Source: a virus | Direction: 5' to 3' (one strand) | Length of the DNA: 64,000 nucleotides | Virus record (IMG/VR): IMGVR_UViG_3300047472_000155 | Location: 102,839-166,838 of that record | In this document: positions 1-64,000 of the stretch, in pieces | How positions within the stretch are numbered: the stretch's first letter is position 1 | Layout: each line of letters starts with the position of its first letter | Notes under the pieces: model-generated | Seen by the model: only the letters and a program-made list of their open reading frames with translations | Told to the model about the DNA's origin: nothing | Database searches by the model: none | Made by a program: the position numbers and the translations under genes

Positions 1-2
1 AA

Positions 3-284
3 AAAGATAACACTACATTTGCTCTAATTGTTGACCCACTTGATATTGATCTCGATTCGACAAAAGAGATTCCAGATTATGGAGATTTATTTGAATTAGA
101 TGAGTTTATTGACATGTGTGAATCTGGAAGTCTTATTGATTATGATGGTTATGGAGATATTGTTTATAATAACAAGATTATTCATGAACTTATATCTCCA
201 TCTGATGTAGATATTTATAAAAATCAACTTGAAGACTTACAGGAAAAGCTTGGCAAAATACAGATTATGTGGTATAATAAGTAG
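3..284 (+). CDS. Hypothetical acidic phage protein (5' partial)
   Basis: Open frame from the window edge to TAG at 282-284 (...SLIDYDGYG...IMWYNK*), followed by a terminator. Confidence 0.7.
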   Translation, partial: KDNTTFALIVDPLDIDLDSTKEIPDYGDLFELDEFIDMCESGSLIDYDGYGDIVYNNKIIHELISPSDVDIYKNQLEDLQEKLGKIQIMWYNK

Positions 285-321
285 TATAAGGAGAGTGAAA
301 GATAAAATCATATTATAGAAT

Positions 322-348
322 TAGGGCGATAAGCCCTATATTTTTTTG
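322..348 (+). terminator. Intrinsic terminator
   Basis: TAGGGC-gataa-GCCCTA followed by a T7 run. Confidence 0.75.
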
Positions 349-398
349 ACAACCGGGTCTGAGCCAGTGACATTTGAAAAATAAATGATCATCAGCTA

Positions 399-427
399 TT
401 GACAAGTGGCAGATAAAATGATATAAT
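399..427 (+). promoter_or_regulatory. SigmaA-type promoter with conserved AGATAAAATGA spacer element
   Basis: TTGACA-N17-TATAAT, sequence TTGACAAGTGGCAGATAAAATGATATAAT. Confidence 0.9.
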
Positions 428-500
428 AAAGACCTAGCGACAAAGAATTAAGTAAGTGCTTTACAAATATAAGATAAAATTACATGGAGGTAATAACAAA

Positions 501-1601
501 ATGGCAAAAAAAGAAAAAGAAGTTAAACAATTGGTGCAAACAAAGTCAGCTTTCACGTTTAAAGGTATTGTTGACGGTATGGGCAATGAAAATGCTTGGA
601 GAGAAGATTCGATTGGCAAGGGGAAAAACAAGGGCAGATCTTATCGTGCAATTCGTTTCTTGCTTCAAACAAGCAAGTTCAATAAATTGTCAGTAGAATT
701 GTTTGGTATGGAACAAGAATTCGTTTATCCTTATAGCAAAGCAGAAAAGAAATCAATGAAGGTTCCATTTGCTAAACGCGACAATTTGCCTAAAGGTTAT
801 CACCTTATTGGTATCAATGTAGGTCTTGAACAAAATGATGGAGGCAAAAACATTCGTAAGAGCCTTGCAGATTATGATGCAGCAGAATATATTTGGGAAA
901 ATCTTAATGATGGTGATAGCGTAACGGTAAGTGGAGAAGTAACATTCTCAACATATGAAAATTCCGAAGGAGAACTTATTAATCAAACAAAATATGCTAT
1001 TAAGAACATTTATCGTGAAAAACAACCAATTGATTTTGATGTGGTGAATGAAGAAGGTGAAAGCACATTTGAAGAAGTGAATGCTTTTGAACAGGAAGTC
1101 GTATTTGTTGGATCGGAATTTGACAAAGATGAAGGTGCAGTATACGTCACAGGTTATACTATTCAATATGGTAATAAGTTTACACCAGCTAAGTTCGTTA
1201 TTCGTCCAGAAGGAAATAAGAACATCGAAAAGACCGCTAACGCATTTGTTAAGAAGATGAAAGGTGGAGACTTTGTAAAAGTATACGGTATTGCATTGAA
1301 TAAAGCAGAAACAATTGAAATCGACTCTTCGGAAGTAGAAGATAATGATGATGATATCTTTGGTGGCGAAAAGCCAAAGGGTCTTGGAAAGAGTGCAATT
1401 ACAAGCTACGTTAATGAATTGCGTATCACAGGTGCTGATGGTTCCACATACGAAAAAGGCTTGTATGATCTTGACACAGACTTTGTAATTGAAGAACTTG
1501 TAGAAGAAGAAAATATTAACTTCGGTAGTGATGAAGATGATGACGAGATTGACTTCGGAGGAAAGCCAGTTGATATTTCAGATGATGATCTTCCGTTCTG
1601 A
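501..1601 (+). CDS. Putative single-stranded DNA-binding protein (SPbeta YorF-like position)
   Basis: RBS GGAGG at 486-490; OB-fold-like segments (GDSVTVSGEV, GDFVKVYG); acidic tail ending DDDLPF typical of SSBs. Confidence 0.7.
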   Translation: MAKKEKEVKQLVQTKSAFTFKGIVDGMGNENAWREDSIGKGKNKGRSYRAIRFLLQTSKFNKLSVELFGMEQEFVYPYSKAEKKSMKVPFAKRDNLPKGYHLIGINVGLEQNDGGKNIRKSLADYDAAEYIWENLNDGDSVTVSGEVTFSTYENSEGELINQTKYAIKNIYREKQPIDFDVVNEEGESTFEEVNAFEQEVVFVGSEFDKDEGAVYVTGYTIQYGNKFTPAKFVIRPEGNKNIEKTANAFVKKMKGGDFVKVYGIALNKAETIEIDSSEVEDNDDDIFGGEKPKGLGKSAITSYVNELRITGADGSTYEKGLYDLDTDFVIEELVEEENINFGSDEDDDEIDFGGKPVDISDDDLPF

Positions 1602-1633
1602 TCTTAACAAGTACAATATAAAATGAAATGGTT

Positions 1634-1663
1634 GTGTGGAGAAACATATATGTTTCTCCACAC
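1634..1663. repeat. Perfect 30-bp palindrome
   Basis: GTGTGGAGAAACATA|TATGTTTCTCCACAC, intergenic. Confidence 0.9.
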
Positions 1664-1701
1664 TCATTAAAATGAAATAAATCGAGAGGATGTTTTAATA
1701 A

Positions 1702-2775
1702 ATGGCAATCAATCTTAAAGGATTAAAAGTAAATGTACCACAAATTGCACTGGAAGACTATTTTTGGGTAATCGCAGGTGTTCCAAAAGCAGGAAAAACA
1801 TCGCTTTTTGCGAATATTACAAAAGAATATTTCGGAGATATGTCAAAATCAATTCTTCTTGCATTTGAAAAAGGATATCAAGCATTGCAAGTTCAAGCGC
1901 AGGATGTTAATGATTGGTCTGACTTTGATGAAATCGTAGATCAGTTAATTGATGACAAAAAAGAATTGGGAATAGAGTTGATTGGCATTGACACAGCAGA
2001 TATTCTTTTTGAAATGGCTACAGCAGAAGTTATTCGAGAATGGAACACAAAAAATCCTAGCAAAAGAACTAAGGACATCGGTGGCGTTGGGGCAAAAGGA
2101 AAATCTGATCAAGGTTTTGGTGTAGGATATCAATTAGTAAGACAAAAAATTAGAGGTAATATTGACAAGCTTCAAAAAGCAGGATATGGAGTTATGGTGC
2201 TTACTCACTCTAAAGATAAAAAAATAGAACAAAAAGATGGATTAGAGTATGATCAATTAAATGTATCGCTTCCATCGTCAGCTAGAGAAATTTTTATCAA
2301 TATGGCTGATTTCATTGTATTCATCACAATTGAAAAAGAAAAAGTTGACGATGAAATTCTGACTAAACGCTACATGTATTTCCGTTCAGATGGATTCGTT
2401 GAAGCAGGAAGTAGATTTAAAAATGTTCCTTTGAGAATTGAATATGATACAAAAGAGTTTTTGAATGTATTCAAACATGCAGTTCAATCAGAGTTTGATG
2501 CAGGAGTAAGTCTTGAACAAATCAAGGAAGAACAGGCAGCACGAAAAGAAAAGGCAGCAGAAGCTTTCATTCAAGAACAAAAATCACTTGACACTCCAGA
2601 AGATTTAATTGCTGTTCTTGACAATAAGATTAAAGGATTGACTGATGAACAAAAAACCGAAGGTAAAATTAGTGAGAAATTTAAGAAGGTGCTTGGTGGC
2701 ACAAACAATTACAAAAAAGTCGATGATATTGAACTTTTGAAAAAATGTATTGACATCGTAGACAAGTTGGTGTAA
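1702..2775 (+). CDS. AAA/P-loop ATPase (Sak4/AAA_24-like, SPbeta YorG-like)
   Basis: Walker A GVPKAGKT, Walker B IGIDT, LTHSK and AGSRF motifs; follows the SSB gene. Confidence 0.8.
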   Translation: MAINLKGLKVNVPQIALEDYFWVIAGVPKAGKTSLFANITKEYFGDMSKSILLAFEKGYQALQVQAQDVNDWSDFDEIVDQLIDDKKELGIELIGIDTADILFEMATAEVIREWNTKNPSKRTKDIGGVGAKGKSDQGFGVGYQLVRQKIRGNIDKLQKAGYGVMVLTHSKDKKIEQKDGLEYDQLNVSLPSSAREIFINMADFIVFITIEKEKVDDEILTKRYMYFRSDGFVEAGSRFKNVPLRIEYDTKEFLNVFKHAVQSEFDAGVSLEQIKEEQAARKEKAAEAFIQEQKSLDTPEDLIAVLDNKIKGLTDEQKTEGKISEKFKKVLGGTNNYKKVDDIELLKKCIDIVDKLV

Positions 2776-2868
2776 TATGGTAAGAGTGGTTGTACGAATG
2801 AAAGATAAAATGAAATTTATCCGGTAATTTGTATGACCACAAATCCTATAGATGTGAGAGGTAGCTAG

Positions 2869-3678
2869 ATGAATACTAAGAACGTAGTTATTGCAGGAAT
2901 CGTTGCTCTATCGGTAGTGTTGGGAGGTTGTTCTACACTAGCGGAAGCAAGGAAAGGCAGTAATGAAGTTGCTAAAGTTCCTACTTTAAGTGCTGACGTA
3001 CCATTTAAAGTAGAACTACCTTTTTTGTACAGTCAAAAACCTTTTTCGTTAGATGAAGTATATGTAACGAAATCAACTTTGACAAAAGATGTGCAAAAAA
3101 AAGGAGTGCAAGAATCTCCTAAAGTGACTTCTGCCAAGGAAATATTTGAACAACTACCCAAACAAAAAGTTGTCGTTCAAGAGGTATCCGTGGTTGAGGA
3201 TGATGGTTTCAAGTATTATGATAACATTCCTTTGGACAAGGAATTACAAAGAAAGATTTCAAAATTTGCTGAGAAGAAGGGGATTGAAGTAACCCTTGAG
3301 TATGCGTTAATGGCACAAGAGAGCCACTTTGATCCAAAATTAATAAGCCCTACTCATGATCATGGAATTTCTCAGATCAATCGTGGTAATTTCAAATGGA
3401 TCACAAAAGATTTAGAAGATGAATATGGTATTGATTTTACGTGGTCAAATCCATATGAAAATGCTGTGGCAAGTATTCACTATTTGGCATTAATCAAGGA
3501 ATCGTGGGAAGGTAAGGTAAGTAATAAAAATTTAATTCCAACAATCTTGCTTTCGTATAACATGGGAACTGGTAATGCGAACAAGTATTTGAAGAGTCAT
3601 AGTGCAAATGATTGGAAGTATGTTCAAAAAGTTTTGAACTATAAATCTATGATTGAAAGAGGGGAAAAGGTTGAGTAG
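2869..3678 (+). CDS. Lytic transglycosylase (SLT domain) lipoprotein
   Basis: Signal peptide with lipobox-like LGGC; ALMAQESHF (catalytic Glu), GISQI, NPYENA, SYNMG, YVQKVL. Confidence 0.8.
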   Translation: MNTKNVVIAGIVALSVVLGGCSTLAEARKGSNEVAKVPTLSADVPFKVELPFLYSQKPFSLDEVYVTKSTLTKDVQKKGVQESPKVTSAKEIFEQLPKQKVVVQEVSVVEDDGFKYYDNIPLDKELQRKISKFAEKKGIEVTLEYALMAQESHFDPKLISPTHDHGISQINRGNFKWITKDLEDEYGIDFTWSNPYENAVASIHYLALIKESWEGKVSNKNLIPTILLSYNMGTGNANKYLKSHSANDWKYVQKVLNYKSMIERGEKVE

Positions 3679-4228
3679 AGTAGGAGAATTAATAACAATT
3701 AAAGAAGATTCATTTGATGATATAAAAAAATGTTATAGATTTGAAAAATGGAGCGATAAATTGCAATTTTTAACAAAAAAATCAAAGTTTGAAATTAAAA
3801 AGCACTACGGAGAAGATGATGTTATTGTATATAATTTCGAAGTTTCTTCTGTGGATTATCCCGAAGTTGTAATTGCTCTTAAAGGCATGGAAATAAATGA
3901 TCTTTTAAATCAAGATGAAGTTAGCACTTATGAGCAAAAAGGCAAGGAACTTGGTGCGCTTGTTGATCGTAAACAAGCCGCATACGGTAACGCGATAACT
4001 CAAACTTACGAAGTTGTCAAAGCTTTTATGACTCCATACTACAATGAAGATGATAAGACTTACACAATTCCTCAAAGCCTATTACAACACCTTTTGTTGC
4101 AAGTACGGATAATCGACAAACAAAATCGAATTTTCAATAATCCCGATTTTGACCTTATGGACGAAAGTCCGTATTCTGATCTTGGTGGTTACGGCTTACT
4201 TGGTAGCAATATGGTTATTGACAAATAG
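3671..4228 (+). CDS. Protein with C-terminal nucleotide-modification-associated (Nmad1/DUF1599-like) domain
   Basis: RKQAAYGNA...RIIDKQNRI...ESPYSDLGGYGLL pattern; TTG start inferred. Confidence 0.55.
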   Translation: MSRVGELITIKEDSFDDIKKCYRFEKWSDKLQFLTKKSKFEIKKHYGEDDVIVYNFEVSSVDYPEVVIALKGMEINDLLNQDEVSTYEQKGKELGALVDRKQAAYGNAITQTYEVVKAFMTPYYNEDDKTYTIPQSLLQHLLLQVRIIDKQNRIFNNPDFDLMDESPYSDLGGYGLLGSNMVIDK

Positions 4229-4254
4229 AATATAAAATGAAATTGCACACATTT

Positions 4255-4298
4255 GATGCCTACTATTCGTAAATACTGATAGTAGGCATTGCTTTTTA
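4255..4298 (+). terminator. Intrinsic terminator
   Basis: ATGCCTACTATT/GATAGTAGGCAT stem followed by GCTTTTT. Confidence 0.7.
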
Positions 4299-4301
4299 TC
4301 C

Positions 4302-4330
4302 TTGACAAATGAAAGATAAAGTGATATACT
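4302..4330 (+). promoter_or_regulatory. SigmaA-type promoter with conserved spacer element
   Basis: TTGACAAATGAAAGATAAAGTGATATACT. Confidence 0.85.
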
Positions 4331-4372
4331 ATATACATTAAGAGCCGGATAGAAATTACAGGGAGGTAATAA

Positions 4373-4681
4373 ATGGATAAACCATCTTTTATTGTAGGAG
4401 AACCATATTTAGATTATTTTGATGTTATGAAATATTTACAAGAAAAATACGAGTTCACGCATAGCGAAAAAAGACATTTTTGGAAATGGATTTTAGATGA
4501 TTCAATGAATGATGTTCATAATGGATGTTTTATTTATCTTCCCATATATAATTTTCATGAAAGATATTACATTCAAGACATTGAAAAATTTAACGATGAT
4601 CATCCAATTGTTGTTGAAATTATCAACATGTTATGGAACGAATATGGCAAAGAAGATTTGAAGTTTTATGTGTCTTGGTAA
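4373..4681 (+). CDS. Hypothetical protein
   Basis: ORF with GGAGG RBS. Confidence 0.75.
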   Translation: MDKPSFIVGEPYLDYFDVMKYLQEKYEFTHSEKRHFWKWILDDSMNDVHNGCFIYLPIYNFHERYYIQDIEKFNDDHPIVVEIINMLWNEYGKEDLKFYVSW

Positions 4682-4708
4682 ATTAAAGTATGCGAAGGAG
4701 ACATTAAA

Positions 4709-4915
4709 ATGGAAGAATACATTGAATTATGGACTTGTCATAATGGAATTCAATTATTGAGTAATAAAAAATTCTTTTGGGCAACTGATAAAAAAGGTAA
4801 TGAATGTAAGTTTCCTGTTGAGGTTCAAAAAGAATTTGTAGAAAAGTTTACTGACAATTATCACATTAATCCTAAAGGTGTAAAAGAGATTTGTGACTAT
4901 ACGAATGTAAGATAA
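4709..4915 (+). CDS. Hypothetical protein
   Basis: ORF with AAGGAG RBS. Confidence 0.7.
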   Translation: MEEYIELWTCHNGIQLLSNKKFFWATDKKGNECKFPVEVQKEFVEKFTDNYHINPKGVKEICDYTNVR

Positions 4916-4936
4916 AATAAAAAAGGAGATGTAATT

Positions 4937-5281
4937 GTGCGAAACACCAAACTGTTTATTGGTTCAAAGATTGAACAACCAAGAAATATTTATCTTCTTG
5001 ACATTAAATTGATGCATGGTGATGCAGACGTTTATACGCATTTAGAACTTAAGTTTAAAGATGTAGAGAAAAATGAGTTGATTGCCACTATTGATGTCTT
5101 GAGCCAGTTGATTCCATGGGATTACGAACGATATCATAAAATACAGGGTTTCTCAGAACTTCTTTCCGATGATTGGAATTCAGATGTAACTTGTGATGAA
5201 TTTCTTGCATCGTATGATAGACACGAATTATATTATTTCAACCAAGATGGTGAAAAGTTTAATGTTAAGGTAGTAAATTAG
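4937..5281 (+). CDS. Hypothetical protein
   Basis: ORF with AAGGAG RBS, GTG start. Confidence 0.75.
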   Translation: MRNTKLFIGSKIEQPRNIYLLDIKLMHGDADVYTHLELKFKDVEKNELIATIDVLSQLIPWDYERYHKIQGFSELLSDDWNSDVTCDEFLASYDRHELYYFNQDGEKFNVKVVN

Positions 5282-5298
5282 AAGGGGAATAAAAAAAC

Positions 5299-5529
5299 AT
5301 GTATGAAAAATTTCATCATGGCGGTGGTCATCATGGCAGAACACATGATGCAACCAAATTAGCACCCATAATGCTTAAACGTCCTAAGTCAAAAACACGT
5401 AAATATCCTATTGCTCAACATGGTAACATTAATATGTTTTGCGGTGATACCGCTAAAAAGTTAGCCAAACAAAGACACAAAAAGAAGTCAAGGAGCTACA
5501 ATAAGAAAATGTGCGAACAAACAAACTAG
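5299..5529 (+). CDS. Small basic hypothetical protein
   Basis: K/R/H-rich ORF with RBS. Confidence 0.65.
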   Translation: MYEKFHHGGGHHGRTHDATKLAPIMLKRPKSKTRKYPIAQHGNINMFCGDTAKKLAKQRHKKKSRSYNKKMCEQTN

Positions 5530-5541
5530 GAGGAACTAAAA

Positions 5542-5748
5542 TTGGACAATGTAGAAATTGATGATGAAATCATTATTACAAATGCTGGATTGACTTTGGG
5601 AGACTATAACAATGGTCAGGTCATGATTGTAAAATCAGTAGATAAATATGGTGTAATTGTTTATCCCTATAGTGATGATGAAGGTGATGTTACATTTATT
5701 AGTCATGATGAATATGAAATTACAAAAAAAGAAAATAAAATTAAATAG
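5542..5748 (+). CDS. Hypothetical protein
   Basis: GGAGG RBS, TTG start. Confidence 0.7.
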   Translation: MDNVEIDDEIIITNAGLTLGDYNNGQVMIVKSVDKYGVIVYPYSDDEGDVTFISHDEYEITKKENKIK

Positions 5749-5762
5749 GAGAGTGGAAGGAA

Positions 5763-7262
5763 ATGGCAACTGCAACAATTGATATGGTTGGAGTTTCCTT
5801 CCTTCGAGATGGGGCAAATGGTTGGTATACTGATGCAATAATTTGTCTTTGCTCATGTGGAAGAAGATTCAATTCAACCAAAGATAAAAAAGAGTCATTA
5901 ACATGTGAATGTGGAAATAAATATTTTAAATTAATAAGTCGTCCATCGAAAAATGTCAAAACAAATATAGGCGGTATTTTTGAATGCACTGAAAGTACAA
6001 ACAACTCTTTCAAGATCAAGAAAACGGAATTGATCGCAAATATTGTTGTTGATGAAGAAAAAAGCAGTTATTATCGTAAAGCGGATGACTTTGCAGTAAC
6101 ATTTTCTACCGCGAAAGAGTACACATTAGACTACTCTCTTAGAGATAAGAGATATGATGTATATTGTGGAGATAAATTGCTTGAAAAAGATGGCAAAGAT
6201 AAAGATTTGTTTTTTAGAGGAAAGATTGATAAAAATGAATTGTTGGATTGTATTGACAATGAAGCATTGAAATATATTCTTAAATTTGCATTTGATTATC
6301 TTGGCAAAGTAAGAGATCAAAAAATAAAAAAATGGTCAATAGCACTTGAAAGACTATTCAAAAATCCTTATATTGAATTGCTCAATAATTGTGGACTAGG
6401 AAGACATTTGGGCTATATTTACCAAAGATACAATTATTACGGAAATTTAAAAATGATTGAAGGTTTTACCAAGCCTCATGAATTCTTTCAAGTTCCCAAA
6501 TATATGATGAAATATATAAAAGAAATACAAAGTGTAAGTGATCAAATGCTAAATGCTTTTAGAAATTTTGATAAAACATTTGATAGCAATAAATTCCAAG
6601 TTATTATGCAAATTTTCAAAGAGGAAAGCACTCTTGATATTTTGTATAATAATAGTTCAATTATAACTGAATTGTATTCAAAATATGGATACAAAGACAT
6701 CAAAAAGCTTGCCATATATGTAACTAGAGATGCAAAGCTTCAACAAGGTATTATGCGTCCAACAGAAGCACTTACACTTCTTAGAGACTATGCTAAAATG
6801 TCTACCAATATGGAAATTCCTTATGATAAATTTCCAAAGTCTCTTAAGAAGGAACATGATGTCACTGCAATGAACTATAAAGTAGTAGAAAATGAAATGA
6901 AGAATAAGGAGTTTAGCCAGGCAATAGGGCTTTATGAGTCATTAGCATATACAACTAAGAAAGATTTATACGAAATAATTCTTCCAACTTCCGCATCAGA
7001 TTTAGTTAAAGAAGGAAGTGCTTTAAATCATTGTATAGCCTCATATGTTGACAACGTAATCGCAGGATCATGTCAAATCGTATTTTTAAGATGGAAAGAA
7101 GATATTGATAAACCATTCATATCTATTGAGATAAGAGATGGGAATATCCGTCAAGCACGTGGTCAATCGAATAAAAGCATAACTAATGAATATTATGAAG
7201 AACCACATGAATTTTTTGTCAAGTGGGCTGAAAAGAATGAGTTGCAAATAAATCTTTGGTGA
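5763..7262 (+). CDS. PcfJ-like domain protein with N-terminal Cys cluster
   Basis: C-terminal DYAKM...PKSLKKEHD...DLVKEGSALNHCIASY...IRQARGQSN. Confidence 0.8.
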   Translation: MATATIDMVGVSFLRDGANGWYTDAIICLCSCGRRFNSTKDKKESLTCECGNKYFKLISRPSKNVKTNIGGIFECTESTNNSFKIKKTELIANIVVDEEKSSYYRKADDFAVTFSTAKEYTLDYSLRDKRYDVYCGDKLLEKDGKDKDLFFRGKIDKNELLDCIDNEALKYILKFAFDYLGKVRDQKIKKWSIALERLFKNPYIELLNNCGLGRHLGYIYQRYNYYGNLKMIEGFTKPHEFFQVPKYMMKYIKEIQSVSDQMLNAFRNFDKTFDSNKFQVIMQIFKEESTLDILYNNSSIITELYSKYGYKDIKKLAIYVTRDAKLQQGIMRPTEALTLLRDYAKMSTNMEIPYDKFPKSLKKEHDVTAMNYKVVENEMKNKEFSQAIGLYESLAYTTKKDLYEIILPTSASDLVKEGSALNHCIASYVDNVIAGSCQIVFLRWKEDIDKPFISIEIRDGNIRQARGQSNKSITNEYYEEPHEFFVKWAEKNELQINLW

Positions 7263-7294
7263 CAAATGCAAGATAAAATGAAAGGCGGTTTAGT

Positions 7295-8437
7295 ATGACA
7301 TCATGGAATTTCACAAACAATACAAATACAAGAGCTATAAGTGGCTATGAGGATGTGTTGGATGAATTAAAGACATTTACAAAAGACGAATACACCAATG
7401 AAAATACTACAAATGAAAGAAAAAATGAAATGATTGAAGATGTTTTTGCTATTTATCGTGGCAAAAACATCTTCCCTATCACGTATTATAATGAGGATGG
7501 TATTAATGATGAAATTAAAAAGTGCATTGAGAAAGACGTTTCGTTTGATGGTAAAGTTCTTGATCTTAAGTTCAATCAAGGTCAAAGTCTTTGTCGTTAT
7601 CTATTCTCCAATCTTGCTGTAGTTGATGCTAAGATCGCAAACAATAGTATGTGGGATAGGTTTTATGATGACCACAAACTTAAACGTGCTATTGATTTCT
7701 CATTGAGATTTAAGAAATCAGTTACTCCAACAGAGATTCGCACAAGCCTTGAGATGATTGGTGGTAACGTAGCTACTAACTTCAAGACAATGAATGCTAA
7801 GGCATTGTATGAGAAGTATGTGCCTAAAGGTGGTACAATCTATGACTTCTCAGCGGGATTTGGTGGACGTATGCTTGCGGCATTAACATCTAAGAATAAC
7901 TACAAGTATCTTGGTGTTGAACCTTGTGTAGAGACTTATAATAATTTACTTCAATTAGGAGAACATATTGACAATGTTGTTGGAATAGAAGTAGATCATA
8001 ATATGATAGGCAAATCACGTTGGAAGGTCTTCTGTCAAGGTAGTGAAGATTATCGACATAAGGCTGGTAACTTTGTAGACTTTGCCTTTAGTAGTCCGCC
8101 ATATTTCAATCTTGAGAAGTATTCGGATGAAGACACACAATGTTACAATAAGTTCCCTACACTTGACGAATGGTTCCAAGGTTATGTCCGTCAAACTATT
8201 AAGAATATTTACTTTATGCTCAAACCAAATGCCCATTATGCTGTTAATATTGCAGACTTCAATATTGGCAAAGATAAAGTTGAATTCGTTGACAAGTGGA
8301 TTCAACTCTCCGTTGAAGAGGGTTTTGAACCATGTGAGAAGATTGACATGAAATTGCAAAAAAGAGTTGGCACAGGGCATGATAATATCAAACAAGAGGG
8401 AATCTTTGTTTTTAAGAAAATCGCAAAGGAGTCCTGA
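7295..8437 (+). CDS. Orphan DNA amino-methyltransferase (N4-C or N6-A)
   Basis: Motif I YDFSAGFGGR precedes catalytic FSSPPYF. Confidence 0.85.
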   Translation: MTSWNFTNNTNTRAISGYEDVLDELKTFTKDEYTNENTTNERKNEMIEDVFAIYRGKNIFPITYYNEDGINDEIKKCIEKDVSFDGKVLDLKFNQGQSLCRYLFSNLAVVDAKIANNSMWDRFYDDHKLKRAIDFSLRFKKSVTPTEIRTSLEMIGGNVATNFKTMNAKALYEKYVPKGGTIYDFSAGFGGRMLAALTSKNNYKYLGVEPCVETYNNLLQLGEHIDNVVGIEVDHNMIGKSRWKVFCQGSEDYRHKAGNFVDFAFSSPPYFNLEKYSDEDTQCYNKFPTLDEWFQGYVRQTIKNIYFMLKPNAHYAVNIADFNIGKDKVEFVDKWIQLSVEEGFEPCEKIDMKLQKRVGTGHDNIKQEGIFVFKKIAKES

Positions 8438-8438
8438 T

Positions 8439-8705
8439 ATGCTTGAGTATAGAGTATATGTAAAGGTTTCTGAGAATTGTGATATACGATTCAAAAATGA
8501 CTTAGAGAAACTATTTGAAGAAAAGGGTGGAAGACCTTATATTGTTGGTGTTGGCAATGTTACTCCTTCAACTTTAGACAAAGCAACGATGAAATATAAG
8601 GTTAGATATCCTAATCTCGAATATGGATATCTAAATTTCAATAATTTTAATAAATTTTTTGAATTTACAAAAGATGAAATGGAGGGTTCGAATGGATACT
8701 TTTGA
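8439..8705 (+). CDS. Hypothetical protein
   Basis: AAGGAG RBS; start moved to ATG 8439. Confidence 0.65.
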   Translation: MLEYRVYVKVSENCDIRFKNDLEKLFEEKGGRPYIVGVGNVTPSTLDKATMKYKVRYPNLEYGYLNFNNFNKFFEFTKDEMEGSNGYF

Positions 8706-8874
8706 AGAATTTATTGGAAAAACAGTTAAAGATATTGTCAAAGAAAATGATTCATTTATTACAATTAAATTTACTGACGAAAGTAGTATTAGCATTGGTG
8801 TTGATAGTGTAAATATAAGTTGTTGGTGTCATCCTGAATACGAATACTATCTTGACATTGAAACTCATTTGTGA
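8692..8874 (+). CDS. Hypothetical protein
   Basis: GGAGG RBS; start moved to ATG 8692. Confidence 0.65.
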   Translation: MDTFEEFIGKTVKDIVKENDSFITIKFTDESSISIGVDSVNISCWCHPEYEYYLDIETHL

Positions 8875-8901
8875 TAAAATTCCATTAGGAGGCGATTGCA
8901 T

Positions 8902-9096
8902 ATGAGTGACATCAAAACCTTGAAAGAAATAGCCGAATATAATAGAGAATTGTACCGCGCAGGACATATTTCACGTGAAGAAGCAAAAAATAAGATTGAG
9001 CCTTACCTTGAAGAGTGTAACAATAAGGCAAGAGAATTAGCCAAAAAATTCAATCAAAAGCCTAAAAAAATGGAATTCATATCATATGTGAGATAA
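8902..9096 (+). CDS. Hypothetical protein
   Basis: AGGAGG RBS. Confidence 0.7.
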   Translation: MSDIKTLKEIAEYNRELYRAGHISREEAKNKIEPYLEECNNKARELAKKFNQKPKKMEFISYVR

Positions 9097-9114
9097 CAAT
9101 TGGAGGGCATTATA

Positions 9115-9354
9115 TTGGCTAGAGTTTACTTAAAAAACAGTTGGGAACTAAAGCAAAATCTTACAAAAAAGAAAAACGTGAAATTTGACTTGTCAGATGG
9201 ACATGGAATTATAGTCTTTATACGAGGCAAGGTTAAGGTCACAATCATACCGAATGGGGAAAGTCCAACAATATTTGGTGGAACTTTTTCCGATTTAGAT
9301 AAACTTCTAAATAAATTCGAAAATCCAGAACTTTATATTGATGATGATGAATAG
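9115..9354 (+). CDS. Hypothetical protein
   Basis: GGAGG RBS before TTG 9115. Confidence 0.6.
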   Translation: MARVYLKNSWELKQNLTKKKNVKFDLSDGHGIIVFIRGKVKVTIIPNGESPTIFGGTFSDLDKLLNKFENPELYIDDDE

Positions 9355-9388
9355 TCATCATCAATATAGGTATAAAATAAAATGAAAG

Positions 9389-9859
9389 GTGGAGATTGAT
9401 ATTAGTAATTCAGATGAAAAAGATGTTGATTTAATAGCACTTCCGAAAGACGATATCAACAAGCGTGTCGATATTCTGGAATTCGCTCTTAATAAAGAGC
9501 GTAAAATTCAAGTTTTAGGGAAAATTAAAAAGGATTTAAAAGACTTCTTTGATAAACACGCTGATAAATTCGAAGAACTTGAATTACCATTGCCTACATC
9601 TATTGAGATAGAATACTGTAGAGATAGTGAATTTGTCAATGTAGAAGACTTTATTCTTTATGATTCGGAAGATAGAAGCATTGATTATGACGAATATGCA
9701 TACATCCGTATAGATATTGATGATGAATATTCAGAAGATATTTGTGACGCAATTAGAGAGTGTATTTATGATTCTGTTGATACTGAATATTTAGTTAATT
9801 ATACTTCATGGGAAGGTTACAGAATTGTTTTTGGCGATACTTACAATCAATCAATTTAA
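9389..9859 (+). CDS. Acidic hypothetical protein
   Basis: 156-aa ORF in operon; start uncertain. Confidence 0.7.
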   Translation: MEIDISNSDEKDVDLIALPKDDINKRVDILEFALNKERKIQVLGKIKKDLKDFFDKHADKFEELELPLPTSIEIEYCRDSEFVNVEDFILYDSEDRSIDYDEYAYIRIDIDDEYSEDICDAIRECIYDSVDTEYLVNYTSWEGYRIVFGDTYNQSI

Positions 9860-9865
9860 AGGGAG

Positions 9866-10132
9866 ATGATTTTGTTGAAAGTGAATGATACAAGAACAAC
9901 AAAGTTAAATCAGATTATGGTAGGAGATTTTCTTGTTTCCGATGACAATGAGTTGTTTGTGATAGCTGACATATCTCAGCGTTCAGGATATCAATATGGC
10001 TATATTAATATTAGAAACCTTATTCTTGAAGATGCTGAAGATACTATGGAAGAACTTTTAGAATCGTTTGAAAACAGATACTTTTTAAAAGAGATTATTT
10101 CTCAAGATAGAATGTCAATAAATATCTCTTGA
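9866..10132 (+). CDS. Hypothetical protein
   Basis: ORF in operon. Confidence 0.65.
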   Translation: MILLKVNDTRTTKLNQIMVGDFLVSDDNELFVIADISQRSGYQYGYINIRNLILEDAEDTMEELLESFENRYFLKEIISQDRMSINIS

Positions 10133-10201
10133 CAAAATCTGATTTTTATGATAACATTATAGATACAAATAAAAGATAAAATAAATGGGAGGTAATTTAA
10201 C

Positions 10202-10513
10202 TTGATTAAAACGCAAATTGTTTCTAAAGAGGTAGTGAGTTACGAAAAAGTAGAACAAATTGTAAGTGTAGACATTTCAGACTCAGGAGGAAGTAGCATT
10301 GTAGTAACATCCAATTCAGCGGAAGATAGCGATACAAGTCTGCTCAATGCAAAATACAGTCTTTATGATTTAGAAAAAATTTACATTAAAATTGAAGAAG
10401 ATGAAACAGCGGTTATTGGATTAACGGCAAAACAAACATTGGAATTAGGTGAATCACTAGTTTCTATGGCAAATTTTTTACTTGATCAATCAAAATATAC
10501 GGAGGCTAAATAA
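10202..10513 (+). CDS. Hypothetical protein
   Basis: GGGAGG RBS. Confidence 0.7.
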   Translation: MIKTQIVSKEVVSYEKVEQIVSVDISDSGGSSIVVTSNSAEDSDTSLLNAKYSLYDLEKIYIKIEEDETAVIGLTAKQTLELGESLVSMANFLLDQSKYTEAK

Positions 10514-10764
10514 TGGCAAAAGTGTTCGGTAGTGGTGCAAGCTCAAAGGTAAATAGTGCAAGAAAACAAGCTGTTAGTGCATTGGGTTTGTTTGCAAAGG
10601 CAAACGCGAAACTTCAAAAAGCTAATGAGAAATTGTTGAAGACGGAAGATGAGGCTAGACAAGAAGCGGAAGCATTGATCCAAGAGGCAACCCGCGCAAG
10701 AGCAGAACGAGAGTCAAATCAACTTGTTCAAGAAAAGTTGAAAGACTTTATTCCTCAAGTATAA
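10513..10764 (+). CDS. Small coiled-coil protein
   Basis: GGAGG RBS; A/E/K-rich helix. Confidence 0.7.
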   Translation: MAKVFGSGASSKVNSARKQAVSALGLFAKANAKLQKANEKLLKTEDEARQEAEALIQEATRARAERESNQLVQEKLKDFIPQV

Positions 10765-10778
10765 ATGAAAGATAAAAT

Positions 10779-10812
10779 GAGTGGACTATAAATAAGTCCA
10801 CTCTATTTATTT
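10779..10812 (+). terminator. Terminator-like hairpin
   Basis: GAGTGGACT-ataaata-AGTCCACTC then TATTTATTT. Confidence 0.6.
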
Positions 10813-10825
10813 AAGGAGGTAAAAC

Positions 10826-11431
10826 ATGGCAAAAGAGGTCATGTGTCAACAATGTAAAAGTAAGTCACCAAAGGAAGAAATGGTTATACATGTTCATGTA
10901 ACAAGCACAGGAAACAAAAAGAACATGAATTTTCACGAAGATTGTCTTAAGGTATATTTAACAGAAAAAGAATCAAAAGACAAAGAACAAGCAGAAAAGG
11001 ATGAGTTTCATGAAGTAGTAAAGCGAATTCATAATTTAGATGTTGTACCTCCAAATTTCTATAGAGACTATGCAGAGCCTCTACGTGGCGGATTCTTTAA
11101 AAGCGGCAATAAGGTTAAGAGATATAAAGAAGGAATCCCTTATAGTGTCATGAAAGATTCTTATCTTTATATTGAAAAAACAGTTGAATATTACCGCAAA
11201 AATAAAGAGTTTAAAGGATCATTAGAATTTCTAAGATACACATTTACAATTATGGTTGACAAAATGCCAATGGCAAAGAAAAAGAAAAAGCAAGAAGATT
11301 TTGCAAAGATTATTGAAAATGAAAATACAACTATACAGCAATCGCATGACGACATTGCATTTGCAGAACGTGAATATAAATTTAAGAAAAAAACAAACGG
11401 TGGAGTTGACATGTCGGAATTCTTAGATTAA
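10826..11431 (+). CDS. Putative helicase loader / replication protein (SPbeta YorH-like position)
   Basis: CxxC...FHxxC zinc motif, C-terminal DMSEFLD, directly upstream of the helicase. Confidence 0.55.
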   Translation: MAKEVMCQQCKSKSPKEEMVIHVHVTSTGNKKNMNFHEDCLKVYLTEKESKDKEQAEKDEFHEVVKRIHNLDVVPPNFYRDYAEPLRGGFFKSGNKVKRYKEGIPYSVMKDSYLYIEKTVEYYRKNKEFKGSLEFLRYTFTIMVDKMPMAKKKKKQEDFAKIIENENTTIQQSHDDIAFAEREYKFKKKTNGGVDMSEFLD

Positions 11432-11443
11432 GGTGGTAATTAA

Positions 11444-13054
11444 ATGGCAGTAAAGACAACAGCACCTCAGATGAAAAAGGAAGACTGCTTAGAGAAAGCA
11501 AAAGAGGAGGTTGTAATATCAGAAGCATATCTCACCGCTTTGTTTTGGTCCAATCCAGATCAATATGCATTCTTTCCAGAAGAAAAGATAAATCGTAAAA
11601 CATTCTTGAATCCAGTATGGGGGTTCTATTTTGGACTTGGAATGCACATGTACAAAGAGGGTATTCGTTCATTTGACGATATATCAATAATGAAGCATGT
11701 TAAAGATATAAATGCTGAAAAGACCTTCGACAAATATGGGGGATTTGATACGGTAAGCGAGGTAATGGAGGAGGTTGAGGGAAGACTTGAAAATCTTGAT
11801 GCCTACTATGCCAATATAAAGAAATATAGACTACTTTCCGATTTGTCAGATTTATTTGGAACTCAAGTATTTAAGACTTCGGAAAAATATGATTATCATA
11901 AATTTGACAAAGAAAGTTTATTCACATTTTGGATGGACAAAGTAAATAAACTTGGACTTGATGGTGATGCAAGATATGATGAACATTTTCTATTAGATGG
12001 ACTTGAAGATGACATTATTGAATGGAGTGAAAGTCCAGATGTTGGATTACCTTTTTATAGTAGTCCACTTATGACTAAGATATGCACAGGTTGGGATTAT
12101 GGTAATATGTATATCTATGGTGGGTTTGGTGGTTCAGGTAAAACATCATTGACATTTAATAAAATAATTATGTCATGTATTGAAAATCAAGAGAAGTTAT
12201 TGATTATTGCAAATGAGCAAGGAATCAAAGAGTTTAAGAAATTGCTTATTGCAACTGCATTGGGTATTAAGAAAGAATACTTGAAACGTCAACGATTAAA
12301 CGAAGGAGAATTTACTGCCGAAGAGAATAAAAAGCTTGAAAGTGCAGTAAAATGGGTTAGAGAGTTCTCGAAAGACAATAATAAACTTATTGCTTTCACC
12401 TTTATGGAAGACTACGTAATAAAAGATGTAAAGAAACTTATTCGTCATTATGCCAATCGTGGATATAAATCGGTTCTTATTGATACAGGTAAGCCAAGCG
12501 AATCAGCAGGTGATAAGCAACGTTGGGAAATATTCACAGATGACTTTAAAGAGCTTTACAAAATGTGTAGACCTAATGGTGGTGGCTTAAATCTTAGAAT
12601 GTGGGTTAACGTTCAATTAGCAGATAACGCATTGGGACGAAGATTCTTAGATGAAGCAGCATTTGGTGACTCTAAGAAGATCAAGAATGAGGCATCTGTT
12701 GTGTTTATGGGTAGAAACGTTTGGGAAGATGAGTTTGAGGGAGGAGACAAAGAATTAAAGGTATTCAAGTGGGTTCCAAAAGGATCAGAAGAAGATGACA
12801 ACCCTTTCTCAGACGAAGAAAAGAATGACAACGGATTTGATCTTATGAAGAAGGTGTTTACTCTTAAAAGATTCCATCAAGACAAACATGGAAACCAACA
12901 TCCTTGTCAATACCTTTTATTGTTCACTCCTAAGAATCGTAGAGGAACAGATCAAAAAGGTGGTCAACATGTACTTGTATTACAATCAAACTTTAATAGT
13001 AACACATGGTATGAAATCGGTTGGACTACTATTCACAATGATAGAAATTACTAA
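11444..13054 (+). CDS. Replicative DNA helicase, DnaB-like (SPbeta YorI-like)
   Basis: Walker A GFGGSGKT, IANEQ, VLIDT, NVQL, KNRRG arginine finger. Confidence 0.88.
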   Translation: MAVKTTAPQMKKEDCLEKAKEEVVISEAYLTALFWSNPDQYAFFPEEKINRKTFLNPVWGFYFGLGMHMYKEGIRSFDDISIMKHVKDINAEKTFDKYGGFDTVSEVMEEVEGRLENLDAYYANIKKYRLLSDLSDLFGTQVFKTSEKYDYHKFDKESLFTFWMDKVNKLGLDGDARYDEHFLLDGLEDDIIEWSESPDVGLPFYSSPLMTKICTGWDYGNMYIYGGFGGSGKTSLTFNKIIMSCIENQEKLLIIANEQGIKEFKKLLIATALGIKKEYLKRQRLNEGEFTAEENKKLESAVKWVREFSKDNNKLIAFTFMEDYVIKDVKKLIRHYANRGYKSVLIDTGKPSESAGDKQRWEIFTDDFKELYKMCRPNGGGLNLRMWVNVQLADNALGRRFLDEAAFGDSKKIKNEASVVFMGRNVWEDEFEGGDKELKVFKWVPKGSEEDDNPFSDEEKNDNGFDLMKKVFTLKRFHQDKHGNQHPCQYLLLFTPKNRRGTDQKGGQHVLVLQSNFNSNTWYEIGWTTIHNDRNY

Positions 13055-13073
13055 TTACAAAGGAGAGATAAAA

Positions 13074-14516
13074 ATGAATAACAACTTAGAAACGGCAAGA
13101 GATTTGTTGGATCAAGCAAGTGAATATATTTCAGACGCGAAATGGGTGGAGCAATTTAAACAATTGCTCCAAACTCCATCAAATGAATACCAATCACCAA
13201 GATCAAGAGAGCTTATTAAAAAACTATATTTGCTACAAGGTAAAACAATATTGACAGGTCAACATGATTATATTGAGTCGCCATATTCATATTCAAGTAA
13301 AATTTTAGGATTAACAGGATACAATACAATGATTAAGGGAGTTGAATTCGGAGGGATTACTGGTCAAGATGCTGCCACTCTATTCAAACAAAGACAGGGT
13401 ATTGTTGATGCTTGCAAAGCATGGGATGCTAAAGATGGAATTGTTTCAGCAACATATCATGCATCATACCCAGGATTGCTAAATACTTGGAGCAACGTTC
13501 AACGTGCTACAACACAAGCCGAATTTGATCAAATTATAACACCAGGAAATAATTTTTATAAGGCTTTGATTGACGACCTTGACATTTTAGCTAATCATCT
13601 TTCAGTATTGAGAGACAATGATATTCCAGTTTTGTGGCGACCATATCATGAAATGAATGGTGGATGGTTTTGGTGGGGAAAGAAAAACAACTTTAAAGCG
13701 CTTTGGAATATCATGTACGACAGGTTTGTAAATGTTCATGGTCTTGATAATCTAATTTGGGTGTGGTGTCCAAATGCTAAAAACGCATGGTGTGATGACA
13801 TTGAAAACTATTATGTAGGAACATCTAAGGCTGATGTATTAGCGTTGGACATCTACAATAATGACTTTAAACAAGAGCATCACGATTCATTATTGAAACT
13901 TGGAAAAGGAAAGCTTATAGCGATTGGTGAAAATGGAGAACTGCCAAGCATATCAAAACTTATAACGACACAGAATAAGTATTCATGGTTCATGACATGG
14001 GGTAGTATGCTTAATGAAAACAATAAAGATGATGTGATCAAAGAAGTATATGGCAATAGTTATACTCTTAAGAGAGGTCAAGAATACTCTCCATTTGGAG
14101 ATGGTCTTAAAGGAGAATACTTTGATGGCGTTAACTTTAATACATTAAAGCTTACTAGAATTGATAATAATATTAATTTTAATTGGGGTGGCAATAAACC
14201 AGTTGATTCATTAAAAGCTGACAACTTCTCTATTAGATGGAGTGGTTACATTTTGCCTAAGTATAGTGAGCAATACAAATTTATTATTCATTCTGACGAT
14301 GGAGCAAGATTGATCATTAATAATGTAATTGTTGCGGAAAGATGGAAAAACGGAGATAGTTGGATTTCTGGAATAGTTGATCTTGTTGCTGGTGTTAAAT
14401 ATCCTATTACTGTAGAGTATTATGATTCAACAGGTGCAGCGGTGATTGATTTAATTTGGTCAAGTGCTTCTCAAGTATCTCAATTGATTCCTAAAGAACA
14501 ATTATATTCAAAATAA
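13074..14516 (+). CDS. Glycoside hydrolase family 26 (beta-mannanase-like) with C-terminal PA14 domain
   Basis: PVLWRPYHEMNGGWFWWG acid/base motif, LALDIY, IAIGENG nucleophile; PA14 GLKGEYF...NFSIRWSG...SDDGARL; RBS before ATG 13074. Confidence 0.9.
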   Translation: MNNNLETARDLLDQASEYISDAKWVEQFKQLLQTPSNEYQSPRSRELIKKLYLLQGKTILTGQHDYIESPYSYSSKILGLTGYNTMIKGVEFGGITGQDAATLFKQRQGIVDACKAWDAKDGIVSATYHASYPGLLNTWSNVQRATTQAEFDQIITPGNNFYKALIDDLDILANHLSVLRDNDIPVLWRPYHEMNGGWFWWGKKNNFKALWNIMYDRFVNVHGLDNLIWVWCPNAKNAWCDDIENYYVGTSKADVLALDIYNNDFKQEHHDSLLKLGKGKLIAIGENGELPSISKLITTQNKYSWFMTWGSMLNENNKDDVIKEVYGNSYTLKRGQEYSPFGDGLKGEYFDGVNFNTLKLTRIDNNINFNWGGNKPVDSLKADNFSIRWSGYILPKYSEQYKFIIHSDDGARLIINNVIVAERWKNGDSWISGIVDLVAGVKYPITVEYYDSTGAAVIDLIWSSASQVSQLIPKEQLYSK

Positions 14517-14528
14517 GGAGTGCTCTTA

Positions 14529-14783
14529 ATGTTATATAAGATAAAGTCAAACAAAGACTTATTTGATAAATGGACAAAGATTGCTAAGAAAACATCTAAA
14601 CATCTTAATTCCATATCGTTTATTCAAAACGATATGGAAGTTTCTAAAAACGATATGAACAAGTGGTATCATGAGTCGTTAGAAGATATTCAAAAAATGG
14701 ATCAAGATTTTAAAGATACGATTCAAGAGATGTTGAAAATTAGACAAGAAATAATTAAAGATATTAAAAATCAAATCAAATAA
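14529..14783 (+). CDS. Hypothetical protein
   Basis: AAGGAG RBS. Confidence 0.65.
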   Translation: MLYKIKSNKDLFDKWTKIAKKTSKHLNSISFIQNDMEVSKNDMNKWYHESLEDIQKMDQDFKDTIQEMLKIRQEIIKDIKNQIK

Positions 14784-14796
14784 GGAGCGATAACAT

Positions 14797-15153
14797 ATGA
14801 CACATTTATGGGAAGAAGATCATTCGTATTATTGTGATAAAGATGGAAGCGGAGAAAAATATAGTAATCTAGAAGATTTTCTTGATGAGTGGGGAGAATG
14901 TGACATGGATTACAATCTCTTATTTAGATGGGATTGGGAAGAGTACAATCCAAGTGATTACGAATATGAAGAAGATGAGACAGAAGAAGAACATTCTACG
15001 AAAGATACATTATATGTTTTTTGGATGCATCAACGTAAAGGAAGGTATCATTATTGTGAAGTCAAAGTGACTAAAGACGAAGAAGATCAAGTAAAAGAGT
15101 TCCTTAAACCACGATGGGAATATATGAAAGCTATATGGGAACCGTTAGCGTAA
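14797..15153 (+). CDS. Hypothetical phage protein (W/Y-rich, acidic)
   Basis: AAGGAG RBS; HLWE..H.YYC and NLLFRWDW motifs. Confidence 0.75.
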   Translation: MTHLWEEDHSYYCDKDGSGEKYSNLEDFLDEWGECDMDYNLLFRWDWEEYNPSDYEYEEDETEEEHSTKDTLYVFWMHQRKGRYHYCEVKVTKDEEDQVKEFLKPRWEYMKAIWEPLA

Positions 15154-15159
15154 AAATAC

Positions 15160-15188
15160 TTGACAAATAGAAGATAAAATGATATAAT
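15160..15188 (+). promoter_or_regulatory. SigmaA-type promoter with conserved spacer element
   Basis: TTGACAAATAGAAGATAAAATGATATAAT. Confidence 0.9.
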
Positions 15189-15212
15189 TTTAATTATGGA
15201 GGTGACTAATAT

Positions 15213-15380
15213 ATGGCAAAGAAAAATAGAAAAGTCAAAAATGAAACCACGGTCAACCTTGAATTATATCGCAAAACTCGTAATAGAGTATGGGGCATTA
15301 AACCAGTGACACAAATCGTCCCAAATAAGAAAGCTCGACAACGAAAACAAGCTTGTAGAAGTAAGGTAGGCGAAGAATAA
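15213..15380 (+). CDS. Small basic protein (55 aa), absent from the ORF track
   Basis: GGAGGTG RBS; MAKKNRK...RVWGIKPVTQIVPNKKARQRK; stop overlaps the primase ATG. Confidence 0.75.
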   Translation: MAKKNRKVKNETTVNLELYRKTRNRVWGIKPVTQIVPNKKARQRKQACRSKVGEE

Positions 15381-16423
15381 TGTCGGACCTTCAAGATATC
15401 AAAAGAGCAATATATGAAGATGGACGTATAGAAGAGGTTCTTGATCTTTTGGGATGTAAAAATATACATCCCGAAAGAAATAGAATTGTAGCATCACTTC
15501 CGAATGGCAATAATATGCGATCTGTTCAAGTGAGAATAGATAAAGACCTTTATTCAAATATTAGGTCTAAAAGCATCAACGGAGATATATTTGCTATCGT
15601 ATCTTACATCAAATTCAATTGTAGTACCAAAGCAGAGATATATGATAACCTATTTGATGCTAAGATGTGGATTGTGGAGGAATTGGATTACTTCCACCTT
15701 GTAAGCAAAGACAATAAGAAAGAAAAGAAACAAACATACAATAGCTGGCTTAAAGACATGAGAAAGAAGAGAGGAAAAAAGATAAGTCTAGAAGACTTGC
15801 ATCCCAACATACCAATTCCAGAATCAACCAAGGACAAGTATTTGATGGAGCCTTATTATCTTTGGATAAAAGAAGGAATAAGTTGGGAGACTCAAAAAGA
15901 ATGGGAAATAGGTTTTTGTTGGGAAAGCCATCGTATTATTACTTTGATACGAAACATCACAGGAGAACTTATTGGTGTTAAAGGCAGAGCAATGGATGAC
16001 AATAACCCATGGAAATATCTTTATGTTGAAGAAATGAATAAGAGTATAGAATTATTTGGATTGCATAAAACATTGCCTTATATCCTAGAACAAAAAGAGG
16101 TTATTCTTTTTGAGGGATACAAGAGTGTTTTTAAGGCTTGGCAAATGGGATACAAGAATGTTGCAAGTATTGAGGGTGATGACATATCACCAGCACAAGT
16201 TGCATTAATTAAAAGTTTCGGTCTTGACATTAAGATTGTCATGTGTTATGATAAAGACAAGACGGAAGATAAAATCATTGAACAAGTTTCAAGGTTCGGT
16301 AATCGTAAAGTTTATTATACCCTTGACAAGAAGAAATTCCTTGGTGAAAAGCAGTCACCAGTGGATAAAGGGTTGATAACATGGCAAAGGCTTTATGAAA
16401 ACAAAATTGAATTTACCCCTTGA
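15380..16423 (+). CDS. DNA primase (TOPRIM; SPbeta YorJ-like)
   Basis: LIGVKGR, KYLY, LFGLH, ILFEGYKS, CYDKD. Confidence 0.88.
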   Translation: MSDLQDIKRAIYEDGRIEEVLDLLGCKNIHPERNRIVASLPNGNNMRSVQVRIDKDLYSNIRSKSINGDIFAIVSYIKFNCSTKAEIYDNLFDAKMWIVEELDYFHLVSKDNKKEKKQTYNSWLKDMRKKRGKKISLEDLHPNIPIPESTKDKYLMEPYYLWIKEGISWETQKEWEIGFCWESHRIITLIRNITGELIGVKGRAMDDNNPWKYLYVEEMNKSIELFGLHKTLPYILEQKEVILFEGYKSVFKAWQMGYKNVASIEGDDISPAQVALIKSFGLDIKIVMCYDKDKTEDKIIEQVSRFGNRKVYYTLDKKKFLGEKQSPVDKGLITWQRLYENKIEFTP

Positions 16424-16470
16424 CATTCATCGGTAAATTTGATATAATAACAAATGTAAGATAAAACGAA
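16420..16470 (+). promoter_or_regulatory. SigmaA-type promoter with the element immediately downstream of the -10
   Basis: TTGACA 16420, TATAAT 16443, then ACAAATGTAAGATAAAACGAA. Confidence 0.8.
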
Positions 16471-16491
16471 ACATAAAGGAAGTGAAGTTTT

Positions 16492-16626
16492 ATGGTCATG
16501 TCTTATGTGATATGCACTACATGTGGTTCATATGCATATAGACACTCATATTCAGAATGTCCTAATGAATGGTGTTCATCTCATTCTGATGATGAAGAAG
16601 AAGATAAGGAGGATGAGAAATGCTAG
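16492..16626 (+). CDS. Small zinc-finger-like protein (44 aa), absent from the ORF track
   Basis: ICTTCG...ECPNEWC plus acidic tail; AAGGA RBS. Confidence 0.55.
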   Translation: MVMSYVICTTCGSYAYRHSYSECPNEWCSSHSDDEEEDKEDEKC

Positions 16627-16820
16627 GAGGATTTTTGTTTAATGCAATTATCGGATCGTTGTTGTGTGGATTTTTTCTCAGTACGTTCGATATAGATGCT
16701 AAATTTACTGCATCACTTAATGAAATGTTTCCTAAAAAGCATTTCAAAGGAAACTCGATTTATTACATGCTATTTTTTATAGCAGGAGTAGTTATTGGTT
16801 TGGTCAACTTCTTTATCTAA
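16620..16820 (+). CDS. Small membrane protein
   Basis: Two hydrophobic segments; GGAGG RBS. Confidence 0.65.
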   Translation: MLGGFLFNAIIGSLLCGFFLSTFDIDAKFTASLNEMFPKKHFKGNSIYYMLFFIAGVVIGLVNFFI

Positions 16821-16869
16821 TAACAAATGTAAGATAAAATAAAAAATAACTTATTGGAGGAATTATAAA

Positions 16870-17151
16870 ATGGCTAAATATTACGCAACCGGAACAAAGA
16901 AAGTAGAAGTAAAGAACGAACAAGGAAAGAAAAGTGTTGTAGAGACTCCAGTTGTTATTGAATTTGATAGCTTGATTGTGAATACTCGCGTACAAGCGGT
17001 TAATGAAGCAAAACGATGGGCAAAGAAGGATAGCATTGTTCTTGATGGCATTGATGGAGTACATGTTTTGCAAGGCACACAGAAAGGTGGAGATACGTTG
17101 ACAAAACGTATTCAAGTCTTGAAAGCTACAGGTAAATTGCCTAAGTTCTAA
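16870..17151 (+). CDS. Hypothetical protein
   Basis: GGAGG RBS. Confidence 0.75.
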   Translation: MAKYYATGTKKVEVKNEQGKKSVVETPVVIEFDSLIVNTRVQAVNEAKRWAKKDSIVLDGIDGVHVLQGTQKGGDTLTKRIQVLKATGKLPKF

Positions 17152-17242
17152 TTGCAAAGGGCTTTTATAGGAAAGTATAAAAGCCCTTGAAATAAATTAA
17201 CACAAATGCAATATAAAATAAAAAATGAGAGAAGGAATTTAA

Positions 17243-17830
17243 ATGATGAATCCAGAGAAACTTTTTTACGAACAGTTGGAAGTAACAAAACAAATGGTTG
17301 AAGAACTTAAGAATATCAATAGCAAGCTTTCTGAAATTAAATCTAAAATTGACCAGAGCAAGGATAGTTCTCCATTTAGTGTTGAAGATTTTCTTAGTGG
17401 TATTTTTGGAATTGATACTACAAATGGTTCACTACTTGCTACGGAACTTGAAGATGATCTTGAAGATGAGCTTGATAGTCTTTTTATTGATGGTTATGAT
17501 GATGATGACGATAATGTTAATAATCTTGACCTTCTTGAATTGTTGGCAATCGAGGATGTAATTGATCTTCTTGATTCTAAACAGTTGCCATTTACATTTT
17601 ATGGAGCTAAAAAATACGGATATGAGCCATACAGTGATAGTGATGTTACTTTTGTAACTGATTACTTTAATAACAAAGTAGTGGCAAAACTTTGGTTCAA
17701 TGGAGAGCTTGCAAAAGAAGGTGTTGCAAAATGCGATCCATCAGATGTATTCATTGAAGAAACTGGAAAAGCAATTGCATTGCGGCGGTTGTTTGATCTC
17801 AACATTCCAGAATCATTGCTTCAACATTAA
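17243..17830 (+). CDS. Hypothetical phage protein
   Basis: C-terminal GVAKCDPSDVF.EE.GKAIALRR motif, which I recall from Bacillus phage proteins. Confidence 0.75.
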   Translation: MMNPEKLFYEQLEVTKQMVEELKNINSKLSEIKSKIDQSKDSSPFSVEDFLSGIFGIDTTNGSLLATELEDDLEDELDSLFIDGYDDDDDNVNNLDLLELLAIEDVIDLLDSKQLPFTFYGAKKYGYEPYSDSDVTFVTDYFNNKVVAKLWFNGELAKEGVAKCDPSDVFIEETGKAIALRRLFDLNIPESLLQH

Positions 17831-17849
17831 TTAATAGGAGATGTGACTT

Positions 17850-18098
17850 ATGACGCAAAAGCAATTAGACATCATTGAGTTTACTAAAAACGTTCTAAAC
17901 AAGCACATCTTCGATTATGAAGAGAAAATTTTAAAAAACTATGATGAATTCCGTTCGTGGTCAACCTATGATGAATGGGTTAGACCACAGAAACGGGAAA
18001 ACCAGTACATCTACAATATTTGGATGTGCTATAATGAGTACCTAAATGGAACGCTTGATTTGAACGCAATGAAAATTTCAAACTTGGTGGTGAAGTAA
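17850..18098 (+). CDS. Hypothetical protein
   Basis: AGGAG RBS. Confidence 0.7.
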   Translation: MTQKQLDIIEFTKNVLNKHIFDYEEKILKNYDEFRSWSTYDEWVRPQKRENQYIYNIWMCYNEYLNGTLDLNAMKISNLVVK

Positions 18099-18099
18099 G

Positions 18100-18381
18100 T
18101 TGGAAGTAAGGGTTGATAAAATTGTCGAACCAGAAAGTCTTGACCTTGGAGATATTGTAGTACTCAATTGTGACGATGAAATTTATGTAACTTTAGTGAC
18201 ACTGATTCCTGGCAAAGAACTTTCTTTTTGCTTAGTTGGATTAAATAAAGGAAATGTTTGGTCTTCCGCAAAAACTCTTGAGAAGCTATACGAAGATACT
18301 AGAGATAGGTATCCATTTGAAAAATATAGTTTCACAATTTACAAGTCCTCAAAATATTTATTACAATTAACTAAAAAGTAA
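18100..18381 (+). CDS. Hypothetical protein
   Basis: ORF in operon. Confidence 0.65.
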   Translation: MEVRVDKIVEPESLDLGDIVVLNCDDEIYVTLVTLIPGKELSFCLVGLNKGNVWSSAKTLEKLYEDTRDRYPFEKYSFTIYKSSKYLLQLTKK

Positions 18382-18385
18382 CACC

Positions 18386-18421
18386 AAAAGCCCATAGAGA
18401 CGTAAAAGTTTTTGTGGGCTT
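18386..18421 (+). terminator. Terminator-like hairpin
   Basis: AGCCCATAGAGAC/GTTTTTGTGGGCT stem with G-U pairs, T-rich tail. Confidence 0.55.
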
Positions 18422-18440
18422 AACTTTTAAGGAGGATAAC

Positions 18441-18839
18441 ATGAAAAAGAAATCATTTTTTAAAACTTTATTTTTAGCAAGCTTCGTAGTCATTCTTGGT
18501 GCTTGTTCCGATGCTGATATTGCATCCGAAAACTTATCAAAAGCCGCTGACAACTTTGAAATCAATAGACGAGTTGTGTTTTACAACGGAATTACAGACA
18601 CTTACTTGTTGACCATTGAAGGACTTTGTTCGTTAGGCAATGACGATGACCGCTCTAAGCAATTGACGGTGACATGCAAAACATCTCCAACTACTTACAA
18701 GAAGCATTTCTTAGGATTGTCGGACAATGTTACTTATATTGCCGAACAACTAGAACCAGCAAGTGTTGGTGTATATCATTATCGTGTTACATTTAAACCA
18801 CAAGTCATCTTGCCAGATATTGACCTGAGAATTGAATAG
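18441..18839 (+). CDS. Conserved phage lipoprotein
   Basis: Lipobox LGAC; ADIASENLSKAADNFEINRRVVFYNGIT. Confidence 0.75.
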   Translation: MKKKSFFKTLFLASFVVILGACSDADIASENLSKAADNFEINRRVVFYNGITDTYLLTIEGLCSLGNDDDRSKQLTVTCKTSPTTYKKHFLGLSDNVTYIAEQLEPASVGVYHYRVTFKPQVILPDIDLRIE

Positions 18840-18842
18840 CCA

Positions 18843-18866
18843 TAGATAAAACGTTTCTTTTATCTA
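18843..18866. repeat. Palindrome TAGATAAAA-N6-TTTTATCTA (copy 1)
   Basis: Spacer CGTTTC. Confidence 0.9.
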
Positions 18867-18889
18867 CTGAAAAATAAGGAGGAAGCAAA

Positions 18890-19240
18890 ATGTATAAATT
18901 AGGTGACAAAGTAGTGCCACACGACAAAAGTAGAGGTTGTAACTTGAAACATTCCAGAGAATGGGAAAAGGCAAAGAGTAATTATCAAGAATTCCTTTAT
19001 GTTACTTGCATTGATGACGATAACGATATATGGTGTGCTTATAAGAATCATGATGTTCAATCTGAAGTTTTTATCGAAGAAGATTTAACACCATATATTG
19101 AAGAAAAAATCGAAGGAAAGGTACTTTTTCAAGAAAATATGGGTGTAAAATACACAGAATTAAAGGTAAAAGACCTAATTGACCTAGTAGATAAGGGGAT
19201 TGTCAAGGAAACAGATGTGATTATCGTGGGTCGAAAATGA
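18890..19240 (+). CDS. Hypothetical protein flanked by two palindromic sites
   Basis: AGGAGG RBS; N-terminal YKLGDKVVP (SH3-like start). Confidence 0.75.
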   Translation: MYKLGDKVVPHDKSRGCNLKHSREWEKAKSNYQEFLYVTCIDDDNDIWCAYKNHDVQSEVFIEEDLTPYIEEKIEGKVLFQENMGVKYTELKVKDLIDLVDKGIVKETDVIIVGRK

Positions 19241-19248
19241 AAAAGTGA

Positions 19249-19272
19249 TAGATAAAACTTCGATTTTATCTA
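19249..19272. repeat. Palindrome TAGATAAAA-N6-TTTTATCTA (copy 2)
   Basis: Spacer CTTCGA. Confidence 0.9.
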
Positions 19273-19302
19273 TGGCTAAATTTATTAAAGGAGAGATGAA
19301 AT

Positions 19303-19659
19303 GTGATTAAAGAAACGTGGGAAATTGATGATGTAACTATAACGGCTAAGGGATATTTTACTATTTTTAAAAACTTGGAAGACGAAGATATTATGATTTC
19401 AATTTTCTCAAAAACAGAACATGAAGCATGGACGAAACTTGAAGCATCTTTAAAGTCACAATTAACTACAAAACAAATTCTTGAAAAGTTGCATGATCAT
19501 GAAAGAAAAACATCGACAATGAAAGAATTATCTGAAAAGATATGGGATGCATTTGAAATTATTACAAAAGAAGCAATAGGAGAAAACTTATCTGGAAGCG
19601 ACTATCTAGTCATTAACGCAGTATTATACAGTTTTCTAGAAGGAATAATGAACGAATGA
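19303..19659 (+). CDS. Hypothetical protein
   Basis: AAGGAG RBS. Confidence 0.7.
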   Translation: MIKETWEIDDVTITAKGYFTIFKNLEDEDIMISIFSKTEHEAWTKLEASLKSQLTTKQILEKLHDHERKTSTMKELSEKIWDAFEIITKEAIGENLSGSDYLVINAVLYSFLEGIMNE

Positions 19660-19731
19660 TAGTTGGATTTGTTTTATTTTATATCTCTATTCTATGTTTT
19701 ATATTATCATTTTTTAAAGGAGCCAATAACA

Positions 19732-20091
19732 ATGAAACTAAAAAATAATTTTGAATTTTACAGCAAGAACGACAAAGATTTTATTTATAGAGTAACTGTA
19801 CAAGGTGACAGTTGTCTGCTTGAATGGGGAGCGGGAAAATGCACTGATAATACCTCATTTTCTTACAACAGTGTAGTAAAATATATTGAAAATGGAGATT
19901 GGATAGTGGTCAAGCAAACACAAGAGTTGGTAGAAGTTATTGAAATTGGAGAATTAACACATTATTTTGCCGAATTAGCAAATGGAGAAATTATTGTATT
20001 TAGAGGCAATAAATATGATGATAAGCCACTATATACAACAATTACACAACAAGACTTTAATAGCATTAAAAAGATTATTGATCTAACATGA
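19732..20091 (+). CDS. Hypothetical protein
   Basis: AAGGAG RBS before ATG 19732. Confidence 0.7.
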   Translation: MKLKNNFEFYSKNDKDFIYRVTVQGDSCLLEWGAGKCTDNTSFSYNSVVKYIENGDWIVVKQTQELVEVIEIGELTHYFAELANGEIIVFRGNKYDDKPLYTTITQQDFNSIKKIIDLT

Positions 20092-20105
20092 AAGGTATTG
20101 ATTAA

Positions 20106-21740
20106 ATGAGTAAATTTAAACTTAGAAATAAATATGACTTTAATAAAAAAGAAGATATTGTTACTTCTTTATTGAAAGCCAGAGGAATTTCTGATATTCA
20201 GGAATTCCTCTCTCCTTCAATAAATGTTCTGAACTCAGCATATTTGCTTGGAGAAATGGGTCTTGTAGTAGCAAGAATATTGAGTGCAATTAAAAACAAT
20301 GAAAGAATATGTATTAGCGCAGATCCAGATAGTGATGGTGTTTGTTCTACGGCAATTATGGTAAGGTATATATCAAAGTTCACAAACAACTATTATATAT
20401 CTTATGCACAGCGTTCCGAAGGTCATGGTATAGAATATCAACTTGAGTTTATTGACACAAAAAACACAGACCTCTTAATTATACTTGATTCCTCGACCAA
20501 TTCCACAGAAGCTTGTGAAATATTGTCTAAATCCATGAATATTATTATTCTTGACCATCATGACGTTGAAGAGGTTAACCCTTATGCATACATTGTCAAT
20601 CCTAAGAATGATAAGACATATCCTAATAAAAACATTAGTGGAGCAGGTGTTGTGTACAAAGTAATTCAAGCACTTGACGAAAGACTTGGAAGTGGAGAGG
20701 TTGGTGATTTAATTGACCTTGTAGCTGTTGGAATGTACGCAGATATGATGCCAATGGATGTATTGGAAAATCGCCACTTAGTTATTCAAGGAATGAAGAA
20801 TATCAAAAATCCAGGATTGCTTAAAGTCCTTGAGATTGCCAATGTGTCACTTGATAAGGTGAACTCTCAAACCATTGGATTCACTATTAGTCCATTGCTC
20901 AACGGTTGTGCGCGTAAAGATAAGCTTGAACTTGGTATTGAGTTGCTTATATGTGATGATGATCAGAGATGCACAGAACTTGTTATGGAAATGAGAGCAT
21001 TAAATGATGAGCGAAGACAAGAAGAAAAAATTCTGTATGAAAATTATCTTACTAAAATTGATCCAAATGATAAAGTTTTGATTGCTATTGATGAAAATGC
21101 ATCAAAGAATTTTAATGGTCTTATTGCAAATAAATTTTCTCAAGAATTTCATCGTCCTGCAATTGTTATGCGTGAACATGAAGGAAGTCTTGCAGGTTCT
21201 TACAGAGGATTTGCGTCTTTTGATATGAAAGGATTTTTGAACCGCAAGGAAATAAGAAAGTATCTTAAATATGCATTAGGACATCCATCTGCTGGAGGCG
21301 TGGGACTAAAGTCTTCTAACTTCAAGGCATTTAAAGAAGCTATAAACAAGGCTCTTAAGCATTATGACTTCAATTCAGACATCTATTATGATTATGAAAT
21401 TGATGCAAGCTTAATTACGCCCAAGCTAGTCAATCAAATACAAGAATTTGATTATTGTAGTGGTCAAGGATTCCCTCCTGCAATGTTCTACGTTAGAGAA
21501 ATATACGTTGAAGACAATGAAGATAGGGTTGTTATGGGGAAAAATAGAGACACGGTAAAAATAAAGTCTTGTGATGTTGATGTCATTAAATTTAAGACAA
21601 ATGAAAATTGGGCTTCTGATGTTGGTACGATGGATACCATTGATGTTGTAGGTCAATTATCTCTTAATGAATGGATAAAGTGGAATGGCGAAGTTGTAAT
21701 TACCACTCAAGTTGTTGCTGACTCATATTTAATTGTATAA
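20106..21740 (+). CDS. recJ: Single-stranded DNA exonuclease RecJ (DHH/DHHA1; SPbeta YorK-like)
   Basis: DPDSDG, ILDHH, ISGAGV, DLVAVGMYAD, GSYR, GHPSAGG. Confidence 0.9.
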   Translation: MSKFKLRNKYDFNKKEDIVTSLLKARGISDIQEFLSPSINVLNSAYLLGEMGLVVARILSAIKNNERICISADPDSDGVCSTAIMVRYISKFTNNYYISYAQRSEGHGIEYQLEFIDTKNTDLLIILDSSTNSTEACEILSKSMNIIILDHHDVEEVNPYAYIVNPKNDKTYPNKNISGAGVVYKVIQALDERLGSGEVGDLIDLVAVGMYADMMPMDVLENRHLVIQGMKNIKNPGLLKVLEIANVSLDKVNSQTIGFTISPLLNGCARKDKLELGIELLICDDDQRCTELVMEMRALNDERRQEEKILYENYLTKIDPNDKVLIAIDENASKNFNGLIANKFSQEFHRPAIVMREHEGSLAGSYRGFASFDMKGFLNRKEIRKYLKYALGHPSAGGVGLKSSNFKAFKEAINKALKHYDFNSDIYYDYEIDASLITPKLVNQIQEFDYCSGQGFPPAMFYVREIYVEDNEDRVVMGKNRDTVKIKSCDVDVIKFKTNENWASDVGTMDTIDVVGQLSLNEWIKWNGEVVITTQVVADSYLIV

Positions 21741-21745
21741 AATGC

Positions 21746-21774
21746 TTGACAAATAGAAGATAAAATGATATGAT
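21746..21774 (+). promoter_or_regulatory. SigmaA-type promoter with conserved spacer element
   Basis: TTGACAAATAGAAGATAAAATGATATGAT. Confidence 0.85.
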
Positions 21775-21805
21775 TGACCTATCAAATATAAGGTGGTTAT
21801 TATAA

Positions 21806-22015
21806 ATGATAGGTCAAAAAAAACAAAATGTAGTCATCCCAATGGGAACTGATACAAAAATTTCATTTGAGATCAACAATAAATATGAACACATTAACAC
21901 AAGTAATACAACATTTCTCATTACCGATAGTCGCTCACAAGCTTTAGTCACATTTAGTGAAATGAAGAGAATAATACAAGAATTGCAAGAATTGATTAAT
22001 ACCGGAGAGAACTAA
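21806..22015 (+). CDS. Hypothetical protein
   Basis: ORF between two promoters. Confidence 0.65.
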   Translation: MIGQKKQNVVIPMGTDTKISFEINNKYEHINTSNTTFLITDSRSQALVTFSEMKRIIQELQELINTGEN

Positions 22016-22023
22016 AATTGTAA

Positions 22024-22052
22024 TTGACAAATGTAAGATAAAATGATACAAT
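22024..22052 (+). promoter_or_regulatory. SigmaA-type promoter with conserved spacer element
   Basis: TTGACAAATGTAAGATAAAATGATACAAT. Confidence 0.85.
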
Positions 22053-22087
22053 TACTATTGTAAGATATCAAGAAGGAGAGATAAATA

Positions 22088-22426
22088 ATGAGCAAAAGTA
22101 AATTGGAGATTTTAAACGAATTGAAACAATATGTTGATGAACGTAAGATTATTCACTACGATTACATTCAGGTTAAAGAAAGCGGATATGTAAGTTATGA
22201 TTCTCTTGGTTTTATTGCTAATCAAATTGGAATTGAAGATGACGTTCTATTAGAATTACATGGAGATTCTATTGATTCGGCACATGTAGGAACAAAAGAG
22301 TTTGCAGAAAATTTGATTGAGGCAGGATTTTCTCTTGACGAACTTGCAGAGTTGCAAATTCTGAATGATTCTTCCCCTGTAGAAGAATTGTTGGAATATA
22401 TCAATGTTTTGATTGAAGAGTTATAA
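22088..22426 (+). CDS. Acidic hypothetical protein
   Basis: AAGGAG RBS. Confidence 0.75.
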   Translation: MSKSKLEILNELKQYVDERKIIHYDYIQVKESGYVSYDSLGFIANQIGIEDDVLLELHGDSIDSAHVGTKEFAENLIEAGFSLDELAELQILNDSSPVEELLEYINVLIEEL

Positions 22427-22481
22427 TAATAATGTTAGCATCATAGAATAACAATATAGAATTAAAATGAGGAGTGGAAAT

Positions 22482-22748
22482 ATGATCCAAGAATTAAAAA
22501 ATGAAAAATTTGTTAAGAAAGTGTCGGTTGAATATGTAGATGGAACAAGTGAAGTATTTGATGGTGAATTCCTTGTACTTATCACCGATAATGGAAATGA
22601 TGGCAAGTGGAATGTAAAATTGTCAGAGGACGCAGAAATGGAAAAGGTTTTGAGCTTTGCCTATGATGCTGTAGATGAAATTGAAAATGCAAGTTTGGAT
22701 GAAGCTATTCCTCAAAAAGCATCTCATTTGAGGTTAATAAAAGGATAA
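22482..22748 (+). CDS. Hypothetical protein
   Basis: GAGGAG RBS before ATG 22482. Confidence 0.7.
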   Translation: MIQELKNEKFVKKVSVEYVDGTSEVFDGEFLVLITDNGNDGKWNVKLSEDAEMEKVLSFAYDAVDEIENASLDEAIPQKASHLRLIKG

Positions 22749-22777
22749 TGATTGGATTTACTTGTTTATTGTATGCA

Positions 22778-22806
22778 TTGACAAATGCAAGATAAAGTGA
22801 AACAAT
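22778..22806 (+). promoter_or_regulatory. Promoter-like element with conserved spacer (weak -10)
   Basis: TTGACAAATGCAAGATAAAGTGAAACAAT. Confidence 0.65.
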
Positions 22807-22830
22807 ATTATCATTAAACGAAAGGAATGG

Positions 22831-23115
22831 TTGAAACTAATGAGCAAAATTTTGGTCAAACACATGATTGTCAAGGCTCCAGCACAAGAGGTTATTATAA
22901 ATCTCGATAATAAAATGAGGATTTCTATTAGTCCCAACAGACTAGAAAACAATGTTCCTAGTTTAGAGAAAACAAGGGAAGCATACCGACAAGATTACGA
23001 TTATCAAGCAATATTCATTAAAGAAGATGGTGGATATTATGATTCGTTTACGGTAAGAGAGTTTGAAGAATTGATTGGCAATTTGCAAAGCATGGTTGAT
23101 TACATCAAGAGTTAA
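22831..23115 (+). CDS. Hypothetical protein (paralog of the next gene)
   Basis: Shares LE....AY.QD and ELI..LQSMVDY with 23150-23494. Confidence 0.7.
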   Translation: MKLMSKILVKHMIVKAPAQEVIINLDNKMRISISPNRLENNVPSLEKTREAYRQDYDYQAIFIKEDGGYYDSFTVREFEELIGNLQSMVDYIKS

Positions 23116-23149
23116 ATAAAAATCACAATATAAGAAAGTAGGATGTTAA

Positions 23150-23494
23150 ATGAGTAAGACAAAATTGATTCACTATGTACCATCAGACGTTATTCTTCCG
23201 GTTGAAAATTATTTGATTGAAGACGATGGGAAAAGCGTTACTATTGCTTCGAATTATAAGTCAACGCTTGAAGGTGCAAAAACAGCTTATGAGCAAGACC
23301 CATTGGCGAATATATTTGCACTTCGACCAAATGGAACAGGGTTGATTGGGTTTACATTTGAGCAAGCAAAAGAGTTAATTCAATCGTTGCAAAGTATGGT
23401 TGATTATGTAGTTCCACCAGTAGTTATTCCTCCAGTGACAGAACCAGAGGAAGATGATTCAGAAGAAGAACCAGTTGACACAGAAACACCGTAA
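23150..23494 (+). CDS. Hypothetical protein (paralog of the previous gene) with acidic/Pro tail
   Basis: Shares the motifs noted for 22831-23115. Confidence 0.75.
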   Translation: MSKTKLIHYVPSDVILPVENYLIEDDGKSVTIASNYKSTLEGAKTAYEQDPLANIFALRPNGTGLIGFTFEQAKELIQSLQSMVDYVVPPVVIPPVTEPEEDDSEEEPVDTETP

Positions 23495-23502
23495 ATAAAT
23501 CG

Positions 23503-23524
23503 TTGACCCCCGAAAAGGGGTCAA
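23503..23524. terminator. GC-rich hairpin, possible terminator or stabiliser
   Basis: TTGACCCC-cgaaaa-GGGGTCAA; no + strand U-tract. Confidence 0.5.
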
Positions 23525-23556
23525 TAAAACAAAAAACTTCCCTCTAAAGGAGATTA

Positions 23557-24690
23557 ATGAGAATGAAAATCGTAAAAACAGGTGAGATTACAAGAATTTT
23601 TTCAGATGATCTTCAAACTTTCGATAAGATTCCAGTTGGAAATTATAAAGTTTGCTTTCACCCAATGATGGGTTTTTACTTGGAAGATGCCGACTCCTTT
23701 AAAAACAATGAAAAGCCATATGGAAAGCATCCTTTAAAAATCTCTAAAGTTGTTGCACTATACCAAAACATCGAAAGAAGCGCTGGCATTATTTTAAGCG
23801 GAAAAAAGGGTATGGGGAAATCTATGTTTGCTAGACTTCTTTCGGAAGAGTTTGCTAGTAAGCATGATATGCCAACGATTATGGTTACAGAAGCGTTCAA
23901 AGGAATCGTTGACTTTATTGAATCAATAAAACAAGAGTGCGTCATTTTGTTTGATGAATTTGAGAAGGTATTTGACAGTGAACGTGAGAACCAAATGAGA
24001 GAGAAGCCTAGTAACAAGGAGTCTCAAGATAGATTGCTAGGTTTGTTCGATGGTCTTTCACAAACGAAACGCATGTATGTAATAACAGTCAATGAGATCA
24101 GAAGAGTTAGCCAATATATGATCAATCGACCTGGACGATTCCATTATCATATTCAATTTAATTATCCCTCTGCCGCAGAGATTGAATTGTATCTCAAAGA
24201 CAAATTGTTGCCTCAGTATCAAAACCAAATAACTCTTGTTCAAAGGTTTGCAAATCGTTTTGATCTAAATTATGATTCATTACGTGCAATTGCCTTTGAA
24301 TTGAATAATGGTTATGGATTCTTGGAAACAATGGAAGACTTGAATATCTCATCTTCCGAGAACCAAAGAGTCAAATATAATGTTGAGGTTCACTATAGTA
24401 ATGGACTCGTTGCGAAAAGCATCGAAGAAGTTGATTTGATGAGTTCTGACTATGCGTTCGGAGTTTCAGTTTCTGGAGAGTATGCACGTATCACCTTCTC
24501 TCCACTTGAAGTTGAAATTCATAACAAAGATTCTTTCGTAGTAAATACGGATGATGTAAAAGTAGATGTGCGTTATGATAGTGACAATGAAATTCTCAAT
24601 GATGAAAGTGAAATCATCGTCACCAAACTTGTATTTAACAAACAAACCGTAGGCGCTCAATTTGGCAAAGAAATGGCGAACTTGTTTTAA
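23557..24690 (+). CDS. AAA+ ATPase
   Basis: GIILSGKKGMGKS, VILFDEFEK, NRPGRFHY. Confidence 0.88.
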   Translation: MRMKIVKTGEITRIFSDDLQTFDKIPVGNYKVCFHPMMGFYLEDADSFKNNEKPYGKHPLKISKVVALYQNIERSAGIILSGKKGMGKSMFARLLSEEFASKHDMPTIMVTEAFKGIVDFIESIKQECVILFDEFEKVFDSERENQMREKPSNKESQDRLLGLFDGLSQTKRMYVITVNEIRRVSQYMINRPGRFHYHIQFNYPSAAEIELYLKDKLLPQYQNQITLVQRFANRFDLNYDSLRAIAFELNNGYGFLETMEDLNISSSENQRVKYNVEVHYSNGLVAKSIEEVDLMSSDYAFGVSVSGEYARITFSPLEVEIHNKDSFVVNTDDVKVDVRYDSDNEILNDESEIIVTKLVFNKQTVGAQFGKEMANLF

Positions 24691-24729
24691 GATTCACGGT
24701 AGTTAAGTATGATGTGACAAATGTCACTC

Positions 24730-24758
24730 TTGACAAGCGAGAGATAAAATGATATAAT
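24730..24758 (+). promoter_or_regulatory. SigmaA-type promoter of nrdIEF with conserved spacer element
   Basis: TTGACAAGCGAGAGATAAAATGATATAAT. Confidence 0.9.
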
Positions 24759-24769
24759 TACAGGACTAT

Positions 24770-24808
24770 AGAAGGTTGACCCCTTAAAAGGTTAACCTTC
24801 TCTTTTTA
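24770..24808 (+). terminator. Terminator-like hairpin in the nrd leader
   Basis: AGAAGGTTGACC/GGTTAACCTTCT then CTTTTT. Confidence 0.65.
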
Positions 24809-24837
24809 TCTCTACTTACACAGAAAGGGAGAAAGAC

Positions 24838-25194
24838 ATGTTGATAGCTTATAATTCTCTTACAGGAAATGTAAGAAGATTTGTTAATAAGTTGGAAATG
24901 GATATGATAGAAGTTAATCCAACACTAGAGATCAAAGAGAAGTTTGTATTGGTCACTTTTACTGTAGGATTTGGCAAGGTGTCCAATAAGGTTATAGACT
25001 TCTTGAATTACAAAGATAATTACAAGAACATGATTGGTGTGTCATCAAGTGGGAACCGAAATTGGGGAGACAATTTTGCAAAAGCATCCGATATAATTTC
25101 TCAATTATATGATGTGCCAATTGTATCAAAGTTTGAATTAGCAGGAATACAAAAAGATGTAGATTATTTTAAGAAAAGGATTGATGAATTGTGA
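24838..25194 (+). CDS. nrdI: Class Ib RNR flavodoxin NrdI
   Basis: SLTGNVRRFV, SSGNRNWG..F, KFELAG. Confidence 0.95.
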   Translation: MLIAYNSLTGNVRRFVNKLEMDMIEVNPTLEIKEKFVLVTFTVGFGKVSNKVIDFLNYKDNYKNMIGVSSSGNRNWGDNFAKASDIISQLYDVPIVSKFELAGIQKDVDYFKKRIDEL

Positions 25195-27269
25195 GTAATT
25201 ATATCGAATTAAATAATGAGGTCTATACACGAAAAGATGGATTTTTCCAATTAGACAAAGACTTGGAAGCAGTGAAAGCTTTTGAAAAAGAAGTTAAAAA
25301 GAAATTAGTAAAATTTAATAGCATTGATGAAAAAGTGCATTGGTTAGTTGACAATGACTATTATTACAATGTATATGAACAATACACAGAAGATCAAGTA
25401 ATTGAAATATTTAGAACCGCATATGAGTTCAATTTTAAATTTCAATCTTTTATGGCTATTTCAAAATTTTATAATGACTATGCCATGAAAACAAATGACA
25501 AGAAAAAGTACTTAGAACACTATGAGGATAGATGTTCAATTGTCTCCTTAAATTTAGCAAGAGGCAACTTTGAAAAAGCAAAGAAGCTTATTGTAGAGCT
25601 TATGGAACAAACATATCAACCAGCAACACCTACATTCCTCAATGCAGGTAAAAGCAGACGTGGTGAGATGGTTTCATGCTTCTTGCTTGAGATGGGAGAT
25701 AGTTTAAATTCTATTGGCAATGTAATTAATACGTCTATGCATTTAAGTAAGTCAGGTGGAGGCGTAGCAATCAATTTGTCTAAATTACGTTCACGTGGTG
25801 AATCAATTAAAGGCGTAGAAGGTGCTGCCAAAGGTGTAATGCCTGTTTTGAAGTTGCTAGAAGACGCATTTAGCTATGCTGATCAAATGGGACAACGTAA
25901 GGGAGCAGGCGCAGCATATTACAACATCTTTGGATGGGACGTTATTGAATTCCTTGATACTAAGAAGATTAATTCCGATGAAAAATCACGTATTCAATCA
26001 TTGTCCATTGGATTAATTGTTCCACATAAATTCTTTGAACTTGCAAAAGAAGATAAAGACTTGCACATGTTTGCACCATACTCAGTATTTAAAGAATATG
26101 GTATTCAACTTGATGATATGGATATGGATAAAATGTACGATGATCTTGTAAATAACAATAATGTAAAGAGTAAAAAAATCAATGCACGTGATATGCTTTC
26201 TAAAATTGCTGTCACTCAAATGGAATCTGGATACCCCTATCTTATGTTTAAAACAAATGCTAATAAGCTCCATGCACTTAAGAACATAGGAGATGTAAAG
26301 CAATCAAATCTTTGTACCGAAATATTCCAACTTGCAGAAGAAACAATTATCAATGATTATGGTGTAGGAGATGTTATTAACAGAGATATAAACTGTAATC
26401 TTGGTTCACTTAATATTTACAATGTAATGAGAAAGAAGAATTTTAAGGACATCATTCACGTTGCAATGGATGCATTAACTGCCGTAAGTGATATGACAAG
26501 CATTATCAATGCTCCAACAGTAAGAAAAGCAAATGATGAACTTCATGCTGTTGGTTTGGGTGCTATGAATCTTCATGGATATCTTACTAAGAATAAGATT
26601 GCATACGAAAGTAAAGAAGCTTTAGATTTTGCAAATACATTCTTCATGATGGTTAATTATTACTCCATTCAAGCAAGCGTAGAGATTGCGAAAGAAAAGG
26701 GTGCATTTAAAGATTTTGATAAGTCTGAATATGCTAATGGCAATTACTTTGTCAATTACATTGGAAAGAGTTATGAACCAAAGCTCGACAAGGTTAAAGT
26801 ATTGTTTGAAGGAATTCAAATTCCAACTATTGAAGATTGGAAACAACTTAAAGAAGATGTGAGAAATCATGGAATGTATCATGCATATAGACTTGCCATT
26901 GCTCCAACTCAATCTATTAGCTATGTACAAAATGCCACAAGCTCTGTGATGCCTATTGTTGATGCAATTGAAATTAGAACATATGCCAATTCAACAACAT
27001 ATTATCCAATGCCTTTTCTTGCACCAGACAATATGTTCTTCTATAAGAGTGCATATAACATTAATCAGTATAAGCTAATTGATATGATCGCTACCATTCA
27101 GGAGCATGTAGATCAAGGCATTAGTACAATCTTATTTATTGATAGCAACACATCTACAAGAGAACTTGGAAGATATTATGTTTATGCTGAACTCAAAGGG
27201 TTAAAGAGTTTGTATTACACAAGAACAAAAAAGCTTGATATTTCAGAATGCACATCGTGCAGCGTGTAA
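25191..27269 (+). CDS. nrdE: Class Ib ribonucleotide reductase alpha subunit
   Basis: [38 protein letters not shown]-terminal CTSC. Confidence 0.96.
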
Positions 27270-27286
27270 AAAGGAGAAAAAATAAA

Positions 27287-28255
27287 ATGACAAAAATATA
27301 TTCAGCAGTTAATTGGAATAATCAAGAAGATGATTTTTCTCTAATGTTTTGGCAACAAAATGTAAGCCAATTCTGGATTGATACAGAAATTCCACTTTCA
27401 AGTGACAAAATGGTTTGGGCTGAGATGGAAACATCTCAGCAAGAAACCTATAAACGTGTTTTGGGTGGACTCACCTTGCTTGATACGGTGCAAGGAACTA
27501 TAGGTATGCCTAAGATTGCTGAGATGGTTGACAACCTTCACCGCAAAGCTGTGTTGAGTTTTATGGGCATGATGGAGAATATTCATGCAAAATCTTACTC
27601 TTCAATATTCTCAACACTTGCAACAACAGAGGAAATTAATGAAATATTTGAATGGGTTGAAGAAAATAAATATTTGCAATACAAAGCTAAGGTAGTTGAA
27701 AGTTATTATAAGGATGTTAAGACAAACAAAGATTTGTACATGGCTATGGTGGCAAGTGTATTCCTAGAGACATTCTTGTTTTATAGTGGATTCTTTTATC
27801 CGTTATATCTTGCAGGACAAGGCAAGATGACATCAAGTGGAGAGATCATTAACTTAATCATTCGTGATGAATCTATTCATGGTGTATTTGTGGGATTGCT
27901 TGCACAAGAGCTATACAAAGATTTAAGCGCAACCGAAAAAAAGCAAGTCAACAAGGAGATTGAAGAGTTACTTGAAGACTTGTATAAAAATGAATTACTT
28001 TACACCGAAGAAGTTTATCATGTCATTGGACTAGAGGATGAAGTTAAAAAATTCCTTCGATACAATGCTAATAAGGCTATGATGAACCTTGGGAAAGAGC
28101 CATTTTTCCCTGACGAAGAGATTAATCCGATTGTCTTGAATGGCATGAAAACAGATACGAAGACGCATGACTTCTTTAGTTTAAAAGGTTCATCGTATGT
28201 AAAAGCTACAAATGTTGAGAAGATGACTGATGAAGATTTTGAATTTGACATTTAA
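27287..28255 (+). CDS. nrdF: Class Ib ribonucleotide reductase beta subunit
   Basis: [38 protein letters not shown]. Confidence 0.96.
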
Positions 28256-28286
28256 TTTATAGTCGGGATTAATTACTGAGAAACAC

Positions 28287-28315
28287 TTGACAAATAACAG
28301 ATAAAATGATATAAT
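28287..28315 (+). promoter_or_regulatory. SigmaA-type promoter with conserved spacer element
   Basis: TTGACAAATAACAGATAAAATGATATAAT. Confidence 0.9.
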
Positions 28316-28333
28316 AGACAATGTAAGCAAGAG

Positions 28334-28467
28334 AGATACGAACATCTAACTTGGCAATCGTGAAACTGTTAAAGGCGGCATGTAGTGATGTGGCATATTT
28401 TCTAGTACGATTGATTGAAGGTTCACAACCACAACAAGTAAGATATTCGATCTAGTAAATCACATCA
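28334..28467 (+). ncRNA. Candidate structured RNA (leader of dut), family unknown
   Basis: Closing stem 28334-28353/28435-28453, inner CAATCGT/ACGATTG stem and three small hairpins, in a ~165-nt untranslated leader. Confidence 0.55.
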
Positions 28468-28487
28468 AACATTGGAGGAAATGAGAC

Positions 28488-29162
28488 ATGGCAAAACGAT
28501 TCTACAAACAAGGTGAACGTATTTGGATTAAAGCATTAAACAAAACAGGAAGAGTGGTAACACTTGATATTCCTAATCTTAGCGCAGCAATTTCTTATTA
28601 TGAAGATGGAGACTTGAAGACACGCAACATGAAATTCATGGAGATTGATAAGTATAAAGATCAAAATGCTAAAGCTTCTAAGAGTGTTGTAAAAAATGGA
28701 AAAGTAGATAATTTGAATCTACAAGAAAGTAAGAAAACTATTCTTGTCAAGTATTTTAAAGAATATTTGCGTCCAATTGGCAAAATTGAAATTGGAGATT
28801 GGATTGATCTTCGTTCAGCACAAAACATTTCTTACAAAGCAGGAGACTTTATTAAGCTTCCTTTAGGAGTCGCCATGTCGCTTCCTGCTGGATATGAAGC
28901 ACATGTTGCTCCACGTGGAAGTACATTCAAAAACTTTGGAGTTATTCAAGTGAATTCTCCAGGTGTTGTAGATGAATCTTATCGTGGAAACGAAGACGAA
29001 TGGTTTATGCCATTGTATGCATTGCGTGATGGAAACATTACATTTAATGACCGCATTTGCCAATTCCGTATTGTCAAGAAGATGGAAGAAGTTAATATTG
29101 TTACAGTTAAAGAGTTGAAATCTCCTAATCGTGGCGGATTTGGTAGCACTGGTAAGAAATAA
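28488..29162 (+). CDS. dut: Trimeric dUTPase with extra N-terminal ~80-aa domain
   Basis: [36 protein letters not shown] (Bacillus YosS/YncF type). Confidence 0.93.
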
Positions 29163-29249
29163 AGAAATAAGATAAATGTAAGATAAAATGAAAGGGTAAG
29201 GATAATGTTAAAGTTATTTCTTACCCTTTACTATTTAAGGAGGGCGAGC

Positions 29250-29558
29250 ATGTCAAGCATTAAATTAACTAGTAAGCAAATGGAAAAAATTCTTGAAGAA
29301 TATGATATTGACGAATTTGAATATGAACATGTATATCAATCCGAATGGACTGATGAAGGGAAATATGCTTCTTCCGATGTTATTTTCAAAAAAGATGGCA
29401 AGTATTACATGTTCAATGCAACAAGATATGGGAATCACTACAGAGGATATGATCTTGAATTTTATGACAATGAAGCAATTGAAGTAGAGAAAGTAAAAGT
29501 TGTTAAGGAAATTTGGCTTCCAAAAATTACGAATGGAGAGATGAAAAATAATGGCTAA
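29250..29558 (+). CDS. Hypothetical protein
   Basis: AAGGAGG RBS before ATG 29250. Confidence 0.75.
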   Translation: MSSIKLTSKQMEKILEEYDIDEFEYEHVYQSEWTDEGKYASSDVIFKKDGKYYMFNATRYGNHYRGYDLEFYDNEAIEVEKVKVVKEIWLPKITNGEMKNNG

Positions 29559-30216
29559 TTATACGTATGGGAATGTATCAACAGGAACTCTGTTGCACTT
29601 TATCAAGACTTCACCTAACAATATTACACTTAAAGCGATTGGCAAAAATGTTGTCAATACTGATGAATACGGTGTGAATGGCGGTTTTTTCTATGGGTCA
29701 GATCAAATTTCGCTTGCGGTTAACAATGACGTTCCAGTGAGAGGCGTTTTAGGCGGGTATGGATCAGGTTGGTTTAATGAGAAATATTCTAGGGGTACGT
29801 TAGTTTGGGATAAAGCAGCGGGTAAATATAGCGTTCAAGTTGTATCGGCAGCTAGTGAACTTGATGTTTTAGATAGATCGAAGTACTGGGCGCAAGGCGG
29901 TATTAGCATGAGTCTTCAAGATGATATTAATTGGAAGGCAATTGCCACAGAACAGAATATGCCTAATATGACAGGTAAAACATCACGTACAGCATTGGTA
30001 TGGAACACAGGTTTTAACCTTTGGCTTATTGTTACGGAGACACTTTGCACAGCAGAACAATTTAGACTTGCCATTAAGAAGAATATCGGAAGTGGAACAC
30101 TTGTGGATGGTATTTTCTTAGATGGTGGAGGCTCAAGTCAAATGAGATGCTTAGAAAAAAGCGTTAATGGTGACGGAAGACAAGTAGTACAAATGGTTGC
30201 TTTGACCAATAAATAA
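29551..30216 (+). CDS. Phosphodiester glycosidase (NAGPA/DUF2233-like)
   Basis: GVNGGFF, SRTAL, FLDGGGSSQM. Confidence 0.75.
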   Translation: MANYTYGNVSTGTLLHFIKTSPNNITLKAIGKNVVNTDEYGVNGGFFYGSDQISLAVNNDVPVRGVLGGYGSGWFNEKYSRGTLVWDKAAGKYSVQVVSAASELDVLDRSKYWAQGGISMSLQDDINWKAIATEQNMPNMTGKTSRTALVWNTGFNLWLIVTETLCTAEQFRLAIKKNIGSGTLVDGIFLDGGGSSQMRCLEKSVNGDGRQVVQMVALTNK

Positions 30217-30225
30217 GGAGGAATA

Positions 30226-30522
30226 TTGATGGACGCTTATTCACTTGCGGAAGATATTTTGTATAGAGAGTTAGAGACAAGATTAGATCAAGTAATTAAT
30301 GGAGAACAAAATTCAATTGAAATTAAATTTTTATATGCTAATGAAGTAGCAACATTCCTAAAAAACAAGTATGATGCTCATGTAGAAACATCTGACATGG
30401 ATACTAATGGATGGCAGTATGATTATTGGATTCCAGTTTATATCAATGATGAAAAGTATAATTTAATGGGTTCAGGTTACTATGGAGACATGGAATTTGT
30501 CAAAGAAGAGGATGAAGAATAA
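30226..30522 (+). CDS. Hypothetical protein
   Basis: AAGGAGG RBS. Confidence 0.75.
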   Translation: MMDAYSLAEDILYRELETRLDQVINGEQNSIEIKFLYANEVATFLKNKYDAHVETSDMDTNGWQYDYWIPVYINDEKYNLMGSGYYGDMEFVKEEDEE

Positions 30523-30920
30523 TGGAACAATACCTTATTGATGAATACGATGTCATTGAGGATGAAAAGTGGCTTACAAGTAAAGATGATATTGAAATGT
30601 ATTTTAGAGATGGCGATTCAAGAGATTACTTTGATTGTGGTCAAGGATATTGTCAAGATGAAGCAAGTGTAATTTGTAAAATAGGAGATAAATTCTATCA
30701 AGTAGATATATTTGCAAGTATTTGTAGTGCAAAACAAGACTATGGAGATAGATTATATTGGGTTGATGGTATTGATAAAGTTGAGTATTGCGAGATTGAA
30801 AAACCAGTAGAAAAAGAAAAAATGAAACTGGAATATATTGTGATAGTCAACAAAGATCAAAAATATGCTTTAGAGCAATTCATGAAAGAAATTAAAGTCG
30901 ATTGGAGAATGATGAAATGA
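30522..30920 (+). CDS. Hypothetical protein
   Basis: Translationally coupled ORF. Confidence 0.75.
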   Translation: MEQYLIDEYDVIEDEKWLTSKDDIEMYFRDGDSRDYFDCGQGYCQDEASVICKIGDKFYQVDIFASICSAKQDYGDRLYWVDGIDKVEYCEIEKPVEKEKMKLEYIVIVNKDQKYALEQFMKEIKVDWRMMK

Positions 30921-31279
30921 TTATAGACATTAAAACGGAACAAGAATTTCAAAATATCATTGATTTGAATAATGGCACAATTATTCTTAAATTTGGAGCA
31001 GATTGGTGCATACCTTGTTCAGCAGTAAACACATTGCTCAATGAAGTTGATGAAGAAGGGATCAATGCAACAATTATCAAAGTTGATGTGGATAACAACC
31101 CAGAGATTGCATCAGAATTTAGAGTCATGAGCATTCCAACAACATTCTTTCTTAGAAACAAAGCAGTTAGCAAGGTTATTCGTGGCACAATGTCTAAACA
31201 AAATTTACTTGATACTATCAAAGAGATTAACGATAAAAATAAGAAAGAAGATGAGCAAAATGGAGAACAAGGAGTTTAA
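30917..31279 (+). CDS. trxA: Thioredoxin
   Basis: FGADWCIPC, KVDVD, VMSIPT. Confidence 0.9.
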   Translation: MIIDIKTEQEFQNIIDLNNGTIILKFGADWCIPCSAVNTLLNEVDEEGINATIIKVDVDNNPEIASEFRVMSIPTTFFLRNKAVSKVIRGTMSKQNLLDTIKEINDKNKKEDEQNGEQGV

Positions 31280-31544
31280 TGTTGTATTTAAAGATAAGTG
31301 GGATGAAGAATCATTTGATGGGACCAATGAAACTGTGATTGAAGTTCAGTATGATAAATTTACACAAAAACCAATATATATTGAACTTAAAGATATTATA
31401 GAAGATGAAATCAATGATGTCATTGGCATCGACTTGACAAAAGAACAAGCAGTTGAACTTGCATATGCATTGCTTAGAATTAATTGGGATTTAGAGAAGA
31501 CCATTGGAGTTGACCTTGCAAAAGAAAAGGAAGCTGATAAATAA
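31251..31544 (+). CDS. Hypothetical protein
   Basis: ORF in operon; start uncertain. Confidence 0.65.
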   Translation: MSKMENKEFNVVFKDKWDEESFDGTNETVIEVQYDKFTQKPIYIELKDIIEDEINDVIGIDLTKEQAVELAYALLRINWDLEKTIGVDLAKEKEADK

Positions 31545-31545
31545 A

Positions 31546-31776
31546 ATGAGTCAAAAATATCTTTGGAGTTTTTATTGGGATTGTGGACGTAGCGGAAGTC
31601 TTGAAGGATTGTTTGTTGCAACAGAAAAGGAAATAGAAGAAGCCACTGGTCAAGGTGGTGACACAATACATTATGATGAAGTATCTTATTCAGATGGATA
31701 TGATTCAGTTTTAGATGAAAAATATAACAAAGTGTGTGCTCCTTGCTACGAAGCATTGGGAGGAGATGTTGAATAA
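31546..31776 (+). CDS. Hypothetical protein (possibly chimeric)
   Basis: FYWDCGR.G.LEGLFVAT N-terminus. Confidence 0.6.
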   Translation: MSQKYLWSFYWDCGRSGSLEGLFVATEKEIEEATGQGGDTIHYDEVSYSDGYDSVLDEKYNKVCAPCYEALGGDVE

Positions 31777-32297
31777 TGGCTAACTTATACACATTAGCAG
31801 AACAATATGTAAAATTAAATGAAATGATTGAAGATGCTCTTGATAATCTTGAGGAATCAGGTATTGTCGAAGATGATCTGCAAATGTTTATCGACACACT
31901 TGATTCTATTGATGACAGTATTGAAGTAAAGGTAGAAAACATCTGTAAGTTCTTGAAGAACATTAATGGTGATATTGAAATCTTCAAAAAGGAAGAGCAA
32001 CGTATTGCTAAACGTAGGAAAACTCTTGAGAATAAACATGATGGCATTAAGGGATATCTGGAATCAATGCTTAGACTTATGAATAAGAAGGAAGTAATAA
32101 CAGGAACATTTACGGTAAAATTCCAAAAGTCACCTGCAAGTGTTAATGTAATTAGTGAAAAAGATATTCCTTCCGAATACAAGGAACCAGTGCCAGATAA
32201 AATTCTCAAGAAGGAAATTCTTGCAGCTCTCAAAGATAAAAAAGCAATTCCAGGTGTATTGTTGGTTGATGACAACACACACATGAGAATTAGATAA
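31776..32297 (+). CDS. Siphovirus Gp157 (Gam-like) family protein
   Basis: NLYTL...DTLDSI...KVENI...EEQRIAKRRKTLENK...IPSEY...K.EILAALK. Confidence 0.85.
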   Translation: MANLYTLAEQYVKLNEMIEDALDNLEESGIVEDDLQMFIDTLDSIDDSIEVKVENICKFLKNINGDIEIFKKEEQRIAKRRKTLENKHDGIKGYLESMLRLMNKKEVITGTFTVKFQKSPASVNVISEKDIPSEYKEPVPDKILKKEILAALKDKKAIPGVLLVDDNTHMRIR

Positions 32298-33014
32298 TTG
32301 GCAATTAAAGAAGTAGAACTCTTTAATCCTACAAAGCAATGGTTACAATATAGGGGCTATAAGGTTTATTCCGAAGTAGTCCCTACTCACATGTCAACGA
32401 GAGCAGACGTAGTAGGCATTCTTTCACCATTAACAACGATTGTTGAATTGAAGACATCACTTTCATTAGACTTGTTGGAACAAGCAATAGATTGGATTCC
32501 ACATGCTAATTATATATATGTTTCGGTTCCTAAACCAAAAAAGAAAAATAATAGAGGCACATTAGCCCACAAGATATTGAAACAATATGGTATTGGATTA
32601 TTAGAGGTAGATGTAAAAAGAAATAGCATTGAATGTATATTGAACCCAAAAATGAACAGAAGAATAACTTCAAATGTAAAAGATTCACTAACAGAGTATC
32701 ATGAAAAATATTCTCCAGATGGCGGCACAAAAGGTGGAGGATATATAACTGATTATCGTATAACCGTAATCAAGGTTAAAGAAATGCTTGACAAGGTTAG
32801 AAAAGGTTATCCAGTATATCATCTTGGAGAACGCAATTTCCAAAGAGTTTACAATGTAGATGGATACGTAACCATTAAAGATATACTTGACTATTGTGAA
32901 ACACATTACTCTTCACCAAAACAAAGTTTGGCATATGCGTTGCTCAACTTTGAAAATGATTGGTGTGAAAGTACTAAGATTGATAGAAAACTTTATTTTA
33001 GATCAAAGGGATGA
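32298..33014 (+). CDS. PD-(D/E)XK nuclease-like protein
   Basis: EV...RADVVG...IVELKTSLS...EQA...ANYIYV. Confidence 0.65.
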   Translation: MAIKEVELFNPTKQWLQYRGYKVYSEVVPTHMSTRADVVGILSPLTTIVELKTSLSLDLLEQAIDWIPHANYIYVSVPKPKKKNNRGTLAHKILKQYGIGLLEVDVKRNSIECILNPKMNRRITSNVKDSLTEYHEKYSPDGGTKGGGYITDYRITVIKVKEMLDKVRKGYPVYHLGERNFQRVYNVDGYVTIKDILDYCETHYSSPKQSLAYALLNFENDWCESTKIDRKLYFRSKG

Positions 33015-33232
33015 TGAAGTTGTTATATAAATTATGGAAAGCTGTAACCAATCATACACATTGTTATTCAGATAAAAAGCTTGATTGTAGACTTTCAAAC
33101 GGAGACAGGTTCATCATTATGAAATGTTCACAATGTGGCAAAGAACAGGTAAAGATCATCAAAGAAGTCGAAAGTGCAAATGGAATGAAACTAATCATAA
33201 AAACATTGGGAGATGATAGGGATGGGAGTTAG
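33011..33232 (+). CDS. Small zinc-binding hypothetical protein
   Basis: HTHCY...KCSQCGK. Confidence 0.6.
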   Translation: MMKLLYKLWKAVTNHTHCYSDKKLDCRLSNGDRFIIMKCSQCGKEQVKIIKEVESANGMKLIIKTLGDDRDGS

Positions 33233-33581
33233 ACGGAAAGATTATATTATTCTTGGTGTTGACATTGGATATAAGACATTTGAAGATGCTCAAGAATATC
33301 TTGATGAAGAAACATTTATTGAAATGGAGTCTTATATTCACTATGATGAAATTGGAAAAATGACCATCATTCCTCAATGGGAAGATGAAAAAGGATGTTA
33401 TGTTGGTTATTTAATTGCAAAAAGTGATGAATATTCTGGATTTGAAAAAGTTCACAAGATTAGTCTAGGATATGATGATGACGATGAAATTGATGACATT
33501 ATTCAATTTGTTCAAGATCATCTTGACCAGATAATTGAACCAGAAGATATTAAAGTAATTGTCTTCACAGTTTGGAGTTAA
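33213..33581 (+). CDS. Acidic hypothetical protein
   Basis: ORF in operon. Confidence 0.7.
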   Translation: MIGMGVRRKDYIILGVDIGYKTFEDAQEYLDEETFIEMESYIHYDEIGKMTIIPQWEDEKGCYVGYLIAKSDEYSGFEKVHKISLGYDDDDEIDDIIQFVQDHLDQIIEPEDIKVIVFTVWS

Positions 33582-33584
33582 TAA

Positions 33585-34052
33585 ATGGAAGATAAAATTA
33601 AAACAGTTATTGGCTTAGACCTTAATATCAGGTCTAAGCCAATCCAATATAAAGTTGATGAAAACGGATGTCACACTTGTATATCTCATTATACAAGAAA
33701 CGATGGATATATTTCAGTAAAAATAAAAGGAAAAAATATTAGAGTTCATCGACTTGTATATGAATTACACAATGGAAAAATTGATAACGGATTAGTTGTG
33801 ATGCATACATGCGACAATCCATCATGCATCAATCCTAATCACATGGAACTTGGAACACACAAGGAAAATATGGAAGACAAGTCAAAAAAGAATAGAACAC
33901 CTAAAAGTCAAGTTAGGTTGACTCAGGATAAAAAACTTGAATTGTGCTTAAGCAATTTAACAGAAAGTGATCTATGCAAAAAATACGGTGTATCATATCG
34001 GACAGTAAGAAACGTCAAAAAAAGATATAGAGAGGGATGTGAAAAGTTATGA
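33585..34052 (+). CDS. Free-standing HNH homing endonuclease
   Basis: RVHRLVY...VMHTCDNPSCINPNHMELGTHKENMED plus C-terminal HTH-like segment. Confidence 0.9.
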   Translation: MEDKIKTVIGLDLNIRSKPIQYKVDENGCHTCISHYTRNDGYISVKIKGKNIRVHRLVYELHNGKIDNGLVVMHTCDNPSCINPNHMELGTHKENMEDKSKKNRTPKSQVRLTQDKKLELCLSNLTESDLCKKYGVSYRTVRNVKKRYREGCEKL

Positions 34053-34273
34053 CGGATGAACAAAAGAAACAAATCGAAGACTTAAAAGAGGAAAGAGAAG
34101 AGTATATCAGTGAATATAAAGCATATGTGTCACTAACTGATAGAATTAATAAAATCTACAAAAGATGTAAGCATGAAAAGACAGAGAGTTATAGAGAATC
34201 TGATTATCACGAAGGAAGAAGTTATTGGAATATTGTGTGTCAAGATTGTGGAGAAAGTTGGTATGAACGATGA
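34049..34273 (+). CDS. Small zinc-binding hypothetical protein
   Basis: CKH...CQDCG. Confidence 0.65.
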   Translation: MTDEQKKQIEDLKEEREEYISEYKAYVSLTDRINKIYKRCKHEKTESYRESDYHEGRSYWNIVCQDCGESWYER

Positions 34274-34509
34274 GTGATATTAGAAGATTTAAAGCAGTCG
34301 AAGACTTCAGTCAAGGAGAAGATTCACGTTATGTAATTTTATATGATGGCGAAGGAAACATAGTCACGGAAGGTGATTGGTATCACGATAAAATTGATGA
34401 AGTTATTGATGGATTTTTCCTTGCTTTTGATTATCTAGGAGAGACGGTAGATGTTGAATGGGTTGAAGTTAACAAGGATTGGGATAACGAAGAAGAGGAT
34501 GAAGAATAA
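34270..34509 (+). CDS. Acidic hypothetical protein
   Basis: Translationally coupled ORF. Confidence 0.7.
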   Translation: MSDIRRFKAVEDFSQGEDSRYVILYDGEGNIVTEGDWYHDKIDEVIDGFFLAFDYLGETVDVEWVEVNKDWDNEEEDEE

Positions 34510-35378
34510 TGATGAAAGTAGAATGTCAAAAAATGTATAAAGATTCCCATCAAGATTTTGAATTCGAAAATGAAGAAGCTTATTCATTAGCACTTTCATC
34601 AGTGTTAAAACTTGGTCAAGACACAGGAGATAGAACTAATACTGGCATGAGAAGCTTATTTGGTGTAACAATGAAATTCAATTTAGAATTTGGGTTCCCA
34701 TTGATTACAACTAAAAAAATGTTTACTAAAGGAGTTTTTCAAGAGCTTTTATGGTTTCTAAGTGGATCAACTTCCAATACAGAACTTGAGGAACGTGGTG
34801 TGAAATTTTGGAGGGAATGGGCTGACGAACAAGGAGAATTGCCAAATATTTATGGTAAACAGTGGGTACGATGGGAAGACGCTAGAGGTAATGTCTTCAA
34901 TCAAATAGAATACGTTATCAATGAAATAAAAACAAATCCAAACAGCAGAAGAATACTATTTACTGGATGGAATGCTGCTGAGATGCAATGGGAAGACACG
35001 GCATTGCCTTGCTGCCATAGTACTGTTGTTCAATTTTATGTAAGAGAAGGCAAGTACCTTGACATGTATCACTATCAACGAAGTGGAGACATGTTCTTGG
35101 GAGTTCCTGTAAATATAGCTTCATATGCGACATTGTTAACCATGATAGCTCAACAATGTGATCTAGTACCAGGATTTATGACGCATACTATTGGTGTGGC
35201 TCATATTTACAATAATCATATACAACAAGTTTCAGAACAACTATTTAGACTTCCTTATAGTTCTCCATCACTTATTATCAAGAGAAAGCCTGAATCAATA
35301 TTCGATTATGAATTTGAAGACTTTGAAGTCATTGACTATGAACATCATCCAGCAATCAAGGGAGAGGTTGCAATATGA
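34509..35378 (+). CDS. thyA: Thymidylate synthase
   Basis: DRTNTG, FPLITTKK, ELLWFL, NSRR, ALPCCH, YQRSGDMFLGVPVN, AHIY. Confidence 0.96.
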   Translation: MMKVECQKMYKDSHQDFEFENEEAYSLALSSVLKLGQDTGDRTNTGMRSLFGVTMKFNLEFGFPLITTKKMFTKGVFQELLWFLSGSTSNTELEERGVKFWREWADEQGELPNIYGKQWVRWEDARGNVFNQIEYVINEIKTNPNSRRILFTGWNAAEMQWEDTALPCCHSTVVQFYVREGKYLDMYHYQRSGDMFLGVPVNIASYATLLTMIAQQCDLVPGFMTHTIGVAHIYNNHIQQVSEQLFRLPYSSPSLIIKRKPESIFDYEFEDFEVIDYEHHPAIKGEVAI

Positions 35379-35662
35379 CAACAACTTTGGTGAACAAGTA
35401 TCACAATATTCCCTATGATATTGATATTAGCAGAAAATCCATATGGGGAAATCCTTTTTCTCATATGGAAGGAACCAAAGCTAAGTTTAAAGTTGACACA
35501 AGAGATGAAGCTATACAAAAATATGAAGAATGGATTGTAACACAGCGACATCTTATGAAGAAGCTTCATACATTGAGAGGCAAAATATTGGGGTGTACAT
35601 GTTACCCGTTGCCTTGTCATGGTGATGTGCTTATAAAATTGATTAATGAAATGGAGAATTAA
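35375..35662 (+). CDS. DUF4326 family protein
   Basis: SIWGNPF...LRGKILGCTCYPLPCHGDVL. Confidence 0.85.
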   Translation: MTTTLVNKYHNIPYDIDISRKSIWGNPFSHMEGTKAKFKVDTRDEAIQKYEEWIVTQRHLMKKLHTLRGKILGCTCYPLPCHGDVLIKLINEMEN

Positions 35663-35664
35663 TA

Positions 35665-35997
35665 ATGAAAGGACACGAATTGGATATAGCTACAAATTGT
35701 TATATGGTAGAAAGAGATGTAAAGCCAGCATCTTGTATTCCAATACAGCTTAAACATTATGATGATACAAAGGAATTAATGAAAAATTATGATGTAAATT
35801 ATTACATTGAAGAACTTTCAGAAGAATGGTTTACTTTGTGGATTTACAAATATAATCATATCCTTGATATTATTATACATTCTCCCAATGAACCAAAAAC
35901 AATTTATGATCATTGGATATTAGGAAAATTATTCGGATATAGTGATTCGTCAATTGAAAAATTTATAAACCAAACAAAGGAGAATGATAATGCTTAA
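35665..35997 (+). CDS. Hypothetical protein
   Basis: HWILGKLFGYS motif. Confidence 0.7.
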   Translation: MKGHELDIATNCYMVERDVKPASCIPIQLKHYDDTKELMKNYDVNYYIEELSEEWFTLWIYKYNHILDIIIHSPNEPKTIYDHWILGKLFGYSDSSIEKFINQTKENDNA

Positions 35998-36478
35998 TCT
36001 AATCGTAGCACATGACACTTCAAGAGGAATAGGTTTTAACAATGAGCTTCCTTGGCACTTGCCAAGCGATCTTAAACGATTTAAACAACTCACAGAAGGG
36101 CAAGCTGTTTTTATGGGACGCAAGACACATGAAAGCATTGGTAAAGTCTTGCCGAATAGAGAGAATATCATTCTAACACACGATAGAGGTTATCGTGCGG
36201 ACAATTGTTATATCATAAACTATTTAGCTCAATTGGATGTGTACATGTCCATGAATCCAGATAAAGATGTGTGGGTAATAGGTGGTAGTGAGATATATAA
36301 ATTAATGTTGCCTTATGTGGATAGAATATATACAACCGAAATTGATCACACATTTGAATGTGACACATATTTTCCTACATTGGATGACGAAGAATGGTAT
36401 TTATCTCATCACGAATATTATACACAAGACAGTTATCCTTACACTTTCGTTGTATATGATAGAATACTGAAACCTTGA
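35984..36478 (+). CDS. folA: Dihydrofolate reductase
   Basis: GIG..NELPWHLPSDLKRFK, MGRKTHESI, LPNRENI, VIGGSEIY, CDTYFP. Confidence 0.96.
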   Translation: MIMLNLIVAHDTSRGIGFNNELPWHLPSDLKRFKQLTEGQAVFMGRKTHESIGKVLPNRENIILTHDRGYRADNCYIINYLAQLDVYMSMNPDKDVWVIGGSEIYKLMLPYVDRIYTTEIDHTFECDTYFPTLDDEEWYLSHHEYYTQDSYPYTFVVYDRILKP

Positions 36479-36503
36479 CAAATGACAGATAAAATAGTAT
36501 AAT
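36475..36503 (+). promoter_or_regulatory. SigmaA-type promoter with conserved spacer element
   Basis: TTGACAAATGACAGATAAAATAGTATAAT. Confidence 0.88.
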
Positions 36504-36544
36504 ATAGGTATAAATCCTATAAAAACATAGGAGGTGTAAACATC

Positions 36545-36736
36545 ATGATAATTACAATATGTATATTAGTTTACTTGTTTATTGGAATATTAGTATCTTT
36601 GTTTGTGATAGGATTCCCAACTTCCATAGGAATGTTAGGATCGTTTATAGTTCACAGTATATTTTGGGTATTTGTATATATTCCATGGGGAGACTTGATA
36701 GAAGCTATAGCAGATATTGTTGATATTTTTGATTGA
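36545..36736 (+). CDS. Small membrane protein
   Basis: AGGAGG RBS; hydrophobic. Confidence 0.7.
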   Translation: MIITICILVYLFIGILVSLFVIGFPTSIGMLGSFIVHSIFWVFVYIPWGDLIEAIADIVDIFD

Positions 36737-36888
36737 TGAATTACACCATACCTTAAAACGTGGTGGTGAAAAAGATGCAAGGTTATTGGGAAAAATCTGT
36801 CAAAAGTCATTTAGAAATAGAAAAAAGAAAATATCAAGAAAAGTTAAAAAATAGTAATAAAACTCAGAATAGAATGGAAGTGAAGATT

Positions 36889-37317
36889 ATGGAGAAAAAA
36901 ATCAATAAGTTCAATATTGATGACATTGTTTTAGTTAAAGACGAAAAAGGAAAAAAGGAACGTTATCGTGTCGTTGAGTGGTTTTATGAAATATCTTTTA
37001 GCAAAGATGAGGGAAGATATGAGCATACATCCTACAACCTAGTTGGAATTAATAATGGAATATATCTTGATATTATGTTGGAATCTGAATTGGAACTATA
37101 TGAATCTTCTGATGGTTCTGAGCGTACAATTGTAGAAGATGTACTACCCGTATTGTCGGCAAAGCGAAGAGAAGATTTAACGCCTAAAGACATTGATAAT
37201 TTGCTTGATCAATACAATACATTTACTGATCTTCATAAGTTTATTACATCTAACGGTGTAGTTGATTCACAATACAGCGAGAAAGCTGACAAAATACTTG
37301 CTTTCTTGTCAAATTAA
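36889..37317 (+). CDS. YodN-like hypothetical protein
   Basis: KFNIDDIV N-terminus and IDNLLDQYN C-terminal motif; start uncertain. Confidence 0.55.
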   Translation: MEKKINKFNIDDIVLVKDEKGKKERYRVVEWFYEISFSKDEGRYEHTSYNLVGINNGIYLDIMLESELELYESSDGSERTIVEDVLPVLSAKRREDLTPKDIDNLLDQYNTFTDLHKFITSNGVVDSQYSEKADKILAFLSN

Positions 37318-37322
37318 AAACG

Positions 37323-37357
37323 AAACCCTACCTATATAATATAAGGTAGGGTTTTTT
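37323..37357 (+). terminator. Intrinsic terminator
   Basis: AAACCCTACCT/AGGTAGGGTTT followed by T run. Confidence 0.85.
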
Positions 37358-37358
37358 G

Positions 37359-37387
37359 TTGACAAGTGAAAGATAATATGATAATAT
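37359..37387 (+). promoter_or_regulatory. Promoter with conserved spacer element
   Basis: TTGACAAGTGAAAGATAATATGATAATAT. Confidence 0.75.
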
Positions 37388-37486
37388 AACATTACAAAGT
37401 TCACCGAGATGAGATATGAAAAAATATCTCTTGACAAAAAGAACCAATGTAAGATAAAATGAAATTACATTAAAGGAGGGAACAAG

Positions 37487-38158
37487 ATGATTGAAAGTAG
37501 GGAACTACTTCTTGAAGGACAATTGCATGTATTAGGATTTGACAATGCTTTACGTGCTCTTGATCTAATGCGTAAGGAGATGTGTGCAGAGAAAGGATTT
37601 ACACGCCATAATGGAGATCATTACTATTATCATTTAGTAGATGTGACTCAAGACCTTATCAATCATGGTATACGATATGAACCATGTATTGTTGCGGCAT
37701 TACTTCACGACTATATGGAGGATGTGCCAGACATTACTTGTCGCACGATTGATGCGTCATTTGGATCAGAGGTTGCATTGTACGTTGAAGCATTATCAAA
37801 AGACCCCGAAAAGGATTATAAAGATGATACAATAATGAAACATTACCTTAAAAATATTGGATTTTGTGTGTGGACTTCGTTGATTAAGGCATCAGATAGA
37901 AAACATAATTTTTCAACATTAAGAGATGCTACATTTGAAAAACGTATGCGGCAAGCAATTGAAACGGAAACATACTTTATTCCTGTGTTCAAGGAGTGGC
38001 GCAATAAGTTTCCACGTTATGCACCATATTTCTTCGGAGCTAAGACATCAATCGAACCTCATTTGTGGGCTATTAAAGAATATCAAGCTGAGATTGATAG
38101 ATTGAATTCCATTATTTCAAGTGTAAATGGAATGGTTACACAATTTTTGAACAAATAA
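37487..38158 (+). CDS. Small alarmone hydrolase ((p)ppGpp HD domain, Mesh1/SAH-like)
   Basis: G.TRHNGDHYYYHL, AALLHDYMED, FGSEVALYVEALSK, LIKASDRKHN. Confidence 0.82.
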   Translation: MIESRELLLEGQLHVLGFDNALRALDLMRKEMCAEKGFTRHNGDHYYYHLVDVTQDLINHGIRYEPCIVAALLHDYMEDVPDITCRTIDASFGSEVALYVEALSKDPEKDYKDDTIMKHYLKNIGFCVWTSLIKASDRKHNFSTLRDATFEKRMRQAIETETYFIPVFKEWRNKFPRYAPYFFGAKTSIEPHLWAIKEYQAEIDRLNSIISSVNGMVTQFLNK

Positions 38159-38173
38159 AAGGAGGATGTTGGC

Positions 38174-38527
38174 ATGATCAGAAACATTATAAACTTTTTT
38201 GTAATTCTTGCATTATTTTTTATAGGGAGTGAATATTTCCCTGAACATATTTATGCGCAAGACACAAAGACATTAATCATTGCAACATTGACAATGTTTA
38301 TCATAGGAACAGTTGCGGGAATCATTGTTGTTGCACTATTAGTGCTTATTCCACCTATTGGATGTTTTGCTATATTGGCAATAATCTTTATTGTTCCAAT
38401 TGAATTAATCCTAACATCTCATTATATCAATGGATTTGAAATCAATGGATTTTGGACTTATGCATTGTTGTCATTTGTTATTTCATTATTTTCTTTAAGA
38501 GTGAATGCAACTTATGAAAAAAAGTAG
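38174..38527 (+). CDS. Membrane protein, YvlD/holin-4-like
   Basis: Four hydrophobic helices; GFEINGFW.YALL. Confidence 0.65.
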   Translation: MIRNIINFFVILALFFIGSEYFPEHIYAQDTKTLIIATLTMFIIGTVAGIIVVALLVLIPPIGCFAILAIIFIVPIELILTSHYINGFEINGFWTYALLSFVISLFSLRVNATYEKK

Positions 38528-38606
38528 TTGACAAACCGACTAGTAGAAGATAAAAGGTAAGACTAAGTTGTTAAACAAACTAAACTATTAAAAGGTGGAA
38601 AATTAA

Positions 38607-39113
38607 ATGAACAAGTTTAATGAAAAAAGTCAAGCAAATTTTAGTGTTACTAATCAAAATGTTCTTATTTTTGTTGAAGGTGAAAACGAACAAAATTCAA
38701 ACAATGTAAAAAAGAAAAGAGAAACAAAAAGAGAACGTGTTGTTAAGCTAATTGAATCTGGCATGAGCAAAGCTGAAATAATGGACATCGAGAACATTTT
38801 GGAAGGTAGTTACTACAACTATAAAACCATTTACAATAAGATGAAAAATCTTACTGATTCAAGACTTCATAAGACATTGAAAAATCAAGACACCGAAAAA
38901 GACCTTGTTATTTCGAAACCAATGTTTAATGCAAAAGCTTTTAAAAATGTTTCATTTTTGACGGTTAATGGAAAACCGTCGATGTTGCTTGAGGTTTCAG
39001 ATTCCTATATTAGATATCTTGCATTAGAAGGTGGCGGAATGACTTCTCAAAGAAGTGTTCATGTTTCCGATGTAATTAAAAATCAAGAATGCATTAAGCT
39101 ATTTATTCAATAA
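38607..39113 (+). CDS. Putative HTH DNA-binding protein
   Basis: RVVKLIESGMSKAEIMDIENILEGSYYNYK resembles a helix-turn-helix. Confidence 0.5.
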   Translation: MNKFNEKSQANFSVTNQNVLIFVEGENEQNSNNVKKKRETKRERVVKLIESGMSKAEIMDIENILEGSYYNYKTIYNKMKNLTDSRLHKTLKNQDTEKDLVISKPMFNAKAFKNVSFLTVNGKPSMLLEVSDSYIRYLALEGGGMTSQRSVHVSDVIKNQECIKLFIQ

Positions 39114-39155
39114 ATGAAAGATAAAATGAAATATAAAAAAGAGAGGATGTTATAA

Positions 39156-40571
39156 ATGTTACAAGATATTTTCAAGAACCCAGCAACAATGACGGATTGT
39201 TACAACCTTTCCCATCCAGACTTTAAAGAGAGTATTGATTGGGAGATTTCACATATGTACAATCGTGACGATTCACAAGGCTATGGCGGCATGTATCTTT
39301 ATGGGTTTTCCGAAATTGTTAATCGAATTCTATCCATTAAAATTGAAAAATGGATGATTGATGAGGCACAAGACAATGCAGAAGATATGGGACTTTGGTT
39401 CCCATATGATATGTGGATGCGTGTCATTGATGAATGTAATGGATATATCCCACTTCATGTTGAAAGTGTACCAGAAGGTACTTGGTGTCCAAATGGAACG
39501 CCGTTTGCTCAAGTGTCAAATACCAAAGAAGGATTCGGAGATTTTGTAACATGGTATGAAGGAATCTTTATGATGGCTTATTTCCCATCAGCATGTCTTA
39601 CAGAAGCTATGAAAATGCGTGAATACATTGTTTATCGCAAAGAACAATTCGGTTATGACGATTCCTTTATGTGGAGATTCCATGATTTCGGATTTCGCTC
39701 TCATCGTTCTCCAGAAGATTCCTATTGGGCTTCTACCGCATGGAATATGGCATTGTGTGGCACGGATACATTTCACAGCAAGAAACACACTCCAAAAGCT
39801 AAAATTGGCAGTATTCCAGCACAAGCTCACAAGGTAACTCAACAATTTGATAGAGAATTTGATAGCTTTAAACGTGCTATCGACAAGACTCATGCAAATG
39901 GTAAAAAAGTTGTATCTCTCTTGATTGATACGTATGATTCGAATCGCTTTATCAAAGAATATTTGCTGCCACTTGCTATTTATGCGTTTGATAAAGGAAT
40001 CGACATTAGCTGTCGTCCAGATAGTGGAGATACTTGGAAACAAGCTCTTGAAATTTACAAAATTGTTCAAAAGAACAATTTGAAAAACGTATCCGTTCTG
40101 ATTGGTGAAAGCATGAGCTTTCAAAACGCAAAGAAATGTGACGAATACATGCTTCAAAATGGTGTTCCACTTAATTTTATTCTTTATGGGATTGGTGGAG
40201 GATTTCACAAACACATCGAACGTGATACACATGGTTGGGCTATGAAAACAGCTTTTTCCAATGGAAAGCCGCGCATGAAATTCTCTATGGTTCAACTCAA
40301 GCGAAGCGTTCCAGGTGAGGTTGCTCTTATTAAAAAAGGAGACGATTTATTCGTAACACCAGATTCACATGAGCTTTATAATGATGATGTATTTAGAACA
40401 ATTTATTATTTTAATCCTTCGGAACTTGATACGCCATTTATTAAGATTGCTGATTGGGAAGAAACACAGCAACGTGCAATCAAACAAAATGCATCTCAAA
40501 CACGTATCTATCTTTCTTCGGAAATTGTTAAAATGATAAACGAATTTGAAAAGACATATAGGGGGCAATAA
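39156..40571 (+). CDS. nadV: Nicotinamide phosphoribosyltransferase (NAMPT/NadV-like)
   Basis: TDCY..SH, VPEGT, HDFGFR, GTDT, SIPA.AH, IDTYD, RPDSGD, YGIGGG, RDT..WAMK. Confidence 0.85.
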   Translation: MLQDIFKNPATMTDCYNLSHPDFKESIDWEISHMYNRDDSQGYGGMYLYGFSEIVNRILSIKIEKWMIDEAQDNAEDMGLWFPYDMWMRVIDECNGYIPLHVESVPEGTWCPNGTPFAQVSNTKEGFGDFVTWYEGIFMMAYFPSACLTEAMKMREYIVYRKEQFGYDDSFMWRFHDFGFRSHRSPEDSYWASTAWNMALCGTDTFHSKKHTPKAKIGSIPAQAHKVTQQFDREFDSFKRAIDKTHANGKKVVSLLIDTYDSNRFIKEYLLPLAIYAFDKGIDISCRPDSGDTWKQALEIYKIVQKNNLKNVSVLIGESMSFQNAKKCDEYMLQNGVPLNFILYGIGGGFHKHIERDTHGWAMKTAFSNGKPRMKFSMVQLKRSVPGEVALIKKGDDLFVTPDSHELYNDDVFRTIYYFNPSELDTPFIKIADWEETQQRAIKQNASQTRIYLSSEIVKMINEFEKTYRGQ

Positions 40572-40573
40572 AA

Positions 40574-41272
40574 ATGAATGGTTCAATTATAAAGAATCCA
40601 TACGCTTCTGACGGACCATATGGATATGATGGAACTGGAATAGATGTATCAAGAGGCAAGCCATTTCAAACACCGCAATCGTTCTCTTCTACCCAATCAA
40701 AGCCTTTCAAGCTTGGATTTATGCTTGGTAGATTCCAACATGTTCACATTGGACATGAGATGCTTATTCGCAAAGCATCTAGCGTTTGCGACACGCTTAT
40801 TGTTCTTGTTGGATCTGCTCAAGCAAAGGACACACTAAGAAACCCATTCGATATTGCTACAAGACTTGATCTAATTGGTCAAATCTTTGTCAATGATAGA
40901 AATATCATTGTATCATCTATTGATGATTTAACCCATGAAGATGATCATAGTCAAGAATGGTCAATCTTCTTATTAAACAGATTGATGGAGGTTCTTGATA
41001 AAAATAACATCAAACAAAATCCAGATTTATTTATCTATGGAGATGATGAAGAGAGAGCTTCTTGGTTTAAAGATGAAAATAATTTCTCGAAACTTATTAT
41101 TACAAGAGATGCCATTGACATCAGCGCAACCAAGCTTAGAGAGTACATTGTGAAAAATAATCGTTTCAAATGGAGACAATATGTCAACCCCATTCTTTAC
41201 GATGAGTTTGATTTACTGAGAGATAGATTACTTGATATTGAAGAATATAAGGAGATGGAAAAAAATGACTAA
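40574..41272 (+). CDS. NMN adenylyltransferase (NadM-like)
   Basis: GRFQHVHIGH, VGSAQ...RNPF...R, ISATKLR. Confidence 0.88.
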   Translation: MNGSIIKNPYASDGPYGYDGTGIDVSRGKPFQTPQSFSSTQSKPFKLGFMLGRFQHVHIGHEMLIRKASSVCDTLIVLVGSAQAKDTLRNPFDIATRLDLIGQIFVNDRNIIVSSIDDLTHEDDHSQEWSIFLLNRLMEVLDKNNIKQNPDLFIYGDDEERASWFKDENNFSKLIITRDAIDISATKLREYIVKNNRFKWRQYVNPILYDEFDLLRDRLLDIEEYKEMEKND

Positions 41273-41825
41273 TATTGTTGATAAAGACGTTAAATTCAAT
41301 GGACGAATTTTTAAGGTTGAACAACGAAAGATTGTCCATGAAGGAGAAACTATTTATCGTGACGTTGTTACAAAGAATGACGTTGTAGTTTGTTTGGTGC
41401 ATAACGTAGACAATGATACAGTAGTTCTAACTTCGGAATACAGAGCAGGAACAAATCAAATTGAAGTTGGCTTTGTTGCGGGAATTGTTGACGATGGAGA
41501 GTATTCAACTGTAGCTGCGATCAGAGAGGTTCAAGAAGAAACTGGTTATGAAGTAGATAATATTTATCATCTTGGAACAACCAATTCTTCTGCTGGATTT
41601 ACTAATGAAAAAGTTCATCATTTTATTGCATATGTTCATGGTAAACCAGGAAATCAAGATTTAGATGAAGATGAGAAAATTAATGTAATTGAAGTTCCAT
41701 CTTATGATCTTGAGGACATGATTGTTGATGGAAGAATTAAGGGAAATCATGCACATGCCACTCTTCTAAGAGCAATTCTTTATGGTGTAAAGTTGAATAG
41801 AGAGTGTGATGATCAAAGTGAATAA
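41265..41825 (+). CDS. Nudix hydrolase, ADP-ribose pyrophosphatase (NudF-like)
   Basis: Nudix box GIVDDGEYSTVAAIREVQEETGY; SAGFTNE; LDEDE. Confidence 0.88.
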   Translation: MTNIVDKDVKFNGRIFKVEQRKIVHEGETIYRDVVTKNDVVVCLVHNVDNDTVVLTSEYRAGTNQIEVGFVAGIVDDGEYSTVAAIREVQEETGYEVDNIYHLGTTNSSAGFTNEKVHHFIAYVHGKPGNQDLDEDEKINVIEVPSYDLEDMIVDGRIKGNHAHATLLRAILYGVKLNRECDDQSE

Positions 41826-42120
41826 TGTTAAGGATAATGCGAAAAGAATTTCTCGTTTTAATCTTAATAAAATCAATGATATGTCACACTGGGTTTTGCG
41901 GTTTGATAATGATCCTTTATATATAAATAGGGTTAAGGCTCAAACGTGTAAATATTGTTATTACAAGCCTTCAGTAGTATCTTTACAAGCATTTACGGAA
42001 TTTAAATGTATTGTATGCAATGAAACGTTTATGCATCACAATTCCGATGTTGATCATGTATGTAAATCATGTGCAACAGAGCACGAATTGTGCGTACATT
42101 GTGGAGGTGAAATAAATTAA
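41806..42120 (+). CDS. Multi-CxxC zinc-binding protein
   Basis: Four CxxC pairs. Confidence 0.7.
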   Translation: MMIKVNNVKDNAKRISRFNLNKINDMSHWVLRFDNDPLYINRVKAQTCKYCYYKPSVVSLQAFTEFKCIVCNETFMHHNSDVDHVCKSCATEHELCVHCGGEIN

Positions 42121-42142
42121 TATTGACGAACAAGTAATTAGC

Positions 42143-42355
42143 TTGCAACAACAAGTGTTTGATCAGCAAGGTTTGAGGAGCAGTGTACACATTAAAGAAG
42201 GAGTGGGAATATTAATTACACAAGAGAATATGCCTTTAATTCCTCAAAATGTAATTCTAGCTATTCCGTGGCACTTTCTTATGTTCGGAAATCTCACTAT
42301 AAATGTTCAAGAAAATATTGAAGAAGAATATGAAGAATATGAATGGGAGGGTTAA
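42143..42355 (+). CDS. Hypothetical protein
   Basis: ORF; start uncertain. Confidence 0.45.
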   Translation: MQQQVFDQQGLRSSVHIKEGVGILITQENMPLIPQNVILAIPWHFLMFGNLTINVQENIEEEYEEYEWEG

Positions 42356-42357
42356 TT

Positions 42358-42666
42358 ATGAAGGAATCATGGATTTATACAACACTTGCTGCATTGCCTT
42401 GGTGGGCAACTATTTTATGGATTGCTTACCTTGTTTATTTCCTTTATCGTGCATATGAGATTTGGGAAATCACGGATAAATATGGAATTATCAAGGGGTA
42501 TAAAATTGTATTCCTTGGACACAATGGACGAACGCTAAGACTATATCATCTTCTGCGTATGATTATTGATATTCCTTCAGCAATTCTTGGATTGTTCTTC
42601 CCATTATTGCGAAAAATATTTTCCTTGAAGCTTTATGAATTCAAAGAGAAGAAAGGAGAAAAATAA
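42358..42666 (+). CDS. Membrane protein
   Basis: GGGAGG RBS; hydrophobic segments. Confidence 0.7.
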   Translation: MKESWIYTTLAALPWWATILWIAYLVYFLYRAYEIWEITDKYGIIKGYKIVFLGHNGRTLRLYHLLRMIIDIPSAILGLFFPLLRKIFSLKLYEFKEKKGEK

Positions 42667-42857
42667 TGTGGAATTGGTTGCATAATTTAAACTTATTTGT
42701 TAAGTTACTAATTTTTGTTTTAGCTGTAGTTGTTGCATGTTTCATTATTGTGTTCTTGATAAAAGTGCTGATAAAGGTCTTCATTATTATTCTAGCAATT
42801 GTAATCCTGTCGATTGTTGGATGGTTACTTTATCAAATATTAACCGATGACAAATAG
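42666..42857 (+). CDS. Small two-TM membrane protein
   Basis: AAGGAG RBS; highly hydrophobic. Confidence 0.7.
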   Translation: MWNWLHNLNLFVKLLIFVLAVVVACFIIVFLIKVLIKVFIIILAIVILSIVGWLLYQILTDDK

Positions 42858-42872
42858 AAGATAAAATAACTA

Positions 42873-42915
42873 TTGACAAATGTTAGGTGTTCTGATATAA
42901 TATCAGTACACCTAA
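42873..42915 (+). promoter_or_regulatory. dnaE promoter embedded in an inverted repeat
   Basis: TTGACA 42873, TATAAT 42896; TTAGGTGT.CTGATA/TATCAG.ACACCTAA overlaps it. Confidence 0.75.
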
Positions 42916-43008
42916 TTTTGTTTAAAGGAGATGTCAACTTGAAAGCTTTAAATTCTCAATGAGAATTTGATAGCCAAGAGACAAATATAAGATAAAGGAA
43001 GTGCTTTA

Positions 43009-46000
43009 ATGTGTCAACAATGTAATGAAAGTAATGTCGTCACTCATCCAAAGCTAAAAGTAATACAAGAGGATAGATTTATTAATCTACACCTTCACAC
43101 GGCTTATAGCTTGCTTGACGGAATGAGTAAGATCAAAGATGTTGTAGCAAAGGTTAAGTCATTAGGTCAAAAGGGATTTGCAATCACGGAACATGGTAAT
43201 GTGCATAGTTCGGTTAAATTGTACAAAGAGGCAAAGAATGAAGGAATTAAGTTTATCTATGGAGTAGAATTTTATATTACAGATGATAGATTTGCAAAAG
43301 ACAAAGACAAGAAATATTTCCATCTTACCGTTTTAGCAAAGAATGAACAAGGAAGACAAAACATCAATAAACTTGTAACTCTAGCGAACATCGAAGGATT
43401 TTATTTTAAACCTAGAATTGATTTTAAGCTACTTGAACAACACAAAGATGGCTTAATTGTTATGAGTGGATGTATGGCATCTGAAATGCAACAAGCACTT
43501 GCAGGAGGAAAGATTGGCAATGGTGACATTGAAATTACGTCAAGCAATATTGAGAATGCAAAAAATATAGCAAAACGTTACCATGATGTATTTGGTGAAG
43601 ACTATTATCTTGAAGTTCAATCACATAGAGATAGTAGACAGCAACAATTAAATCGTGCAATTGTTAATATTGGCAAAGATATGAATATTCAATTTGTTGC
43701 AACCGCAGACTCTCATTTTGTTAACGAGGAAGATTTGGAGTTGCACAAGATTTTTATTGCTATTGCACGTAACAAAGATGAATATGAGGAAGATGAAACT
43801 TATGCAGATACACAAATACAAAGTGAAAGAGATGCATGGATTAGACTTACCTCACTAACGGAGGAAGAAAGAGATGTGGCAATTCGGAATACTAGAATTA
43901 TTCTTGACAAATGCAATTCACCTTTACCATTGTCAGCGGCACTAATCCCACATGTTAAAGTACCTATGCAATTTGATTCACAAGAGGCTTTCTTGAAAGA
44001 TTTGTGCAACAAGGGATGGATGATGCGTAAGATTAATCGTAAAGATAAAAGATTGGTTAAAAAATACAGAGAACGTTTGATGTATGAATTTAATGCCATC
44101 ATTGAAATGGGATTCGAAGGATATTACTTATTGGTATATGGATATGCCAATAGTGTTGTACGTAGAGGTATTGCACGTGGTAGTGGTGGAGGTAGTCTAG
44201 TTGCCTACTTGCTCAACATCGTTGACATTGATCCTATCGAACATGGATTATACTTTGAACGTTTTATTGACGTTGCACAACTTGACTTGTTACGTGATGG
44301 AGTAATTACACGCGAAGAGTTAAAGATTCCAGACTTTGATTTAGACTTTGGAACAAAAGAACGTGATTTAGTAGTTGAAAACATTGTGAGTGAACATGGA
44401 CAAGAGTATGTAGCCGCACTTGGTCAATTTGGATATATTTGGTCAAAAAGTGCAATCAAAGATGTCGGTCGAGTTATGGGTATTGATTTTGAAATAACTA
44501 ATGCAATCACTAAGGCATTAGATGATGACACAATTGATGGAGCTATCATTAGTAATAATCATGAAATTATAGCTTATGAAAAGAAATATCCTAAGTTGTT
44601 TGAATATGCAAGAAAGCTTGAAGGGCTACCACGATCTTATGGTATGCATCCATGTGGAAAAGTAATTACAATTGACAAGGCAGTTTATTATACCGCATTA
44701 ACACAAGACAAGAAGAACGGCGAAATGGTTCTTCAACTTGACATGAAGGACGCAGAAGCACTTGGATTGGTTAAGGTTGACTTATTGGGACTAAGAACGG
44801 TGGATGTTATTTATGATTGTCTTGACATGATTGGGAAAGATACGGAATACATTCGAGACCTTGACTACAAGAGCTTAGATGTTCTTGGTGTATTTAAGGG
44901 CGGATATACAGATGGCATCTTCCAGTTTGAATCAGATGGAATGAAGAATACCATGAAAAAGATGAAACCTACAGGCATTGATGATTTGTCAGTAGTTAAT
45001 GCTTTATATCGTCCAGGTAGTATGAAGTATATTGACAATTATATAAATCGTATGCATGGACTTGAGAAGTTTGAGTATTTAAACAAAGACCTCGAAGAAG
45101 TGTTAAGAATTACGTATGGTATTATTGTATTCCAAGAGCAATTAATTGAGATTGGAAGATTGGCACATATGAGAAATCCTGATCTTTTGCGTCAAGCTAC
45201 AGGTAAAAAAGATATTAAGAAGCTAAAACAAGCAGAACCAGAATTGCGCGAAGGGTTGTATGCACGTGGATGGTCGAAAGAACAAGTTGACCAACTGTGG
45301 GCGGATATGCTTGAGTTCGCCAAATATTCTTTCAACAAAGCTCATTCACAAGCGTATGCCATCATAGCTTTCATTTGCGCATTCCTCAAAAAGAATCATC
45401 CACTTGAATTCATGTGTGCATGGTTGAATTCACTCGAAGGCAAGGAGAGTGAAAAATTCGAAATAGCATATAAGGAAGCAGTACGACTAGGTATTAAATT
45501 TAACACTCCATCGTTTAGAAACACTACTCCATTGTGTGTAGTTGAGAATGGTGGAATCACTTACGGTCTTTCTCTCATTAAACATTGCAACAGACAAATT
45601 GGAGAAGAGGTGAGAACTCTTGATAAAGATTACAAGTACTTTGTTGACTTACTTGTAGACCTAAAAGAAACTACTATTGTTAATAGCAAACAACTTGATA
45701 TCTTGATTCGTCTTGGATACTTTAATGAATTTGGCAAACCGGAAAAGTTGATAGACATTGTTGATGAGTTCGTTGAGGGCAAGGTAAGATATGACAAGAA
45801 ACACAAACCAGCAACAAAAGTAAAACGAATTGAAGGATTGCACTTATTTGAATCCAACATGGAAGAAGTTGCACCATACTCTCCAATGGATACAATTATG
45901 TTTGAGAGAGAACATTACGGATTTATTCTATCCAAGTTTCCTGAGATGAAAGGTCGAATTGTAGGCGTATTGAACATTGACATGAAATACACTCCAAAAT

Positions 46001-46224
46001 TTGACTGTTACGTATTTAAGTCAGGCGAAATATTCCAATTCAAAGTTAAGAAAGACAAGTTCTTTGGAAGAAAGGACATTGAAGCATTTGAAGTTGGAGA
46101 TATGATTAAAATATTGGCTATCTCTGAAAGAGAGAAGAATAAAAAGGTGGATGATAAATGGGTTAAAACGGGAGAGATAGAATATTACTTGGAAAAATGT
46201 TCAAGATATCGCTTGACAAATTAA
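43009..46224 (+). CDS. dnaE: DNA polymerase III alpha subunit (family C; SPbeta YorL-like)
   Basis: PHP domain HLHTAYSLLDG, ARGSGGGSLV, IPDFDLDF, GMHPCG, KVDLLGL, KYSFNKAHS. Confidence 0.96.
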   Translation: MCQQCNESNVVTHPKLKVIQEDRFINLHLHTAYSLLDGMSKIKDVVAKVKSLGQKGFAITEHGNVHSSVKLYKEAKNEGIKFIYGVEFYITDDRFAKDKDKKYFHLTVLAKNEQGRQNINKLVTLANIEGFYFKPRIDFKLLEQHKDGLIVMSGCMASEMQQALAGGKIGNGDIEITSSNIENAKNIAKRYHDVFGEDYYLEVQSHRDSRQQQLNRAIVNIGKDMNIQFVATADSHFVNEEDLELHKIFIAIARNKDEYEEDETYADTQIQSERDAWIRLTSLTEEERDVAIRNTRIILDKCNSPLPLSAALIPHVKVPMQFDSQEAFLKDLCNKGWMMRKINRKDKRLVKKYRERLMYEFNAIIEMGFEGYYLLVYGYANSVVRRGIARGSGGGSLVAYLLNIVDIDPIEHGLYFERFIDVAQLDLLRDGVITREELKIPDFDLDFGTKERDLVVENIVSEHGQEYVAALGQFGYIWSKSAIKDVGRVMGIDFEITNAITKALDDDTIDGAIISNNHEIIAYEKKYPKLFEYARKLEGLPRSYGMHPCGKVITIDKAVYYTALTQDKKNGEMVLQLDMKDAEALGLVKVDLLGLRTVDVIYDCLDMIGKDTEYIRDLDYKSLDVLGVFKGGYTDGIFQFESDGMKNTMKKMKPTGIDDLSVVNALYRPGSMKYIDNYINRMHGLEKFEYLNKDLEEVLRITYGIIVFQEQLIEIGRLAHMRNPDLLRQATGKKDIKKLKQAEPELREGLYARGWSKEQVDQLWADMLEFAKYSFNKAHSQAYAIIAFICAFLKKNHPLEFMCAWLNSLEGKESEKFEIAYKEAVRLGIKFNTPSFRNTTPLCVVENGGITYGLSLIKHCNRQIGEEVRTLDKDYKYFVDLLVDLKETTIVNSKQLDILIRLGYFNEFGKPEKLIDIVDEFVEGKVRYDKKHKPATKVKRIEGLHLFESNMEEVAPYSPMDTIMFEREHYGFILSKFPEMKGRIVGVLNIDMKYTPKFDCYVFKSGEIFQFKVKKDKFFGRKDIEAFEVGDMIKILAISEREKNKKVDDKWVKTGEIEYYLEKCSRYRLTN

Positions 46225-46270
46225 CGAATGTAAGATAAAATGAAAAAAGAAACAACCACCGGGAGGCACT

Positions 46271-46552
46271 ATGAACAAAGAAGACGAAAAGGAATTGCTA
46301 CAATTTATAAGAGAACTTGCAGAAAATGATATAATTATTGGAACATTTCTAAAGATTGCGGAAGTAGATGCACGAATGGAAATGATTGGTGAACGTGTAA
46401 GCAAAGACTTTCTTGATGATACGATTATTGCAAATGGATTGAAATCTATGATTAAATCTATTATGTCGCTCCAATCAGAAAGAATTCAATTGTTGTATGA
46501 AGATTTGAAAGATGCACATTTAAAAACTCCAATTATTTTGAAGATGGACTAA
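46271..46552 (+). CDS. Hypothetical protein
   Basis: GGGAGG RBS. Confidence 0.7.
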   Translation: MNKEDEKELLQFIRELAENDIIIGTFLKIAEVDARMEMIGERVSKDFLDDTIIANGLKSMIKSIMSLQSERIQLLYEDLKDAHLKTPIILKMD

Positions 46553-46640
46553 CAAACTTATTGGGATTTGAGATGCTTACTTTAAGTAAGTTGCATTTTA
46601 AATCCCAATATCTTATTGACATTTGAGGGGTCGCTACTGG

Positions 46641-46664
46641 TAGATAAAATTTATATTTTATCTA
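46641..46664. repeat. Palindrome TAGATAAAA-N6-TTTTATCTA (copy 3)
   Basis: Spacer TTTATA. Confidence 0.9.
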
Positions 46665-46677
46665 TGTAAATTAAAAT

Positions 46678-47052
46678 TTGAGAGGATGGATTTATGTGCG
46701 GAGTAGCGATTGGTTAAATGAAATCATAAAGAAAAAAGAAAGAAGCGTAACTACATTGTTGATAATCGAAACTTTCAACAAAGACATGAAGGAAGTTGTG
46801 CTTAAATGGACTGAAAAAATTATGGCAAAAAACATCTTGGAACTTGATGAAACAAGATTGAAAATGGATTTTATGATCTTAAGAAGTAAACTTGATTTTA
46901 TATACAAACTCGACTTCCTTGATAATTTTGATTTACTTATGACAAAAATTGATACATTAGAAAATGATCTGATAAAACAATTCGAAAAAGCAGTTCGCAA
47001 TATTTTTGTTGACAAAGTTGTTGAAGCTCTTAAAAAACCACTTATTAAATGA
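46678..47052 (+). CDS. Hypothetical protein
   Basis: ORF; the true start may be GTG 46696. Confidence 0.6.
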   Translation: MRGWIYVRSSDWLNEIIKKKERSVTTLLIIETFNKDMKEVVLKWTEKIMAKNILELDETRLKMDFMILRSKLDFIYKLDFLDNFDLLMTKIDTLENDLIKQFEKAVRNIFVDKVVEALKKPLIK

Positions 47053-47061
47053 GGTGATCAT

Positions 47062-47277
47062 ATGAAATTCAAATACTACAACGACACAAACCGCATTGTT
47101 GGCATTCATCCAGCGACAATTCTTCATGGTATTCAAATGGATAAACAAGGTGACATTGCTCATGGTGAAATGAGAACTTTTATCCTCCCCGAAGGAACAT
47201 ATCCATGGGTAAAAATGTGGGATTATGGCGGTAAAAATGGTTTGCAAATTTTTGTATCATCTCAAGTAGATTATTAA
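47062..47277 (+). CDS. Small hypothetical protein
   Basis: GAGGTG RBS; IHPAT..HG...LPEGTYPWVKMWD. Confidence 0.75.
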   Translation: MKFKYYNDTNRIVGIHPATILHGIQMDKQGDIAHGEMRTFILPEGTYPWVKMWDYGGKNGLQIFVSSQVDY

Positions 47278-47279
47278 CA

Positions 47280-47828
47280 TTGACAAAAAAGAGATATGTA
47301 AAAATGGTAAAAATGTTCTTGATTAAATTTGAGGGTGAATCTTCTAACTACTTTAAACAAGGTGAAACGTATGTTGGAAGAACATGTAAACAAGGTGACA
47401 AATTTATCTTTAATGATAAAGGATATTGGTCACGCCTTTCAAGTAAAGTAGTATCTATGATTGATTTTGATTATCACTACTTCAAGCAATTCAAATATGA
47501 GAAAGTGTTCTATGTCAACAATCACAAAGAAGCATTATCGTATCCTCAAATCGCAAAAGTCAATTGGGGAGTTGATTTTAGAAGATTGCTTGATGGCGAA
47601 GAGTTTATATTTTTTCGTCAAGATTTAATGAATGAGGGCGTAGACCTCAACTATGACTGTCGTTTTTGTAATGATGGAAATGTAATTGCATCTTGGATTG
47701 ATCCTAAAACAAGCAAATTGATGAAATCTGATCTTTATAGTATTTTCGGTTATGGAGCAAGCAATAACTTTATTATTAATCGTATCAAAAAAGGATCATG
47801 GATTATCACACAAAAGGAGAATGTATAA
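47280..47828 (+). CDS. Hypothetical protein
   Basis: 182-aa ORF; start uncertain. Confidence 0.7.
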   Translation: MTKKRYVKMVKMFLIKFEGESSNYFKQGETYVGRTCKQGDKFIFNDKGYWSRLSSKVVSMIDFDYHYFKQFKYEKVFYVNNHKEALSYPQIAKVNWGVDFRRLLDGEEFIFFRQDLMNEGVDLNYDCRFCNDGNVIASWIDPKTSKLMKSDLYSIFGYGASNNFIINRIKKGSWIITQKENV

Positions 47829-48214
47829 TGAATATTGATCTTAATCTTAGATGGACTTATGGAAGTCCAAAGAATACACCAGAGGCATACAAAGAACATT
47901 TTGATTTGATTGAAATTGAAAGTCGTGGTGAAACTATAGGAATTGGATTAAGTGACATTGATACAATTGTTGCTAAACTTGTTGCTATGCAAGACGAATG
48001 GAATAAAAGACATTACATCACCGAACTTCCTGAAGAAAGATTTGAATTTATAGTAGGCAACAATAAAGATAAAAAATTTACAGCTAAAACAGATCAACGC
48101 AACGACATTGTCATTGTGTTATGGACTGATTTCAACGGAATTATTGATGCTACTATTTACGAAAAAACAGAAGTACTACATCTTATTAACTCAAAGTCTT
48201 GGGTTGTTGTGTAA
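47828..48214 (+). CDS. Hypothetical protein
   Basis: AAGGAG RBS before ATG 47828. Confidence 0.7.
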   Translation: MNIDLNLRWTYGSPKNTPEAYKEHFDLIEIESRGETIGIGLSDIDTIVAKLVAMQDEWNKRHYITELPEERFEFIVGNNKDKKFTAKTDQRNDIVIVLWTDFNGIIDATIYEKTEVLHLINSKSWVVV

Positions 48215-48486
48215 TGGAACATGTAGCTGGCGTTTGTCCAAATTGTCATCTTCCTATCCACTACAAATATCCTTGTAATTGTTATGGCGATTATAAGGTT
48301 GGAGAAGTTTATTGTAACGATTCTTTTTATTACGAAATACTATCTAAACACTTTGACAATACAGATAAAATGTCGTGTGTTTATCTTGCAAAAGTACAAA
48401 GCTTTAACGAAGAAGGTTATTACTTCCATATTATTGCATATGATGGAGACTTCAAAAGAATGCAATTACGAATACAGGAGAAATAA
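48214..48486 (+). CDS. Hypothetical Cys-rich protein
   Basis: CPNC...CNC; coupled start. Confidence 0.6.
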   Translation: MEHVAGVCPNCHLPIHYKYPCNCYGDYKVGEVYCNDSFYYEILSKHFDNTDKMSCVYLAKVQSFNEEGYYFHIIAYDGDFKRMQLRIQEK

Positions 48487-48489
48487 TAA

Positions 48490-48735
48490 ATGATAAAAAT
48501 ATATCTCAACAAACACAACAACGTTGAAAAGATCGAGCTTCCTACAGGAGAAGTTGATAAGCGTAATTATGGTAATTTGCCAAACATGCTTATTCTTGAA
48601 CCGTATGAAGGACAAGAATTCACAATGTACAATCACAAGAACGAAGCTCAATTTGAAGCCTTGTTACTTGAAGTTGTTTCGAAAAACACTATATCTTACG
48701 ATATTACTTTGAGGTATGTTGAAGAGGAGGAGTAG
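48490..48735 (+). CDS. Hypothetical protein
   Basis: AGGAG RBS. Confidence 0.7.
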   Translation: MIKIYLNKHNNVEKIELPTGEVDKRNYGNLPNMLILEPYEGQEFTMYNHKNEAQFEALLLEVVSKNTISYDITLRYVEEEE

Positions 48736-48738
48736 TAT

Positions 48739-48984
48739 GTGTGTTGCGAAAGACCGTCAGTTACGCCCGTTATGTGTGTAGATAAGCCGTCAGCAATGGT
48801 ATATGCTACAGGAGGGAAAGGCAGTCCTATCTTAATAGGATGGTCATATGGTACTCAACAAGAAAAAGAAGAAGCCATTTGTCGTCCAATTCTTAAAAAG
48901 AAATATAATCAAAATTATTCCTTTCATATTGCGCCAATTACAATCAATAGAAAGGGACGAATTATAAGATATAAATCATCCTAA
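48739..48984 (+). CDS. Hypothetical protein
   Basis: GAGGAG RBS. Confidence 0.6.
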   Translation: MCCERPSVTPVMCVDKPSAMVYATGGKGSPILIGWSYGTQQEKEEAICRPILKKKYNQNYSFHIAPITINRKGRIIRYKSS

Positions 48985-48998
48985 AGGGAGCTAACAAC

Positions 48999-49589
48999 AT
49001 GTCAAATAATCACCTAGAGCGTATTATCATGTTTTCAAATGAAGTAGATTACAATAGTGTAGGAGATATCATTCATAAAATTGTACACTTCAATGTGTAT
49101 GATGATCTTATGGAATCTCAAAAAATCGGATACGACAGACCTCCAATTATTCTTATTGTCAATTCTCCAGGAGGAGAAGTGTATAGCGGTTGGGGAATTG
49201 TTGATGCCATTGAAACAAGCACGACTCCCGTAGTTACTGTTTGCTATGGAGTATGTGCCTCTATGGGATTCGCAATATTCTTGGCAGGTCATACTAGATT
49301 TATGGGCGCACATTCTTATGCTATGTATCATGAAGTAGCAAGTTGGAATGGAGGAAAGTTAACAAAACAACAATTGACAGTTACAAACCTTGAAAATCTT
49401 CAAGCTTTGTATGATCTTTACGTTGAAGACAAAACAAAGATTAATAAAGACACTTTAAATAAAGTTAAAAAAGAACAAGACGATTGGTTTATTGATGCTC
49501 AAGAGTCATTAAGTCTTGGCATTTGTGACTTTGTTCTTGATGGACCTATCAATTGGTTTGACAATGGAAAGAAGGAAGTACAAGAGTAA
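48999..49589 (+). CDS. clpP: ClpP-family serine protease
   Basis: VNSPGGEV, GVCASMG (Ser), MYHEV (His), DWFIDAQES..LG..D (Asp). Confidence 0.85.
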   Translation: MSNNHLERIIMFSNEVDYNSVGDIIHKIVHFNVYDDLMESQKIGYDRPPIILIVNSPGGEVYSGWGIVDAIETSTTPVVTVCYGVCASMGFAIFLAGHTRFMGAHSYAMYHEVASWNGGKLTKQQLTVTNLENLQALYDLYVEDKTKINKDTLNKVKKEQDDWFIDAQESLSLGICDFVLDGPINWFDNGKKEVQE

Positions 49590-49601
49590 GATAAAATTAA
49601 A

Positions 49602-50219
49602 ATGAGAGAGGATTATCCTCTCTCTAAAAATATTGGAGGAATTATATTGACTACTCAAAATAACGTTCACAACTATATCCTTACTTATACACTTAAAAAG
49701 TTTTATGCTGAAAATCCTACACCTGAATCATTTTGCCTCGAAGACATTTTTCATGCCTTAAGTGGCAACAACAGATTCACTTCTCATGGACGCACAAGAG
49801 ACTATACAGTTGGCGAACATACAGTACGTGGAGTTTGGTTGGCTAGTATGCTTAGAATGAGTAAAGAAGTCCAAAAGTGCTTCTTACTACATGATTTTTC
49901 GGAAGCATATCTTAATGATATTGCATCTCCGTTTAAGAAACTTCTTCCAGACTATATGAAGCTTGAAGAAGAAGTACAAAATGCAATTTACATGAAATAT
50001 CTTGGATACGTGCCTAGTGATGAATTTTACAAGGAAGTCAAATACATTGACCTTATGATGCTTATCAATGAGATGGAACAAATTATGAAACCAGTTGATG
50101 ATTGGGGCAGACCTAATATTGGAGAGACTGTTCATATTGATCTTTTTTCCCCAATGACAAAACATGAAATAAAATATTATTTAAATAGTCTTGCAAAAGA
50201 ATTGGGGGTACATGATTGA
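49602..50219 (+). CDS. HD-domain 5'-deoxynucleotidase (YfbR/YfdR-like)
   Basis: EDIFHALS...RF..H, YTVGEH, LLHDFSEAYLNDIASPFK, VKYID. Confidence 0.8.
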   Translation: MREDYPLSKNIGGIILTTQNNVHNYILTYTLKKFYAENPTPESFCLEDIFHALSGNNRFTSHGRTRDYTVGEHTVRGVWLASMLRMSKEVQKCFLLHDFSEAYLNDIASPFKKLLPDYMKLEEEVQNAIYMKYLGYVPSDEFYKEVKYIDLMMLINEMEQIMKPVDDWGRPNIGETVHIDLFSPMTKHEIKYYLNSLAKELGVHD

Positions 50220-50812
50220 TGAAGTCTAAGAATACGCTATTTATAATCTCTGCTCCTTCTGGAGCAGGGAAAACAACTATTATGAGGAAAGCTATGGGTA
50301 GCAAAGTAGAGACTCTTAGCTATACAACTAGAATAATCAGAGAAAACGAAAAAGATGGAGTAGACTATCACTTCATATCAAAAGAACGCTTTGAAGAAAT
50401 AGATAAAACAGGAGACATGATTGAAAAAACTAAATATCCTCCAAATGATCCCAATGGTAACTTTTATGGAGTTTCATGGGATGAAGTTAAGAAAAAGTTA
50501 AATAAAGGTGATGCATATATCATCGTAGATTCAAATGGCATGGAACAATTGAAGGCTATTCACGATAATTGTGTTACTATTTGGATTTACACAAGCAAAG
50601 AAGATGCAATTGCTAACATGCTTGCACGTGGAGACTCACAGCACAACGTTAGAGAAAGAATGAAGACATTTGATTTAGAACAAACTCATCGTACTAAATA
50701 CGACTATGTTATTACGAATGAATATGGAAAAATCAAGGACACTATTAAAATCATCAAAGCTATTGTGAAAGCGAAGGGAACAAAAAAACATGGCAAAAGG
50801 AATTCAAAATAG
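50216..50812 (+). CDS. gmk: Guanylate kinase
   Basis: ISAPSGAGKTT, SYTTR..RENEKDGVDYHFIS, FYG, YDYVI.N. Confidence 0.9.
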   Translation: MMKSKNTLFIISAPSGAGKTTIMRKAMGSKVETLSYTTRIIRENEKDGVDYHFISKERFEEIDKTGDMIEKTKYPPNDPNGNFYGVSWDEVKKKLNKGDAYIIVDSNGMEQLKAIHDNCVTIWIYTSKEDAIANMLARGDSQHNVRERMKTFDLEQTHRTKYDYVITNEYGKIKDTIKIIKAIVKAKGTKKHGKRNSK

Positions 50813-51329
50813 GAGTGATGGCTTTGCTTTTGAGAAGTATTTCATGCAATACACAAAACATCATGGTTTTGAAATTGAACGAAATGACAAAAATGATTTA
50901 ACAAAAGCTGACTTTATGTTGCAAATTCCAATTGATCCAAAAGTAAGAAAGTCACCTTTTTTTAAGGCAATGGAATATCATAGACTTCAACCTTCAAAAT
51001 TAGTAACTATTGATCTCCCAAAGATCAATAGTTACTTGAAACATGGCAAAAATGCCTTCCTTCTTATTTACGTTGATTATCGTCCTCATTTTGAAACAAG
51101 AGGACTATATATGATATCAGCACGTATGGTAAAAGAAATAAGCAAAAAGGCAACAAGACATGGTACTCATATGGATAATGAAAAGAAAAAGCTGATTCCA
51201 AGAGCATATGTAAGCATTGATGAAATGTGGAATGTTTCAAAGCTTGCTAATTTAGATCATCTTGACAAATATTTAAATCAAGAAGTTATGAAGGCTGATA
51301 AAAAGAAGGCTCTCAGAACTTTGACTTGA
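50790..51329 (+). CDS. Hypothetical protein, possibly PD-(D/E)XK nuclease fold
   Basis: G.AFE...ADF pattern; second catalytic motif not clear. Confidence 0.45.
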   Translation: MAKGIQNRSDGFAFEKYFMQYTKHHGFEIERNDKNDLTKADFMLQIPIDPKVRKSPFFKAMEYHRLQPSKLVTIDLPKINSYLKHGKNAFLLIYVDYRPHFETRGLYMISARMVKEISKKATRHGTHMDNEKKKLIPRAYVSIDEMWNVSKLANLDHLDKYLNQEVMKADKKKALRTLT

Positions 51330-51354
51330 CAAATGAAAGATAAAATGGTATAAT
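51326..51354 (+). promoter_or_regulatory. SigmaA-type promoter with conserved spacer element
   Basis: TTGACAAATGAAAGATAAAATGGTATAAT. Confidence 0.9.
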
Positions 51355-51366
51355 ATAAGTACCTAG

Positions 51367-51402
51367 TAGAGAGGGGATTTATTCCACCTCTCTGTTTTTG
51401 TT
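51367..51402 (+). terminator. Terminator-like hairpin in the rusA leader
   Basis: TAGAGAGGGGA/TCCACCTCTCTG then TTTTTGTT. Confidence 0.65.
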
Positions 51403-51427
51403 CGTAGAATAAAAGGAGAATATCACA

Positions 51428-51997
51428 ATGGAATTAAAATTAAGTATCCCGTTACCAACTTCACTAAACAAGTTATACGTCAATCAGTACAAGTACAATG
51501 CTAAATCAAGAAAGAGTGAGCCTACTGGAGCAAGAGTATTAAGCGCCGAAGGGAAGATGTCTAAAGCACTTATACAAAAAGCAGTTAAAAATCAAATGAA
51601 GAGTCAAATGTGGGATTTTGATTATACGAAAGAAAATTACATATATATGGACTCCATTATATATTTTAACAAAAAGGGAAGAGATGACAACAATCTATTG
51701 AAACTCCTTTGTGATGCTTTAGAGGGAATTGCATATGACAATGATAGTCGTGTATTAAATCGAACACAACGGATATACTATGATGCAGATAACCCACACA
51801 TGGAACTACACATACATCCGGTAGATTACATTGGGATATTTGATAATCAATTAGCTTTAGACAAATTTGAAAGCGCTTGCAAGAATTGTAGTAGATATGC
51901 TAGAAATTGTTCATTGCTTGTCAAAGCCAAAGAAGGACGCATTCAAGATGAAATTGACAACAATTTAGTGTGTTCTAGTTTTAAACTTAAAAAATAA
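51428..51997 (+). CDS. rusA: RusA-family Holliday junction resolvase
   Basis: PLPTSLNKLY, RDDNNLLKLLCDALEGIAYDNDSRV. Confidence 0.85.
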   Translation: MELKLSIPLPTSLNKLYVNQYKYNAKSRKSEPTGARVLSAEGKMSKALIQKAVKNQMKSQMWDFDYTKENYIYMDSIIYFNKKGRDDNNLLKLLCDALEGIAYDNDSRVLNRTQRIYYDADNPHMELHIHPVDYIGIFDNQLALDKFESACKNCSRYARNCSLLVKAKEGRIQDEIDNNLVCSSFKLKK

Positions 51998-52000
51998 TAC

Positions 52001-52040
52001 AAAAAAATGCCCTTAACAAATTAGTTAAGGGCATTTTTCT
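52001..52040. terminator. Bidirectional terminator at the convergence of the two arms
   Basis: AAAAAAATGCCCTTAAC-aaatta-GTTAAGGGCATTTTT. Confidence 0.9.
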
Positions 52041-53425
52041 TATGCTATTGTTGCATCACTCAGACCAATATTCATAGCAATCTTAATTGCTGTACAATCT
52101 TGTAGATTAATTCCTGCAGTTAGGTTATTTTGACACAAGTTATTTGTAACTATAATCGAATTAACACTTACCAACTCTATTGCATATCCTTGAGTTGGAC
52201 TAAAATCAGTACACGATATCATATTCCCCATAATTATTCCACTATTTGCATACCCTACTATGATTGCAGCAGAATATGGGAATAACCTACCATTTAAATG
52301 AATATTGTTGTTTGATATGTTGAATTGTTTTCCTCCAATATATCTCAATCCAAGCTTACCATTGTTTCTTATGTGATTGTAGCCAATCATCATTCTAGAT
52401 GTATCACTTAATATTTCAAATCCATGACCATCATTGCTTAATATTTGGTTGTTCACAATTGATATATTTCCAGATGGTATTCCAGTAGTTTGTGTTAATG
52501 TTATTCCATTATCTCCATTAAATTCAATGTTATTGTCATTGATAGATAAATCAGCTACGGAATCCACAAATAACCCATATCTTGCATTTGATTGAATGAA
52601 GCAATTGTTTACATGCACTTCATCACAACCTCTAAATAAGCTTGTATCTATGCTATCATAGTATCCTATGATCTGTAATCCATCCCTTTTACAATCAACA
52701 ATTCTACAATGTAAAATCAAAGAGAAATACGTTGCTTTGAATACAATTCCATCATTTAAATTCGTTTGATTGTTTTTGTTGCCATCAATCGACAATCCTC
52801 TTATTGAGGAGTATGGACATTCTTCCAATTTTAATACAGGTTTTGTTGAATTATTTTTCAACTTAAATGTTCCACCATTACTAACTATGTTCAATCTCGA
52901 CTTCTGATAAGCTCTTACTCCCGAAACAATGAACACTCCATCTGGAACAAATACCGTAGTTGAAGGTGATATTGTATCAAAACATCTTTGAATTGCTACA
53001 GTATCATCCGTTACTCCGTCACCTTTGGCTCCAAAGTCAAATAAGGACACTAAAGTTGAATTCTTAATTGATTGTAATGTTTGAGATATATTGCCATCTT
53101 TTTGTTGTGTCCAAATTCTACTTGCAGGAATAGATTGATAACCTATACCTTTATATTTTACATTTACAAACTTTCCATTTTCCGATTCGTTAAAATAAAC
53201 AATTCCATTTTTGTAATCAACATAAAATAAAGTGTTGGTCAAATTAACTGGCGTTTTGCTTTCACCATATGAAGTTACCAATACTCCATAAGGAGTATAT
53301 GGCAACTCATCTAATTGTACTTGACCACTAGATATTTTTAGAGATTCATCTTTGTCTACATATGGATCGTCAATAGTACCAGCTCTTAGTTTGTCAACAA
53401 TAGAATCAGCGTTCCAATACATCAA
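52040..53425 (-). CDS. Tail spike / polysaccharide depolymerase (pectate-lyase-like beta-helix)
   Basis: DFGAKGDGVTDDTVAIQ followed by Asn-ladder repeats; N-terminal domain shared with the long fibre. Confidence 0.8.
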   Translation of the reverse strand: MMYWNADSIVDKLRAGTIDDPYVDKDESLKISSGQVQLDELPYTPYGVLVTSYGESKTPVNLTNTLFYVDYKNGIVYFNESENGKFVNVKYKGIGYQSIPASRIWTQQKDGNISQTLQSIKNSTLVSLFDFGAKGDGVTDDTVAIQRCFDTISPSTTVFVPDGVFIVSGVRAYQKSRLNIVSNGGTFKLKNNSTKPVLKLEECPYSSIRGLSIDGNKNNQTNLNDGIVFKATYFSLILHCRIVDCKRDGLQIIGYYDSIDTSLFRGCDEVHVNNCFIQSNARYGLFVDSVADLSINDNNIEFNGDNGITLTQTTGIPSGNISIVNNQILSNDGHGFEILSDTSRMMIGYNHIRNNGKLGLRYIGGKQFNISNNNIHLNGRLFPYSAAIIVGYANSGIIMGNMISCTDFSPTQGYAIELVSVNSIIVTNNLCQNNLTAGINLQDCTAIKIAMNIGLSDATIA

Positions 53426-53445
53426 CGAACACCTCCGCTCATCTC

Positions 53446-53838
53446 TTATTTTTTAGGCAATGCATTAACTGCGGCTTCAATTCCAATTTCAATTAATGAT
53501 TTATTGGCATCTGTAAGTTCTAAGTTCAACTTTTCAAGAACACCAATCGTTAATTTTACTGCTAATGCTTTCTTAATTTCATTGTCATCATTAACAGATA
53601 TTTGCTCTACATATTGAACTACTTTATGACATACATCAAATACAGTGTCGATTTGACTTTTTGTTTTGTCGTTTTCAAAATCAATGTTTTTCAATACAAG
53701 ACCAATTAGTTCCATGATTTGATTTGTAGTTTCATTAGAGGCTTTTGTCAAATACCCTTTCTTTTGAAGCCAAGGTACTCCAATGAATCCAATTAAAATA
53801 ACTACAATAGCTACACCAATAATAAGTGCTAATTCCAT
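53446..53838 (-). CDS. Putative holin (one TM, LL-H-like)
   Basis: N-terminal TM, VQYVEQ...KK..A...IEAAV; adjacent to the endolysin. Confidence 0.65.
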   Translation of the reverse strand: MELALIIGVAIVVILIGFIGVPWLQKKGYLTKASNETTNQIMELIGLVLKNIDFENDKTKSQIDTVFDVCHKVVQYVEQISVNDDNEIKKALAVKLTIGVLEKLNLELTDANKSLIEIGIEAAVNALPKK

Positions 53839-53853
53839 TATATTTTATCCCCC

Positions 53854-54615
53854 TTATTTATTTTTCTTTACTTCTTCGATTCTTGCATTAAGTCTCCGCA
53901 TCATTTCAAAGAATAACCAATTTTGTGTAGACTCACCTAAACGTGGCAACCAATAGTCAGGACTATCAATTAATCCTTCGGTAACAAGACTTTTAATTGC
54001 TGTTGTTCCAATTGTTTCTTGTGATTTTGTAATAGACACACTAACTCCTCCTTCATTTGTGATTGGGGCTTTAACGACAGGATTCATTTCTTCATTTACA
54101 TAATTTTTAAAATTAATCCATTCTGACGGATTCTCTACATAGTATTTGTGACATATCTTCCAGCCAACAACTTCTTTGTGAGTCCATAAATCCTTGTATG
54201 TTAAACCATACTTCTTAAGCAAAAATGCAGCTAATTCGATAGTTGCGTGTAACGTTTCAAGTGTAGGCTTGCCAGAAGCGTCAGGATGACACATTTCGAT
54301 TCCGATAGTGCAATTGTTAGGGTACGTACTAAGACGACTCAGCGCGTCTTTCGTGTATTGCTCCGTTGATCCTACATGATAAGCTAATTCCTCATATGGC
54401 AAACATTGAATAATTTCGCCTTGAAGACCGACAATGAAATGAGCGCTACCGAATCCACCTGTTCCACTTTTACGATTCTCGAAAAAGTTTCTAACAGACG
54501 CAGCTTTTCCCATTGGACTTGCCGTGTAATGAATAACAATCCCTTTTACTTTTCCTATTTTTGTTCCAGGTCTAGACCATTTATTTTTGGTCAGTAAACT
54601 TTGTACAATATTCAT
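53854..54615 (-). CDS. Endolysin, N-acetylmuramoyl-L-alanine amidase (Amidase_2)
   Basis: GIVIHYT, SAHFIV, ELAYHVG, TIGIEMC, THKEV...C; RBS before ATG 54615. Confidence 0.92.
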   Translation of the reverse strand: MNIVQSLLTKNKWSRPGTKIGKVKGIVIHYTASPMGKAASVRNFFENRKSGTGGFGSAHFIVGLQGEIIQCLPYEELAYHVGSTEQYTKDALSRLSTYPNNCTIGIEMCHPDASGKPTLETLHATIELAAFLLKKYGLTYKDLWTHKEVVGWKICHKYYVENPSEWINFKNYVNEEMNPVVKAPITNEGGVSVSITKSQETIGTTAIKSLVTEGLIDSPDYWLPRLGESTQNWLFFEMMRRLNARIEEVKKNK

Positions 54616-54631
54616 TTTTTGTTGCACCTCC

Positions 54632-54958
54632 TTAAATTTTAAATTCGTCTTGCGGACTTTCATTTGATTCATTGATTGCATCAACCGATGTTGTTGTGTC
54701 AACTGAAACAGTGTCAGTATCTACATTAACAATGGTCTTTGCCTTTTGTTTGTCTACGATTGAAGCAACTCCATTTACAGCATTCACACCAGCGATTGAA
54801 TAAATTAGCGTTTCTAGCAACGAAAGTAAGTTGTTTGTTATATCACCAAACATGAAGTAAGCAAAAATAGATGATACAAGAACAGCTATAAATCCAATAA
54901 CAAGTGTACTTACCTTGAACTCATCTAGTGAGAACCCATGACGGAAAAACTTAAACAT
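54632..54958 (-). CDS. Putative holin-like membrane protein
   Basis: Two hydrophobic helices, upstream of the endolysin. Confidence 0.55.
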   Translation of the reverse strand: MFKFFRHGFSLDEFKVSTLVIGFIAVLVSSIFAYFMFGDITNNLLSLLETLIYSIAGVNAVNGVASIVDKQKAKTIVNVDTDTVSVDTTTSVDAINESNESPQDEFKI

Positions 54959-54980
54959 CGTATCACCTCTTTTCTACCAA

Positions 54981-55274
54981 TTACGTAATCTTGATTCCAA
55001 AATATTCAGCTATCAATGCAATAGCTAACGTAATAGCAAATCCCCAAGCCCATTTAGAATTTGATTTCATGCTATTAAGTTCATCTCTATTTGCTTTTGC
55101 TAGACCCAAAGCGTCATCTGCTACTTTCATTGCATCATCTGCACTATCAATAGCTTCGTCTACCTTATCTTCTAAACGTTCAGCACGATTTAACTTTTCT
55201 TCAATACGTGTAACTCTGTCTCTTACTTCGTAAATCGCTTCCATCAATTCTTTTGTTGTATAATTCTCAGACAT
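54981..55274 (-). CDS. XhlA-like lysis-cassette membrane protein
   Basis: Coiled coil RVTRIEEKL plus KWAWG and C-terminal TM. Confidence 0.7.
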   Translation of the reverse strand: MSENYTTKELMEAIYEVRDRVTRIEEKLNRAERLEDKVDEAIDSADDAMKVADDALGLAKANRDELNSMKSNSKWAWGFAITLAIALIAEYFGIKIT

Positions 55275-55299
55275 TTTCTACCCTCCATTGTAAAATAAT

Positions 55300-55330
55300 A
55301 AAAAATAGGAGAGCAAAGTTCCGCTCTCCT
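55300..55330 (-). terminator. Terminator hairpin in the lysis-cassette leader
   Basis: AGGAGAGC/GCTCTCCT with a U-tract on the - strand. Confidence 0.75.
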
Positions 55331-55339
55331 TTTACTGTT

Positions 55340-55368
55340 ATTATACCATTTTATCTTGTATTTGTCAA
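55340..55368 (-). promoter_or_regulatory. SigmaA-type promoter with conserved spacer element (lysis cassette)
   Basis: Reverse complement TTGACAAATACAAGATAAAATGGTATAAT. Confidence 0.9.
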
Positions 55369-55384
55369 AGATTGTAAAGTTAAA

Positions 55385-55519
55385 CTACACTAAAGGATTT
55401 CCATTGTCATCTAAATCAAGTGCAAAAAGATAGTTGTGAACCGCTTCCTTTTGCTTTTCAGGAACTTGAGCAAATGTCTTTATACCTTTAACAATAAGTG
55501 ATGCATAAACTACTGACAT
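55385..55519 (-). CDS. CD1375-like small tail-associated protein
   Basis: VYASLIVKGIKTFAQVPE; AGGAGG RBS before ATG 55519. Confidence 0.7.
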   Translation of the reverse strand: MSVVYASLIVKGIKTFAQVPEKQKEAVHNYLFALDLDDNGNPLV

Positions 55520-55577
55520 TGTATCACCTCCTTTCAAAAGCGAAATTCCACATCTTACAAGTAGTAATCCTATCTTA

Positions 55578-55682
55578 TTAAACATTCGTCAACAATTCTT
55601 CAACTTGTGATCTAAGAATTGTTGGAACGTCTTCTATTGTCTTTATACCTTTTTTAATAAGATCAGCATAAACTTTTGCCAT
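55578..55682 (-). CDS. CD1375-like small protein (34 aa), absent from the ORF track
   Basis: MAKVYADLIKKGIKTIEDVPTILRSQVEELLTNV; GGAGG RBS. Confidence 0.7.
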   Translation of the reverse strand: MAKVYADLIKKGIKTIEDVPTILRSQVEELLTNV

Positions 55683-55684
55683 GA

Positions 55685-56212
55685 TTAATTTCCTCCTCCT
55701 ACTGAATCAATTAATGCTAATAATTGTTCGTACACATCAACCAAAGCCTCTTGAACACTTGTCGTCTCATCCTGTGAAGCTAAAAGCTGTTCATACGTAT
55801 CTGTGAGAGCTATTTGAGTATTAGTTAGCTCATCTTTAAGTGACTCGATTTCTGTTGGAACATATGGTTTATTGTTCTCTGCTTCTAAGTATGCCTCCCA
55901 AGCAGATTGTAATTCTTCTTGTGTAGGAATTGGAGCATCAATATTCCAAACAGAAATATAAGGTCCACGCTCTACAATATCGTAATCTTCACCTTCTACA
56001 AGTAAACTATAGTCAACTCTGTAAAAATAGTGGACTCCTTCAATTGATTCCTCTTCATTTTCTGGTGCTTTTATTTCATAGCGTACTTTACCTTTGCCAT
56101 CATATTCAGGGCGAAGTACGCATTCTGGTCCATCATCTTGAACAATAAAGTCTTGCATGTAGACTAAATGTGGATATAGATGCATAACCGCTAGTGATAT
56201 ATTCATTCTCAA
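55685..56212 (-). CDS. XkdW-like tail fibre assembly protein
   Basis: LAVMHLYP...DFIVQDDG...GPYISVWN...PTQEEL, then coiled coil. Confidence 0.75.
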   Translation of the reverse strand: MRMNISLAVMHLYPHLVYMQDFIVQDDGPECVLRPEYDGKGKVRYEIKAPENEEESIEGVHYFYRVDYSLLVEGEDYDIVERGPYISVWNIDAPIPTQEELQSAWEAYLEAENNKPYVPTEIESLKDELTNTQIALTDTYEQLLASQDETTSVQEALVDVYEQLLALIDSVGGGN

Positions 56213-56223
56213 CTCTCCTTCCT

Positions 56224-58032
56224 TTACGCTACTCTGATAATGCTTGCATGTGTATAATTATCATTGTTACTAATTGTTGCGGCGGCTGAAGAATTAACAT
56301 AAAACTCAACCGTATTCCCTTTCGCTATTCCTATCTGATATGTGCATGAAACAGTCCCTCCAGCAATTCCTGCTAGTATTGTCCCATCTCCCGTTTGAGC
56401 ATTTATACCGCCGTTAATTGCAATGTAGCCTAATAGCCTGTTGTTATATGCCGAAGCGGCGAAATCAATCCCCACGCGCAGTGACACTAAATATACGCCG
56501 TCTTCGGGGATTATAAATTTTGAATTCGGCAGATCACATATTCCTTTTTGATTGGCATATGTATTTAAAAATAGAATCTTGGTCACGGTATATGCCGCTA
56601 TGCTCTGTGTCGCCGTTGCTAATGACCTTGATAATTCTCCGCTGGCACGTAGACTACTTGTATTATCTCCCCATGGGTTAAGCACGCCAGAGGTTATTGT
56701 ACCCCCGGCTATACTCTCTGGCGTTGTGCCAGTTATGGTATTTGCAAATTTCGTGAGAAGCGCCCCGTTTTGGGAACTGATGCCAACCGTATTACCTGTG
56801 CCGCCAGTGTAAACAATGTCCACCTGTGAAGAAATGTCAACGACTATGCCTATGTTTTTATTGCTGAACACGCAATTTGCTATGCCGCCCACGGAAAAGT
56901 AAACAATAACCCCATAGTTTGCAGAGGTCGCGACAATGGCTTGACAACTGTTGAGGCGGAATCCAACACACCGATTAATGGTGAACGCCGTGACGGTTGT
57001 TGTAGTGGCTGCAAAACCGACTACAGTAACCAATCCAAAGTTTGAATGCTGTTCCATACTGTTGATCTTAACTGACTGAGGACTAGCCTCATTTCCCGTA
57101 ATTTGAAGCCCGCCGCCAGCTCCGCATTTAAACCCTCTAACAGAAAGGTCTTCGGCATATGTGCCGTCCGCAACATAAACGAAAACGGTATTGTTAATGA
57201 TCTTAGGAATCATATTAATTGCTTTTTGAATCGTTTTAAATGCTCCACCTGCCGTATCGTAAAGACCTGTGTTGCTATCACTTCCATCGGTTCGCACATA
57301 ATATGTGATGTCTGCAGTTGTCTTATCTTTCTCTGGATTAAGAACTCCTGATGTAAGTGTCCCATTAACAATAGCCTCTGGCGTTGTGCCAGTTATGGTA
57401 CTTTCAGTCTTCGTTGTAAATGATCCATCATTCGAACCTACGCCTATGACATTACCTGTTCCGCTAACATATCCTATAGTAACTTGCGAACTAGTACTAA
57501 TATTTACACCTACACTTCTATTGCTATATATCCCTCCCGAAATAACTCCAGTTGAGAAGTAAACTGTTACTCCAGTAAAAGAAGCTGCTGCTAAAACTTG
57601 GCAGAAGTTGAGTCTAAATCCTACACAACGATTAATTATAATCCCATCAGTTGTTGTTGTTGTTGCGGTTAATCCAACTATTCCCAATGCTCCGAAACAT
57701 GAATGTATGTATATGCTATTAACCTTTACCAATGTTGCATTTGCTTCGTTGCCTGTTAAAGTAAATGATGCGAAATTACCATTACTCATTCCTCCAATTT
57801 CAAGTCCATTAATCTTCAAATCTTCTGCATATGTTCCGTCTGCAATTATAATATTAACAATGTGATTAATTACTCTTGGAACTGAGTCAATTGCCTTTTG
57901 AATTGTCTTAAAGGCTCCTGCTGATGTGTTCGCCAATCCTGTATTGCTATCATCTCCATCAGTGCGAACATAATAGGTTATATCACTAAGTGTAGCGTTA
58001 GCTACACCTAGTCCAGATACTATATTTGTCAT
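56224..58032 (-). CDS. Tail fibre / receptor-binding protein with duplicated beta-helix domain
   Basis: Two copies of DITYYVRTDG.DSNTGL..T..GAFKTIQKAI; C1q-like C-terminus (FIIPEDGVYLV). Confidence 0.75.
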   Translation of the reverse strand: MTNIVSGLGVANATLSDITYYVRTDGDDSNTGLANTSAGAFKTIQKAIDSVPRVINHIVNIIIADGTYAEDLKINGLEIGGMSNGNFASFTLTGNEANATLVKVNSIYIHSCFGALGIVGLTATTTTTDGIIINRCVGFRLNFCQVLAAASFTGVTVYFSTGVISGGIYSNRSVGVNISTSSQVTIGYVSGTGNVIGVGSNDGSFTTKTESTITGTTPEAIVNGTLTSGVLNPEKDKTTADITYYVRTDGSDSNTGLYDTAGGAFKTIQKAINMIPKIINNTVFVYVADGTYAEDLSVRGFKCGAGGGLQITGNEASPQSVKINSMEQHSNFGLVTVVGFAATTTTVTAFTINRCVGFRLNSCQAIVATSANYGVIVYFSVGGIANCVFSNKNIGIVVDISSQVDIVYTGGTGNTVGISSQNGALLTKFANTITGTTPESIAGGTITSGVLNPWGDNTSSLRASGELSRSLATATQSIAAYTVTKILFLNTYANQKGICDLPNSKFIIPEDGVYLVSLRVGIDFAASAYNNRLLGYIAINGGINAQTGDGTILAGIAGGTVSCTYQIGIAKGNTVEFYVNSSAAATISNNDNYTHASIIRVA

Positions 58033-58036
58033 TAAA

Positions 58037-61000
58037 TTACCCCTCTTCTGATATTACTGCTGAAATGTAAACCGAATTTGCAACTGTTGTTTTAGCTACG
58101 ACATTAATTGCGCTAGACGCATTAACCAATAATGTAATTGGAATAAAGTCATAAACATCAATTGGCATTGTATTACTTATTGAATTAACTACACGATTAT
58201 GTGTTCCAGATGCATCAGTGTAATTAATAGTAATAGACACATTTCTAGCAGCAGTACATCTCATATATATTTTTACAGTATAAATAGCTGTTGTTGGTGA
58301 TGTAGGCGCTGTAAATGTCGCTACCACAACCTCAGATGTGATTGCTAGTTGTAAGTCTTTCACGACAGCACGTGTAGCAGCAACTTCTGCAATCTTTCTA
58401 TATTCATCACGTGCTGGGATATTCCAAGCTGTAGAGCTTGAACTTACTTGGAATCCAGATAAGTATTGTGCGTTAAGATTAGCAACCATTACATTGCTTG
58501 CAACTTTTAAAGGTGCAACTGTACTACTAACAAGACCAGATGACAAAACTCCATCAGTAGCAAATCCATGTACGAAAGTAAGTTCAGTTGAAGTATAATC
58601 TGTAGGCAAATTTCCTACTGCTCCATTCGTTAAAAGACTCCATCCTGTTGACCCTATCATGTTGACATTGAAAGAAATAATTGCTTGTGTGGTTTTATAA
58701 ACCTCAAATGCAGCAATGTATCCTGTTGATGTGGCATGATATACAAGTCTCGCTTTTACTATACCGATCGCTGTGTTTGATGATCCAAATGAAATTTGTG
58801 TAATAGAAGGTCCAGATATTCCGGATAACCCTATTTGAATAGTTGCATAACCAGCCACTGAACCAGTAGACCAATTTATTTCAAATGTTGCTGTTTTTTG
58901 ACCAGTGGTAATATCAGTTTCAGCTAGTCTTCTCCACGCTACTCCAGAAGCTATGCCAGAACTGTATGAAGTTGCCGAAGATGCAATGAGACCATACACT
59001 TCCCCTAATGCATTTCTAACTACAACTGTATCTGGAGATGGCATTGTACTTGCATAATGTCCTTCTAACATATGTGCGTTCAAGTTTTCTACAAGAGTAG
59101 TGCTCGAAACGACTAATGGCGCTATGCCCTCTTCTGCTCTTAGAGTTACACTATAAACATCAAAGTCACCATTTTCTCTAAGAGTAAAGGAATTTCCCCA
59201 GTCCCAATCTACATCATTTACAGACAATGATGGTGCAAAAACAAGATCATCTGTTTCGGGATGGTGAATTGTCCAACTCTTGAACCCAGTCTTTTTTGCA
59301 ACTATAGGATAGCTTCCGGTAGTTTCTACTCCAACAAATGTTGGTGTAGCAAAAGTTACTAAATTTTGATTTAAATGATACCCATCAACCATGTCAGCAT
59401 TTAAATTTCCTACAAATACATCGGAGGTAACTATTAAAGGTGCAACTCCTGGTTCTGCTGTTAATCTGAGTCTACGAATTTGCGCATCTCCAAAACCATC
59501 TCTTGCTACAACTGTGTTTGCTGCTACCGTATCTGATGCATGATATCCATCGACCATATCAGCATTTAAATTTGTAACCAAATCACCGTTTGATGTTCCA
59601 CTTCCAATATCATCAAATGTTAGTCTACTGTTTATCCAATTAGTTCCATTATATTTTAATACATGAGATGATGATGGGCTTGTAATTGCTACATCGGCAA
59701 GCTTCGATAATGTAGGAGTTGCCCAAATTGCTGCTCCATCTGATCCGTATTTTAAGAAGTTGTCAGCGCTTCCGCCAGCAGGAATGTGTTTGTTGCCTGC
59801 GGTAGTTGGATGAACATAAACAACATTTTCTGCGCCATCAATTAGAATTTGTCCATTAACTGAACTATGTGACGTTTTATTCGCTTGAACACTAATTGCT
59901 GCCAATTTGTTGAAATCACTAATCGACATTTTACCATCGGCAATTGAAGATGCATTTGGAATCGAATTCGCGGAAACTGGAATCCATTCTGTTCCAGTGT
60001 AACGATAAGTGTAATCCGTATCTTTGACATTTACAGTCCATCCATCTTGCGGATTTGGATACGATGTATCAATATCTGCATATGTGTCTACTGCTACTTT
60101 CCATTCAACATTGGAAGTTGCTTGACTTATAAGCGTATCTATCTCTGCTTTTGTATACTTGTCATTCCAAATTGTTTTAAGCGTAGAACTTATCGCTAAG
60201 TCAGGATTTTGAACCGTTCCAGCAACTACTATATCATCATTGAGTGAAGTGAGACTAACAACAGAACCAGTACCATCGTTACCTTTTAAAGCAAGCAATT
60301 GCCAATATCCAGTGTCCGTTGGCACTTTATTTAGTGCTTGTACTGTACACATATAACTTGAACCATTATATGTTACAACGTTATTAGGATAATACGTTGT
60401 TGAAGCACTATAAACTCCCTTTGATACTGTTCTTTCTACCAATGAATTAGCGGTATCTACTGCGTTGTTTGCATTGGTTGTAGCCGTATTAGCCGCAATC
60501 GTTGCCGCTTCCGTATTGGTCTTAGCTGTGTTTGCCTCTGTCGCTGCGTTATTTGCCAATGTTGCAGCATTAGTTGCTGATGCTGTGGCATCATTAGCAT
60601 TAGTCGTAGCAGTGTTTGCATTAGTTGTTGCGGTATTCGCATTTGTAGTAGCAGTTATTGTAGCAGTGACAATTGCTGAAATATCTAAAATTGGTGCCCA
60701 ATTTGCAACTACACTCAATGCTACATTAAGTGTTGAATCTTTTATACAAAGATACATTTTTTGACTTGTAGAATCAATTACAAAATCTCCGTATTGATAA
60801 GTTATAGATGTGCTATAAACACCCTTCCAATTGAAGGCTACAATCTTTCTCCAATATGTTGTATTTGTTGGCAATGTTCCCAATGTAGTTGTTAAAATAC
60901 ACATGTAAGTGCATCCATTGTAATAAACCATATTTCTAGGCATATAAACTATAGCTGCACTATAGTCTCCCTTGTGAACAAAAGCATCACCAGAATCTTT

Positions 61001-62335
61001 AGCATAATTCCCTTGTGTTTGTGCAAATTCAGCTTGAGCGTTAGCATTCGTAGCTGCATCATTCGCTTCATCTCTAGCTATGTTAGCTAGAGATGTGGCA
61101 ATATCAGCATTGGTCTTAGCAGTATTGGCAGCATCAGCCGCATCATTGGCAGCATCCGTGGCTATATTAGCACTATTAGTTGCTTCGTTTGCTAATTCGG
61201 TAGCTTCATTGGCATTGGTCTTAGCAGTATTAGCAGCATCAGCCGCATCATTAGCATTGATTGTAGCATTATTTGCATTTGTAGTTGCTATGTTTGCAGC
61301 ATCAGCAGCATCATTGGCAGCATCAGTAGCTATATTGGCATTTGTAGTAGCTTCATTGGCGTTATTAGTTGCTGTATTAGCTAAACCTGTTGCTACGTTA
61401 GCAGCATCTCTAGCCGTGTTAGCGTTTGCGGTAGCTGTATTAGCTAAACCTGTTGCAGTATTGGCATTTGTAGTTGCCAAAACTGCAGCGTCTACAACTC
61501 CTTGTACGGTTATCATCTTGTTCCAGTAAGATGTATTTGTTAACAATTGACCAGTATTTGATTCGGAAATTGACATATACAAATTGTAGTTACTAGCATC
61601 AGTCACGAAATCGCCATATGTATAAGCTGTAGCAGAAGCATATGTGCCTTTCCAAACCATGCTACCTATTTTCTTCCAATATGTAACGTTTGTTGGAACA
61701 TTTCCTGTGGTTGTTGCAATTGCCATATATGTAGCACCATTGTAATAAACCATATTTCTAGCAACATATTCCGTTCCAGCAGCATAAGTCCCTTTAAATA
61801 CTAACGAATCCCCAGAGAACTTAGCATAATCTCCCTCTGCTTTTGCATAATCTCCTTGAGCTTTCGCATAATCAGCTTGGGTTATTGCAAGAGCAGTAGC
61901 TGCTTCTGCGTTTGCAATAGCAACAATCAATTGAGCTAACGCATCTAAAGCCTCTACTCCTAAATCAATTATTTGTTGTAACGTTATAGTAACATCTGGA
62001 TTATCATTATGTCCGTATATACGTGAAGCAGGATAAAGGATAAACCCTCTTCCCTTATATGTCATATTTGATATTGTCAAACCTTCTTGCGAAGCATGGA
62101 AGGTAATGATACCGTTTTCATAATTTACAATGAATTGATATGTAGAAGGTGTTCCTTCATAAATTTCTGTGTATCCACTTATAGACACATGAGTAAATTC
62201 ATCTGGAATTTCTGTTAACACTACCATATTGTTTATTACTTTTTGCGATTCTACTTTATCAACGTATGGTTCAGATGAGTCTCCTTTTCTCCATACAATA
62301 CGAATCGGATCATTGTAAATAAAATAATTTTCCAT
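58037..62335 (-). CDS. Long tail fibre with Ala/Asn/Thr coiled coils and repeated aromatic beta modules
   Basis: Heptad A..A..N repeats; five KG.Y....Y...V...Y...YW-type modules; four NLNA.M.DG-type repeats. Confidence 0.8.
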   Translation of the reverse strand: MENYFIYNDPIRIVWRKGDSSEPYVDKVESQKVINNMVVLTEIPDEFTHVSISGYTEIYEGTPSTYQFIVNYENGIITFHASQEGLTISNMTYKGRGFILYPASRIYGHNDNPDVTITLQQIIDLGVEALDALAQLIVAIANAEAATALAITQADYAKAQGDYAKAEGDYAKFSGDSLVFKGTYAAGTEYVARNMVYYNGATYMAIATTTGNVPTNVTYWKKIGSMVWKGTYASATAYTYGDFVTDASNYNLYMSISESNTGQLLTNTSYWNKMITVQGVVDAAVLATTNANTATGLANTATANANTARDAANVATGLANTATNNANEATTNANIATDAANDAADAANIATTNANNATINANDAADAANTAKTNANEATELANEATNSANIATDAANDAADAANTAKTNADIATSLANIARDEANDAATNANAQAEFAQTQGNYAKDSGDAFVHKGDYSAAIVYMPRNMVYYNGCTYMCILTTTLGTLPTNTTYWRKIVAFNWKGVYSTSITYQYGDFVIDSTSQKMYLCIKDSTLNVALSVVANWAPILDISAIVTATITATTNANTATTNANTATTNANDATASATNAATLANNAATEANTAKTNTEAATIAANTATTNANNAVDTANSLVERTVSKGVYSASTTYYPNNVVTYNGSSYMCTVQALNKVPTDTGYWQLLALKGNDGTGSVVSLTSLNDDIVVAGTVQNPDLAISSTLKTIWNDKYTKAEIDTLISQATSNVEWKVAVDTYADIDTSYPNPQDGWTVNVKDTDYTYRYTGTEWIPVSANSIPNASSIADGKMSISDFNKLAAISVQANKTSHSSVNGQILIDGAENVVYVHPTTAGNKHIPAGGSADNFLKYGSDGAAIWATPTLSKLADVAITSPSSSHVLKYNGTNWINSRLTFDDIGSGTSNGDLVTNLNADMVDGYHASDTVAANTVVARDGFGDAQIRRLRLTAEPGVAPLIVTSDVFVGNLNADMVDGYHLNQNLVTFATPTFVGVETTGSYPIVAKKTGFKSWTIHHPETDDLVFAPSLSVNDVDWDWGNSFTLRENGDFDVYSVTLRAEEGIAPLVVSSTTLVENLNAHMLEGHYASTMPSPDTVVVRNALGEVYGLIASSATSYSSGIASGVAWRRLAETDITTGQKTATFEINWSTGSVAGYATIQIGLSGISGPSITQISFGSSNTAIGIVKARLVYHATSTGYIAAFEVYKTTQAIISFNVNMIGSTGWSLLTNGAVGNLPTDYTSTELTFVHGFATDGVLSSGLVSSTVAPLKVASNVMVANLNAQYLSGFQVSSSSTAWNIPARDEYRKIAEVAATRAVVKDLQLAITSEVVVATFTAPTSPTTAIYTVKIYMRCTAARNVSITINYTDASGTHNRVVNSISNTMPIDVYDFIPITLLVNASSAINVVAKTTVANSVYISAVISEEG

Positions 62336-62363
62336 TTAAACAAACCTCCTTTATTATAATATT

Positions 62364-62392
62364 ATTATACCATTTTATCTGTCATTTGTCAA
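62364..62392 (-). promoter_or_regulatory. SigmaA-type promoter with conserved spacer element (tail fibre)
   Basis: Reverse complement TTGACAAATGACAGATAAAATGGTATAAT. Confidence 0.9.
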
Positions 62393-62394
62393 GT

Positions 62395-63999
62395 CTAATA
62401 CACCGTATTCAGACATGCTGTCAATCTATTGATGGCATATGCTGTTAGTTGTTCATTTTGAGAAACCAAAGCTATTTGACCACCAGTTGACCCCATTGGA
62501 TTTATGGCATTTGCCAATTGATTATACAAGGCTGCGGTAATTGTATTTCCAATTGAAACAGATGTAAATGATGTTACGCCTAACGCCTTATAAACTCTAA
62601 ACTCATTAATTCTTGCTTGCAAAGTATTCCAATCACTAGCCAATATAATTACTTGATTACCAGCAACTTTATTTCCACCAGTCCAGTTGAAATCAAGCGG
62701 TCTTGTAAACTCTAAGTAGTTAGAGTAATTCACACTTGTTAATGATCCGACTACCGAATACGCTCTAAATTTATATTGTGCAACAACACTAGATGAAAGA
62801 TTCCAAGCAACTCCTGCTCCACTTGTTGTTACGACTTGTTGGTCAACATAAGCTCCCGCTTGAGTCAATCTTTCAATTACTATTGAGTCAAATGTTGTTC
62901 CAGATAATCCAGCAGTATATATGGAAACCGTTGTTCCGTTGTATGTACCACTAATAGTTGGAGTTTTTGGATTTACAGTAGCATTATTTGTTCCAGAGTA
63001 ACTAGACCAATTGTCTGTATATGCTCTTGCTCTAAAATTGTAAAGCAATCCATAGCTCAAACCAGTTAATGCATAAGATGTTCCAGTTGTTTGCACTGTT
63101 TGCCATACACTATTTACATTTGGCTTAAAGTCGAGTTGATATGCTGTAGCTCCTGAAACCGCTGACCAACTTAGTGTCATTCCACCTTCTGAACGAGCAA
63201 TTGTTACGGGAGCGCTTGGAACTGATCTAAGTGTTGTTATATTCGTCAAGTATGTAGAATAATTTCCAGATACATCTGTTACTCTTACACCAATTGTGTA
63301 GTTTGTATTAGCTGCAAATCCACCCAAATCCAAATAACCAGCACTATAAACCGTGGAACGCTCACTTAAACTTTCAAAGGCAAGATTCCATCCGTAACCA
63401 ACGGAAATCTTATATCCATTTACACCGCTTCCAGAATCACTTGCCGAATAATTTACTCTAATCGTTGTATCAGCTATATTTGTCACACTAGCACTAACTA
63501 CTGGAGGCGTCTCATCCAATGTTCTTACACTTGCTGTACCTGTGCTACCATTACCAACACCATTGTATGGAATAATTTTAATTACATAGTTAAACCATTC
63601 AGCCCCAGCCGTAACTTGATAAGTAGTATATGGCGAAACCTCTCCCAAGTATGTGTCTGTTGATCCGTTATTTAACCATGCTCTATATCCGGTTGCATCA
63701 CTTACGTTTGCATCATTGAATGTATATTGAATAAGTCTACCAGCATAAGCATTGGCATTTACATAAGGTGTTCCAGTAGGTGGAGTTGGTGCAGGATAAA
63801 CGGTGAAATATTGTGTTTGCCCAAGTCCGTTACCACTTCCATTATAAGGAACAACGCTAAATGAATATGATCCTGCAGAAGATACGGTTATAGTTTTGCT
63901 AGTACTTGTAACGTTTCCACTTTGACCATTAGAACAACTCCAAGAATATCCAGTTGCTCCACTTGCAGCAGCCCATGATGCTGTAATGCTTGCATTTGG
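62395..63999 (-). CDS. Fibronectin type III repeat tail protein (5' partial)
   Basis: Frame stays open from 63648 to the window edge; LSWSAVSGATAY...LTGL..G..YNFRARA FN3 patterns. Confidence 0.8.
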   Translation of the reverse strand, partial: PNASITASWAAASGATGYSWSCSNGQSGNVTSTSKTITVSSAGSYSFSVVPYNGSGNGLGQTQYFTVYPAPTPPTGTPYVNANAYAGRLIQYTFNDANVSDATGYRAWLNNGSTDTYLGEVSPYTTYQVTAGAEWFNYVIKIIPYNGVGNGSTGTASVRTLDETPPVVSASVTNIADTTIRVNYSASDSGSGVNGYKISVGYGWNLAFESLSERSTVYSAGYLDLGGFAANTNYTIGVRVTDVSGNYSTYLTNITTLRSVPSAPVTIARSEGGMTLSWSAVSGATAYQLDFKPNVNSVWQTVQTTGTSYALTGLSYGLLYNFRARAYTDNWSSYSGTNNATVNPKTPTISGTYNGTTVSIYTAGLSGTTFDSIVIERLTQAGAYVDQQVVTTSGAGVAWNLSSSVVAQYKFRAYSVVGSLTSVNYSNYLEFTRPLDFNWTGGNKVAGNQVIILASDWNTLQARINEFRVYKALGVTSFTSVSIGNTITAALYNQLANAINPMGSTGGQIALVSQNEQLTAYAINRLTACLNTVY

Positions 64000-64000
64000 C

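Follow-up and report, generated by a model that had tools for sequence, protein, structure and literature searches.

The genome of the large uncultured soil phage studied here carries an oriented, genome-dispersed DNA box, which on sequence comparison is probably the cognate site of the phage's own MrpR/SroF-family repressor. The window (the whole stretch of 64,000 nucleotides that was analysed, positions 102,839 to 166,838 of the IMG/VR record IMGVR_UViG_3300047472_000155) was searched with the pattern ACAAATRNMAGATAAAATGA, allowing up to 3 mismatches, and dinucleotide shuffles were used as the control. The window contained 33 copies, while the shuffled sequences averaged 0.56 and never exceeded 3. 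The repeated element noticed in a preliminary description of this DNA is thus real. The whole 166.8-kb genome holds 54 copies at up to 2 mismatches and 76 at up to 3. The element was also said to be asymmetric and to follow transcription, and at all 54 sites with up to 2 mismatches its strand is that of its own gene block (a crude nearest-ORF test agreed at 49 of 54). Forty-four of these 54 sites lie mostly outside called ORFs, while the non-coding share of the genome is only 16%.

The copies were sorted by their position relative to sigma-A promoter hexamers. Class A comprises 22–23 strong sigma-A promoters of the genome, in which the 17-bp spacer consists entirely of the box and the two hexamers are overlapped by it. 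Class B comprises roughly 30 junction copies with no evident promoter, all pointing with transcription. In class C (three promoters), the box's own TAAAAT is the -10 hexamer. The sites in the window are as follows (window coordinates).

402–421, plus strand: class A, TTGACA 399–404 and TATAAT 422–427; before the 366-aa gene 501–1601; kept in the sister phage
463–482, plus: class B; the ATG at 501 follows after 18 nt
1607–1626, plus: class B, before the Sak4-like gene 1702–2775
2794–2813, plus: class B; a weak sigma-A promoter ends 15 nt upstream
4221–4240, plus: TTG as -35, no -10, then a terminator-like hairpin at 4254–4291
4305–4324, plus: class A, -10 TATACT, before 4373–4681
4901–4920, plus: class B, GTG at 4937 16 nt on; overlaps the upstream ORF end
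7262–7281, plus: class B, perfect match, at the stop codon of 5763–7262
7409–7428, plus: GAAAAAAT variant inside an ORF, doubtful as a working site
10165–10184, plus: class B, start at 10202 17 nt on; a weak promoter ends 7 nt upstream
10761–10780, plus: class B, gene junction, terminator-like hairpin 10779–10803 directly after, helicase operon downstream
15163–15182, plus: class A, perfect match, head of the primase operon
16450–16469, plus: 1 nt past the -10 of a consensus promoter (TTGACA 16420, TATAAT 16443), over the start-site region
16823–16842, plus: class B, before 16870–17151
17202–17221, plus: class B, before 17243–17830
21749–21768, plus: class A, -10 TATGAT
22027–22046, plus: class A, -10 TACAAT
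22781–22800, plus: class A-like, -35 TTGACA, weak -10 AACAAT
24733–24752, plus: class A, head of the flavodoxin and ribonucleotide reductase operon; leader terminator-like hairpin 24770–24801
28290–28309, plus: class A, dUTPase gene follows
29172–29191, plus: class B
33581–33600, plus: ORF junction, 2 mismatches
36478–36497, plus: class A
37362–37381, plus: class A-like, -10 TAATAT
37443–37462, plus: class C, TTGACA at 37431, 18-bp spacer, box TAAAAT as -10
39110–39129, plus: class B, nicotinamide phosphoribosyltransferase gene follows
42850–42869, plus: directly 5′ of sigma-A-like hexamers within the terminator-like hairpin 42882–42916, ambiguous role
42981–43000, plus: degenerate, 3 mismatches; DNA polymerase start codon 8 nt on
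46224–46243, plus: class C, TTGACA at 46213, 17-bp spacer, box TAAAAT as -10
49580–49599, plus: degenerate class B, 3 mismatches
51329–51348, plus: class A, RusA gene follows; leader terminator-like hairpin 51365–51396
55346–55365, minus: class A, head of the leftward operon with endolysin and tail spike
62370–62389, minus: class A, head of the 1432-aa tail-fibre gene and the 602-aa tail gene

All 13 spacer sites first listed (399, 4302, 15160, 21746, 22024, 22778, 24730, 28287, 36475, 37359, 51326, and, on the minus strand, 55368 and 62392) consist of TTGACA, a 17-bp spacer that is the element, and a TATAAT-like hexamer, which is weak at 22778 (AACAAT) and 37359 (TAATAT). Twenty further copies had been listed, and 18 of them were recovered at up to 3 mismatches; the other two, 291 and 38541, are only half-boxes, with an intact 3′ half and approximately 5 mismatches overall. 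The copies at 7409 (inside an ORF) and 33581 were missing from the earlier list. As that list had it, replication, tail and lysis genes alike are preceded by the element: the genes headed by boxes gave PHROG matches for primase, the RNR operon, dUTPase, RusA, DNA polymerase, endolysin and tail fibre. One promoter type serves both the replication and the structural operons. The box is absent from the intergenic sigma-A-like promoters at 45–103 kb of the genome, and the promoter of the repressor gene, like the other early-region promoters, has none.

The regulator was suspected to be MrpR-like and encoded outside the window, and sequence homology supports this. An MrpR (YopR/SroF) homologue lies at genome positions 83362–84294, 19.5 kb upstream of the window, with a yopQ homologue directly upstream of it. 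It matches the Pfam domains MrpR_N_CB (PF22822, 69.5 bits) and MrpR_C_cat (PF22823, 48.8 bits; cut-off 27), and it aligns over its full length with the MrpR/YopR chains in the PDB (8A0A, 8BJ6 and 8BJV, E approximately 2e-25; 9RD5, 1.6e-26). Where MrpR has its nucleophile, Tyr304, the proteins of the phage, its sister phage and Brevibacillus phage Sundance all have Phe, and the homologue has no match to the Phage_integrase domain of Pfam. Recombinase chemistry therefore appears to be lost. Genome position 84898 has a LexA-like box, and the sister phage carries a perfect LexA-like box at the orthologous site; both lie inside an ORF. No homologue of the small antirepressor Sar was identified. Window positions 38607–39113, once considered a weak local candidate for the regulator, were dropped, with no DNA-binding signature and no significant family match.

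MrpR of SPbeta binds its repeat, SPBRE, in vivo and in vitro (PMC10516654). We extracted 11 copies of SPBRE from SPbeta; the corresponding pattern search gave these 11 sites in SPbeta and one chance-level match in the phage. SPBRE and the phage box have the 5′ half ACAAATRNAA in common, and the 3′ half is GATAAAATGA in the phage versus AAWAATATGTA in SPBRE, so the new specificity once proposed for the regulator applies to the 3′ half and not to the 5′ half. The layout is also the same: SPBRE fills the spacers of yorE and yonP and stands directly before the ribosome-binding sites of yopV, yopM and yonX. In SPbeta/phi3T and in the phage alike, an inactive integrase-fold repressor adjoins a yopQ homologue, and a long, asymmetric, A-tract-rich box is dispersed over the genome, points with transcription, and sits in sigma-A spacers or just before ribosome-binding sites. 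Unlike SPbeta/phi3T, the phage is uncultured and has a genome of 167 kb. It carries 54–76 copies instead of the 11 of SPbeta. The box occurs in nearly all its non-early promoters, among them the promoters of structural and lysis operons, which YonO transcribes in SPbeta. YonO, AimR and SprA were not found in the phage (tblastn gave no match for AimR or YonO), and its sroD homologue is unlinked. Most likely, as far as these sequences can tell, the phage has a switch of the known SPbeta MrpR/SPBRE type that uses another word in many more copies.

The box could also be bound by another DNA-binding protein of the phage or the host. The MrpR assignment is one of homology and co-occurrence, and the early region encodes further regulators, such as an Ant-like protein. 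We consider such a binder quite improbable, given that the 5′ half and layout of the box are those of SPBRE, whose binder is MrpR, and that all lineages with such a box also encode an MrpR homologue. Across six lineages, the box shifts along with the divergence of the MrpR homologue. At 72% repressor identity it is unchanged; it is GAATAAAT at 51%, ACA-N5-AAAAAWTAATGA (55 copies) at 37%, and AAAGCCAAATAAAGTAC (24 copies) in Sundance, whose repressor is 34% identical. This co-variation cannot single out the MrpR homologue, because any cis element would diverge with phylogeny.

The sister phage has 76% nucleotide identity, and the element is kept there at 45 of the 54 orthologous places with the site class unchanged. 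Box positions 1–4, 6, 10 and 12–16 are 96–100% identical at the 45 aligned sister sites; position 12 is invariant, and positions 17–19 are looser. Because this exceeds the 76% overall, the comparison indicates that the box is under selection in the sister phage, including the 32 copies without promoter hexamers. That selection speaks against a role without any trans factor, in which the spacer would tune sigma-A strength (having spread by duplication of a promoter cassette) or the box would act as an RNA-level signal before ribosome-binding sites. The register within class A promoters is fixed and many copies stand directly before a Shine-Dalgarno sequence, as such a role would have it. An RNA signal is also at odds with the class A copies, which their own promoter does not transcribe, and we regard the whole explanation as very unlikely.

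Another explanation is that the junction copies are phage-specific promoters, at which an unrecognised phage factor would make host RNA polymerase initiate close to the box's 3′ end; on this view, class A sites would act as dual promoters. The T4 late and SPO1 middle promoters are the model for this. A set of 50–76 copies located 13–60 nt before start codons is typical of phage promoters, the TAAAAT of the box acts as the -10 in the three class C promoters, and some boxes lie within the 3′-terminal part of the ORF that precedes them. However, neither a Sigma70_r2 domain nor a YonO-like polymerase was found in any of four related phages, and a phage sigma factor or polymerase was rejected on this ground. 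The conservation is unlike that of a -10 hexamer, with its invariant position 12 and looser positions 17–19. Junction copies lie mostly within long operons without upstream terminators, where a promoter would not be needed, although terminators are so few in the 85–103 kb stretch that their absence says little there. SPBRE, to which the box is homologous, has been proven to serve a repressor. The box has no fixed register, but occupies at least three relative to the sigma-A hexamers (in the spacer, as the -10 itself, and downstream of the -10); an operator therefore fits, rather than a polymerase recognition element. Phage-specific promoters thus seem unlikely to us.

We also considered that the box might load a lambda-Q-like antiterminator between -35 and -10, with leader terminators next to it. 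Terminator-like hairpins do follow three class A promoters within approximately 50 nt (window 24770, 51365 and about 55304–55333). However, with a custom hairpin scorer, strong hairpins followed 9 of 54 boxes versus 37 of 226 positions upstream of box-less genes, which is no enrichment, and class B copies offer no promoter at which a factor could be loaded. This idea was dropped as extremely improbable.

We believe that the repressor model explains the arrangement as follows. SroF of phi3T is a monomer on DNA; of the 26 bp in its asymmetric A-tract box, it reads 24 (bioRxiv 10.1101/2025.11.27.690993). By analogy, one repressor monomer would clamp one asymmetric A-tract-rich box of approximately 20–24 bp. 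At class A sites, a repressor on the spacer box would occlude RNA polymerase, because the box takes up the entire spacer and runs into the two hexamers; a few other promoters have the box as their -10 or over the start site. These promoter copies can be read as operators. The approximately 30 promoter-less junction copies look like the 'stoperators' of mycobacteriophage L5 and would, as these do, stop polymerase during elongation. The early promoters, including the repressor's own, are without the box, and therefore the repressor could be made while replication, metabolic, structural and lysis genes stay silent. Some points stand against the repressor model. About 20 junction copies may serve another role, since they have no promoter nearby and SPbeta manages with only about 11 sites. 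Lytic timing is left unexplained, because replication and structural operons share one promoter type.

In cluster A mycobacteriophages (L5 gp71, TipsytheTRex), a monomeric two-domain repressor binds an asymmetric site (PMC9283540), as the MrpR homologue would here. These phages and the present one both have more than 20 sites in promoters and short intergenic spaces, with orientation tied to transcription, and both rely on host polymerase. The fold of the L5 repressor is an unrelated helix-turn-helix and its site is 13 bp long, whereas the candidate binder here has an integrase fold; the phage system would therefore at most work like L5 and is no member of the L5 type. Elongation block has been demonstrated in cluster A mycobacteriophages, whereas we infer it in the phage. 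A genome-wide switch of more than 50 sites, about 30 of them orientation-dependent elongation blocks at gene junctions, which would go beyond holding some ten lytic promoters, is suggested only tentatively. If true, the stoperator principle of mycobacteriophages would have been re-invented independently with an integrase fold, and the switch might be the phage's main timing device.

The clade that such a switch would concern consists of phages of approximately 165–170 kb without YonO, an arbitrium system or a recognised integrase. In the phage itself, no Resolvase domain indicative of a serine integrase and no ParA-type ATPase were found. A search of 185,579 species genomes with the class A pattern, in which metagenome contigs were also scanned, gave no lysogens and, as regards host promoters, only three unrelated single matches. 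The missing lifestyle markers and lysogens weigh against the repressor model. The analysis shows the sites with their layout and conservation, the repressor homologue and the relation to SPBRE; from these we infer binding, repression, a stoperator role for the junction copies, and a temperate lifestyle.

Megablast of 24 kb against cultured phages gave an 81-nt match to Bacillus phage Kirov as the sole match. The closest cultured relative is Sundance (NC_028749), whose DNA polymerase is 56% identical. It has an MrpR homologue (gp157, annotated as an integrase) and its own oriented box in the same layout, with a different sequence. The published search for motifs had reported none in Sundance (PMC4909266).

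The MrpR/SroF switch, in which an integrase has turned repressor, would thus extend past the Bacillus arbitrium phages to large uncultured soil phages and to Sundance. 'Integrase' annotations such as that of Sundance gp157 probably denote repressors, and such labels are no evidence for integration. The repressor/box pairs, from 72% down to 28% protein identity, would form a natural series for the change of specificity in a monomeric 24-bp reader. The junction copies would offer a concrete case for stoperator-like silencing in Firmicute phages.

The 20-bp pattern ACAAATRNMAGATAAAATGA had 33 matches in the window at ≤3 mismatches, and dinucleotide shuffles gave 0.56 on average. The window corresponds to bases 102839-166838 of the 166,838-bp IMG/VR record of this phage, which has a rhizosphere source. 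Across the whole genome there were 54 copies at ≤2 mismatches and 76 at ≤3. The strand of the box was that of its own gene block for all 54 copies with ≤2 mismatches. Plus-strand boxes lay within the rightward block at 45-155 kb of the genome, and minus-strand boxes lay within the leftward block with the tRNA, packaging, head, tail and lysis genes. In a crude test, the box was co-oriented with the nearest ORF in 49/54 cases. Although the genome is 84% coding, 44 of the 54 boxes were mostly non-ORF. Two of the three reading frames are closed by stop codons within the box, TAA at position 13 and TGA at position 18, and this alone excludes it from most coding sequence. It also contains a direct repeat, AAATG ... 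AAATG, at positions 3-7 and 15-19, 12 bp apart. The preliminary description listed 13 copies as promoter spacers, and each was found to fill the 17 bp between TTGACA and a TATAAT-like hexamer. Eighteen of its 20 other copies were also recovered; those at window 291 and 38541 are half-boxes, and copies at window 7409 and 33581 were absent from its list.

The boxes were found in the following placements.

Placement of the boxes
Class A, promoter spacer: cTTGACAAATGNAAGATAAAATG(A/G)TATAAT; 22-23 genome-wide, 13 in the window
Class B, gene junction without an evident promoter: about 32 copies; box alone, typically 13-60 nt 5' of the start codon, often overlapping the upstream stop codon
Box's own TAAAAT as -10, TTGACA 17-18 bp upstream: three promoters (window 37443 and 46224; genome 87368)
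Box 1-15 nt 3' of the -10: several promoters, e.g. window 16450

In class A, the -35 hexamer ends with bases 1-3 of the box, while its final three bases form the TGn of an extended -10. The flanks of class B are not conserved, and the information is zero beyond positions 1-22. Because the box occurs as a spacer, as a -10 and downstream of a -10, its sequence context suggests that it behaves like an operator rather than a polymerase recognition sequence. The boxes could instead be read as a phage-specific promoter set, but this reading is weakened by their variable register relative to the hexamers and by a conservation pattern that does not suit it, and no sigma factor or polymerase gene was found. 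At 45-103 kb of the genome, intergenic sigma-A-like promoters carry no box; among them are those of the early region of small genes (45-85 kb) and one at 82349, 5' of the putative repressor gene. Single exact matches to the 29-bp class A promoter occurred in unrelated contigs, two Clostridium-type MAG contigs (L033, L034) and a metagenome contig (L038). No further box copies were present in L033 and L034, and the three matches are most likely chance sigma-A promoters.

A Q-type antitermination site was also considered for the boxes, but it is not supported, as hairpins after boxes were not enriched overall. Within about 10-50 nt 3' of three class A promoters, and before the first gene, lies a terminator-like hairpin carrying a T-run, possibly a leader attenuator or a short RNA. 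A further hairpin is listed with them.

Hairpins in the window
24770-24801 (+): leader hairpin
51365-51396 (+): leader hairpin
about 55304-55333 (-): leader hairpin
42873-42916 (+): consensus TTGACA and TATAAT within a strong terminator-like hairpin just 5' of the DNA polymerase gene; promoter or terminator

The sister phage IMGVR_UViG_3300042923_000502 shares 76% identity across 70% of the genome and has 74 box copies. The box was retained at 45 of 54 orthologous places, and the site class was retained as well. Box positions 1-4, 6, 10 and 12-16 were 96-100% identical in the sister phage, compared with approximately 76% in the flanks.

With SPbeta proteins as queries, tblastn located a full-length homologue of the master repressor MrpR (YopR) at genome 83332-84270, the gene being placed at 83317/83362-84294, with an adjoining YopQ homologue on its 5' side. 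Homologues of YopP and YonN lie at 47 kb and 41 kb, respectively; YonO and AimR were not found in the genome. The MrpR homologue passed both MrpR Pfam domains and matched the MrpR/YopR structures 8A0A, 8BJ6 and 8BJV, plus 9RD5. It has Phe where MrpR has Tyr304, so it is not a recombinase. The local regulator candidate proposed earlier, window 38607-39113, had no supporting match. Just 3' of the MrpR homologue, a 137-aa ORF contains a LexA-type SOS box (genome 84898-84911, 19 kb 5' of the window) with one mismatch, which is perfect at the orthologous site of the sister phage (63073-63086). This ORF and a 77-aa ORF occupy genome 84671-85475. The SOS box could bear on an antirepressor under SOS control; no antirepressor gene was identified in this phage.

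MrpR homologues were present in other large viral contigs, and each lineage carried a box of its own with the layout unchanged.

Relatives, with identity of their MrpR homologue to that of this phage, and box
Sister phage: 71-72%; same box; 74 copies (≤3 mismatches)
169-kb contig G002: 50-51%; ...AAGAATAAATG; about 19-38 copies
Contig L043: 41-42%; ACAAGTGATAAATAAAATGA
169-kb contig G003: 37%; ACA-N5-AAAAAWTAATGA; 55 copies
Brevibacillus phage Sundance, gp157 (annotated integrase): 34%; AAAGCCAAATAAAGTAC; 24 copies

The Sundance paper reported no motif and took gp157 as evidence for integration (PMC4909266). A second Sundance repeat, about GTGTGT-N17-TTTACATTAATATATGAAG, occurs in approximately 17 copies 5' of the right-end small genes (NC_028749, 121.5-134 kb, minus strand). 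This repeat resembles a distinct class of promoters and was not reported in that paper (PMC4909266).

MrpR was shown to bind SPBRE both in vivo and in vitro (PMC10516654). SroF of phi3T, a member of the MrpR family, binds its asymmetric A-tract box of 26 bp as a monomer wrapped around the DNA, reading 24 of the base pairs (bioRxiv 10.1101/2025.11.27.690993). By approximate mapping, residues K233, F234, H237 and R238 of its base-reading helix correspond to S, S, Y and R in this phage, the sister phage and the 51% relative, and to other residues in more distant lineages; this pattern is only suggestive. The SPBRE consensus extracted here from the SPbeta record is about ACAAATACAAAWAATATGTATATAAT, with 11 copies, all co-oriented with transcription. 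It shares the 5' half ACAAATRNAA with the box of this phage, but its 3' half is different. At yorE and yonP, SPBRE is the 17-bp spacer from TAGACA to TATAAT, and at yopV, yopM and yonX it lies directly 5' of the ribosome-binding site. Thus, both box classes of this phage already exist in SPbeta. The MrpR homologue is the likely binder of the box, and we consider another protein in this role unlikely.

No serine integrase, ParA or AimR was found in this genome, and its YopP-like tyrosine recombinase was just above the Phage_integrase cut-off. A scan of 185,579 species genomes with the class A pattern revealed no lysogen carrying the phage. Since replication and structural operons have the same controlled promoter type, lytic timing is not accounted for. 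Within the replication module, directly 3' of a DnaB-like helicase, window 13074-14516 (+) encodes a protein that combines a glycoside hydrolase family 26 (mannanase-type) domain with a PA14 domain.

At class A sites, a repressor clamped on the spacer would overlap both hexamers and exclude polymerase. Class A promoters are near-consensus, so we infer that binding would sensibly repress them rather than activate them. The monomeric repressor of mycobacteriophage L5 binds asymmetric sites, more than 20 in number, that lie within promoters and short intergenic spaces and are co-oriented with transcription, and when bound it halts elongation in an orientation-dependent manner (PMC9283540). Class B boxes may work in the same way, with the bound repressor blocking elongation according to orientation. 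L5 is the best precedent for class B, and the strict co-orientation of the boxes fits this model. The repeat is real, and its earlier interpretation as the site of one master regulator, probably encoded outside the window, was largely right, given an MrpR homologue outside the window and a box that shares its 5' half with SPBRE. The array appears to be of the MrpR/SPBRE kind, and its set of sites is unusually large.

Follow-up and report, generated by a model that had tools for sequence, protein, structure and literature searches.

The window analysed here is a stretch of 64,000 nucleotides from a 166.8-kb phage genome (G000). It carries three palindromes of the form TAGATAAAA-N6-TTTTATCTA, starting at positions 18843, 19249 and 46641, whereas no such site was expected by chance (0 in 100 dinucleotide shuffles). 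A sequence-only reading had placed three palindromic sites at these positions, with 9-bp arms and the spacers CGTTTC, CTTCGA and TTTATA. Sites and spacers were recovered as described, and the arms are indeed identical and inverted, but 10 bp long rather than 9 (ATAGATAAAA / TTTTATCTAT, the latter also ending in C). Including these three, the genome holds 10 copies (0.2 expected), all with a spacer of exactly 6 bp; no other spacer length was found when lengths of 0 to 15 were scanned over the whole genome. The ten spacers all differ from each other, and the sites are scattered over 135 kb (14.9-149.5 kb of the genome) and both gene strands. A supposed degenerate copy at 10132-10149 proved to be part of an ordinary promoter (TTGACA-N17-TAACAT) outside the palindrome family. 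The family is apparently undescribed so far in large Bacillus phages; no description of the elements was found in a search of the SPbeta literature.

The elements of G000 occupy the gap between the stop codon of one gene and the ribosome-binding site of the next, and the genes 3' of them are mostly small accessory ORFs (Table 1). Element 1 lies 3 nt past the stop codon of the upstream ORF and 22 nt ahead of the ATG at 18890, element 2 is separated by 7 nt from the stop codon of the bracketed ORF before it and by about 30 nt from the GTG at 19303 after it, and element 3 lies about 30 nt ahead of the start codon at 46696. Stop codons precede sites 1 and 2, which have only a ribosome-binding site and ORF 18890-19240 between them, as had been claimed; the two sites are, however, one of three pairs, not the only pair, that bracket one or two small ORFs each.

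Table 1. Palindromic elements and adjoining ORFs in the window
Feature	Position	Strand	Sequence or description
Upstream ORF (132 aa)	18441..18839	+	Pfam Phage_VG64 family; lipoprotein-type signal peptide
Element 1	18842..18867	.	ATAGATAAAA-CGTTTC-TTTTATCTAC
Bracketed ORF (116 aa)	18890..19240	+	Paralogue family B; matches no known family
Element 2	19248..19273	.	ATAGATAAAA-CTTCGA-TTTTATCTAT
Downstream ORF (118 aa)	19303..19659	+	Paralogue family A
Element 3	46640..46665	.	GTAGATAAAA-TTTATA-TTTTATCTAT
ORF 3' of element 3 (118 aa)	46696..47052	+	Inside segment missing from G001; no family match

The N-terminal region (about 50 aa) encoded by ORF 19303-19659 is common to four further small ORFs, which likewise adjoin elements. 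Neither a promoter nor a terminator was found at the G000 elements, and a search of the window against Rfam 15 at the gathering score gave no match. Association with gene starts was observed for 9 of 10 elements in G000, 22 of 30 in phage FADO and 12 of 20 in phage Tsamsa, compared with about 10% of random positions. In the left arm the outer 'TRR' overlaps stop codons, and in the right arm the outer A overlaps the start of the Shine-Dalgarno (SD) sequence, so the symmetric half-site may be shorter than it appears.

The genome was compared with a relative that is about 75% identical (G001). All ten elements are kept in G001, with identities of 197/200 in the arms and 57/60 in the spacers, whereas the adjacent homologous flank is 77.6% identical (P 2.4e-4); this conservation does not extend beyond the 26 bp of the element. 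At nine of the ten sites, homology breaks off at the edge of the element, the tenth being a conserved island between non-homologous flanks, and most breakpoints lie at most 5 bp from the edge. The expectation of the sequence-only reading that gene-content breakpoints in relatives meet the palindromes was thus borne out, gene-content and homology breakpoints coinciding with them at 9-10 of the 10 sites. Junctions were located within 10 bp of the edge at 6/10 sites (6.6% of random intergenic windows, P 1e-5) and within 35 bp at 9/10 (15.8% of random windows, P 5e-7). In a test at the level of gaps, junctions occurred in 8/10 element gaps and 76/240 others (P 0.003). As a control, 46 intergenic promoter-type AGATAAAA sites showed no junction enrichment (12 within 30 bp).

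Regarding the sites in the window, element 1 and its spacer are identical in G001, which has a 357-bp extra gene exactly at the left edge. The left flank of element 2 is identical at 77/90 positions and the right flank at 38/90, homology stopping 2-4 bp past the element. Element 3 has the spacer TCTATA in G001, and about 520 bp of DNA present only in G000 start 25-27 bp to its right. ORF 18890-19240 and both flanking elements are kept as a unit, with a protein identity of only 57%, and all three bracketed units are kept between the two genomes though both outer flanks differ. Direct repeats of the arm bound one indel (G000 100037/100284 versus G001). At the level of these alignments, the 26-bp element is shown to stay constant while the flanking genes turn over, as a preferred joint for the exchange, gain and loss of gene units.

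The core ATAAAA-N6-TTTTAT, with N6 only, occurs in 12-30 copies each in SPbeta, phi3T, FADO, PJN02, Tsamsa and Izhevsk (12-20 in Tsamsa, Izhevsk and SPbeta) and is absent from Sundance; the half-site T-R-R-ATAAAA with N6 only was observed in 10 genomes. In these other phages the elements are start-associated too and show a 2-9 fold enrichment at mosaic junctions relative to other gene gaps. Junctions were found in 11/27 element gaps versus 34/202 others for FADO/PJN02 (P 0.006), with odds of 2.3-2.8 for Tsamsa/Izhevsk and SPbeta/phi3T, the enrichment lacking significance in three of five genome pairs taken singly. When SPbeta sites were compared with all SPbeta-like records, each of the five probed had several relatives whose homology starts or ends at most 5 bp away. 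Islands between two non-homologous flanks were seen at G000 30996, at SPbeta 113663 (versus G005) and at SPbeta 116414 (versus phi3T). Many elements sit within conserved blocks, and most junctions are located elsewhere; the enrichment could stem in part from elements marking a class of accessory genes with fast turnover.

The three sites are best read as start-associated elements that act as recombination joints, similar to the promoter-early stem-loop (PeSL) regulatory cassettes known from T4-type phages (Arbiol et al. 2010, PMC2839356; Comeau et al. 2014, PMC4122927). Shared with PeSL are a short conserved motif repeated in plastic regions ahead of small genes that are mostly ORFans, junctions of insertion, deletion and replacement at the motif in related phages, and motif pairs that bracket single genes; here, too, the motif precedes small accessory ORFs and the junctions fall at the motif. 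PeSL consist of a sigma70 promoter and a terminator hairpin, whereas the present elements have neither and are strict 6-bp-spaced dyads with site-specific conserved spacers, in Gram-positive siphophages. Cluster K mycobacteriophages reportedly carry start-associated sequences (SAS) and extended SAS, said to have been described by Pope et al. in 2011, with inverted repeats around a variable spacer. SAS are a conserved motif directly 5' of the start codon in some of the non-structural genes; they differ in that sequence and host phylum are unrelated and the ribosome-binding site is contained in the SAS itself, and we know of no report of an association with junctions.

The explanation favoured here, for which the chances are judged about even, is that the elements are start-associated dyads (approximately T-R-R-ATAAAA twice, inverted, 6 bp apart) bound by a dimeric protein, the joints arising by mainly homology-dependent crossover. 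The dyad family is present in many large temperate Bacillus-type siphophages, and a dimeric, sequence-specific DNA-binding protein would recognise the element. Genes would be exchanged mainly by homology-dependent crossover inside the conserved element, as proposed for T4-type PeSL cassettes, and a dedicated integron-like capture machine would play no part. Against this explanation, a phyletic profile across the compared phages revealed no phage protein distributed in step with the elements. Plain homology-driven crossover explains neither the conserved site-specific spacers nor the lack of junction enrichment at promoter boxes, which are equally long and conserved.

Rather unlikely, in our assessment, is a site-specific exchange addressed by the spacers. 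A phage tyrosine recombinase would use the elements as its core sites, with arms of about 10-11 bp and a dif-like 6-bp overlap. With a different spacer in each slot, two co-resident genomes would recombine only at orthologous slots, and two-element units would be swapped without excision, like RMCE with heterospecific lox sites. The architecture agrees with that of dif (XerA-XerS-type), loxP and heterospecific lox sites, where identical inverted arms of about 10-11 bp enclose a 6-bp asymmetric spacer that varies by site: inverted arms around a 6-8-bp spacer are present (10-6-10 in G000), and the same genomes encode recombinase-fold proteins. The spacers, all distinct within the genome yet conserved between orthologues, fit recombination between genomes only. 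The restriction of conservation to 26 bp, the conserved islands and the bracketed units with different outer flanks also speak for such an exchange. The search for a tyrosine recombinase suggested by the sequence-only reading was positive in that G000 encodes three proteins of this fold (genes at 12.5, 47.3 and 83.3 kb), one of them an MrpR-family repressor. Rec1 is Xer-like, with R...HxxR...H...Y motifs that align with XerA and the catalytic residues R, HxxR, H and Y kept. However, no recombinase co-varies with the elements: Rec1 was undetectable in the element-rich Tsamsa, Izhevsk and SPbeta and is present in element-free Sundance, whereas the Rec2/YopP-like protein has K for the second catalytic R and also occurs in element-poor G002 and Sundance. 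Unlike dif and lox sites, the elements occur in 10-30 dispersed copies per genome, each at a gene start; furthermore, at least one indel used the arm alone as a direct repeat, and many elements sit within conserved blocks, with most junctions elsewhere. It is improbable, too, that a natural 'addressed' cassette exchange exists in which a recombinase-fold protein joins same-spacer elements, MrpR/SroF and its box being the domesticated half of the pair; if it did, co-resident SPbeta-like phages or prophages would swap gene units slot for slot with gene order kept.

It is doubtful that the elements act as RNA, that is, as intercistronic A/U hairpins just 5' of the SD sequence serving mRNA processing, 5'-exonuclease protection or as translational operators, with the junction association being secondary. 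The fixed placement between stop codon and SD sequence across several phage lineages, the position within co-directional gene runs without a promoter of their own and the predicted stability of the ten G000 hairpins (-5.8 to -8.5 kcal/mol) are in line with such a role. However, the predicted hairpins of SPbeta, G004, FADO and Tsamsa are built on six A-U pairs and reach only -0.3 to -4 kcal/mol, and no Rfam family matched. The stem sequence is conserved and the outer arm positions do not covary, their complementarity being no higher than that of shuffled arms, while the loops differ from site to site, the opposite of typical protein-bound RNA hairpins. The stems consist of A/U only, whereas an intrinsic terminator has a G+C-rich stem followed by a U tract. 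Given the lack of covariation at the outer arm positions and the very low stability of most hairpins, the elements are probably protein-binding DNA dyads, not RNA stems.

The sequence-only reading had also equated the arm with the core of the promoter element and considered dimer operators of a common regulator. Arm and promoter box share the 8-mer AGATAAAA in G000 and G001, but they are not fully equivalent: the promoter element has A, not T, ahead of the 8-mer, the extended context differs, and the palindrome lacks the ACAAATG part. The oriented AGATAAAA promoter element is most likely regulated by the MrpR/SroF homologue at 83317-84294 of the genome (Pfam MrpR_N_CB 5.8e-25, MrpR_C_cat 1e-12), and its box in G000 is similar to the SPBRE of SPbeta. 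The SPBRE operators of MrpR (SroF) are, like the palindromes, many dispersed boxes in short intergenic gaps of one phage genome; their binder has the tyrosine-recombinase fold. The 'stoperators' of mycobacteriophage L5 are dispersed repressor boxes in short intergenic spaces of one genome. Both kinds of box are asymmetric, oriented, 13-26 bp long and monomer-bound, whereas the palindromes form a separate, coexisting family. It is very unlikely that the MrpR/SroF-family repressor uses the palindromes as dimer or double operators, as only 8 bp are shared with a box of 24-26 bp that is asymmetric and bound by a monomer (PMC10516654; bioRxiv 10.1101/2025.11.27.690993), nearly each base pair of which is read by the protein (bioRxiv 10.1101/2025.11.27.690993). 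ChAP-seq of SPbeta gave peaks at the ten SPBRE only (PMC10516654), and the palindromes occur in SPbeta although the core of its MrpR box differs. Palindromes coexist with unrelated repressor boxes in SPbeta, FADO and Tsamsa, whereas the repressor and its box occur in G002, which lacks palindromes; the box is located at promoters, the palindrome between stop codon and SD sequence.

Integron-like capture, in which an integrase would excise units between two palindromes as circles and insert them elsewhere, is extremely improbable: small promoterless ORFs do lie between two sites three times, two paralogue families cluster beside elements, breakpoints fall at the sites and attC sites, which a tyrosine recombinase recognises, are likewise (imperfect) palindromes at the borders of promoterless cassettes, but the best match to the NCBIfam integron models for an IntI-type integrase (Rec1) scored 18.6 and 18.1 bits against cut-offs of 265 and 435, the testable attC features (57-141-bp imperfect repeats, R''-L''/L'-R' boxes, GTTRRRY) are absent from these perfect 26-bp palindromes, no tandem array, attI or Pc was found (the ten sites are dispersed and the recombinase genes lie apart), the two sites flanking each unit carry different spacers, and the genes next to the elements are lineage-restricted ORFans, the other compared phage lineages having yielded no homologues. 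Classical excision of the unit of about 406 bp is not expected because the spacers all differ.

How tailed phages keep their gene order yet exchange genes at sharp joints is an old question (modular theory, boundary or linker sequences). Large Bacillus phages of at least four lineages carry a defined 26-bp element of strict geometry that marks such joints. The SPbeta/phi3T lineage among them is open to genetic work in B. subtilis 168, so that the question of the joints is directly testable there, and in well-studied phages 12-30 regulatory or structural sites per genome that lack annotation are flagged.

The three TAGATAAAA-N6-TTTTATCTA sites reported for the window by the sequence-only reading were confirmed, with none expected in shuffled sequence, and inspection bore out that the first two follow stop codons and enclose only a ribosome-binding site (RBS) and a single ORF. 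The window forms the final 64 kb of a single phage contig of 166,838 bp (G000), in which the palindrome AGATAAAA-N6-TTTTATCT occurs ten times and is found with no other spacer length (0 to 15 checked). The true arm length is 10 bp (ATAGATAAAA), and the ten sites have ten different spacer sequences. All ten copies occupy short gaps that have a stop codon on one side and an RBS on the other, the start codon following 17-33 nt beyond; three pairs of elements bracket one or two small ORFs each, and two paralogue families that lack known domains are represented among the small ORFs adjoining elements. An eleventh match is imperfect, lies within the tape-measure gene and was taken as chance, and the supposed degenerate copy at window position 10132 turned out to belong to a normal TTGACA-N17-TAACAT promoter.

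Coordinates of the elements, genes and other features discussed in the text
Feature	Sequence	Position	Strand	Remarks
Elements	G000	window 18843, 19249, 46641		
ORF between first two elements	G000	window 18890-19240		
Element upstream of HNH gene	G000	genome 80785		
HNH endonuclease gene	G000	genome 80825-81283		directly downstream of the element; 79% aa identity in G001
Element bounding the 247-bp insert	G000	100284		
Imperfect eleventh match	G000	genome 6020		AGATAA-N10-TTATCT
SigmaA-type promoter	G000	window 10120-10160		followed by an oriented AGATAAAA box
Oriented AGATAAAA boxes, ~20 bp	G000	window, e.g. 16459, 16832, 21758, 22036		resemble the SPBRE box of SPbeta
Region after major-tail-like gene	G000	genome 14890-15045		TTGACA-N17-TATAAT promoter, terminator-like hairpin, palindrome
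Rec1, Xer-like, tail module	G000	12456-13433	minus	motifs R, HxxR, H and Y alignable with those of XerA
Rec2, SPbeta YopP homologue	G000	47342-48436		E 1e-23; K replaces second arginine
MrpR/YopR-family protein	G000	genome 83317-84294		30% identity to SPbeta YopR; both Pfam MrpR domains above cut-offs
Phage_VG64 protein	G000	window 18441-18839		132 aa; lipoprotein-type signal peptide; Pfam match E 8e-54
DnaE-like polymerase	G000	window 43876-46224		
Element upstream of yorE	SPbeta NC_001884	99493-99518		spacer TGATAA
Element upstream of yorE	phi3T KY030782	89335-89360		spacer TTATCA
AAATACATGTATTT palindromes	Sundance NC_028749	3820-4390, 6984, 110872		

The syntenic IMG/VR contig G001 (170,562 bp, about 70-83% nucleotide identity) carries an exact element at each of the ten orthologous positions. 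Between the two genomes the arms are identical at 197 of 200 positions and the spacers at 57 of 60, compared with 77.6% in the adjacent homologous flank (P 2.4e-4), and this high conservation is limited to the 26 bp of each element. When these relatives were compared for gene-content breaks at the sites, as had been proposed, homology was found to switch at the element edge in nine of the ten cases, one flank being homologous (69-77 of 90 ungapped positions) and the other random-like (19-38 of 90); the tenth site is a conserved island with both flanks non-homologous. Several gene-sized indels adjoin elements. The end of a high-scoring segment pair (HSP) lies within 10 bp of 6/10 elements and within 35 bp of 9/10 (random intergenic windows, 6.6% and 15.8%), and the whole-gene-gap test gave 8/10 versus 76/240 (P 0.003). 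As an internal control, the intergenic promoter-type AGATAAAA boxes (n=46), which have only an 8-mer in common with the palindrome, showed no junction enrichment (12 within 30 bp).

Among palindrome families, that of the core ATAAAA-N6-TTTTAT, always spaced by N6, ranks first in the element-rich genomes counted, namely the IMG/VR contigs G004 (17 copies) and G005 (an SPbeta-like provirus, 14), SPbeta (12), phi3T (14), FADO (30), PJN02 (28), Tsamsa (20) and Izhevsk (15); Clostridium phage c-st probably also has this family (13 copies). The core is rare or absent in the IMG/VR contig G002 (1), Sundance (0), KKP_3916 (2) and LC76P1 (1), and reversed-pattern controls gave 0-1 copies. The half-site is approximately T-R-R-ATAAAA, the upstream stop codon often being the left TRR, with a second-frame TAA inside ATAAAA. 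The elements are linked to gene starts, being followed on exactly one side by a Shine-Dalgarno sequence and a start codon in G000 (9/10), FADO (22/30), PJN02 (20/28) and Tsamsa (12/20), compared with about 10% of random positions. A palindrome scan of genome and metagenome contigs yielded mostly single chance matches in A+T-rich DNA, with few related phage contigs among the matches listed, and searching the literature for the motif sequence gave no relevant match. The AAATACATGTATTT palindromes of Sundance, clustered upstream of a ParA-like gene, were rejected as family members, showing no relation to gene junctions or gene-start elements; the cluster probably represents an array serving as centromere or origin.

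Regarding other lineages, HSP ends fell within 10 bp of 10/30 elements in FADO/PJN02 (P 2.5e-11) and 5/20 in Tsamsa/Izhevsk (P 5e-5), both against a random-position null, and of 2/12 in SPbeta/phi3T (P 0.22) and 3/10 in SPbeta/G005 (P 0.049), both against an intergenic-window null. The corresponding gap results were 11/27 versus 34/202 (P 0.006) and odds of 2.3 (P 0.10), 2.8 (P 0.12) and 1.2 (P 0.54), respectively. When five SPbeta elements were compared with all SPbeta-like records, several relatives per element gained or lost homology no more than 5 bp from its edge (for one probe, eleven phages break at query positions 593-601, the element starting at 597), and junction ends were concentrated at the element's two outer edges. 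Most junctions lie away from elements and many elements lie inside conserved blocks; the junction association is therefore real but moderate. In the slot upstream of yorE, SPbeta and phi3T both have an element with non-homologous flanks, the two spacers being reverse-complementary, a relation that may reflect either chance or inversion of the site.

Beyond the 6-bp core, complementarity between the two arms of one site did not exceed that between arms taken from separate sites: the value observed for 35 SPbeta, G004 and G005 sites was reached by 60% of shuffles, and 73 of 200 positions pair in FADO and Tsamsa, with 85 expected. Predicted RNA hairpins ranged from -5.8 to -8.5 kcal/mol in G000 and were mostly only -0.3 to -4 kcal/mol in SPbeta and G004, and no Rfam family, promoter or terminator fitted at the elements. 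Because the dyad is sequence-read and fixed in spacing, we infer that the elements would be bound by a dimeric DNA-binding protein. The tyrosine recombinase looked for on the suggestion of the sequence-only reading is represented by three proteins of the fold (Rec1, Rec2 and the MrpR/YopR-family protein), none of which co-varies with the elements; no serine recombinase was found in G000. As element partner, Rec1 was promising across G000, G001 and G002 and failed on Sundance, Tsamsa and SPbeta (it is absent from the latter two), and Rec2 and MrpR-like proteins were rejected, since G002 and Sundance, both element-poor, encode them as well. A phyletic-profile search found no G000 protein that tracks the elements across all phages. 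A 375-aa protein and the lipoprotein-like Phage_VG64 protein are each missing from some element-bearing lineages; homologues of the latter are present in Tsamsa and G004 and absent from FADO, G002 and Sundance, and the PHROGs label of its family ('recombination directionality factor') looks doubtful. The N6 geometry would not match that of host-factor motifs such as ComK A4N5T4, Fur, ARG box and dif; a host factor is a possible binder.

In SPbeta the master repressor is MrpR, a protein of recombinase fold whose target is the repeated SPBRE box (PMC10516654), and the phi3T orthologue of MrpR acts as a monomer on a 24-26-bp box (bioRxiv 10.1101/2025.11.27.690993). The oriented promoter element of G000 (ACAAATGNAAGATAAAATGAAA) is similar to SPBRE (ACAAATACAAAWAATATGTATA, derived from six SPbeta promoters), a resemblance that makes it most likely the MrpR box, i.e., the predicted operator of the encoded MrpR/SroF-family repressor. 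In G002 the box core is altered to AAGAATAAATG, together with a 50%-identical repressor.

A 247-bp insert of G000 relative to G001 lies between a lone left arm and a full element, with arm direct repeats as its bounds, the outcome that would be expected of short-homology recombination or deletion. Because of this arm-repeat indel and the lack of a co-varying recombinase, the comparison favours a likeness to the promoter-early stem-loop (PeSL) cassettes of T4-type phages (PMC2839356), in which a functional gene-start element would also serve as crossover point. This PeSL-like reading leaves two facts unaccounted for, the conserved site-specific spacers and the promoter boxes, which are equally long and not junction-prone. 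Both fit the main rival, site-specific exchange addressed by the spacer. Two points contradict the proposal that the palindromes are operators of the same regulator as the promoter boxes: MrpR/SroF binds a long box as a monomer, and in SPbeta, FADO, Tsamsa and G002 the two motif families are independent of each other. Integron-like gene capture failed every test that could be applied.

The replication genes of G000 are of SPbeta type (DnaE-like polymerase, RecJ-like exonuclease, helicase, primase, RNR). The closest cultured relative is Brevibacillus phage Sundance (DnaE, 53% aa identity); an INPHARED megablast with the region gave no match. The DnaE-like polymerase shows only 34% identity to its positional counterpart in G001, a relative otherwise ~75-80% identical, versus 73% to the polymerase of G002, which is more distant; the pattern resembles allelic replacement of this core replication gene. 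After the major-tail-like gene, the promoter and hairpin are kept in G002 and Sundance, the palindrome being absent from both, and in G001 a 960-bp extra gene separates hairpin from palindrome. Across G002 (IMGVR_UViG_3300038443_000757), a parS-like repeat (CACGTGAAACA / CACGTGGAACA) occurs about 12 times, which suggests a plasmid-prophage partition system.

Follow-up and report, generated by a model that had tools for sequence, protein, structure and literature searches.

What kind of RNA stands at the head of the dUTPase message of an uncultured phage, and what might it do there? The question is raised by the window, the whole 64,000-nucleotide stretch of DNA analysed here, which is the final 64 kb of a 166.8-kb (~167-kb) IMG/VR phage record. 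No cultured phage is close to this one, with only the ribonucleotide reductase genes aligning, at ~65-69% DNA identity, to Bacillus and Staphylococcus phages. Within the window, nrdF and the dUTPase gene (dut) are separated by a gap of 232 nt, in which a first-pass annotation had noticed an unusually long leader and postulated an undescribed multi-stem RNA with a possible pseudoknot or switch. The operon genes are those of nucleotide metabolism, with nrdEF upstream, dut and thioredoxin downstream, and thyA and DHFR also downstream in relatives; nrdE and nrdF overlap directly in the window. The genes and signals that frame the leader are the following.

25191-27269: nrdE
27248-28255: nrdF
28287-28315, + strand: sigma-A-type promoter, TTGACA, 17-nt spacer and TGaTATAAT (extended -10), a 12/12 consensus match, with the TG
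28321-28333, + strand: predicted transcript start and purine-rich single-stranded 5' tail, 6-8 nt past the -10 box
28488-29162, + strand: dUTPase gene, 224 aa, with an N-terminal domain of ~57 aa (putative KOW/SH3-like barrel) and a Pfam dUTPase match over residues 107-222

The 29-mer promoter, spacer included, occurs in 8 copies in the window with <=3 mismatches, against 0 expected (399, 15160, 21746, 28287, 36475 and 51326 on the + strand; 55368 and 62392 on the - strand), and its family has ~23 near-identical members in the whole phage genome. The 17-nt spacer, AATRAAAGATAAAATGR, is conserved along with the hexamers. Because the 29-mer recurs with its spacer, we regard it as a genuine phage promoter family read by the main sigma factor of the host. 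Judging from the position of the -10 box, transcription would start near 28321-28323, and the dUTPase leader would then be ~165-166 nt long, against mostly <75 nt for the other 22 family promoters. None of the sequencing runs listed as containing the sequence is an RNA run, which speaks neither for nor against expression. The leader was thus rightly called unusually long (~166 nt among 23 promoters of the same family).

How is this leader folded? Its core (28334-28453, + strand, ~120 nt) is a three-way junction composed of a closing helix P1, a long arm P2 and a mini-hairpin P3. The minimum-free-energy (MFE) fold, computed on 28324-28500, consists of P1, P2a, a large internal loop, the P2b hairpin and P3, and the parts of the leader are listed here from 5' to 3'.

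28334-28353, + strand: 5' arm of P1 in the MFE fold, partner of 28435-28453
28355-28362, + strand: 5' arm of P2a, CAAUCGUG, partner of 28406-28413
28363-28374, + strand: conserved internal loop, 5' strand AAAYUGUUAAAG, with UGAAA and GUUAAA invariant in 6/6 sequences including distant L105
28375-28394, + strand: P2b hairpin with a 6-nt apical loop GUAGUG, of which bases 28385-28387 are in the loop-loop contact
28395-28405, + strand: conserved internal loop, 3' strand AUAUUUUCUAG, with UUUCUAG(UA) invariant in 6/6
28406-28413, + strand: 3' arm of P2a in the MFE fold, UACGAUUG
28414-28419, + strand: junction J2/3, AUUGAA, unpaired and almost invariant
28420-28430, + strand: P3 mini-hairpin in the MFE fold, GGUU-CAC-AACC, its loop 28424-28426 pairing with 28385-28387
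28431-28434, + strand: junction J3/1, ACAA, unpaired and conserved
28435-28453, + strand: 3' arm of P1, partner of 28334-28353
28454-28487, + strand: A-rich linker (20 nt, mostly unstructured), Shine-Dalgarno sequence (SD) GGAGG at 28474-28478 and spacer to the ATG, containing CACATCA at 28461-28467

Every string and pairing on which the first-pass annotation had built its proposal was found in its place, including CAATCGT/ACGATTG (28355-28361/28407-28413) and GGTT-cac-AACC (28420-28430). The MFE fold contains the outer helix, the CAATCGTG/TACGATTG helix, one G-U-containing hairpin (where two such mini hairpins had been drawn) and the GGTT/AACC hairpin, which stands as proposed. The outer pairing, described as having a bulge and two mismatches, is P1, which in the window consists of 17 bp interrupted by one bulged A and two mismatches, and is kept in the homologues described below at a length of 17-18 bp throughout, with 18 uninterrupted pairs in L105. 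P1 could stack on the 8-bp P2a, and the distance from P1 to the SD is 19-20 nt both in the window and in L105. For single sequences the folding energy is unexceptional, with z scores of -1.6 (window) and -0.6 (nearest relative).

Five other metagenomic phage contigs (L009, L100, L101, L102 and L105) and one partial contig carry the same element in the same position. The first relative found, L009, is a 170-kb IMG/VR contig with a dUTPase 81% identical to that of the window; its leader core is 90-92% identical, against ~80-85% in flanking coding DNA, and its 16 leader differences break 0 predicted pairs and include three pairs altered on both sides. Further contigs were reached through protein relatives of the dUTPase. 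L100, L101 and L102 are close relatives (L102 being 5'-truncated), and L105 is distant, with a dUTPase 62% identical and a leader scoring 38.9 bits (E = 1e-9) with a covariance model built from the first two sequences only. Contigs of other runs gave a variant of L100 and the partial, clearly different copy. In all homologues the element sits between nrdF and a dUTPase with the N-terminal domain, and complete copies share the order nrdF, family promoter, RNA, 19-20-nt A-rich linker, AUUGGAGGAAA and dut, the promoter being found upstream of the RNA in L009, L100, L101 and L105. The element is single-copy in each genome and always accompanies dut.

The element appears to be narrowly distributed, belonging on the contigs retrieved to a small clade of large phages that are uncultured and have promoters of the Bacillota type. 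Blastn, covariance-model and motif scans found no second copy in the phage's own genome, only repeats of the promoter; blastn of the window and L105 leaders against 50,697 phage records gave no match; covariance-model searches of 96 loci around phage nrdF/dut genes gave nothing past the six sequences; and a related-locus search from the L105 dUTPase gave nothing useful. When IMG/VR, JGI metagenome contigs and the genomes of 185,579 species were scanned with DNA patterns, only the contig of L009 was a real match; the species' genomes gave one chance hit and no bacterial homologue. Other candidates (L108-L120, L124 and L125) were rejected as chance pattern matches, L124 and L125 being apparently coding sequence. 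Relatives at a greater distance, which share this arrangement of promoter, linker and dut, have a plain hairpin in the leader, of 18 bp in L103 and 10-11 bp in L107 and L126, or none (L104); the promoter ahead of the dut leader in these four is of the same family. The hairpins of L107 (2434-2459) and L126 (2435-2458) pair an SD-like arm (GAGGAAG / GGGAAG) with an anti-SD-like arm (CUUCCUC / CUUCCC), and are a different solution at the position of the three-way junction.

Is it the fold that has been conserved? The homologue set is small (six sequences from ~five lineages, four of them >90% identical), and in its covariance-model alignment 97.8% of cells are paired and 11/32 pairs are compensated, a score reached by 0/500 shuffles. 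Since an alignment fitted to a model leans towards structure, the count was repeated on a plain MAFFT alignment with the window's own MFE structure, which gave 92.7% of cells paired and 11/35 pairs compensated, again with 0/500 shuffles reaching the score; sliding the partners by 1-3 columns on the same alignment left 29-49% paired. Folded one by one, the five full leaders each have this same architecture as their MFE structure. The comparison of homologous leaders that the first-pass annotation had recommended as a check, with 11 pairs compensated, therefore bears out its multi-stem RNA, conserved on the + strand with covariation in six sequences.

The changes are spread over the helices. Compensatory changes affect 7/17 pairs of P1 in the sequence-only alignment, and in L105 the sequence of P1 is wholly different from that of the window with its pairing retained. 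In P2a, C28355-G28413 becomes U-A in three sequences and CG/CG becomes ACA/UGU in L105; in P2b, U28381-A28388 becomes C-G in L009, and the stem in the partial contig of run X5 is fully re-coded (GGGU/ACUC; U-A for C-G) with pairing kept. GAAA/TTTC is invariant in 6/6 sequences. Several pairs are G-U in every sequence, such as G28362-U28406 of P2a (6/6), and would be C-A on the opposite strand, so that the conserved RNA is that of the + strand. Between the window and L105, P1 has been replaced entirely in sequence, with UGAAA, GUUAAA, GGCA, UUUCUAGUA, AUUGAUUGAA and ACA invariant. A re-coded helix with invariant unpaired bases is the pattern of a specific binding fold and not of a generic hairpin.

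Two further pairings and a reading frame were considered and rejected. UUUUCU (28399-28404) can pair with AGGAAA of the SD in the window and in L105, an association of U-rich with A-rich sequence that is weaker in L102 and absent from the ensemble, and the pairing of CUAG (28402-28405) with CUAGUAAA (28451-28458) is weakened by a G-to-A change in L009, L100, L101 and L102. An ORF of 34 aa (28351-28455, with a TTG start and no SD) loses its frame in the relatives, whose leader indels are of 1, 2 and 4 nt and whose substitutions have no third-position bias. As the indels are not multiples of three and the ORF is lost, the leader is not coding.

The pseudoknot suspected by the first-pass annotation is likely, but as a contact between the loops of P2b and P3 and not as the pairing of TGATGTG with CACATCA. 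GUG, which ends the P2b loop (28385-28387), pairs with CAC, the loop of P3 (28424-28426), and in L009 the changes of U28386 to C and of A28425 to G are mutually complementary. Where the window has GUG/CAC, L009 and both X5 contigs have GCG/CGC and L105 has GCU/GGC; in this loop-loop contact 18/18 cells are paired, 2/3 pairs covary and 4/500 shuffles reach the score. This covariation suggests a pseudoknot between the two loops, of 3 bp in few lineages. A hairpin loop of 3 nt, as in P3, is sterically awkward for pairing, and P3 may therefore be shorter, with a larger loop, than in the MFE fold.

The proposed switch does not hold up. TGATGTG (28386-28392) is indeed the exact complement of CACATCA (28461-28467), 6 nt before GGAGG (28474-28478), and was suggested to alternate between the P2b hairpin and CACATCA by the ribosome-binding site, toggling translation, but we consider this extremely improbable. 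In the window, L100, L101 and L102 every base of the two 7-mers is matched, yet these four sequences are identical at both sites and hence uninformative. In both informative relatives the pairing is broken, with 5/7 and two mismatches in L009 and no counterpart in L105, and a 7-mer complement between tail and body arises in 18% of shuffled tails, which is within chance expectation. What compensates the L009 changes in TGATGTG is, instead, the P2b stem itself together with the P3 loop. More generally, no terminator-like site was found in 27000-30500, including after nrdF, no SD-sequestering helix is conserved among the leaders, and the SD is predicted to be mostly unpaired in 4/5 full leaders (less so in L009). 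With no terminator and an SD predicted to be open, no expression platform is visible.

To which known RNA might the element be related? Rfam 15 at gathering thresholds gave 0 hits in the whole window, and relaxing the limit to E = 10 for the window, L105 and L009 brought chance hits only, of 13-16 bits, to eukaryotic or plant-virus families; ARAGORN found no tRNA or tmRNA in the window. The element thus matches no Rfam family, tRNA or known ribozyme, and the claim of an undescribed structured RNA in the dUTPase leader, for which an Rfam hit would have removed the novelty, stands. A tRNA-like reading was rejected, as a cloverleaf has a 5-bp T stem and a T loop with U54 and A58, whereas GGUUCACAACC allows just a 2-bp stem with a 7-nt loop and a C at the A58 position, and L105 is without the motif. 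The likeness to a type III hammerhead is one of layout: three helices of which the open one is the closing stem, the other two in contact through their loops, and 1, 6 and 4 nt in the junction strands. The catalytic core, however, is absent from the element, whose junction strands read G, AUUGAA and ACAA where a hammerhead has H, CUGANGA and GAAA, and there is no Rfam hammerhead hit at E = 10. For the junction and internal loop, sarcin-ricin and k-turn motifs were also considered and rejected, as the core bases do not fit. We found nothing relevant described in the literature on dUTPase leaders or riboswitches in phages, and very few phage-specific structured leaders are known, none of them for dUTPase or the phage dNTP-synthesis operon. 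Structured leaders with conserved junctions and tertiary contacts serve metabolite or protein sensing in cells, and occasionally in phages. The element makes up a new RNA family, though its general kind is familiar, and its comparative support is good for its size.

What, then, might this RNA do for the dut operon? The reading that we favour, to which we give an even chance, makes it a cis-acting part of the leader that serves the dut operon mRNA as a platform for binding or as a processing module. The host-type promoter (sigma-A, extended -10) would transcribe the element, which has no terminator of its own, as the 5' leader of that mRNA. P1 would form a stable stalk with its base ~35 nt before the AUG, a distance that corresponds to the 5' edge of the 30S ribosome footprint. 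The junction and internal loop would offer a specific binding surface for a trans-acting factor (a protein or small molecule), and binding of this factor, or cleavage within P1, would set the translation or lifetime of the dut mRNA. The binding partner and the regulatory outcome are what we infer in this scheme; the retention of unpaired bases and a tertiary contact while P1 was re-coded is what marks a specific binding surface in three dimensions. Against the scheme stand the missing expression platform, the unexceptional single-sequence folding energy, the few sequences (six, from ~five lineages) and the 17-18-bp P1, which is much longer than the P1 that switches in known riboswitches and so speaks against a helix gated by a ligand.

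A further difficulty for this binding platform is that distant relatives have a plain 10-18-bp hairpin or nothing at the same spot, so that the generic need is possibly just for a stable helix. P1, coaxial with P2, might then be solely an RNase III substrate or a barrier to RNase J1/Y, with the job of freeing the dut message from nrdEF read-through or of stabilising it, and with no ligand or regulator; we regard this as unlikely, though well short of negligible. A P1 of 17-18 bp in every homologue speaks for it, as do the hairpins where the three-way junction is missing (18 bp in L103, 10-11 bp in L107/L126), the 12-30-bp near-perfect hairpins in other early leaders of the phage, and the fact that read-through RNA, with no terminator after nrdF, would include the element. 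Hairpins in the early mRNAs of Bacillus phage SP82 and coliphage T7 are processed, and the element resembles them in lying just past a strong early host-type promoter, in having a long imperfect helix and in being replaced by plain long hairpins at its position in related phages. A site of this kind would be an extended double-stranded helix of ~two turns in an early transcript. The RNase III of Bacillus subtilis, which recognises certain dsRNA structures, cuts the early mRNA of SP82, and 5'-proximal structure governs the action of RNase J1/Y in Bacillus (PMC4838370). Unlike those hairpins, the element is branched, the bases of its junction and internal loop are invariant and its tertiary contact covaries, features that would be superfluous for cleavage and yet were kept where P1 was re-coded. 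Its helix also begins 13 nt from the predicted 5' end, which is too far for classic 5'-end protection. A related idea is that the junction is cut from the leader, for example in P1, and binds a host or phage protein or another RNA in trans, the dut mRNA being only its carrier. The compact, self-contained fold with a long closing stem, like the processing stalks that release stable RNAs, the conserved loops and tertiary contact, and the strong promoter of its own would all suit such a small RNA. We nevertheless think it quite improbable, as the element has no terminator or other defined 3' end, keeps a fixed distance from the dut SD in every case and occurs nowhere else, and has conserved loops for which no complementary target was found in the phage genome.

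The setting also invites comparison with metabolite riboswitches, the junction binding dUTP, dUMP, dTTP, a 2'-deoxynucleoside or folate and altering expression of an operon that is wholly concerned with nucleotide metabolism. A conserved fold with covariation, as expected of a riboswitch aptamer, is what the element has. Aptamers of the purine and 2'-dG riboswitch type are three-way junctions with parallel arms tied by a loop-loop contact and with conserved junction bases; the element likewise has a closing P1, two arms, conserved unpaired junction bases and loops tied by Watson-Crick pairs, and it too is found in the 5' leader of nucleotide-metabolism genes. It differs from them in having no sequence or covariance-model match, in being known only from phages, in a P1 of 17-18 bp in place of a few pairs and a P3 of 4 bp with a 3-nt loop, and in having its conserved bases mostly in the P2 internal loop, without a terminator or SD-sequestering platform. 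Considering that neither usual kind of expression platform is present, that P1 is too long for ligand dependence, that there is no bacterial homologue (185,579 species' genomes) and no Rfam match at E = 10, and that the element is restricted to one small phage clade, we deem such a riboswitch very improbable. A broader variant is that the element represents a phage-specific class of ligand- or protein-sensing RNA, either an aptamer for a deoxynucleotide or folate metabolite or an operator for the KOW-like domain of the dUTPase. This we hold doubtful; if true, it would mean that the phage can adjust dNTP synthesis, through this operon, to conditions in the cell it has infected without a terminator or SD sequestration.

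The protein side of this idea lies in the dUTPase itself. In an AF2 model, residues 1-62 form five strands with a pLDDT of 84.7, and the best fold matches of the N-terminal domain (residues 1-57, window 28488-28660) are to the NusG KOW and Tudor folds, with TM scores of 0.75-0.80 and weak E-values of 3e-3 to 5e-2. The model is thus suggestive of a five-stranded barrel of the KOW/SH3/Tudor type. The domain is followed by a variable Lys-rich linker and is common to ~20 metagenomic dUTPases, some of them without the leader RNA. Autogenous translational operators, such as the leader pseudoknot of phage T4 gene 32 and the thrS operator of Escherichia coli, offer a parallel: a folded element upstream, then an unstructured A/U-rich tract with the SD, the base of the helix at the edge of the ribosome footprint and, here, a dUTPase bearing an additional KOW/SH3-like barrel. 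A structured element at a fixed distance from an accessible SD, as such operators require, is present, with 19-20 nt between P1 and the SD and a linker predicted to be open. The fold is nonetheless unrelated to those of the two operators. Since the modelled domain is of a KOW/SH3-like kind, self-regulation of the dUTPase through its leader RNA is conceivable, but since the domain is also present in relatives without the element, the link is only a lead.

What would follow from each outcome? Should the element bind a ligand or the extra domain of the dUTPase, it would be a new class of regulatory RNA and would give the KOW-like domain a purpose; should it be a processing or stability module only, it would be a modest addition to what is known of early-mRNA processing in phages. 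The element itself is short and well defined, and its natural compensatory variation is enough for clean mutants to be designed.

Several minor observations concern the same transcripts. A conserved ATGTAA (28321-28326) opens the predicted 5' tail and is kept in L009, L100, L101, L105 and L103 despite differing flanks, lying exactly 5 nt past the -10 box in the window, L009, L100, L101, L103 (35-40) and L105 (2341-2346); it also follows one other family promoter in the same genome (near 41860, - strand). A start at the A of ATGTAA would give an mRNA that opens with a leaderless start-stop mini-ORF, which could load a ribosome at the 5' end. Three other early leaders, past the promoters at 28210(-), 39067(-) and 127568(+) of the genome (the last at ~24730 of the window), have 12-30-bp near-perfect hairpins 15-20 nt past the predicted start, which may be RNase III or stability signals, or attenuators. 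Outside the window, at ~31280-31390 of the genome (- strand), the 118-nt "leader" of promoter 31397(-) has a tRNA-like T arm, GTGAGTTCGATTCTCAC, and is probably part of a phage tRNA cluster rather than an mRNA leader. Lastly, an ORF of 245 aa with an I-HmuI/NUMOD-like endonuclease domain (L009:1082-1819) is inserted between nrdE and nrdF in the nearest relative, and in L100 dut is followed downstream by an additional HNH ORF (4296-4658); the two have the look of free-standing homing endonucleases that move about the nucleotide-metabolism cluster.
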